A stretch of 43,373 nucleotides of DNA from Nemertoderma westbladi. Lineage: Eukaryota > Animalia > Xenacoelomorpha. Under the pieces are notes generated by a model that was not told the DNA's origin, searched no databases, and saw only the letters and a program-made list of their open reading frames with translations. A program made the position numbers and the translations under genes. Shown here piece after piece: positions 1 through 43,373 of this stretch. How positions within the stretch are numbered: position 1 is the first letter of the stretch; the number at the start of each line of letters is the position of its first letter. Location of the stretch: positions 1 to 43,373 of the forward strand of contig JAUCBJ010007441.1 of NCBI GenBank assembly GCA_032718475.1, written 5' to 3'.

Positions 1-4
1 CTGC

Positions 5-480
5 TTATGGCTGCCCCAACTTACTAACGGCACTTGATCAGACCAACTCTACACACGCAGCAATCCCTTCAGACCCAAAAATAGCTAGACAACAATCCGG
101 CCTACAAAATATCTGAGTAATAACTATTACGGTACCTGAACAGACCACACAAACAAACACAGGCTAAAACACTGGCAGACTACGATCAAGCCTAAATAAA
201 CTACAGTATATGCAGACTCTGAAACTGTTAGTTAGTATGCGTTCTAACACGGTAGTACGACTTATTCTTTAAGAGGGGATTGACCTTACAGTTATGACTG
301 CCCCAACTTACTAACGGCACTTTATCAGACAAACTCTACACACGCCGTAATCTCTCCAAACCCAACCATACAGTCAGACAGCAGCTCAGCCTACAATTAT
401 CTGAACAATCTGAGCAGACTTACACGTCTTCAGCTCAATATTAACTTACTAGGAAATAAAACTGACAGAAATAAGTAAGC
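5..480. repeat. Diverged direct duplication, period about 287 bp
   Basis: ttatggctgccccaacttactaacggcacttgatcagaccaactctacacacgc at 5 recurs as ttatgactgccccaacttactaacggcactttatcagacaaactctacacacgc at 292. Similarity decays after that, so the end coordinate is approximate. Confidence 0.65.
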
Positions 481-654
481 TCCAAAAGAAACAAGGGGTG
501 TACAGTCCCTAATCTCTTAAACAGCCTACCGGTATACAATAATCAAATCGAATAACACTAAAAGTACTTGTACAGCAGTACCGGTACCGGTGATGACAGT
601 TAGGCCTACTGACCTACAAAGTACCGGTTCAGTTTTACCGGTCACTACGGTATT

Positions 655-787
655 TTGCAACCTTATTGCCTACTGCAATAAGATTGTAAACTGTTACTGT
701 TCGACAGAACAGTATTAAGCTGTATTTAATGCCTACACTTGCAACCTTATTGCTTACTGCAATAAGATTATAAACTGTTACTGTTCG
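655..787. repeat. 49-bp direct repeat (2 copies, offset 84 bp), each an imperfect hairpin
   Basis: ttgcaaccttattgc(c/t)tactgcaataagatt(g/a)taaactgttactgttcg at 655-703 and 739-787. In copy 1, ttgcaaccttattgc pairs with gcaataagattgtaa at 13/15. Confidence 0.75.
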
Positions 788-1949
788 CGCTTTTGAAGAC
801 CTTTAGCAGTTTAACCTGCCAAAATTTATATGTCTTTTAGTTAATTAAAACCACTTTAGCATACGACAATAATTTATGCTAATACGCAAAACATTAGCCG
901 AAGTCAGCCCATGCGCGATCATTCACCCGATGGATCTACACCCGGGAGACTGAATTCGGATGCTTGAATTGTATTATTACAGTGTAAGGTTGCAGTGTGT
1001 ACCTAATGTATTATTCGATAGATCGTTAATAATTAATCTCTGACAGATATTATTGGCTTTCGGGAAATATTAACAGTTCCTTTAGGACGTGGCGCTTTAT
1101 CTATTTAAACAGAACTAAGACTTATACTAAACGCAACGATACTGCTTATGATTAAAGTATAAAGCGTATTCTTTAGGAAATACTTTGTTACCAATCACAA
1201 TCATACACACTATTCTGCCGACAGTCAGTACATTTGATCACACATAAAGAGAGCAGTAATTGACTCACGTAGGGTCTGCTAAATAACATTGGATTCAATA
1301 CACACCACATTAATATAAATCGCAATTGTTATGTATAGCCGGTCTCTCTAACCTGTAGTGTATCAAGAAAATTGGGAATTGGGTGATTTATCCGTATTAT
1401 CCAAATAGCAATATTTCCATAAACAAATAGGTACAATTAATAACTGACGGTAAAATAACAGTACAAGCAATATGATTAATGCAAAGGTATCAAGATTAGT
1501 TAATGAGTATGATTTGTTAAGTTAAATTAGTTCGTTAAGTTAGGTAACAGTTTATACTTTCGATAATTCAAGCAGTTTACTATAGTTCTTACTAAAAGGC
1601 CGGTGTTTCTGGCTTAGACAGCAATAACAACAAAGTATCAAGAAAAAAAACAGTAAGACTGAACACTCTCCTTATGATCGACTAAAAGCTACACGTCGAC
1701 AGGAAAAATCGCTCTGATTGGCTCAAGCCAAACAAAGAACCTTGCATCTAATGGCTGTTTCCATGTCAGCAACCAGCTGCTAGATGTCGTAATATGAATT
1801 ATCACGGCTAAGCTATGAAAGGTAGTTGGTGCATTACAGGTTTTTTGTCTTACCATGTCCGCCAAAACACGTATATAGCAGAATTACTTTTATGTCCGTT
1901 AAAACACCTGTAAAGGTACCTTGCGGGCGAGGGGAATATATATACAGTT

Positions 1950-2884
1950 AGAAAACCTTTTTAGAGTATTCCAGCGCCTGGGGGGGAACTGGCCAGCAAA
2001 GGCAAACGTATCAGTTATCCCACAAAAGCTTTTACAACCACCTTGGGTGATCTTCCACAGTAAACCCTTCCACTCTGTCTCCCCAAGGAATGCCTGTTCA
2101 CCACCATGAGTGATCTTCCACAGTAAACCCTTCCACTCTGTTTCGTAAAGGAATGCCTGTTCACCACCATGGGTGATCTTCCACAGTAAACCCTTCCACT
2201 ATGTTTCCTAAAAAAAATACCTGTTCACCACCATGGGTCATCTTCCCCAGTAAACCCTTCCACTCTGTTTCCTAAAGGAATGCCTGTTCACCACCATGGA
2301 TGATCTTCCACAGTAAACCCTTCCACTCTGTTTCCTAAAGGAATGCCTGTTTACCATCATGGATGATCTTCCACAGTAAACCCTTCCACTCTTTTTCCTA
2401 AAGGAATGCCTGTTCACCACCATGGGTGATCTTCCACAGTAAACCCTTCCACTCTGTTTCGCAAAGGAATGCCTGTTCACCACCATGGGCGATCTTCCTC
2501 AGTAAACCCTTCCACTCTTTTTCCTAAAGGAATGCCTATTCGCCACAATGGGTGATCTTCATCAGTAAACCCTTCCACTCTGTTTCCTAAAGGAATGCCT
2601 GTTCACCACCATGAGTGATCTTCCACAGTAAACCCTTCCACTCTGTTTTCCGAAGGAATGCCTGTTCACCACCATGAGGTGATCTTCCACAGTAAATTAA
2701 ACCCTTCCACTCTAATTCCCAAGTTCCCATTTACCGACCATCCAAGGATGAAAGCCCGGGTTGGGCTAGGCTGCAGCATTTAAAGCACAGTGCCCAAACA
2801 GTACAGCCGCAGCCCCATCTAGGGATAAACCAGGGCTTCTTGAATGGAAGCCCAGGAATGTCACCACTAGACCAATCAAGCTGC
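1950..2884 (-). mobile_element. Degenerate tRNA-derived SINE-like element with an internal minisatellite
   Basis: On the - strand: A-box-like TGGTCTAGTGG (2874-2864), B-box-like GGTTTATCCC (2831-2822), then gggctttcatccttggatggtcggtaaatgggaac (about 2760-2723), which from memory resembles the central domain of Nin-type SINEs. The 3' boundary is a guess. Confidence 0.5.
2038..2712. repeat. 63-bp minisatellite, about 10.7 copies
   Basis: Unit ccaccatgggtgatcttccacagtaaacccttccactctgtttcctaaaggaatgcctgttca, with starts at 2038, 2101, 2164 and onward. Confidence 0.95.
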
Positions 2885-3850
2885 TTATTAGTTATAATTA
2901 CTGTAGTTACTAATTATTATTTAATATATATGCATATGATTTAAAGAAATTATCATTATTTCATCTCCTAGAATTAATAAATGTCAATCCTTTAAATGTT
3001 CAATGTGTAAAATTAATATTTTAAAATTAAAAAAAAATATTTTTAGTTATCGAAAATCATCAATAATCAATAGAAAATGTCAGATGATCGATTGAAACAT
3101 TTATTATTTTTGCATGAAAATTTTTATTTTAAAATCTAAATAAAAATCCGGGGTGGGAGTCCGTCCCCTTTTACAGCTTTACACCCACCAGAGCAACAGG
3201 GGTTCTGCCCCCCGGAAACCGCGGGGCAGCACCTAAATGATAAACTTCACAAAAGTGTTGCCCACCATAGAAATTATATTCCTGGATCCGTCCCTGGCCC
3301 CACACAGGATGAATAAAAAGTAGACTTAAAATTCACGTCCCATGATTCAAGTATCTTTGTTTCCATTGGATTATTTAAATATTCTACAGTAGTAAGCTAC
3401 CAGTCTACCGGTGAAGTGGTTAAGCGAAAGCTGATAAATACTGCATATAATCAAATTGTTTGGTCAAATAACAAGTGCAACCAATCATGGTAGACAATTT
3501 AGTCTCCCCCTTCCCTTGTCAAGGGGTTAACATATTAAATACATCCTTGCCCTATCGTGAACAAAGGCAATAAAAAGCATAGAGAATCGATAAGAACCAT
3601 AGGCCTATTTCCTTTGTAAACTATTTTTGAACTCTAAACATTATTAACACATTTTACCGCCCGCAACGCATGAAGTGAAGAATATGTAGTCTTAGCGTAT
3701 TCCTCTACAGAGTATACATGTATAGGATATATTACTATTGAAAGCATTTGATGGTTGTGGGTTGTTTATTGAACATACCGCATTGTCTTATTTTAGTACT
3801 GAACCGCTTGGAATATGTAAGCCTACTAATGATAAACGCGACGTATAGGC

Positions 3851-3963
3851 CTACGCGTAGTTATACGTACCACCTACGCGTAGGTCGCGTAGGACCTACG
3901 CGTAGTTAATGTTAAAACTCTGAAACTGGCGATATATGACCCAATGTTGCGAACTACGCGTAG
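3851..3963. repeat. Cluster of four CTACGCGTAG palindromes
   Basis: Exact 10-bp palindrome at 3851, 3874, 3896 and 3954. Confidence 0.85.
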
Positions 3964-4008
3964 GTCGAAAAGATTTACCCCAAATATTTTCCACTACAAT
4001 TTCACTTC

Positions 4009-4946
4009 AAGGAGGTGCTAGCAGGTTAGAACATCCTAATTTCAAGCAGTCTCTGACTCTCTGATTGGACGATTAAAATATTTGTATATTCAACCAATAA
4101 ATAAGAAGGCGCTTGAATTAGGTAGTTCTAATGACAATAATAAAAGGCATTAGAGACTGCTAATTTCAAGTTCTCATAATTATTGTATTGGAAATATTAG
4201 CAGTGACATTTTATAAGTACAGGTGTTAGCACGACTGCAGATCAGAAACAAATAGTCGCACAAAAAGACACTCTAATAAATCTAGTGTAGGAATTTTTTG
4301 TACCGGTTAGGAATATGGTAGGTATTATTGAATTTATTAGTATAGATACGACAACCAACGGTCAAAGACCCCAATCATGGCCAACAATAAAATCATGGTT
4401 AAATATAAAAAAAATATGATGTAATAAAAATACTATATTTATTTATACATGAGTTGGGGGGATGGGGGTGATTGATTACAGCTTATCCCAGATCTCACAA
4501 CTTCCACGGGAGAGGCTATCTTTATTATGAAAGAGTCTTTTGAAAGGATCTTTGCAGGTATTATAATTTCATGTTACTGTACATAATTAATTCTTACTGT
4601 ACACACAACAATTAATTATTATTTGTTGTATTTATTAAAACACCACAACCAATTTATTGTTACGTGCATGCTGACATAACAGGTTTTATGGCTGCCAATT
4701 ATTTAATTCTCCCGCCAACATCAACTCCTAAACTTGAAATTAGCAGTCTTTAATGGCATGCTGTAATTATTGTCAATAAACGCACCTAATTCAAGCGCTA
4801 TATGATTTGTAGGCCATTTTTCTGACCAATCAGTTCATTAACTCCCTAACAATCACACTGCACATTGCACGTGACTTCATTATTGACTGTTGTAGTTCGT
4901 CTTTAACCAGTGACTGCTTGTAATTAGGATGTTTTGACGCCTCCTT
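4009..4946. mobile_element. MITE/foldback-like element with long degenerate inverted repeats
   Basis: aaggagg...aacatcctaatttcaagcagtctctg (4009-4055) is inverted as cagtgactgcttgtaattaggatgtt...cctcctt (about 4908-4946). gcgcttgaattaggt is inverted as acctaattcaagcgc. agactgctaatttcaagtt is inverted as aacttgaaattagcagtct (4731). Confidence 0.7.
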
Positions 4947-5969
4947 TCACTACATGACTAATTAAATTAAATTTCGCGAACATTTAATTTTGTTAATTAC
5001 CATAAATTAATCGCAACAGGTTTACTATGGAGGGCGTTGATAACAAAAACAATAGATGACACTCCAGTCGAGCGCGTTACAATGTAATATTGTTATGGTT
5101 CTTTGGTGCTGCTTTAAATGATTTCTGCAACACTGCAAATCATTAGTTTTCGAAACCATTAGATAATATAAAAGTCCCTTAATAATATGATCCCTAAAAT
5201 TCCAATTAGGCTTGCTACACAACAAACTGTGGTTCAACTAACCGTATAATAAATAACATTGGAAATGGATGGACGTTTGTAACAAAGCAGCGGAGAGAAA
5301 TTCGGCCAATGCATCAATTGGTGTTGTATGAATCCTGCCTAGCCTACGGTGGCAGATCTTTGCCAATCAATTAATTTTTTTTTGTTCAGAAGTTCTCCAT
5401 CACGTCATAATTTATGGTGGACCATAAATTTTTTTTTTGCAAAAACGGGCACCGCTCATCTGCTGGGCTTTAAGGATGTAAATATATATAGAACTGCAAT
5501 ATGTTTTACATTTTAGTATAGGAATTAAAATGCAATGATGTTTTGGAAAGGTTGGGTACAGATGAGATCACGTCACTAATACGCAAGCGGTGGCAATGAA
5601 TTCTGAAAAATAATCTAATGGATGGTGCGATAGTTACATTACTTTCGTGGTAAGTATAATAGCTTATTAAATATAATAGCTTAAAGTATAATAAGTACAA
5701 TAATATGTTGTCATAAAGTAGAAACCCATTTTTATTCTGACAACTATCTCGATTCTGCTCCTGCCGATACGTAGCAAGTAACTTAATTGTACGGATAAAA
5801 CGCATCATCTTTTTGTTGATGTTGTAGTCCGATACAGTGCCGTAGCATATTTACGCACTGACACTTCTAGCAATGGTAATAAACCATCCATTTTATTTGT
5901 AATACGATATCCGGATTTCATTTCCACTGTCCAAGCTCGTCGCCATAGTTGTAGTAGTAGAACAAAGGG

Positions 5970-6399
5970 AGAAGAACTTGGATTCACACTACAAGAACGG
6001 AGAAGTAGCAAATATCCGGCAATTACAATTACAGACACCAAATTAGCGTACGATATTGCCCTGCTTTCTAATATACGCTAGCAGATGCATAGCTTCTTCT
6101 GAATAAAGTGGAGAGGACTGCTAAGGTGGTTGTATTGCATATAATTGCTACCAAAACCAAATTCATGACTTTTGATGTTAATGGAAACTTGACAACACTG
6201 CCACAATTGTTAATAATCAACTAAGGAAGGTAGACGACTTCCAGTACACCTTGGGTCATGTATAGAGAGTAGCAAAAAGACATGCAAAGCGCAAGGGTAG
6301 CTCTATCAAAAGTGGATACCATCTGGAAATCAGACCTCTCCAGGCGCTTGAAGACAAATTTCTTTCGAGCCACAGTGGAAAGTGTACTTTTATACGGGG
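5970..6399 (+). mobile_element. Decayed RTE-clade LINE reverse transcriptase fragment
   Basis: Frameshifted pieces read EELGFTL...RRSSKYPAITITD...DIALLS...KTKFM...VDDFQY...IWKSDLSRRLKTNFFRATVESVLLYG, the typical C-terminal half of an RTE RT. Confidence 0.75.
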
Positions 6400-6706
6400 G
6401 AGGTCTGATCCTAGAGCTTCCTTCCGAGATACTTCTTTCCGAATCCACTATTTTCCATACTGAAAAACAACGTAATTTCGTATTGTAATCTCAAATTATA
6501 GAACCCTTACTTCGGATACACGGTTTATGTTATTATACAAAATACATAGCAAGAGGGATATAAAAGTCCATTATCTGCGTGTTAACCGATGTTCATTAGT
6601 GTAAGTTTATACTCATTACTTATGTATTGTATTATTTTGTAATTCACATTTTCGATAGAAATAATATACATAAATTTAATTTAAATACGAACATAAATTA
6701 TTACAA

Positions 6707-7144
6707 TTAGTAATAGAAAACACCAAAAGCGGCAGCCACGCAAAATAATGAATCGTTCATGAAGAAGGACTGGGTATAATTATCCGTGTCGCTGTCCCAG
6801 AAACAACGGCAACCCATCTTTACACCCTGTCCTCTTTGCTCCCCGATCACAACCTGCACAACGTATCTATACCGATCGAATCCCATGGTTACGAGTTGTT
6901 TCTTGATATCATCCGATATATTTTTTGTCCACTGTGGGATATCCTCGATATCGTAAGCTTTATCACTTAATTGCTCAGCCATACAGTTTGTTAGAACGTC
7001 TTTGACGGCCGATGGTCGGAATTTGTTTTGGTATTTTGGACGAATAATATAGGTATTTTCTACTTTTACTGGTTCTTCAACTAATGCAGGTTCTGGTTGA
7101 CTTTTCGGTGGTGAAGCCGTCGGCATTGCTTCAACTTCGGCCAT
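6707..7144 (-). CDS. TCTEX1D2: Tctex1-domain dynein light chain, TCTEX1D2/DYNLT2B-like, intronless CDS, 145 aa
   Basis: ENTYIIRP...KFRPSAVKD...MGFDRYRYVVQVVIGEQRGQGVKMGCRCFWDSDTDNY...FMNDSLFCVAAAFGVFYY matches the DYNLT2B signature. First ATG is at 7144; the track starts at an upstream GTG. Confidence 0.92.
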   Translation of the reverse strand: MAEVEAMPTASPPKSQPEPALVEEPVKVENTYIIRPKYQNKFRPSAVKDVLTNCMAEQLSDKAYDIEDIPQWTKNISDDIKKQLVTMGFDRYRYVVQVVIGEQRGQGVKMGCRCFWDSDTDNYTQSFFMNDSLFCVAAAFGVFYY

Positions 7145-7334
7145 GACCACAGATTAAATACAATTGTTTTTATAATAATTGCGAATAAAATGATAACCCC
7201 GAGGTTAAGTTAACAATATTATTGGTAAGCTGGTGCTTAGCACTATTTTTAGTACAATACTGCAATACAGGTAATTATTAGCCCTATCAGTACCGGTAGC
7301 CTACCAGATTGATGCAACTATCCGATTGCTGGTT

Positions 7335-7369
7335 TGTTTACATCAGCTCAGCTGTAGTCACCTGGCAAC
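7335..7369. promoter_or_regulatory. Forkhead motif plus RFX X-box upstream of TCTEX1D2
   Basis: TGTTTAC at 7335-7341. GTCACCTGGCAAC at 7357-7369 fits GTNRCC-N-RGYAAC, about 210 bp upstream of the ATG. CCAAT at 7415, 7443 and 7461. Confidence 0.65.
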
Positions 7370-7586
7370 GAATTTGAAAGTTCTCAGGTTCTGAGTGGCT
7401 GCTACTCGGATGTACCAATGGTAAATAAGGAAACAACATTCACCAATCACAGCACTGCTACCAATTCAGAATTTCCCAAATATCTGTATTGCCTTCAGCA
7501 ACACGGATCTTCATGTCCTCTGACTGACTGATGCTAGTGCTGACTGACACTGAGGCAAAGGCATTATTTTTAACAGTTTAATATAC

Positions 7587-8725
7587 AGGCCATGCAGCCG
7601 AGATTTAGGGTGAATTAGTGTAAGGCTGAAAGATTCCACTTACAGGTACAGCCACGTCTGCACGGTAGTACCAGTTCAGCAGTACTGTAATTAACAGTCA
7701 ACAATACATATATGCTGCTTGTAGGTACAGGAGGTAAACAAATTTATTGACATACCGGTATTGCATATTGTATTATTTTAATTACTGCACCGGTAGTTAA
7801 TTCTGTAATTAGCTTTATTAAAATCAAGTTTTATTGATCTGTAGTCCGACAGTGTGCAGTGCGGCAGGCCCACATGCCTTAGTAGGTATAGAGACCGATT
7901 TATAATGAATTATAATGCCTCATAAATGCTGTGTCGGGCCCTGAAAGCCTGTGGGCTACTGCTGACTGGCTGATGGAATTACAGAATTACGACGCCACTC
8001 TCGATGATACCGAACCATGGAAAGGTTTCCGTTATCGGATTGCCTTCTGCCGCGGGCGCTTCCTAACATTGCTGCATGTGTGTAATGAAGATCATTATTG
8101 TAGCACTGGCGTTTGTCGAATGTAAAGTCAGAACGGAAACCACGGCTTTCATTTTCAGGTTTACGATTAATTTTCAGGATTGTTGCTAATCTATTTCATT
8201 AATTAATGAAGAAACAGTTTCAATGTCATTATTGATGCGTTCACTCTGTCAATATGTGGTTGGGAGTATTGGGTATAGGCAATCGTAATATATACAGTGT
8301 AGTATACAGGTATAATGTAGATATTAAAGTAATAACATAATGTTTATGACTAGATAAAAGTACGTAATAATATAAATAAGTAACTACCGGTAATAATAAT
8401 ATAAAGTAATCATGTATCACCCCCACATCAATACCGGATGAGACAGACTGTACCAAAGATCCACCCAATCAATCAATCATCAGGGATGGCCCGGATTTAT
8501 TTCATTCCGAGCCATTTGAAATGTCTTAATATCGTCAGTACAAAACATAATAAATTACAAAATATAGTTTACTGACAGACTGGTATGTATATTTCAACGA
8601 ATAAGATACAAAGATTGAACTACCCATAATCCCGTAATAAGCATTGAAATTTACCTGTATATCCTATTGTAAAAGTTCCAGGCTATGCTAATTTAATTTC
8701 GCTTTAATCTCCGGCTGCATGGCCT
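7587..8725. mobile_element. Non-autonomous DNA transposon-like element bounded by inverted repeats
   Basis: aggccatgcagccg (7587-7600) and cggctgcatggcct (8712-8725) form a perfect 14-bp IR that extends imperfectly inward. No clean TSD. Confidence 0.55.
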
Positions 8726-8863
8726 TTAGCTCTGGCAAGTAGGCATTGTGCTTTGCACTGCACCTAACGCACTCGAACCATAACCAAATTTCTGAACCCA
8801 AGTTGACTTTAGACTAAGTCAGTAAGTACGGTACCGCGGTCAGGCAGTAAGCAAATTGTCAAT

Positions 8864-9124
8864 TGGGGTGTCGTTTCAGCTGTTCAGCCTTCTCAGGGGG
8901 TTAATCAGTTAATGTTAAATTAATATGTAAAAATTTACTCCTACTGGCCTAGGAAGTAACATTTTTACTGTAAACTGTGTTCCTAATTGTAGTTTATTGT
9001 TTTGGTTTGAAAAGCCTGCTTGCCCTGCTACTTTCCTTTAAAAGGAACCTTAAATGGTGAACATCGAAATTACATATTCGCGAAATTAAGTTGATATGTT
9101 AAAATGGGCTGAAACGACACCCCA
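8864..9124. mobile_element. 261-bp MITE
   Basis: Perfect 17-bp TIR tggggtgtcgtttcagc / gctgaaacgacacccca around an AT-rich interior. TSD unclear. Confidence 0.7.
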
Positions 9125-10377
9125 TGGCTGCATGGTAATATACCCGTCTACCCTGCCCGCCTGCCCGCTTGCACCATGGTCTGCTTGCACTCACGAGGCC
9201 TATCAGAATATTTAAATTTTTATTTCATTTGATGCATTGGTCACTATTACAGTATTATACACGCCTATGACATACTGACAGAGGCCTATTTCAATTACCA
9301 CTTACCAGTACTGCAGTAATGATTGATCGTTAGGCCTACCTATCCTATCAGCATACAGGGTACAGGCCTATTGTTCATATTTCTAGCCTACACAACCAGA
9401 CAACAACAACACTTTTCAACTACAGAACATAACTAGGAACTAGGGCCCTGCTGCCCTGTGTTGCTGTCAGGCTGTGTAGTGTAGAGTAGGCCTACCTTTT
9501 TTTACAGTAAAGTGTAAGTGCTGAAGTGTCAAGTGCAAGTGTGCCTTGCACCTTGTCGTATTTCTCAGACAGTCAGATGAAACTATAATTATTCTATTAT
9601 ACAGTTATAGGCCTATATTTATTTATAATATTTCACTTCGTTTAAATAGTAGGCCTATACACTATAGCCTAAATAAATAGGCCTACTGAAATATGAAATA
9701 AGTACAGAAGTAGGCCTACCACCTACCACCCACCACTCTGCCGGCATTACTGCATTATAACGAAACGACACCTCTGTAACCTGCTCCTTTACTAACCTGC
9801 CTACAGTGTTTGGTGTTCCACTACTGCACTAGTGTACGTACACGTACAGCCACATCTCTATCAGTCAGTCAGTCTATTATCAAATTATAATCTAAAACGT
9901 AAAATGCAGTGCTGGGGCTGTGGGGGTGTTGTTAATGCAGTTGGCAGTGGTGCCCTGCCCACTCTGCCACTAAGCACCCGATCGAGCACTGCTGCTCCTG
10001 CCAGCCTGCAGTCCTGCTCACAAGCAGTCAAGGAATACTATACTGCTGTACTGCAGTGTACCATAATGCATACTGCATGTACTGTATGCTGGTATGTATA
10101 ATAAGTCCTTGTCCAGTCTGCAGTCTGTACATTGGAATTGAAGTGGTATCTTGTGTCTTGCATCTTGTACGTGTGCAGTGTAGTGTATTCTGTATACCCA
10201 GCCTGTCAGCCCAGATGCCCGATCTGCCGATGACTATCCTTTATCTGGCTTAACTGGTTATATCCTTACGCGTACAGGCGTACACCTATCTGCCTATTGC
10301 AGTATTGCTAGGTCTACCGTCTACAGTATGTGTTATACCGATAATTACTAAATTTTCTGGAAACGAATGATGCAACA

Positions 10378-10431
10378 ATGGCAACTTCCTTGTTAAAATA
10401 TTTCAGATCATCCTTAAAAGTTCCCAATCGG
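10378..10431 (+). CDS. DLST: DLST putative exon 1 (start of mitochondrial presequence)
   Basis: MATSLLKYFRSSLKVPNR is basic, Ser/Leu-rich and has no acidic residues. It is followed by the donor CGG|gtaagt, phase 0. Assigned from position and composition, not homology. Confidence 0.6.
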
Positions 10432-11015
10432 GTAAGTCATCAGTCTCAGTTTGTTGTAAACAGATACCGCATACCGGTATCTGCTGATCTGGTTATATCC
10501 AGTGTTTTTAACTTTGAGACTCGATATTAATTCGCCGTGACTCGATTTACCCCCCCCCCCCCCCCCCCCCTGCCACATGTCTCATCTGTGGTGATGCTTT
10601 ACATATTAACCTGCGGTACCTTTCCCACCAACGAAGGCGTGTTGCCGCACAGTTCCTCTCGAACTCGTACCACCATAAGATATGTTATTCTGGATGCTGG
10701 AGGCCCACTCCCTCTTGTTTGTGTCGTCTCTGCGGAGGTTCGGCTGACTATTTTTCGCTCTGTGCTTCGTGCTCGTACATACCCTCAATCGGTAGTAATC
10801 TACACCTGGCGTTCCACCTACAGGCACTGATATAACGCCTATTTTTTAAATTATTTAATTAATTGTATTTAGATATCTATTATTTAGTCTCTCTTATATG
10901 AACTACCGGTACTATCTTCTCTATTTATTTATAATTTAAATATTTTAACAAATTTTACATATCCGTTGGATATAATAAAGTCTCCATTAATCAATTAACC
11001 TCCCCCTTTCCACAG

Positions 11016-11178
11016 GTTGGCTCTCACCGATCCGTATGTGTACGTCACTCAAGCAACCACTTCATCCATCTCTGTAGAGACTCGCCTTCACTAATTACCC
11101 AATCGTATCGTCTTAAACTCGTAACTAAGTCACACATCCCATCTGGTAGATGGATTTCTTTAGCACAATCTTATTCAG
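11016..11178 (+). CDS. DLST: DLST putative exon 2 (presequence)
   Basis: Acceptor tccccctttccacag|, open in phase 0 (VGSHRSVCVRHSS...GRWISLAQSYS). Donor TCAG|gttgga is phase 1, matching exon 3. An alternative phase-1 donor lies at 11145. Confidence 0.55.
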
Positions 11179-11887
11179 GTTGGAATTATTTACCTTCTTT
11201 ACCGGTATGTCTATTGATATAGTTACATAATAAATAATATAAAAGCCATATATAATAATATCAACTTATTTTTGTAGTAAAGTTTACATGGAATGTTCTA
11301 ATCTTGGTATATGTTAGGTTGTTAAGTCTACATAAAACTGGCTTTATTCGCTACAGTACTGCTAAAAACATTTTTTTTAATTGTATACCATAAAATTCCC
11401 TTTATTACGAATTATAATTGAAGCTACCGGATATAAGATTGCTCTCTATATCTCGGAGGGATATAAAGTGTTGACTAAAAATTAATGGATATACTTGATA
11501 TATCGTGTCGGCGTGTACTGACTTTTGACGGGAAGTCGGTGTATCGATCAGTATGACGTACTGCTCATTAAACCTGCTGTTATCCATCAAAAGTGAAGCA
11601 CTATGTGAAATGCCGGTATGTGAAAGCAGAACATTGTAAACATCGGGCAATCACACTCATCAAAAACACATTTAAAGGTTTCGAGATCTCTCACTAATAT
11701 AAACACAACGATCGGGGACCGGTACTACCAGACGCCAGGACAACTCGCTCACTCAATAAACCGAATGAGCTGAGCTGCGTAGATTATTCGGTCGGATTAC
11801 CAATTGCCGACACGAGACTAAATAATTATATTAATTAATCGCAATATAAACATTTTATATAAATCTTTTCTGCCTTATGACTACCGG

Positions 11888-12263
11888 TAGGGATGTGAGT
11901 TTTCCGGAAATATGTTTTTTCAATGAAATTTTCGAAAATTTCCGGAAAAGTATACTTCATCCGTAATTTACGACCACAAGATCCAAGACACCGAACCACC
12001 AAACACTACTAAGCAGGAACCACTTGTCTCTCGTGTTTACTCTAATTGTGTTTTCAGAATGTGTATAAACTGGCAAAATAGCAGCGATATTATTTTGTGA
12101 AAGAGTTAAAATGCAAATGTATTATTTCCAAAATTGCGTTCAAATATAAAACATCTACTTAATAATGAAATTGACAAAACACGAAAGTCACAATCACAAT
12201 TTTAGTTAAAATATTTTATATAAATCTGGGAAATTTCCATACAATTCCTGACTCACATCCCTA
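11888..12263. mobile_element. hAT-like MITE with 8-bp TSD
   Basis: TIR tagggatgtgagt / actcacatcccta. The 8-mer cttatgac occurs at 11874-11881 and 12264-12271; the left copy is offset by a 6-bp insertion (see findings). Confidence 0.8.
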
Positions 12264-12730
12264 CTTATGACCCCTTGTTGTTCAATTAACCTCACTTGCT
12301 GAGAACCGCTCTTCAAAGTATACATCACGGTCACGGATTCAACATGAGAGAACAAGCACTGTTTTATTTCAATGTAAAATAAAAATAGAATTATGTTTTA
12401 TTTGTTATACAGCAAGTATATCAACGCAAATTGATATTAAGTAATTGAATATCTAAAATGTTCTGGTGATTCTATGAAACCATCTGCTTAGGAGCTAAAC
12501 TAAATTACAAAACCAACACTGCAACACAACTCGTTGTGATATGATAACGTTGTCTCACACCAAAGCGTACTTTAATACTCTATTGAATATACAGTAGATT
12601 GCAGTACTGTATTGAAACATTACGATATATAATAATAATAATATGTGGCAGTCAGACAATAAGTGATCCCTATTGTTTGTTTTTGTTTAATTTCCTCAAA
12701 CGTTTTAATTTTTAACAAAATCTTTTCCAG

Positions 12731-12970
12731 CCGACGACATTGTGATCGTATCGACACCCCCGTTCGCCGAATCTGTTTCCGAAGGCGACGTTCGGTGGGA
12801 GAAATCCGTGGGCGATTTTGTGAATGAAGATGAACAGCTGGGGGAGATTGAGACGGATAAAACAGCTTTACCGGTACCGGCACCGGTGTCGGGGTATATA
12901 GAAGCGTTCCTAGTGGAGGATGGGGAGAAAGTAACAGCTGGTCAACAGTTGGTGAGGTTAAGGGTGTCAG
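12731..12970 (+). CDS. DLST: DLST exon 3, lipoyl domain
   Basis: ttttccag| then [67 protein letters not shown], including the lipoyl-lysine motif ETDK. Donor TCAG|gttggt, phase 1. Confidence 0.93.
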
Positions 12971-15900
12971 GTTGGTTCCTAGTGGAGGATGGGGAGAAAG
13001 TAACAGCTGGTCAACAGTTGGTGAGGTTAAGGTTGTCAGGTTGGTTCCTAGTGGAGTGAGGGGAGAAAGTAACAGCTGGTCAACAGTTGGTGAGGTTAAG
13101 GGTGTCAGGTTGGTTCCTAGTGGAGGATGGGGAGAAAGTAACAGCTGGTCAACAGTTGGTGAGGTTAAGGTTGTCAGGTTGGTTCCTAGTGGAGTGAGGG
13201 GAGAAAGTAACAGCTGGTCAACAGTTGGTGAGGTTAAGGGTGTCAGGTTGGTTCCTAGTGGAGGGAGGGGAGAAAGTAACAGCTGGTCAACAGTTGGTGA
13301 GGTTAAGGTTGTCAGGTTGGTTCCTAGTGGAGGGAGGGGAGAAAGTAACAGCTGGTCAACAGTTGGAGAGGTTAAGGGTGTCAGGTTGGTTCCTAGTGGA
13401 GGATGGGGAGAAAGTAACAGCTGGTCAACAGTTGGTGAGGTTAAGGGTGTCAGGTTGGTTCCTAGTGGAGTGAGGGGAGAAAGTAACAGCTGGTCAACAG
13501 TTGGTGATGTTAAGGGTGTCAGGTTGGTTCCTAGTGGAGGGAGGGGAGAAAGTAACAGCTGGTCAACAGTTGGTGAGGTTAAGGGTGTCAGGTTGGTTCC
13601 TAGTGGAGGGAGGGGAGAAAGTAACAGCTGGTCAACAGTTGGTGTGGTTAAGGTTGTCAGGTTGGTTCCTAGTAGAGGATGGGGAGAAAGTAACAGCTGG
13701 TCAACAGTTGGTGAGGTTAAGGGTGTCAGGTTGGTTCCTAGTGGAGGATGGGGAGAAAGTAACAGCTGGTCAACAGTTGGTGAGGTTAAGGGTGTCAGGT
13801 TGGTTCCTAGGGGAGTGAGGGGAGAAAGTAACAGCTGGTCAACAGTTGGTGAGGTTAAGGTTGTCAGGTTGGTTCCTAGTGGAGGGAAGGGAGAAAGTAA
13901 CAGCTGGTCAATAGTTGGTGAGGTTAAGGTTGTCAGGTTGGTTCCTAGTGGAGTGAGGGGAGAAAGTAACAGCTGGTCAACAGTTGGTGAGGTTAAGGGT
14001 GTCAGGTTGGTTCCTAGGGGAGGGAGGGGAGAAAGTAACAGCTGGTCAACAGTTGGTGAGGTTAAGGTTGTCAGGTTGGTTCCTAGTGGAGGGAAGGGAG
14101 AAAGTAACAGCTGGTCAATAGTTGGTGAGGTTAAGGTTGTCAGGTTGGTTCCTAGTGGAGTGAGGGGAGAAAGTAACAGCTGGTCAACAGTTGGTGAGGT
14201 TAAGGTTGTCAGGTTGGTTCCTAGTGGAGTGAGGGGAGAAAGTAACAGCTGGTCAACAGTCGGTGCGGTTAAGGTTGTCAGGTTGGTTCCTAGTAGAGGG
14301 AGGGGAGAAAGTAACAGCTGGTCAACAGTCGGTGCGGTTAAGGTTGTCAGGTTGGTTCCTAGTAGAGGGAGGGGAGAAAGTAACAGCTGGTCAACAGTTG
14401 GTGAGGTTAAGGTTGTCAGGTTGGTTCCTAGTGGAGTGAGGGGAGAAAGTAACAGCTGGTCAACAGTCGGTGCGGTTAAGGTTGTCAGGTTGGTTCCTAG
14501 TAGAGGGAGGGGAGAAAGTAACAGCTGGTCAACAGTTGGTGAGGTTAAGGTTGTCAGGTTGGTTCCTAGTGGAGTGAGGGGAGAAAGTAACAGCTGGTCA
14601 ACAGTTGGTGAGGTTAAGGTTGTCAGGTTGGTTCCTAGTGGAGGGAGGGGAGAAAGTAACAGCTGGTCAACAGTTGGTGAGGTTAAGGTTGTCAGGTTGG
14701 TTCCTAGTGGAGTGAGGGGAGAAAGTAACAGCTGGTCAACAGTCGGTGCGGTTAAGGTTGTCAGGTTGGTTCCTAGTGGAGTGAGGGGAGAAAGTAACAG
14801 CTGGTCAACAGTTGGTGAGGTTAAGGTTGTCAGGTTGGTTCCTAGTGGAGTGAGGGGAGAAAGTAACAGCTGGTCAACAGTCGGTGCGGTTAAGGTTGTC
14901 AGGTTGGTTCCTAGTAGAGGGAGGGGAGAAAGTAACAGCTGGTCAACAGTTGGTGAGGTTAAGGTTGTCAGGTTGGTTCCTAGTGGAGTGAGGGGAGAAA
15001 GTAACAGCTGGTCAACAGTTGGTGAGGTTAAGGTTGTCAGGTTGGTTCCTAGTGGAGTGAGGGGAGAAAGTAACAGCTGGTCAACAGTCGGTGCGGTTAA
15101 GGTTGTCAGGTTGGTTCCTAGTAGAGGGAGGGGAGAAAGTAACAGCTGGTCAACAGTTGGTGAGGTTAAGGTTGTCAGGTTGGTTCCTAGTGGAGTGAGG
15201 GGAGAAAGTAACAGCTGGTCAACAGTTGGTGAGGTTAAGGTTGTCAGGTTGGTTCCTAGTGGAGGGAGGGGAGAAAGTAACAGCTGGTCAACAGTTGGTG
15301 AGGTTAAGGTTGTCAGGTTGGTTCCTAGTGGAGTGAGGGGAGAAAGTAACAGCTGGTCAACAGTCGGTGCGGTTAAGGTTGTCAGGTTGGTTCCTAGTGG
15401 AGGGAGGGGAGAAAGTAACAGCTGGTCAACAGTTGGTGAGGTTAAGGTTGTCAGGTTGGTTCCTAGTGGAGTGAGGGGAGAAAGTAACAGCTGGTCAACA
15501 GTTGGTGAGGTTAAGGTTGTCAGGTTGGTTCCTAGTGGAGGGAGGGGAGAAAGTAACAGCTGGTCAACAGTTGGTGAGGTTAAGGTTGTCAGGTTGGTTC
15601 CTAGTGGAGTGAGGGGAGAAAGTAACAGCTGGTCAACAGTTGGTGAGGTTAAGGGTGTCAGGTTGGTTCCTAGGGGAGGGAGGGGAGAAAGTAACAGCTG
15701 GTCAACAGTTGGTGAGGTTAAGGTTGTCAGGTTGGTTCCTAGTGGAGTGAGGGGAGAAAGTAACAGCTGGTCAACAGTTGGTGAGGTTAAGGGTGTCAGG
15801 TTGGTTCCTAGGGGAGGGAGGGGAGAAAGTAACAGCTGGTCAACAGTTGGTGAGGTTAAGGGTGTCAGGTTGGTTCCTAGGGGAGTGAGGGGAGAAAGTA

Positions 15901-17809
15901 ACAGCTGGTCAACAGTTGGTGAGGTTAAGGTTGTCAGGTTGGTTCCTAGTGGAGGGAAGGGAGAAAGTAACAGCTGGTCAATAGTTGGTGAGGTTAAGGT
16001 TGTCAGGTTGGTTCCTAGTGGAGTGAGGGGAGAAAGTAACAGCTGGTCAACAGTTGGTGAGGTTAAGGGTGTCAGGTTGGTTCCTAGGGGAGGGAGGGGA
16101 GAAAGTAACAGCTGGTCAACAGTTGGTGAGGTTAAGGTTGTCAGGTTGGTTCCTAGGGGAGGGAGGGGAGAAAGTAACAGCTGGTCAACAGTTGGTGAGG
16201 TTAAGGTTGTCAGGTTGGTTCCTAGTGGAGGGAAGGGAGAAAGTAACAGCTGGTCAATAGTTGGTGAGGTTAAGGTTGTCAGGTTGGTTCCTAGTGGAGT
16301 GAGGGGAGAAAGTAACAGCTGGTCAACAGTTGGTGAGGTTAAGGTTGTCAGGATGGTTCCTAGGGGAGGGAGGGGAGAAAGTAATAGCTGGTCAACAGTT
16401 GGTGAGGTTAAGGTTGTCAGGTTGGTTCCTAGTGGAGGGAAGGGAGAAAGTAACAGCTGGTCAACAGTTGGTGAGGTTAAGGTTGTCAGGTTGGTTCCTA
16501 GTGGAGTGAGGGGAGAAAGTAACAGCTGGTCAACAGTTGGTGAGGTTAAGGTTGTCAGGTTGGTTCCTAGTGGAGGGAGGGGAGAAAGTAACAGCTGGTC
16601 AACAGTCGGTGCGGTTAAGGGTGTCAGGTTGGTTCCTAGGGGAGGGAGGGGAGAAAGTAACAGCTGGTCAACAGTTGGTGAGGTTAAGGTTGTCAGGTTG
16701 GTTCCTAGTGGAGTGAGGGGAGAAAGTAACAGCTGGTCAACAGTTGGTGAGGTTAAGGGTGTCAGGTTGGTTCCTAGGGGAGGGAGGGGAGAAAGTAACA
16801 GCTGGTCAACAGTTGGTGAGGTTAAGGTTGTCAGGTTGGTTCCTAGGGGAAGGAGGGGAGAAAGTAACAGCTGGTCAACAGTTGGTGAGGTTAAGGGTGT
16901 CAGGTTGGTTCCTAGTGGTGGAGGGAGGGGAGAAAGTAACAGCTGGTCAACAGTTGGTGAGGTTAAGGTTGTCAGGTTGGTTCCTAGTGGAGTGAGGGGA
17001 GAAAGTAACAGCTGGTCAACAGTCGGTGCGGTTAAGGTTGTCAGGTTGGTCCCTAGTGGAGGGAGGGGAGAAAGTAACAGCTGGTCAACAGTTGGTGAGG
17101 TTAAGGTTGTCAGGTTGGTTCCTAGTGGAGTGAGGGGAGAAAGTAACAGCTGGTCAACAGTCGGTGCGGTTAAGGTTGTCAGGTTGGTTCCTAGTGGAGG
17201 GAGGGGAGAAAGTAACAGCTGGTCAACAGTTGGTGAGGTTAAGGGTGTCAGGTTGGTTCCTAGGGGAGGGAGGGGAGAAAGTAACAGCTGGTCAACAGTT
17301 GGTGAGGTTAAGGTTGTCAGGTTGGTTCCTAGTGGAGGGAGGGGAGAAAGTAACAGCTGGTCAACAGTTGGTGAGGTTAAGGTTGTCAGGTTGGTTCCTA
17401 GGGGAGGGAGGGGAGAAAGTAACAGCTGGTCAACAGTTGGTGAGGTTAAGGTTGTCAGGTTGGTTCCTAGGGGAAGGAGGGGAGAAAGTAACAGCTGGTC
17501 AACAGTTGGTGAGGTTAAGGTTGTCAGGTTGGTTCCTAGGGGAGGGAGGGGAGAAAGTAACAGCTGGTCAACAGTTGGTGAGGTTAAGGGTGTCAGGTTG
17601 GTTCCTAGGGGAGGGAGGGGAGAAAGTAACAGCTGGTCAACAGTCGGTGAGGTTAAGGGTGTCAGGTTGGTTCCCAGGGGAGGGAGGGGAGAAAGTAACA
17701 GCTGGTCAACAGTTGGTGAGGTTAAGGTTGTCAGGTTGGTTCCTAGTAGAGTGAGGGGAGAAAGTAACAGCTGGTCAACAGTTGGTGAGGTTAAGGGTGT
17801 CAGGTTGGT
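12906..17809 (+). repeat. 69-bp tandem array (71 copies) made from the end of DLST exon 3 plus its splice donor
   Basis: The unit is the last 65 nt of the exon plus gttg. First donor at 12970, last at 17803; the difference is 4833 = 70 x 69 + 3 (one 3-bp insertion near 16915). Confidence 0.97.
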
Positions 17810-18532
17810 ACATCTTACCTTAACGTACTCCTAAATGTTGAGTGGGTGAGTTCTAACTACTATATTTTTATTTCAATGTTCCAGTATGATTGCTACAGTA
17901 ACAGGCTAAGCGGCTACTGGCTACAACATCCATGAGCACGTTATGCAACGGGAACGGGGCCCGAATGCCTTACCACCATTACAATTTATGCATACTATAC
18001 TGTAGCTGTTGCTGTACCTAGGCCTACTGCGCCATTATTGATACAATTATGAATATGATGTATTAAATATGGAATATAATTCAAAACTTCTAGTTCGAAG
18101 TCACACTAATACTAGATTAGATCTATGTTTTATTTATTTTATTCTCTCACTAGAATGCCTTTAAGGCTCAATTAAAGGTTTTTTAGAATTTTTATACAGT
18201 TAATTACCATGAGATTAACGATCCTCCTGTTTTAGTCTTACACATTTTATTTCCATAATAAAACTGTAAGTTGTAAGTAACATAATATGTTATGCACAAT
18301 TTTTATAAAAAATTGTAAGCATGGAACATGGGACATAATCACTTTCGACTCATGGGTTGTAACTTATGACTTACGACTTACCAGTGGAGAAGCACCCATC
18401 TGCCCATTTGATAGCAATGTGTTCTACAATTTATTTTGGCTTATGACTCAGGAAATAATTCTTACCCAGTGAAGTACGGGCTTACGGCTCCACCAATTTT
18501 GTGGATCACCCGACAAATTAGTGTAAAAGCAT

Positions 18533-18703
18533 TAACACGTTACATTCCCTAAACACATTATATTCCCAAACACGTTACATTCCCTAACACGTTATATTCC
18601 CTAACACGTTACATTCCCTAACACGTTACATTCCCTAACACGTTATATTCCCTAACACGTTACATTCCCTAAACACATTATATTCCCTAACACGTTATAT
18701 TCC
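18533..18703. repeat. 17-bp minisatellite, about 10 copies, just 3' of FAHD1
   Basis: Unit taacacgtta(c/t)attccc. Confidence 0.9.
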
Positions 18704-18808
18704 ATCGACGTTATAATTGGGATGTTTGTTGAGTCGGTAATGTAGAAACGCTGTAATCCCAGACTGTTAAATATCTATCATAAACATTATCTACCGGTAA
18801 TGCGAATG

Positions 18809-19465
18809 TTATTCCACACTGAATCGCATTTCTGTAAGAGTTTGTTGGTTTCTCTCGTCTATAAGTTTACCGTGCAGTCTGTCTCCATGGGTTACAGGAC
18901 CCACACCTTTAGGGGTCCCCGTTAATAGAAGATCTCCCGTCTCCCATGTCATATAGTCGCTGACGTAGGATATCAGATAGTCTACGCTGAAGGTCATGTC
19001 GCTAACCGAGCCAGACTGCACTAGTTTATCGTTAACTTGCAGCTCCAACCGGAGGTCCTTAACGTTGCTAACAGCCTCCTTCGCAACGAGTCCAGACACC
19101 GGGCACGATGTATCGAAACCTTTAGCCAGTGTCCATGGGAGCCCCGACTGTTTCGCCTCAGTTTGACTCTGTCTGTCAGTCATATCCAACGCCAGACAGT
19201 AGCCCCCGATATGCAGACCCCCCTCTCCTAGCGGAATAGCAGACCCGCCTCGTCCAATAACAACCCCTAGCTCCGTCTCATAATGGATTTCCTTTCTGGC
19301 CGGTGGGAGGCGTATGCAACCTTCCGTGAGGTAGGCGGATGTCGGCTTTATGAATATTACAGGTTCCCCCGGCGACGGGTTGCCCAGTTCCTTCGCGTGT
19401 TCCGTGTAGTTCCGACCAACGCAAACTATCTTTCGCGACATTTTTACGAAATTCCGTAGCGCCAT
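18809..19465 (-). CDS. FAHD1: FAHD1-like acylpyruvase / oxaloacetate decarboxylase-tautomerase, intronless CDS, nested antisense in DLST intron 3
   Basis: FAH-family motifs KIVCVGRNYTEHAKELGN, HYETELGVVIG, GYCLALDMT, WTLAKGFDTSCP, GDLLLTGTPKGVG; complete 218 aa. Confidence 0.93.
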   Translation of the reverse strand: MALRNFVKMSRKIVCVGRNYTEHAKELGNPSPGEPVIFIKPTSAYLTEGCIRLPPARKEIHYETELGVVIGRGGSAIPLGEGGLHIGGYCLALDMTDRQSQTEAKQSGLPWTLAKGFDTSCPVSGLVAKEAVSNVKDLRLELQVNDKLVQSGSVSDMTFSVDYLISYVSDYMTWETGDLLLTGTPKGVGPVTHGDRLHGKLIDERNQQTLTEMRFSVE

Positions 19466-20260
19466 TCTCTGTGCAGTTAGATTCTTATAAAACCCAGTTT
19501 AGGAACTTAAATACTGTTCAATAACAATACCTCTTCAAAGAAATGTTTCTCCTATAGGCCTATTATACTGTATACTAACCTGCTGTACTAATAAAGCATC
19601 AACTATGTTTTGAAAAATGAATTAATAATAATTTTGAATTTCCCGCCAATTCCCCCATTCAGGAAGAACCCTATTGTTACCTATTATATTATTTCAACAC
19701 ACTTCACAGAATTGGTTTATTATTAAATGTCTAATTATAACAACAATTATAGTTATTTTAAATTAATTAATTCTACCGTTAAAGGCAAAACCAGCGGAAA
19801 CATATACGTATATTAATTAAATTGAATTGCAAATTATATGCGAAATAACTAACGTGTTGGTTTATGGGGTGTATTTGTAACTGAATCATTGGGTGGTACC
19901 GGTACCAGGTGGTAAACAGGATGGTGTCAGTGAGGAAATGGGTTTGCGGTGCAGTCCAGAGCAAGGCAAAGCACGCCTATTGAAACATAATAGTAGTTTA
20001 TGAACTGTAGTAGACTACTGCTAGTATACTTTCTACTACTAGTAGTATAAAGTGTCACTTTATATAATTATTTGCGATGTGCTATTACCGTTTATGTTAA
20101 CACACAGGTATTATATTATCACATATTGTATGGAATACAATATAACACGAATGCTAAACGATTAAGTCTTGTTTTAAATGATATGTATTCTTTAATTCGG
20201 TATTAAAAACATTAATTATTTGATAGTTTTAACTCAAATAGTTTACGTTGTTTGTTTTAG

Positions 20261-20443
20261 GTGATGCACAGCCGCCTGCCCCCCAACCTGGTACCACTTC
20301 TCCCACATCAACTCCACCCAGCAGTGTCTCCCCTAGCAGTGTCTCCCCAAGCGATGTTGCTCCCAGCAGTGTACAAACTGAACTACCTACTAGCATGCCG
20401 CCAATACCATCGGCACCAAAGGCACCTCTGTCTGTTACACCTA
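20261..20443 (+). CDS. DLST: DLST exon 4, Pro/Ser-rich linker
   Basis: tttgttttag| phase 1, GDAQPPAP...LPTSMPPIPSAPKAPLSVTP, donor A|gttagt phase 1. Both phases fit the neighbouring exons. Confidence 0.8.
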
Positions 20444-22250
20444 GTTAGTAGACTATTCGAGAAGTTGTTCTGTATTTTACTCAAGTGTGGAAATCTTGAC
20501 AAGAACGAGCAAAGCGAGTCAGTAATATATTTAAACTAGAGCCAAGAGTTACTGGCGCGAAATTACCGTAAGCACTAGGGTAGCCCAAAATAATTTTTGT
20601 AAATGCCTATGGGCTACCACCCCAAATGTGCCAAATGGTTAAAAAAATATGCTATGAAGTGTTTCAATTTGGTTAAAGTCTACTCGGTGGTCAATGCCTC
20701 TAAAGTTACCCCACTATAATCGCTATCATCAGTAAGGTCGCGGTAGGGTGTTTTACCACCAGACACACTTCTGATAGTCATATGAGGACGATTTGATTTA
20801 TAGCTTTCTAGAAGCGCAATCATTGATTTGGTGGGGGTAGGTGAGACTAAAACTGTAAAAAAGTTAATATTTCTGAGGTGCATGCCATTTTTTCTTGAAT
20901 TATTATAGCTTTACATGTTTTGCGATTGTATGTTATTGTGGAATGTACTTCATTCTCATTGTAGGTGTTTTAGGTTTTTAGTGGTTCTATCTGTATGGGA
21001 TTTATTTTGGTCTCATTGGAACATCAATGGTCGATATACTACTATCGGCATGCTGCATCCCAGCTGCATTATATATATTACATATATATTTTTAATGCTG
21101 TGCCGGCTTGTCGACAAAATTGCGCCGCCACAACTCCCTATCACCCATGACATTTGCTAGATCATCCGCATCTCCAAGGCCAGTGTCCTTTAATATGCGT
21201 CTCAAGAAAGTCATGGGCTGTCCACCATGCTTATTCACTCCATGAGGTCACCAAAGTAAAAGATTATGCACTGGCTGGTCCTCACGGCGAAATAAATGTC
21301 CTGCAAAGCGGAGGCGGCTTCGTTCAAGTGTCAAGCTAGGGGAGATTAATGGAACACCTCCAATATTGTATAGTGTCTGATTGGAGATGTGTGAGTTGTA
21401 CCTAACACAATGAATCCGGCGCAGCATTCTTGTGTGTGTGTCATCCAGAAAATTGGTATCCTCTACAGTTAGAGCCCAGCATATAAGATAAGAGATCCAT
21501 ATAAGAGTACTGGTACTACTGCTGCCATAAATAATCGACCCTTGAGGTTCCGGTTTATTCTATTAATTCAATGCTGCCTGATATAGTTGTACTACCATGG
21601 TCGATATAGTTGAACTAGAGGCTTGTTTTAAGAGGAACTTATCAGTATTTTGAAATTATGATGGCCTATATTTGATATTAAAAGCCAAGAGTTCGACCTC
21701 ATTGCATGATATAGATTGTGCTGTATCTGTGGATAATTCTCATTCGATTATTAGTTATGGATCTCATTTTGGACTCCTTGTAACCACAATGTTGTATTCA
21801 GTTGGACAATAATCATGTTTTAAGACCAAATTACAAGTACTTTTGCAATTATTGCTTATATTTCATATTACAAGTAAAGATCTTGTGCTTTTAGCGAGGC
21901 TATATATAGCAAAGTATTTTTTGAAGCACTCTCATTATAGGCTTTTTGTGGTGGTACCGGTAGGTGACTGATGGGAATTTGAAAAACGTTTTTGGGCCAC
22001 CCTAGTAAACACCAAATGTGTTTAATGAGTTTAAACAATTATTTTATTTTATTTAAAACATTTAGGGAAAGGTGCAGGTTAGGTGAGGTGTTTTCTAAAA
22101 CCAAAACATTAATAATTAAACTTTATATTACTTGTCAATTTGGACTCGCTTTTTTCACTTTCGGAAAATGTGAGCCACTATCTGAAAGTGAAATACGTTA
22201 TATGGTCGCTTTAGTAACATGGCATTTTCGCTCTGCTGTTAAAAAAAAGT

Positions 22251-22452
22251 CTATAAACTCATCTTCCCTTCCAGCTTCCTCTATAAACTCATATTCCCTT
22301 TCAGCCTCCTCTATAAACTCCTCTTCCCTTCCAGCCTCCTCTATAAACTCATCTTCCCTTCCAGTCTCCTCTATAAACTCATCTTCCCTTCCAGCCTCCT
22401 ATTCCCTTCCAGCCTCTATAAACTCATCTTCCCTTCCAGCCTCCTCTATAAA
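22251..22452 (+). repeat. 30-bp tandem array (about 6.5 copies) made from the acceptor of DLST exon 5
   Basis: Unit ctataaactcatcttcccttccagcctcct. AG ends at 22274, 22304, 22334, 22364, 22394, 22412 and 22439. Confidence 0.93.
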
Positions 22453-22623
22453 GCCCCGAGCTGCCGCTACTGGTTCCCCCACCGGTCCCTCCGTTATGAT
22501 ATCCGGTTCCCGCTCGGAGGAACGCGTTCGGATGACTCGGATACGTGTCAGGACGGCGGAACGTCTAAAAACCTCACAGAGTCTCTACGCGATGCTGACC
22601 ACATTCAACGAGGTTGACATGAC
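22440..22623 (+). CDS. DLST: DLST exon 5, start of the catalytic domain (5' boundary ambiguous, 22275-22440)
   Basis: [39 protein letters not shown] matches the E2o consensus. Donor AC|gtgagt, phase 2. Confidence 0.9.
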
Positions 22624-24204
22624 GTGAGTAGATTAGTTGTTCTAGAACGTAAGTAGTTTATCGCTATCTAGCCATGGAGATTCTGGAAGTATACAACCAG
22701 TCGCTCAGTAAACAAACCCAAAATCAAGTAATTCTCGAAACATTCTTAACTCTTCTGTGAATTTTATTTTGTTATAAAATATTAATTGCAATTATTTTCT
22801 ATTGATCATTAAAGATTGTAGTGTGAGTGAGGCGAACTCCTAAAAAGTACTAATTATTAGTATAATTTTCTTGAGTAGTTGAGTTTACGAAGGCCCAATA
22901 TTACAAAACTTCAGGTATATATATATATATACCATTTAATATACTTTTTCTCGTGTTGCTTAAACAACAAGAATTACGTAATTATGATAAACCGTTGAAG
23001 AATTATGACTGTTTGAAATTGAAAAAATCGTAAATTTAGCTTGTCCAAGCACTGCCAGCACTGCCAAATTCAACATTCGATATACTTACAAATTCCATAA
23101 AGCCCTATAAACCCGATATATCATTTTGAAGCTGAGAATTTGATTACCTCCAATGTAATTTCGTTTCTTAATAATAACCCAAACTCTTATGGTAGCGGAG
23201 TAAAAAGAAAATGTCCAGTTCGTAACACGTAATGGTCCACCGTTGTAATGCTATACAAATGATTGGAACTTTCTTATAAGTAGCGTAGATCGCTTGGTTT
23301 TCGTATCATCTGAATCGTTGATTAATATTGACTTGATAATTACTATGTCAACCTCACCAGTTCATTTGAAATGTAACCAAACAATTGGTGTCCACCATGC
23401 AGTAATGCGTCCACCATTACTGAATGGCATTACAGCATGTGGACTGTCCCACATGTAATGGTATCATATATAAATTTTGCATTACCGCACAGGACAGTCC
23501 CCTTGCCGTAATAGTATGTTTGATACCAATAATTAGCTTAAAGCTATCCCGGTATAGAGGGATTGAGCAGTTCAGGTAACCCATAGCATATAGAGCATCT
23601 CTTCTGCATCGAGTAGCCCAGGCCCGTAATGGCCGCATCATCCAATCTACAATAACTCTAGCATCATCAATAACTATATGTACCTACAAGCATTTAGCTA
23701 CACGGGCCCACTGATTGTTAATGGGATGGTAGAACATTCTCATTCTCTGGTTTTAAAATTAGAGAATTGTTTCTTTCTTCCAAATGTTGGCATTTTTTTG
23801 CCGACTTTTTTCTCGGCCTTTGCAGATCCTCAAGTCACAACAACTGAACTGATTCAGATCAGAAATAATTAATTTGAAACCATTGCGGATTGCGAAACTG
23901 TACGGTTATGGGGCGCTGACTAGTGATCTCAAGCTGTCAGGTAGCTGGTACAGTAACAGTAGTACATTAGTAGGCTGCCACCTTATCGCAATTTGCAAGT
24001 AGGTACCGAAGTACCTTTACCGTCCTAGTTGGCCCTACAACAGGACCTGTGTATTATTACTATTTCCTAGTAAATTGTCGTGCCCTACACCCTACCGGTA
24101 GAACACCATCTCACTGGCAAACTGGCCTGTTAAATTTAATTGTTATTTATAAAAATAATCACAGATTTACTTCAAAGTTTAATTCATATAAAACGAACAT
24201 ATTA

Positions 24205-24963
24205 ATGGCTGCTTATCGTGTTGTTACTGAGTCCATGGTCGAACTCAACATAACAAACAACCTAACCGAACTGGTATCACAGCGGCGGTTTCCTAAGGAC
24301 CTCACGATAGCGGAATTCAAACAGAAACTCGAGCTAATAACGGGATGCGGCGCCAGCACTGTGCAACTACAATGCTTCACGGACGACAACAAGTTGGTGT
24401 GTTTGCTGGAGGACGATAGTAAACCCATTGGGTTCTACCCGGTGGACAGTGGGATGCGAGTACATGTAACTGACGCGGTGGGGAGGGGGGATCTGTTCGC
24501 GGATGAGACGGTCGTTAAATACGAGATATCCGACGCGGATTACTACGCGAGGGACGAAAGCGTGGATAAATACCTCCGGGATAATAAACTAGGGAAATAT
24601 AAAGAGTTAACGGAGGAGGAGAAACTAGCTAAAGAGGAGGAGAATAGAAGAGCGCAAGAGGAGTACGAACGTAAGCTAGCGAGTATAGAGGTAGGGAGTA
24701 GATGCGAGGTAAGGGTTGCTAAGCAGCCGAGTAGACGCGGAGTGGTCGCCTACAAGGGTCTAATCTCCCCGACTAATGACCCCTCGGTTGTGGAGACCCG
24801 TATAGGGGTGTCGCTTGACGAGCCGTTGGGTAAGAACGATGGGTCCCTAAACGGGAGACGGTACTTCACCTGTCAACTCAAGTACGGGTGTTTCGTACGA
24901 CCGTATCAGGTTGAGGTGGGGGACTTCCCGGAGTTGTTAGACGACGAACTCGATGAGATATAA
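24205..24963 (+). CDS. TBCB: Tubulin-folding cofactor B, intronless CDS, 252 aa, nested same-strand in DLST intron 5
   Basis: Ubiquitin-like N-terminus (RRFPKDLTIAEFKQKLELITG), coiled coil, CAP-Gly with GVSLDEPLGKNDGS...YFTC..KYG.FV.P, and C-terminal DEI. First ATG at 24205; AATAAA at 25253. Confidence 0.94.
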   Translation: MAAYRVVTESMVELNITNNLTELVSQRRFPKDLTIAEFKQKLELITGCGASTVQLQCFTDDNKLVCLLEDDSKPIGFYPVDSGMRVHVTDAVGRGDLFADETVVKYEISDADYYARDESVDKYLRDNKLGKYKELTEEEKLAKEEENRRAQEEYERKLASIEVGSRCEVRVAKQPSRRGVVAYKGLISPTNDPSVVETRIGVSLDEPLGKNDGSLNGRRYFTCQLKYGCFVRPYQVEVGDFPELLDDELDEI

Positions 24964-26640
24964 CCGAGTCGAGCTAGCCGCTGGTTTTGTGCTATTTCTT
25001 TATAACTTACTTGTAAATCTTATAATTCTATACTATATTTAGGCTAACTAAGTAAATACGAACATTTTGCGGTTTTGAATTCATTTATGTTCCAATTTTA
25101 TTGCACCAAACGAGCGGTTATTAACTTGATAGTTTTATTTGTTTCATTTGCAATTTTAATGGCGTTTGTTTGAGTTTCCAGGTCTACTTTTGTGAGTTTG
25201 TGACTGTCGTATATATTTTTCTATATTATTAATTAATATATTTAATTAATTGAATAAATGAGTCTCCGCATCCATGATTGGGTTGGGTTTTGGATTGTTA
25301 TTATGTTTTTAGCTATGTCGTGTGTTTTATTATATTTTGACTTACAAACCAACAGACAAAATGGACATTCGGGCAGACAGACTCAGACAGCCAGACATCC
25401 TGGCTAGATATCGCATCATTACTGATACAGTAACAGAAATGAAATTATACCGATCACGAAAACCCCCGTGTAGCGAAAATTCCAGCTATGTGCTAACTTG
25501 AATGTGCTAACTTCAATTATTACATATCTGACAGAGAGACAGATAATTTTGTTCGTGAAGGTTCACATTTTAAACTCATTATATTCGGAATTATTATTTC
25601 TTGTTTTTGCGGCACTCGAAATGTTACTCTTCAGTTATTTTATAAACAAATTGGTTGAAATTTTCAGGGATTGGTCTTGACATATTGATTGGCCAATTTG
25701 TGTTTTGGTCCGATAATTTGAAAAAAAATTTAAAAAAATTATTTTTTTTTAAATTACACTACACACAAAATCTCAAAATTGTGTCTAGAAGTTTCATTGG
25801 TCAATATATCTAGACCATTAACTGATTGAACGAATAAAAACAACGGAAATGGGAGAAGGTTTTCACTTTCAGACATTCCCCCCTCTAGCGCCAGACTGGA
25901 TAACTGCAGATCCATCACCTCCCTCAAAAAGACGCAGCATGTGGTCTAGTACATATATTCCAAGATTCAGTTTAAACTGTGAGCCCTTTAGCGAGAGACT
26001 GTTTATAGCTCGCCCCAGACAGAACCAAGACAATTTTAAGCCTCACAAAACGCAGGTGTCTCCAAAAGATCCCTCCTCCCCCTGCCGCAGGGGCACGGGG
26101 CACGTAAGTTGATTCAATAAAATATATTGATATCTCACAAGTAGCACCTTCATAGACAGATAGACCATGACTTATTAGAGAATGCCGTTGAAACAAAACA
26201 GAAGGGCCCTTAAATGCTAGGCAACGGATAGCAGAAGCCAATGTTCTAAATATTCATTCCAGAAAATATAATTATTTAACATGAGGTGAACCAGTCAGAA
26301 TTGTATAAGCAAGGGGTTAATTTACTCCACTCGGCTACCTTGACTCAATTCGGCTACAACTATGCAGCTAGCCAGGAGGGTGAATGTTTTTTTTACAGAC
26401 AACCAATATAATCAACTGACCTTCACCAATAGGGTGAAGGTGAGTTGGTTGTCTGGCTTGGCTAGCTGTATAGCTGTCTGGTGTAGGTGTAGCCACAGTG
26501 GAGGTGAATGTACGGCTTACTGAGCGAAAGGGCAAGGAATCACAGACTGTCCTGTAGTAGTTTAGTTCTGTACTTCTTTCTGTACACACATGCAGTTTTG
26601 AGTTTGAGTAAATGAATTGAGTTGATAAAACAGTGTTCCA

Positions 26641-26687
26641 CAAGGTGTACTAAATAACTGAATAAAATAATTGTTTAGTACACCTTG
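26641..26687. repeat. 47-bp hairpin with 17-bp inverted repeats
   Basis: caaggtgtactaaataa / ttgtttagtacaccttg pair at 16/17 around a 13-bp spacer. Confidence 0.8.
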
Positions 26688-27017
26688 GTTCCTAAATTAG
26701 TTAGCCTATAAATATTATCAACTGTGAGAAAGGAGCAGGTCACAGTTGAAGGCTAGGGCTATTCAACGCAGCATGCACTAGGCCTATATCATAAAGATAG
26801 GCCTCTACTGCTCTACGTAGAGGTTATTCTATTTTCGGTAAAATTTCCTGTACTGATATCAGGATACTGGTAAGGTAACCCTCTGTAAGCTGGTAAGACA
26901 GTAAGACTACAGGACTATCCCTGTACAATTCTTCTGCCAGTCTGTTCCCCGTCGTAGTCTATGCTTTTAGTTAGACCTACACTGCTACAGGAAGTCTATA
27001 AATCGTTTATTTAATTC

Positions 27018-27806
27018 ATGATGATGGATGAAAGTTTAACTGCGGACGACAATGTCCCCCCTGCGGTCGAACCTTCTAGGGACCGTCGACGGGACACGGT
27101 GGACCTAACGGATTCATCCTTATTGGTCGACATATCGGACGCTCTGAGCGAGCGCGACAAAGTTAAGTTCACGGTGCACACCAAGACGACCTTGTCCGAG
27201 TTCCAACGTCCCGAGTTCTCGGTAGTCAGACAGCACGAGGAGTTTATCTGGCTGCACGACCGGTTTAGCGAGACTGCTGAGTACGCTGGGTACCTACTAC
27301 CGCCGGCGCCGCCACGGCCAGACTTCGACGCCTCCAGGGATAAGTTGCAGAAACTCGGGGAGGGAGAAGGCATTCTAACCAAGGAGGAATTCCAAAAGCT
27401 CAAACAGGAGTTGGAAGCGGAGTATCTGGCGACGTTTAAGAAGACCGTTGCGATGCACGAGATCTTTCTGCAACGGTTGGCCGGGCATCCGGTATTGCGA
27501 GCCGACGTTAATTACCGGGTGTTCCTGGAATACGAGAACGACTTGAGTGTCAGACAGAAGAACAAACGCGAGCGCTTGGGCGGTTTGGTGCGAACCATCC
27601 AGGAGTCTGTGGATAAACGGTTGGTCTCCTCACAGAACGACTCGGATGAGTTCTTTGAGACGGAGAGGAAGTTTCTTCTCGAGTTCCACGTGAAGGTTCG
27701 GGATGCTACGGTTCGAGCCGATAAAGTGGTTCGCGCGCAGAAGAATGTCGCGGAGAAGTACATAAAGATTGGTGGATGTGTAGCAGACGTTGGGGGTTTG
27801 GAGGAG
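27018..27806 (+). CDS. SNX6: Sorting nexin 5/6/32 family, exon 1 (PX domain and start of BAR), nested in DLST intron 5
   Basis: [21 protein letters not shown]...[15 protein letters not shown]...[24 protein letters not shown]...[18 protein letters not shown]. Donor GAG|gttagt, phase 0. Confidence 0.93.
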
Positions 27807-28182
27807 GTTAGTTTACTATACGAGTATCGCCATGGTTACTGTTGGCCATTTGTTGTACTTTCTCCTTCTTATGATATGACAGACATCCAATGTATTACGC
27901 CCGACATACTATTGTATCAGAACCTCATCACTTTGACTTATATACCGCGGTCGGTTTACTTTAGATATCATTAAATTTAAACCGATTCGGCTAATTTTTA
28001 ATGGTCCCGTTCTACCAATGATAGAAGTTACTTACAATATAGTTTCGAGTTGAACGCCGTCCTCTCACCTATTAATTGTACAATAACTAAATAATTGTTC
28101 TATCTCTACTCGAGGGGTTGAAGACCCCAGTAAATCTATGATAGACGTTGTAAATCTCTAATTGGTGGTGTACCAATAGGTG

Positions 28183-28713
28183 GCGGGGACATTCCGTCTC
28201 CATTATGGGGTGTGCGGGTACATCCCATCTCCATTATGGGGTGTGCGGGGACATTCCGTCTCCATTATGGGGTGTGCGGGGACATTCCGTCTCCATTATG
28301 AGGTGTGCGGGGACATTCCGTCTCCATTATGGGGTGTGCGGGGACATCCCATCTCCATTATGGGGTGTGCGGGGACATTCCGTCTCCATTATGGGGTGTG
28401 CGGGGACATCCCATCTCCATTATGGGGTGTGCGGGGACATCCCATCTCCATTATGGGGTGTGCGGGGACATCCCATCTCCATTATGGGGTGTGCGGGGAC
28501 ATTCCGTCTCCATTATGAGGTGTGCGGGGACATTCCGTCTCCATTATGGGGTGTGCGGGGACATTCCGTCTCCATTATGGGGTGTGCGGGGACATTCCGT
28601 CTCCATTATTGGGTGTGCGGGGACATTCCGTCTCCATTATGGGGTGTGCGGGGACATTCCGTCTCCATTATTGGGTGTGCGGGGACATTCCGTCTCCATT
28701 ATGGGGTGTGCGG
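28183..28713. repeat. 31-bp minisatellite, about 17 copies, in the SNX6 intron
   Basis: Unit gcggggacattccgtctccattatggggtgt, with starts at 28183, 28214, 28245. Confidence 0.95.
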
Positions 28714-28907
28714 TTGTGGTGACGATATATTCGCTATCAATTATTGATCGACGATATATCATGTGGATGTGGAATGAGATGAGACCTTCAAATATTATCA
28801 GAATCGTTTTAAATTTTTTAATTTAATTTTAAATTAAAAAAACGGAGCTGCGCCTCGTTGCCTCTAATTAATTATTAATTATAGTTTCTTATTAATTATT
28901 TAATTAG

Positions 28908-29345
28908 GCCGAGAGTCGGAAGAAGATTTATATAAAGTTCTCGGAGATTCTCGAGAAAGAACGTAAGTTGGAGGCGCGCGTGGCATCGGATGCGGACCTT
29001 AAACTCGCGGACACGCTGCGGTACTACATGCGGGATGCGCAGGCCGCGAAGGATCTCTTGTACCGCCGGCTGAGGAAACTAGCCGACTACGAGGCGGCCA
29101 ATAAGAACCTCGAGAAAGCGCGGGCCAAGAACAAGGAGATCCAGCAGGCCGAGGAAGCGCAGCAGTTAGCCGCCGACCAGTTCGAGAATATAAGTCGCGT
29201 TGCCAAACAGGAGTTGGTTGACTTCCGGAACAGGAGGGTGGCCGCCTTCAAGAAGAATCTCGTAGAGTTAGCCGAACTCGAGATTAAACATTCTAAGGCG
29301 CAGCTGCAGTTACTGCGCTCCTGTATCGATAACTTAAAGGCCTAG
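28908..29345 (+). CDS. SNX6: SNX6-like exon 2 (BAR C-terminal half); joined CDS is 408 aa
   Basis: taattag| phase 0, ...RKLEARVASDADLKLADTLRYYMRDAQAAKDLLYRR...FKKNLVELAELEIKHSK...stop. Confidence 0.92.
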   Translation, partial: AESRKKIYIKFSEILEKERKLEARVASDADLKLADTLRYYMRDAQAAKDLLYRRLRKLADYEAANKNLEKARAKNKEIQQAEEAQQLAADQFENISRVAKQELVDFRNRRVAAFKKNLVELAELEIKHSKAQLQLLRSCIDNLKA

Positions 29346-29647
29346 CGGTTCCATTCTGTTTGTCTTTAACCAGTCCAGAAGTGTCTGCACTAGCTTGTAC
29401 TCCCGCTAACTCCTCCCCATCCCCCCACTAAGCCCTCCTGACCCACTTTATTATGTTTCTAATATTTCTTTATTTGGGAAAATATTGATAATATCCACCC
29501 AGAATATTTATTATCGCGTTGTTTCGGGTTTTTATTGAAATTTGAAACAGCCAAATCATCTAATACGAACCGCCGAAGTCCTCTCTCTCTTGGCTGTTGC
29601 CTGTAAGGCAGGGCGGGCCCCAATATGTACCGTCTCTCTGGATCACT

Positions 29648-29699
29648 TGTTTACTTGTTGTCTATCATAAACTGTACTGGTTTCAGTTACCATAGCAAC
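29648..29699. promoter_or_regulatory. Forkhead motif plus consensus X-box, target unknown
   Basis: TGTTTAC at 29648-29654 and GTTACCATAGCAAC at 29686-29699. GGGCGG at 29611 and CCAAT near 29620. Confidence 0.45.
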
Positions 29700-30564
29700 G
29701 TAATGTCACGACGACTCTGGACTGGTTGCTAGACTACGTTGGTTTAATTCCATTAACTTTTATTACAACCTAAATTATGCATCTGTAGTGTAATTGATTA
29801 TAATTAACTAGTTACCGCCATTTATTATACCTTCACCTTCACTCAGATCGGTCTCAGTTATTTCACTTCGTTTAAATTATTTAAATAGTAAATTATAATT
29901 GAACCAAGGCCTTATTGATACGCCATTCATCCCATCGCGTTTATTTATTTATTTGATTCGCTTTGAAGTTAAAAAGCTTAAAATATTTTATGTTTGGGTA
30001 GATAAATAATCACTCGATCAAGTGAATTAATTCAACCCGGTCGATTGATTGGCTGCTTTTAATAATAATTCTAGAAATTACGTTGAAACACCATAGAAAC
30101 CAGGTAATATAACTTTCGCTATTATTATTATATTTTATACTAAATTTATCTACAAGTACAACAGTAACAATATGACAATCCATAAATAATATCCACCAAA
30201 AAGTTCTACCGTAACTTAATTCTACGACCATTTGGTTATACGCGGCAGAGTATATGGAATCTTATGTTACCGGTAGAGTCAAACATTGAGTTCATTGTGA
30301 TAAATATAATGTAAAAGTTAAATAATATTTATATCCAACTCAAATTATTTTGTGCTGCAAATTGATTAACTTTATTTGTTAATATAAATTAGAATTTTTA
30401 CATTAAATTAGTTGACTAAATGTTATCCGGCTTTGTGTTGTCGTTTCTGAGGCCCCCAATAAATTTATTTATTATCAATTATTATTGTAAAGGTGTTTGT
30501 ATAAGTTATTACAAGTTGTTTTTATTCCTATATCGCGTTCTCGATACATCCTAGTTTTCATAGT

Positions 30565-32512
30565 GCCACATTGCGTATACCTTTGATACACCCTGCGCCA
30601 CATTGCGTATAACTTTGATACACCCTGCGCCACATTGCGTGTAACTTTGAAACACCCTGCGCCACATTGCGTATAACTTTGATACACCCTGCGCCACATT
30701 GCGTGTAACTTTGATACACCCTGCGCCACATTGCGTGTAACTTTGATACACCCTGCGTCACATTGCGTGTAACTTTGATACACCCTGCGCCTCATTGCGT
30801 GTAACTTTGATACACCCTGCGCCACATTACGTGTAACTTTGATACACCCTGCGCCTCATTGCGTGTAACTTTGATACACCCTGCGCCACATTGCGTATAA
30901 CTTTGATACACCCTGCGCCACATTGCGTATAACTTTGATACACCCTGCGCCACATTGTGTATAACTTTGATACACCCTGCGCCACATTGCGTGTAACTTT
31001 GATACACCCTGCGCCACATTGCGTGTAACTTTGATACACCCTGCGCCTCATTGCGTGTAACTTTGATACACCCTGCGCCACATTGCGTGTAACGTTGATA
31101 CACCCTGCGCCACATTGCGTATAACTTTGATACACCCTGCGTCACATTGCGTGTAACTTTGATACACCCTGCTCCACATTGCGTGTAACTTTGATACACC
31201 CTGCGCCACATTGCGTGTAACTTTGATACACCCTGCGCCTCATTGCGTGTAACTTTGATACACCCTGCGCCACATTGCGTGTAACTTTGATACACCCTGC
31301 GTCACATTGCGTGTAATTTTGATACACCCTGCGTCACATTGCGTGTAACTTTGATACACCCTGCGCCACATTGCGTGTAACTTTGATACACCCTGCGCCT
31401 CATTGCGTGTAACTTTGATACACCCTGCGCCTCATTGCGTGTAACTTTGATACACCCTGCGCCACATTGCGTGTAACTTTGATACACCCTGCGCCACATT
31501 GCGTGTAACTTTGATACACCCTGCGCCACATTGCGTGTAACTTTGATACACCCTGCGCCTCATTGCGTGTAACTTTGATACACCCTGCGCCACATTGCGT
31601 GTAACTTTGATACACCCTGCGCCACATTGCGTGTAACTTTGATACACCCTGCGTCACATTGCGTGTAACTTTGATACACCCTGCGTCACATTGCGTGTAA
31701 CTTTGATATACCCTGCGCCACATTGCGTGTAACTTTGATACACCCTGCGCCTCATTGCGTGTAACCTTGATACACCCTGCGCCTCATTGCGTGTAACTTT
31801 GATACACCCTGCGTCACATTGCGTATAACTTTGATACACCCTGCGTCACATTGCGTGTAACTTTGATACACCCTGCGCCACATTGCGTGTAACTTTGATA
31901 CACCCTGCGCCACATTGCGTGTAACTTTGATACACCCTGCGCCTCATTGCGTGTAACTTTGATACACCCTGCGTCACATTGCGTGTAACTTTGATACACC
32001 CTGCGCCTCATTGCGTGTAACTTTGATACACCCTGCGTCACATTGCGTGTAACTTTGATACACCCTGCGCCACATTGTGTGTAACTTTGATACACCCTGC
32101 GTCACATTGCGTGTAACTTTGATACACCCTGCGCCACATTACGTGTAACTTTGATACACCCTGCGCCTCATTGCGTGTAACTTTGATACACCCTGCGTCA
32201 CATAGCGTATAACTTTGATACACCCTGCGCCTCATTGCGTGTAACTTTGATACACCCTGCGCCACATTGCGAATAATTTTGATACACCCTGCGTCACATA
32301 GCGTATAACTTTGATACACCCTGCGTCACATAGCGTATAACTTTGATACACCCTGCGCCACATTGCGAATAATTTTGATACACCCTGCGTCACATAGCGT
32401 ATAACTTTGATACACCCTGCGTCACATAGCGTATAACTTTGATACACCCTGCGCCTCATTGCGTGTAACTTTGATACATCCTTGCGCCACATTACTAGTG
32501 CCACATTATGTG
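30565..32512. repeat. 32-bp satellite, left block, about 61 copies
   Basis: Unit cacattgcgtgtaactttgatacaccctgcgc. Confidence 0.96.
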
Positions 32513-34954
32513 TCTGATTTATAGGCGCACAAAGGCGCACATCCGGTCTAACCGGCATATAATTGTTGTTAGATATCAGCACGAGACAGAAATTAAAATG
32601 AGCTACATTACTTTGCTAGATAAATTGTTTTAACTTCTAGTTAAATTAATTTTCTTAATACGATTTAATTAAAATGATTAAAATGTCTCTGGGCAATCTC
32701 GAGCTTCTCACTGAAAGGGAGACCATTGATCGAGAAGCAACTGTGGAGAAAGTAAATATTTCCTATATCCTTAATATACCCGAGTTCTGCGGGTGAGACG
32801 ACCATGCAGCTCACCATTATCATATCTATAATTCAATAGACTAAATAGCGATGGGAGACTATATAACTGTCGGGCAGATTCATATGTTTGACTTAGACCT
32901 GGCTGTTTCTTCTTCTTTGTGTATGAGTTGATCGATAGAAGAAAACGAAGACCTCTCTATAAGTGCAGTTTCGGACATAAAGTAATCCTTCTCAGCATGT
33001 TAAGACACCTATTGAAGACCATTTGCGACAAAGATGAGCATCCAAACACCATTTGCATAGTACCATTCGTGCAATAGTTAGATAAATACATGAGACGTCG
33101 AAGAATGTGGCGATAATGGCTGTCCAACTTTTCAATTGCTGATTGAGAGAGTGTGCCTAAATGAAAATCCAGGCCAAATGATAGCCAGGGAATACCTGCC
33201 ATGTTCCATAAATTCACGACGCAGCTTAATGGAAGTTGTCGGACAGACCAGCCTCGCTAATGGAAGATTGCTCCAGCCGCTGATATTTTCTTAATACAAT
33301 CATCCAAGAATTTCTTTTGCTTATGGTAAATCTTATACCCCAGAAATGTTAACTCAACTGATAAAGCAATCTCCGAACCTAGAATATTCAGACTGTTGCT
33401 GTTTGTGATATCAGTTTTAACCTCCCCATTGATTTCCATCAAGCTTGTTTTGGTCGGACTGATTAGTAAACCAAGTTTTCTTAGGGCTGCCGATAGGATT
33501 CCCATCATTGATTCCGCTTCCCAGGCATTGCGTGCAATTAACAGGATGTCATCGGCATAGTTGATGATAGAAAACTGCAATGTCCCAATCCTGTATCCCT
33601 GTCCAGAGTTTTCAATTGCGCTGATGGCATCCCCTATATAAGTGTTAAAAAGACAAGGAGACAACAGTGAACCTTGTTTTATGACGTTCGTAGCTTTGAA
33701 ACTGAACTTATCCACCTTTACACCAAACTTAAAATAGAGCTGGCTGCAGAGATAATACCTTAGAAGAACTCTACACACATGAGGGTTTACATGGTTCATG
33801 AGCTTCCCAAATAGAATTATGTAGTCGACAAGGTCAAAGGCTGAAATTATATCAGTTTGACACAAGATAATAGGGCTGTTTTGACTTCTGCTGTAATTTA
33901 TTATTTCATAAGCGATACCTATTGCCATGTCACACCCCATTCCCTTTTGATAGGCCATTGATGAATCGTGTGGCAGAATATTGCAGATGAAATCATTGAG
34001 ACGTATTGCTTCGAAAATTTTAGATAGGAGATTCACAGAGGATATTGGTCTTTATGAACTTGGAGATGAACGGTCTTTGCCTTTCCCTTTATAAATACAG
34101 GAAACAACGGTCTCACCAAAGGACTCGGGACAATGACCAATTCGCAAGGCTGTATTGAAGATCGTCTGCAGAATTGCAACAATTTAACATGGATCTAGGG
34201 CTAAGAGATGCTCAGCAACCATTGAGTTAAGATCTGGTGATTTGTTGAAGTGGAGGTTATGGTTCGCAGATCGGATACAGCTAGCTGTGATGTGTGGTGC
34301 ACCGGAATTTTGACATTTCTCATCCAGTTCTAAGATTATATCTGAAAATTCTTGTTCCGGGAGCTTGTTTAATTGTTTCGTAAAATTTGAACGTAGTGCA
34401 TCTTGAAGATGCCCACCATCAATATTCCGTTGTTTGGGGTCTGCTGTTTTCCAGAAGGTGCGTGAATTACTATTTTTCATCCGTTCCTGAAGATTTTCGT
34501 TTGTCCGGACCCTAAAAAGCTTATTCCTAAGTCTCCTAGTTGCTCTCCTTGCTTTTTTTTTATATCGCGTAAAATAGAATCGCTGTCTTGAGACCCATTC
34601 TTGACCCATAGCTGATAAAGCCCTTTTGTGTTACGTGAATAATCTTCTAGTTGGCTATTTCGTATTCTGATGTTCTTTACCTTCCGCCGAGTACTTCCAG
34701 TAGTAGGTAAATTTTTTTTTGGAAGAAGTTTACAATGCAGCTTGTCACTTGGTCAACATATGAATCTAACTGTTGGCATGTCCAAGTTTCTGGATTGGGG
34801 TATGAATGAGATATGTCATTGAGCTTACAATGTACAGATTCATTATATAGCCGTAACTGTTCAGTCGATGCCTTAGCCCAGTTAAACCTCAACTTTCTTG
34901 TACTCTGAACAGCTCCCCTCTTACCTGGTGGGAGACTTAAATTAAGTGAAATCG
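32513..34954 (-). mobile_element. 5'-truncated, frameshifted non-LTR retrotransposon (RT region) interrupting the 32-bp satellite
   Basis: DIISAFDLV, IKQGSLLSPCLFNTYI, NYADDILL, KTSLM, FLGY in ORF 33257-34036. Upstream pieces NKSPDLN.MVAEHL and FNWAKAS lie in separate ORFs broken by stops and frameshifts. The endonuclease is absent. Confidence 0.88.
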
Positions 34955-36860
34955 CACCCTGCGCCACATTGCATGTAACTTTGATACACCCTGCGCCACA
35001 TTGCGTGTAACTTTGATACACCCTGCGCCACATTATGTGTAACTATGATACATCCTGCGCCACATTGCGTATAACTTTGATACACCCTGCGTCACATTGC
35101 GTATAACTTTGATACACCCTGCGCCACATTGCGTGTAACTTTGATACACCCTGCGCCACATTGCGTGTAACTTTGATACACCCTGCACCACATTGCGTGT
35201 AACTTTGATACATCCTGCGTCACATTGCGTGTAACTTTGATACACCCTGCGCCACATTGCGTGTAACTTTGATACACCCTGCGCCACATTGCGTGTAACT
35301 TTGATACACCCTGCGCCACATTGCGTGTAACTTTGATACACCCTGCGCCACATTGCGTGTAACTTTGATACACCCTGCGCCACATTGCGTGTAACTTTGA
35401 TACACCCTGCGCCACATTGCGTGTAACTTTGATACACCCAGCGCCACATTGCGTGTAACTTTGATACATCCTTACGCCACATTGCGTGTAACTTTGATAC
35501 ACCCTGCGCCACATTGCGTGTAACTTTGATACATCCTGCGTCACATTGCGTATAACTTTGATACATCCTGCGCCACATTGCGTTTAACTTTGATACACCC
35601 TGCGCCACATTGCGTGTAACTTTAATACACCCTGCGCCACATTGCGTGTAACTTTGATACATCCTGCGTCACATTATTTGTATCTCCGATACACCCTGTG
35701 CCATATTATGTGTAACTTTGATACATCCTGTGCCACATTGCGTATAACTTTGATACATCCTGCGCCACATTGCGTGTAACTCCGATACACCCTGTGCCAT
35801 ATTATGTGTAACTTTGATACATCCTTGCGCCACATTACTAGTGCCACATTATGTGTAACTTTGATACATCCTTGCGCCACATTACTAGTGCTACATTATG
35901 TGTGACTTTGATACTTCCTTGCGCCACATTACTAGTGCCACATTATGTGTGACTGTGATACATCCTTGCGCCACATTATGTGTAACTGTGATACATCCTG
36001 CACCACATTAATGTGTAACTGTGATACATCCTACGCCACATTATGTGTAACTCCGATACACCTTGCTCCACATTGCGTATAACTTTGATACATCCTGCGC
36101 CACATTATTTGTAACTCCGATACAACCTGTGCCATATTATGTGTAACTTTGATACATCCTTGCGCCACATTACTAGTGCCACATTATGTGTAACTTTGAT
36201 ACATCCTTGCGCCACATTACTAGTGCTACATTATGTGTGACTTTGATACTTCCTTGCGCCACATTACTAGTGCCACATTATGTGTAACTGTGATACATCC
36301 TACGCCACATTATGTGTAACTCCGATACACCCTGCTCCACATTGCGTATAACTTTGATACATCCTGCGCCACATTATTTGTAACTCCGATACAACCTGTG
36401 CCATATTATGTGTAACTTTGATACATCCTGCTCCACATTATTTGTAACTCCGATACAACCTGTGCCATATTATGTGTAACTTTGATACATCCTTGCACCA
36501 CATTACTAGTGCCACATTATGTGTAACTTTAATACATCCTTGCGCCACATTACTAGTGCCACATTATGTGTAGCTGTGATACATCCTGCACCACATTATT
36601 TGTAACTCCGATACAACCTGTGCCATATTATGTGTAACTTTGATACATCCTTGCACCACATTACTAGTGCCACATTATGTGTAACTTTAATACATCCTTG
36701 CGCCACATTACTAGTGCCACATTATGTGTAACTTTGATACATCCTTGCGCCACATTATGTGTAGCTGTGATACATCCTGCGCCACATTATGTGTAACTCC
36801 GATACGTACTAGCGCCACATTGAATGTAACTTTGACATCCTAGCGCCACATTGCATGTAC
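34955..36860. repeat. 32-bp satellite, right block: homogeneous to about 35670, then degenerate variants
   Basis: Same unit as the left block. Distal copies carry tactagtgccacat insertions and tccgata variants. Confidence 0.93.
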
Positions 36861-37278
36861 TCCATCTATACTTCTAAATTTATAAGCTAGAGGACGAAAT
36901 GTCTGAAAGTAAAAACCTTATCTCATTTCGTTATTTGTTATTCTTTCAGCTGAAACTTGTCAGAAATACATTATAGACGATCCATTGTGAGCATCTTTGT
37001 TGGGAAGGTAATGCTTTGACAGTTTTCAGTCTACCGCTAGAGGGTTGAAATGTAAACATTTTAGAAATATCTGAAATGAAAACCTTCAGCCCTTTCGTAT
37101 TATTGTTTATAATAATTTCTTCCTGATTGATACCTGGCACATATATATTCTAGAACCCAGGTTTTTGTGTTGGCTTAAATCGACTGTTGTTACCCTGTCT
37201 GCTTCTAGGACACTTACATAAGTTTATATCACGTGCTGCGCGAAGGCCGTACCTATTACTAATTTATTTCTGTTACAG

Positions 37279-37409
37279 AAATCTAATAGCAATGCGCAAA
37301 ACTCACAAAGAATCCTTCTCCAAAAAACACAACGTTAATCTAAGCTTTATGTCGCCATTTATCAAAGCTGCAGCCCACGCCCTAAAAGATCAACCAATAG
37401 TAAACGCAG
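37279..37409 (+). CDS. DLST: DLST exon 6, catalytic domain; gene continues beyond the window
   Basis: ttctgttacag| phase 2 (AC+A = Thr), [43 protein letters not shown], donor G|gttagt. Directly continues exon 5 in the E2o consensus. Confidence 0.92.
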
Positions 37410-40400
37410 GTTAGTATCAAAGGAACGATTAACCAATAGTAAACGCAGGTTAGTATCAAAGGGAAGATTAACCAATAGTAAACGCAGGTTAGTATCAAAG
37501 GAAAGATTAACCAATAGTAAACGCAGGTTAGTATCAAAGGGAAGATTAACCAATAGTAAACACAGGTTAGTATCAAAGGGAAGATTAACCAATAGTAAAC
37601 GCAGGTTAGTATCAAAGGAACGATTAACCAATAGTAAACGCAGGTTAGTATCAATGGGAAGATTAACCAATAGTAAACGCAGATTAGTATCAAAGGGAAG
37701 ATTAACCAATAGTAAACGCAGGTTAGTATCAAAGGGAAGATTAGCCAATAGTAAACGCAGGTTAGTATCAAAGGGAAGATTAGCCAATAGTAAATGCAGG
37801 TTAGTATCAAATGAACGATTAACCAATAGTAAACGCAGGTTAGTATCAAAGGGAAGATTAACCAATAGTAAACGCAGATTAGTATCAAAGGGAAGATTAA
37901 CCAATAGTAAACGCTGGTTAGAAACAAATGGAAGATTAACTAATAGTAAACGCAGGTTAGTATCAAAGGGAAGATTGGCCAATAGTAAACGCAGGTTAGT
38001 ATCAATGGGAAGATTAACCAATAGTAAACGCAGATTAGTATCAAAGGAACGATTAACCAATAGTAAACACAGGTTAGTATCAAAGGGAAGATTAACCAAT
38101 AGTAAACGCAGGTTAGTATCAAAGGAACGATTAACCAATAGTAAACGCAGGTTAGTATCAAAGGGAAGATTAACCAATAGTAAACGCAGGTTAGTATCAA
38201 AGGAAAGATTAACCAATAGTAAACGCAGGTTAGTATCAAAGGGAAGATTAACCAATAGTAAACACAGGTTAGTATCAAAGGGAAGATTAACCAATAGTAA
38301 ACGCAGGTTAGTATCAAAGGAACGATTAACCAATAGTAAACGCAGGTTAGTATCAATGGGAAGATTAACCAATAGTAAACGCAGATTAGTATCAAAGGGA
38401 AGATTAACCAATAGTAAACGCAGGTTAGTATCAAAGGGAAGATTAGCCAATAGTAAACGCAGGTTAGTATCAAAGGGAAGATTAGCCAATAGTAAATGCA
38501 GGTTAGTATCAAATGAACGATTAACCAATAGTAAACGCAGGTTAGTATCAAAGGGAAGATTAACCAATAGTAAACGCAGATTAGTATCAAAGGGAAGATT
38601 AACCAATAGTAAACGCTGGTTAGAAACAAATGGAAGATTAACTAATAGTAAACGCAGGTTAGTATCAAAGGGAAGATTGGCCAATAGTAAATGCAGGTTA
38701 GTATCAAAGGAACGATTAACCAATAGTAAACGCAGGTTAGTATCAAAGGGAAGATTAACCAATAGTAAACGCAGGTTAGTATCAAAGGGAAGATTAACCA
38801 TTAGTAAACACAGGTTAGTATCAAAGGGGAGATTAACCAATAGTAAACGCAGGTTAGTATCAAAGGAACGATTAACCAATAGTAAACGCAGGTTAGTATC
38901 AAAGGGAAGATTGGCCAATAGTAAATGCAGGTTAGTATCAAAGGAACGATAAACCAATAGTAAACGCAGGTTAGTATCAAAGGGAAGATTAACCAATAGT
39001 AAACGCAGGTTAGTATCAAAGGGAAGATTAACCAATAGTAAACACAGGTTAGTATCAAAGGGGAGATTAACCAATAGTAAACGCAGGTTAGTATCAAAGG
39101 AACGATTAACCAATAGTAAACGCAGGTTAGTATCAAAGGGAAGATTAACCAATAGTAAACGCAGGTTAGTATCAAAGGGAAGATTAACCAATAGTAAACG
39201 CAGGTTAGTATCAAAGGGAAGATTAGCCAATAGTAAACGCAGATTAGTATCAAAGGGAAGATTAACCAATAGTAAACGCAGGTTAGTATCAAAGGAAAGA
39301 TTAACCAATAGTAAACGCAGGTTAGTATCAAAGGAAAGATTAACCAATAGTAAACGCAGGTTAGTATCAAAGGGAAGATTAACCAATAGTAAATGCAGGT
39401 TAGTATCAAAGGAACGATTAACCAATAGTAAACGCAGGTTAGTATCAAAGGGAAGATTAACCAATAGTAAACGCAGGTTAGTATCAAAGGGAAGATTAAC
39501 CAATAGTAAACGCAGATTAGTATCAAAGGGAAGATTAACCAATAGTAAACACAGGTTAGTATCAAAGGGGAGATTAACCAATAGTAAACGCAGGTTAGTA
39601 TCAAAGGAACGATTAACCAATAGTAAACGCAGGTTAGTATCAAAGGGAAGATTAGCCAATAGTAAACGCAGGTTAGTATCAAAGGGAAGATTAACCAATA
39701 GTAAACGCAGGTTAGTATAAAAGGAAAGATTAACCAATAGTAAACACAGGTTAGTATCAAAGGGGAGATTAACCAATAGTAAACGCAGGTTAGTATCAAA
39801 GGAACGATTAACCAATAGTAAACGCAGGTTAGTATCAAAGGGAAGATTAACCAATAGTAAACGCAGGTTAGTATCAAAGGGAAGATTAACCAATAATAAA
39901 CGCAGGTTAGTATCAACGGGAAGATTAACCAATAGTAAACGCAGGTTAGTATCAAAGGAAAGATTAACCAATAGTAAACGCAGGTTAGTATCAAAGGGAA
40001 GATTAACCAATAGTAAACGCAGGTTAGTATCAAAGGGAAGATTAACCAATAGTAAACGCAGGTTAGTATCAAAGGAAAGATTAACCAATAGTAAACACAG
40101 GTTAGTATCAAAGGGGAGATTAACCAATAGTAAACGCAGGTTAGTATCAAAGGAACGATTAACCAATAGTAAACGCAGGTTAGTATCAAAGGGAAGATTA
40201 ACCAATAGTAAACGCAGGTTAGTATCAAAGGGAAGATTAGCCAATAGTAAACGCAGGTTAGTATCATAGGGAAGATTAACCAATAGTAAACGCAGGTTAG
40301 TATCAAAGGAAAGATTAACCAATAGTAAACGCAGGTTAGTATCAAAGGGAAGATTAACCAATAGTAAATGCAGGTTAGTATCAAAGGGAAGATTAACCAA

Positions 40401-41370
40401 TAGTAAACGCAGGTTAGTATCAAAGGGAAGATTAACCAATAGTAAACGCAGGTTAGTATCAAAGGGAAGATTGGCCAATAGTAAACGCAGGTTAGTATCA
40501 AAGGGAAGATTAACCAATAGTAAACGCAGATTAGTATCAAAGGGAAGATTAACCAATAGTAAACGCAGATTAGTATCAAAGGGAAGATTAACCAATAGTA
40601 AACGCAGATTAGTATCAAAGGGAAGATTAACCAATAGTAAACGCAGGTTAGTATCAAAGGGAAGATTAACCAATAGTAAACGCAGGTTAGTATCAATGGG
40701 AAGATTAACCAATAGTAAACGCAGGTTAGTATCAAAGGGAAGATTAACCAATAGTAAACGCAGGTTAGTATCAAAGGGAAGATTAACCAATAGTAAACGC
40801 AGGTTAGTATCAAAGGGAAGATTAACCAATAGTAAACGCAGGTTAGTATCAAAGGGAAGATTGGCCAATAGTAAATGCAGGTTAGTATCAAAGGGAAGAT
40901 TAACCAATAGTAAACGCAGGTTAGTATCAAAGGGAAGATTAACCAATAGTAAACGCAGATTAGTATCAAAGGGAAGATTAACCAATAGTAAACGCAGGTT
41001 AGTATCAAAGGGAAGATTAGCCAATAGTAAACGCAGGTTAGTATCAAAGGAAAGATTAACCAATAGTAAACGCAGGTTAGTATCAAAGGGAAGATTAACC
41101 AATAGTAAACGCAGGTTAGTATCAAAGGGAAGATTAGCCAATAGTAAACGCAGGTTAGTATCAAAGGGAAGATTAACCAATAGTAAACGCAGGTTAGTAT
41201 CAAAGGAAAGATTAACCAATAGTAAACGCAGGTTAGTATCAAAGGGAAGATTAACCCATAGTAAACGCAGGTTAGTATCAAAGGGAAGATTAGCCTATAG
41301 TAAACGCAGGTTAGTATCAAAGGGAAAATTAACCAATAGTAAACGCAGGTTAGTATCAAAGGAAAGATTA
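37388..41370 (+). repeat. 39-bp tandem array (102 copies) made from the end of DLST exon 6 plus its splice donor
   Basis: Unit gattaaccaatagtaaacgcag|gttagtatcaaagggaa. First donor at 37409, last at 41348; the difference is 3939 = 101 x 39. Confidence 0.97.
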
Positions 41371-41407
41371 CTGGTTTGGTTTACTGATTAGACTAAAGAT
41401 TACTGAT

Positions 41408-43373
41408 TAGGTTTGCTGGAACAGTTACAGCTGATGATGTTAAAGGGTACCTGTCACACGACAATCTTCCCTTCATCGACGTTGTTCCGATCTCGAACCG
41501 ACAGAATTCCGAACCAAACGCATTCGGCGACCTAACACGCGCTTTTCATCTTACCTGTACACAGGACAACCGTACACAGCTCATGGATCCAGGCAAGTGG
41601 GAAGACGGTGTTTTAATACGGAACTATCGCCTTTCAGACACCGAACGTTCTCAGTTTAACCTTCGACCACGCCGCGATCCCACTGCTACTGCCGACTCCT
41701 CGGCAGCTCCTCCACATCCTGTTGGATCGGAGTGACTTGAGGGTAACGCTTCCAATGATAACTGTAGTGACTCTCTTAAGTTATGCTATATTAATCCATG
41801 GTCAATAGTTAACAAGACATCTCAGACTCGTTTATTCGTCGAGGATAATAACTTTGATATTCTAGGAATTGCTGAAACTTGGCTTACTGTACACGATTTT
41901 TGCAACAGTGTAACTACTCAGCTCACCCCAAATACTCACAACTTAGACCATAAACCACGATTAACTAGAGGAGGTGGGGTTGGGATACTCCACCGCAAGG
42001 AACTAAAAGGCTGTTTATCCTCTCTTAATTTTAATGAAAATTATACGTCGTTCGAGAACATTGCTATTAATATCAAAACAACAGTCGGTCCAATTAGATT
42101 TGTTGTAGTATATCGTCCTTCTCCACTAGTCAGCGGCGAACTATATAATTGCTTCCTAGATGAATTTAATTATTTTCTTTCTGCGTTATTTACCGATTCA
42201 ACTGTAGATACAATTGTAGTCGGCGACCTAAATATTCACCTCGATGAGAATTCGAATGCAACCAACCGCTTCAGAGATTTGTTAGAATCCCTTTGTCTGA
42301 AACAATTGGTCAACTCCCCCACGCACCGATCTGACCATCTCCTCGATGTTATTATTACACATACCAGTACCATCGATATGATAGATATAGAGTCTATAAA
42401 CATGGATGATAACAATCCGTTATATCCAGACCATTACCCTGTTTCTTTTACTTTGAATATCCTACGGCGCCCGGTGTCCCATACTACAAAGCCGTCAACG
42501 AAAGTGTTGCATCGATCCTGGAAGAAATGTAACTTAGATCTTCTACGTGATATGCTGGATGTTACATTTGATCCCAGTTTAACTGTCACTGAACTTTGTA
42601 GTGAATACAATGATCATCTAACTAATATCGCCTCTATTATTTCTCCTGAAAAATCTACCGTTTTCAAACCTAGACCCTCTACCCCTTGGTTTACTGCTGA
42701 GTTGAAACTACTCCGGAATAAAAAGCGCAAACTTGAGCGGCGTTTCAGGAAACATCGCACCAGCGAGAACCGAACTGTATACAGAAATAGTTGCAAAGAA
42801 TATTATACCAGATGTGGAGAGATATCTTCAGAATTCTACTCTTCGAAATTGTCAACGAACTCCACTAGTGAACTGTTCAGCTTTGTCAAATCTCTCTCAA
42901 CCAACTCCCCGCGTCTCCCAGATTCAGAGGATGATTCTATGTTAGCCAATGAATTTGCCGATTTCTTTGAGGAAAAGGTAAATAAATTCCGTGACTCAGC
43001 ACCTGCAACACCCACCGTACCAGATCATCCGTCTAGTGATTTTAACTCGAAGTGGGAAAAATTCACTATCCCGACGGCACAGGAGACCAAACAGATTATT
43101 AGTAACATGAAACCTACAACGTGTTCCTCCGATCCTATCCCAACTGAAATCCTAAAAAAGGTCCCAGAGCAATGGATTCCGATTGTTCATAAAATAACAT
43201 CAACTTCTCTTGAACGCGGTGAATTCCCATCCAATGGTAAACAAGCGATTCTCCGTCCACTACTAAAGAAAGCTAAACTCGACCATCAAAACAAGAAAAA
43301 CTACAGACCAGTTTCAAACTTATCTTTCCTTTCTAAGATCATTGAAAAACACGCTGCTCTCCAACTGATTGAC
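41408..43373 (+). mobile_element. 5'-truncated L2/CR1-group LINE: end of ORF1 and an uninterrupted ORF2 running off the window
   Basis: ORF1 tail ...TADDVKGYL...AFHLTC...LMDPGKWEDGVLIRNY ends at TGA 41733-41735. ORF2 has APE motifs (CYINPWSIVNK, GIAETWL, RGGGVGI, VVYRP, VGDLNIH, PTH...LDV, PDHYPV), then PWFT, DPIPT, PLLKK..LD...NYRPVSNLSFLSKIIEK. I found no stop from 41736 to 43373. Confidence 0.92.

What the first reader, a model, noticed from the sequence alone, without database searches (positions are those of the whole stretch)
12731..41370. Three splice sites of one housekeeping gene independently amplified into tandem arrays
Seen: the exon 3 donor (69 bp x 71), exon 5 acceptor (30 bp x about 6.5) and exon 6 donor (39 bp x 102) each form the unit of a minisatellite. 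The units are unrelated in sequence and each straddles an exon/intron boundary. All three unit lengths and the visible indels (+3; shortened units of 18 and 27) are multiples of 3. Inference: three such arrays among 11 visible splice sites, in a window that is mostly intron, suggests a process targeting exon/intron junctions, perhaps transcription- or splicing-coupled breakage and slippage. A survival filter is the alternative: repeats starting in an exon persist only if they include the splice site, so the extra copies are spliced out. Caveat: frame preservation cannot matter for the 39-mer, which has an immediate stop.
Basis: partly seen in the sequence, partly recalled or inferred. Interest (0 to 1): 0.88.

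Follow-up and report, generated by a model that had tools for sequence, protein, structure and literature searches.

The report
Splice-junction "mirage" repeats in DLST
In an animal's gene for a core energy-metabolism enzyme (DLST), three exon edges with their splice signals are copied head-to-tail 7, 71 and 102 times into the introns, yet the assembled transcripts use the signal nearest the exon, so this is likely a harmless new example of a repeat type already described in lancelets, chickens and humans.

Summary
The gene is DLST. Three of its 11 splice sites in the window are the units of tandem arrays (69 bp x 71, 30 bp with 7 acceptors, 39 bp x 102). Spliced contigs use the exon-proximal site at all three, even at the 30-mer, where every decoy is in frame and stop-free. 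The 39-mer is high-copy in two DNA samples, and the 30-mer array is 75 bp shorter in one. Four more arrays in the window lie away from splice sites. Random seeding expects 0.10-0.30 junction arrays among 7 (P 8e-5 to 2e-3, picked window); a survival filter barely changes that. The multiple-of-three pattern is likely chance. The kind is known: lancelet 'mirages', chicken 'exon stuttering', the human F7 VNTR. The scan found it before: 11 of the 12 same-genome notes shown to me, and 60 findings in at least 15 genomes (unchecked). Why exon edges are favoured is still open.

The parts
10378..10431 (+). DLST exon 1, coding part (predicted; transit peptide start)
   Evidence: ATG and GTAAGT donor, open frame; not checked in RNA
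11016..11178 (+). DLST exon 2 (predicted)
   Evidence: AG acceptor, GTTGGA donor, open frame, phase fits exon 3; not checked in RNA
12731..12970 (+). DLST exon 3, lipoyl domain; last 65 bases are copy 1 of the 69-mer
   Evidence: Pfam Biotin_lipoyl 2.5e-17; best PDB hits are DLST; joined to exon 4 in X4 and X5
12906..17809 (+). 69-bp donor array, 71 copies (65 exon + 4 intron bases)
   Evidence: 70 of 71 copies keep the donor; 27 of 71 carry an in-frame TGA
20261..20443 (+). DLST exon 4, Pro/Ser linker, with a wholly exonic 15-bp repeat at 20320-20352
22250..22452 (+). 30-bp acceptor array, 7 acceptors (17 intron + 13 exon bases); all in frame and stop-free
   Evidence: one X2 contig skips 22338-22412
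22440..22623 (+). DLST exon 5, start of the catalytic domain; begins at the last acceptor
   Evidence: joint 20443 to 22440 in X4 and X5; 7 of 7 PDB hits are DLST/E2o
37279..37409 (+). DLST exon 6; last 24 bases are copy 1 of the 39-mer
   Evidence: Pfam 2-oxoacid_dh 3.9e-07; covered without differences and spliced at both ends in X4 and X5
37386..41370 (+). 39-bp donor array, 102 copies (24 exon + 15 intron bases); read-through meets a stop at once
   Evidence: word depth about 11,000 (X1) and 8,900 (X2) on copies 2-3

Best explanation
These are three minisatellites whose units span real DLST splice sites; they likely arose by ordinary microhomology-guided slippage or repair, likely grew by unequal exchange, and are likely neutral because the assembled transcripts use the site nearest the exon. 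Step 1 (inferred): a 30-69 bp stretch across the exon edge is duplicated between short direct repeats (8 of 8 bases shared at the 30-mer's ends, 7 of 8 at the 39-mer's, only 2 at the 69-mer's). Step 2 (inferred from unit order): the pair is amplified in multi-unit steps. Step 3 (shown in contigs): the first donor and the last acceptor are used, so the spare copies are intron. Step 4 (inferred): wholly exonic seeds are purged or stay at 2-3 in-frame copies. Step 5 (untested): the excess at exon edges most likely reflects more frequent birth in or beside exons, which are GC-rich here and may be break- or recombination-prone, rather than a machine that reads splice sites.
For: Splicing: X4 has exon-3 upstream sequence, one unit only, then exon 4; X4 and X5 join 20443 to 22440; both run from exon 6 into sequence outside the array. 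All 7 acceptors of the 30-mer are in frame and stop-free, so a premature stop cannot explain the choice of the last one; position likely does. In human F7 only the most upstream of identical donors is used (PMC1557585). General repeat-proneness: 4 of 7 arrays are not at splice sites, and exon 4 holds a small in-frame repeat. Multi-unit steps: 39-mer units 1-15 equal units 19-33 (longest run in 300 shuffles: 10); the exon-type 69-mer variant occurs only in copies 1, 2, 4, 8, 12, 13. Length variation: one X2 contig is 75 bp shorter in the 30-mer array, one X4 contig 126 bp shorter in the 17-mer array. Composition: 7 of 9 coding stretches measured are 51-57% GC against 37% for non-coding DNA, and 5 of 7 arrays are 45% GC or more. 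Units contain intron bases, so they were not copied from spliced RNA.
Against: Restricting seeds to 45% GC or more only about doubles the expectation (0.17-0.30; P 4e-4 to 2e-3), so composition alone does not explain 3 of 7. The 39-mer and exon 6 are only 35% and 39% GC. The 69-mer has almost no end homology. End overlaps could also be left over from later partial copies. Contigs drop rare variants, so low-level use of decoy sites is not excluded. X5 covers only 26 bases before the exon 3 donor and does not show which copy was used. The intron part is 17 bases or less in 3 of 3 units, which fits a junction-directed process (about 0.06 by chance, my arithmetic).
Confidence: 0.6

Rival explanations
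1. A transcription- or splicing-coupled lesion (paused polymerase, R-loop or spliceosome-bound nascent RNA) makes breaks or slips at splice junctions themselves, seeding the arrays there.
For: 10-30-fold excess in the window that neither the filter nor a GC cut-off removes; intron part 4, 15 and 17 bases, just the splice signal; 11 of the 12 same-genome notes shown describe such arrays (unchecked and selected).
Against: No direct test. Four non-junction arrays of similar unit length lie in the same window. In chicken, exon stuttering is a 3.4% subset of general intron stuttering on dot chromosomes (PMC12954441). 12 of 15 splice sites here are untouched.
Confidence: 0.2
2. There is no real bias: the genome is rich in minisatellites, exonic ones are purged, and windows with junction arrays were picked by the first reader.
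For: Seven arrays in 43 kb; the window was chosen after the fact from a scan of some 250,000 windows; one note on another genome reports only about twice the chance rate (unchecked).
Against: P 8e-5 to 2e-3 per window; repeated multi-array genes in the same genome, such as 4 of 10 exon ends in one gene (unchecked).
Confidence: 0.12
3. The arrays are functional: they tune DLST level or make alternative forms through decoy splice sites, with unit lengths of three kept by selection.
For: All 30-mer acceptors and the second 69-mer donor would give in-frame, stop-free products; human CBS and 6-16 arrays use the second and third sites (PMC1557585).
Against: Contigs show the single-copy form only; the 39-mer and all 69-mer donors from the third on include a stop; length differs between samples.
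Confidence: 0.05
4. The long arrays are assembly artefacts.
For: A 15-unit block is exactly repeated in the 39-mer; copy numbers were not checked on long reads; the depth bin over the 69-mer also holds other multi-copy sequence.
Against: 27 and 22 distinct unit variants with position-dependent order; 39-mer copies at depth about 11,000 and 8,900 in two DNA samples against 17-25 for single-copy contigs; one of the two may be the source sample.
Confidence: 0.03

Closest known systems
Amphioxus 'mirage' minisatellites (Adh3, globins BflGb6/BflGb9, troponin C, PGBD5). Seen: passages of PMC3087553 and PMC3902484; the original Adh3 paper was not held and is cited second-hand.
   Same: [quoted passage not shown]
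   Different: Copy numbers here (71, 102) exceed the 3-6 given for BflGb6. The host is not a lancelet: its SNX5/6 is 62% identical to Branchiostoma proteins.
Chicken 'exon stuttering' on dot chromosomes, PMC12954441. Seen: all of section 7 and passages; supplements not read.
   Same: Edge of an exon with its donor or acceptor copied in tandem into the adjacent intron; exon part 20-187 bp; purely intronic arrays alongside; length polymorphism; mechanism left open.
   Different: 1-44 copies (median 4) and imperfect in chicken against up to 102 at 94-95% identity here; 3.4% of dot-chromosome introns there against 3 of 6 DLST introns in this picked window. The sections I read give no test of junction versus intron seeding.
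Human exon-intron VNTRs: F7 intron 7 (37 bp), CBS (31 bp), LMNB2 (100 bp), PDGF (81 bp), 6-16. Seen: abstract and passages of PMC1557585. Related: PMC2812944, sections 5 (part 1 of 2) and 12.
   Same: First unit spans the donor; identical pseudo-donors follow; the most upstream donor is used.
   Different: Single loci with 5-25 copies; here three arrays in one gene, one of them on the acceptor side.

Membership tests
Mirage / exon-stuttering minisatellite | Direct tandem repeat whose unit spans a real exon-intron boundary | tested here: met
   boundaries confirmed by spliced contigs
Mirage / exon-stuttering minisatellite | Extra copies lie in the adjacent intron and the coding exon stays intact | tested here: met
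   One copy in the X4 contig at exon 3; last acceptor at exon 5 and first donor at exon 6 in X4 and X5
Mirage / exon-stuttering minisatellite | Copies keep the splice signal | tested here: met
   70 of 71, 89 of 102 and 7 of 7
Mirage / exon-stuttering minisatellite | Length varies between alleles or individuals | tested here: inconclusive
   30-mer array 75 bp shorter in one X2 contig (assembly collapse not excluded); not measurable for the two long arrays
Mirage / exon-stuttering minisatellite | Somatic instability (reported for Adh3) | not testable with these tools
   No raw or long reads among the 6 runs listed
DLST (E2 of 2-oxoglutarate dehydrogenase) | Lipoyl domain, Pro/Ala/Ser linker, acyltransferase domain; closest to E2o | tested here: met
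   the last exons lie beyond the window
Coding tandem repeat / exon duplication | Copies present in mRNA and in frame | tested here: not met
   Absent from the spliced contigs; stops in 69- and 39-mers
RNA-derived copy (retrocopy, back-spliced exon) | Unit ends at splice sites and lacks intron bases | tested here: not met
   Units hold 4, 15 and 17 intron bases and start or end inside the exon

The most novel reading that the evidence does not exclude
In this animal a mutational process aimed at splice junctions seeds minisatellites genome-wide at ten or more times the background rate and lets them grow to kilobases, making it a natural system for finding what breaks DNA at exon edges and for testing splice-site choice among up to hundreds of identical decoys, acceptors included.
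Probability: 0.25. Interest if true: 0.7.

Novelty: new member of a known kind. Interest (0 to 1): 0.3.

Why it matters
As a locus it is a clean, RNA-checked example of a known repeat type in an essential gene. Two points go a little further. First, a survival filter alone cannot produce an excess of junction arrays over intron arrays, so if the excess holds on unselected sequence there is a real bias in where repeats are born; none of my searches listed a genome-wide test of that in an invertebrate. Second, the 30-mer gives seven in-frame, stop-free acceptors of which the last is used, a natural test of exon-anchored acceptor choice that mRNA decay by premature stops cannot confound.

Tried and rejected
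No whole genome is held, so the genome-wide test could not be run. No run is on record as RNA; X4 and X5 are labelled 'DNA?' and I treat them as RNA because they join exons at GT..AG ends and leave introns largely uncovered. The depth bin 17670-18020 (about 80 times background in X1, X2) is not used as proof for the 69-mer, because it also holds other multi-copy sequence and X5 is high there too; Rfam found nothing in the window or at 17810-18500. No DNA contig of X1 or X2 is listed over most of exon 6; the tool says a hole proves nothing. Protein searches did not place the organism: best TBCB hits 43-48%, best SNX5/6 hits about 64-72%, spread over several animal phyla. A blast of 11 coding stretches against the window found copies only of the ends of exons 3 and 6; the 13-base exon 5 piece is too short for it. 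Two papers were not held. A search for the short-direct-repeat origin of minisatellites listed one review that I did not read; that model is recalled. Rejected: coding repeat, retrocopy, frame selection as the general rule, artefact.

Full report
Gene and setting. The window holds the first six exons of DLST on the + strand. Exon 3 matches the lipoyl domain and exon 6 the acyltransferase domain; the best solved-structure hits for exons 3 and 5 are succinyltransferases. Exons 1 and 2 are predicted from frame and splice signals. Three genes are nested in DLST introns (FAHD1 family on -, TBCB and SNX5/6 on +) and a Tctex-1 gene lies upstream. The host is an animal with no close relative in the protein collection; I did not identify it. 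No genome is held.

The observation. TRF finds the three arrays. The 69-mer has 71 copies (69 of 70 intervals 69 bp, one 72), the 39-mer 102 copies (101 of 101 intervals 39 bp), and the 30-mer 7 acceptors with one 18-bp and one 27-bp unit. Each unit spans the boundary: 65 exon + 4 intron, 24 + 15, and 13 + 17 bases. A junction 13-mer recurs at 3 of 15 splice sites and at none of the other 12.

Splicing. Six runs were listed; I laid four. X4 and X5, from two samples and two studies, behave as RNA. In X4 exon-3 upstream sequence is followed by one unit and then exon 4; X5 covers only 26 bases there. Both join 20443 to 22440, the last acceptor, and both join exon 5 to exon 6. Both cover exon 6 without differences and continue into sequence outside the array, in frame; that it resembles the next DLST exon is recalled. 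So the exon-proximal site is the dominant one at all three arrays. Contigs drop rare variants, so minor decoy use is open. Decay of stop-containing forms could hide decoy use at the 39-mer (immediate stop) and at 69-mer donors from the third on, but not at the 30-mer, whose 7 acceptors are all in frame and stop-free. Position therefore likely decides. For donors this matches the F7 experiments (PMC1557585, abstract and passages).

Reality and variation. Copies 2-3 of the 39-mer have summed word depth near 11,000 (X1) and 8,900 (X2) against 17-25 on single-copy contigs. This shows a multi-copy unit in two samples, not a copy number, and one may be the source sample. One X2 contig skips 22338-22412 in the 30-mer array, likely a shorter allele. 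The 69-mer could not be checked cleanly.

Chance. With each array collapsed to one unit, uniform seeding expects 0.10-0.16 junction-spanning seeds among 7; removing wholly coding seeds gives 0.11-0.18; also demanding 45% GC gives 0.17-0.30. P of three or more is 8e-5 to 2e-3. The window was picked for this feature, so these are not clean tests. They do show that the survival filter cannot by itself create the excess. Unchecked notes describe the same arrays in 11 of the 12 distinct same-genome findings shown to me, of 19 indexed, and 60 findings in at least 15 genomes hold the same key words. Those are selected too.

Multiples of three. Three of three has a 1-in-27 chance. The 72-bp unit repeats a GTG and the 27-bp unit lacks a CCT in a CCT-CCT run, which local slippage explains. 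Published junction units include 37, 31, 100 and 157 bp; notes on this genome give 47 and 67 bp (unchecked). Frame could have eased the founding two-copy stage of the 69- and 30-mers, but not of the 39-mer.

Mechanism. Shown: units include intron bases, so they come from unspliced sequence. Inferred: birth between short direct repeats, since the 30-mer's ends share 8 of 8 bases and the 39-mer's 7 of 8, with the intron-side base in 100 of 101 later copies; the 69-mer shares only 2. The model itself is recalled. Inferred: growth in multi-unit steps, since 39-mer units 1-15 equal 19-33 (longest run in 300 shuffles 10) and the exon-type 69-mer variant is confined to copies 1-13. Inferred: neutrality. 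Untested: why exon edges. I favour more frequent birth in or beside GC-rich, break- or recombination-prone exons with purging of exonic arrays (0.6) over a splicing-coupled lesion (0.2), no real bias (0.12), function (0.05) and artefact (0.03). Against my choice: a GC cut-off only doubles the expectation, and exon 6 is 39% GC.

What is known. Repeats spanning exon-intron boundaries are named 'mirages' in lancelets and leave splicing normal (PMC3087553, PMC3902484; passages). A chicken screen found 'exon stuttering' in 236 introns, 190 of them on dot chromosomes, with 1-44 copies, and left the mechanism open (PMC12954441, section 7 and passages); its supplement on the 115 genes, not read, may bear on unit lengths. 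Human cases include F7, CBS, LMNB2, PDGF and 6-16, and 162 alignments with repeats at exon-intron boundaries before curation in PMC2812944. My searches listed no genome-wide enrichment test in an invertebrate; subscription papers are mostly not covered.

Verdict. Real, RNA-checked, and a new member of a known kind, found repeatedly by this scan. Interest 0.3. The open and testable part is whether exon edges seed repeats more often than matched DNA.

Noticed in passing
window 18809-19465 (-), 24205-24963 (+), 27018-29345 (+), 6707-7144 (-): Three genes nested in DLST introns (FAHD1 family, TBCB, SNX5/6) and a Tctex-1 gene upstream. FAHD1, TBCB and Tctex-1 have no intron in the coding part and SNX5/6 has one; X4 covers the three nested ones and splices SNX and a TBCB 5' UTR intron (23900-24101). 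TBCB and SNX lie on the same strand as their host.
   Followed up: partly
window 30565-36852: 32-bp minisatellite of about 6.3 kb with derived 47-, 94- and 158-bp periods at its 3' end, split by a broken reverse-transcriptase element at about 32494-34954.
   Followed up: partly
window 18533-18703: 17-bp array in the FAHD1-family 3' UTR; an X4 contig is 126 bp shorter there.
   Followed up: partly
window 28179-28713 and 2037-2696: 31-bp array in mid-intron of SNX5/6 and a 63-bp array near the window start; neither touches a splice site found here.
   Followed up: partly
window 20320-20352: A wholly exonic, in-frame 15-bp repeat (2-3 copies) in the DLST linker exon.
   Followed up: partly
window about 21050-21500: A very high-copy dispersed element (summed depth 350,000-700,000 in X1, X2 against about 25).
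   Followed up: no
window 41736-43373 (+): Open frame of 546 residues with an endonuclease domain, likely a LINE, running off the window 365 bases after the 39-mer array.
   Followed up: no
window 17670-18020: X5 has depth 4,284 in this bin against 87 for its DLST contig; no Rfam match at 17810-18500. Unexplained.
   Followed up: partly
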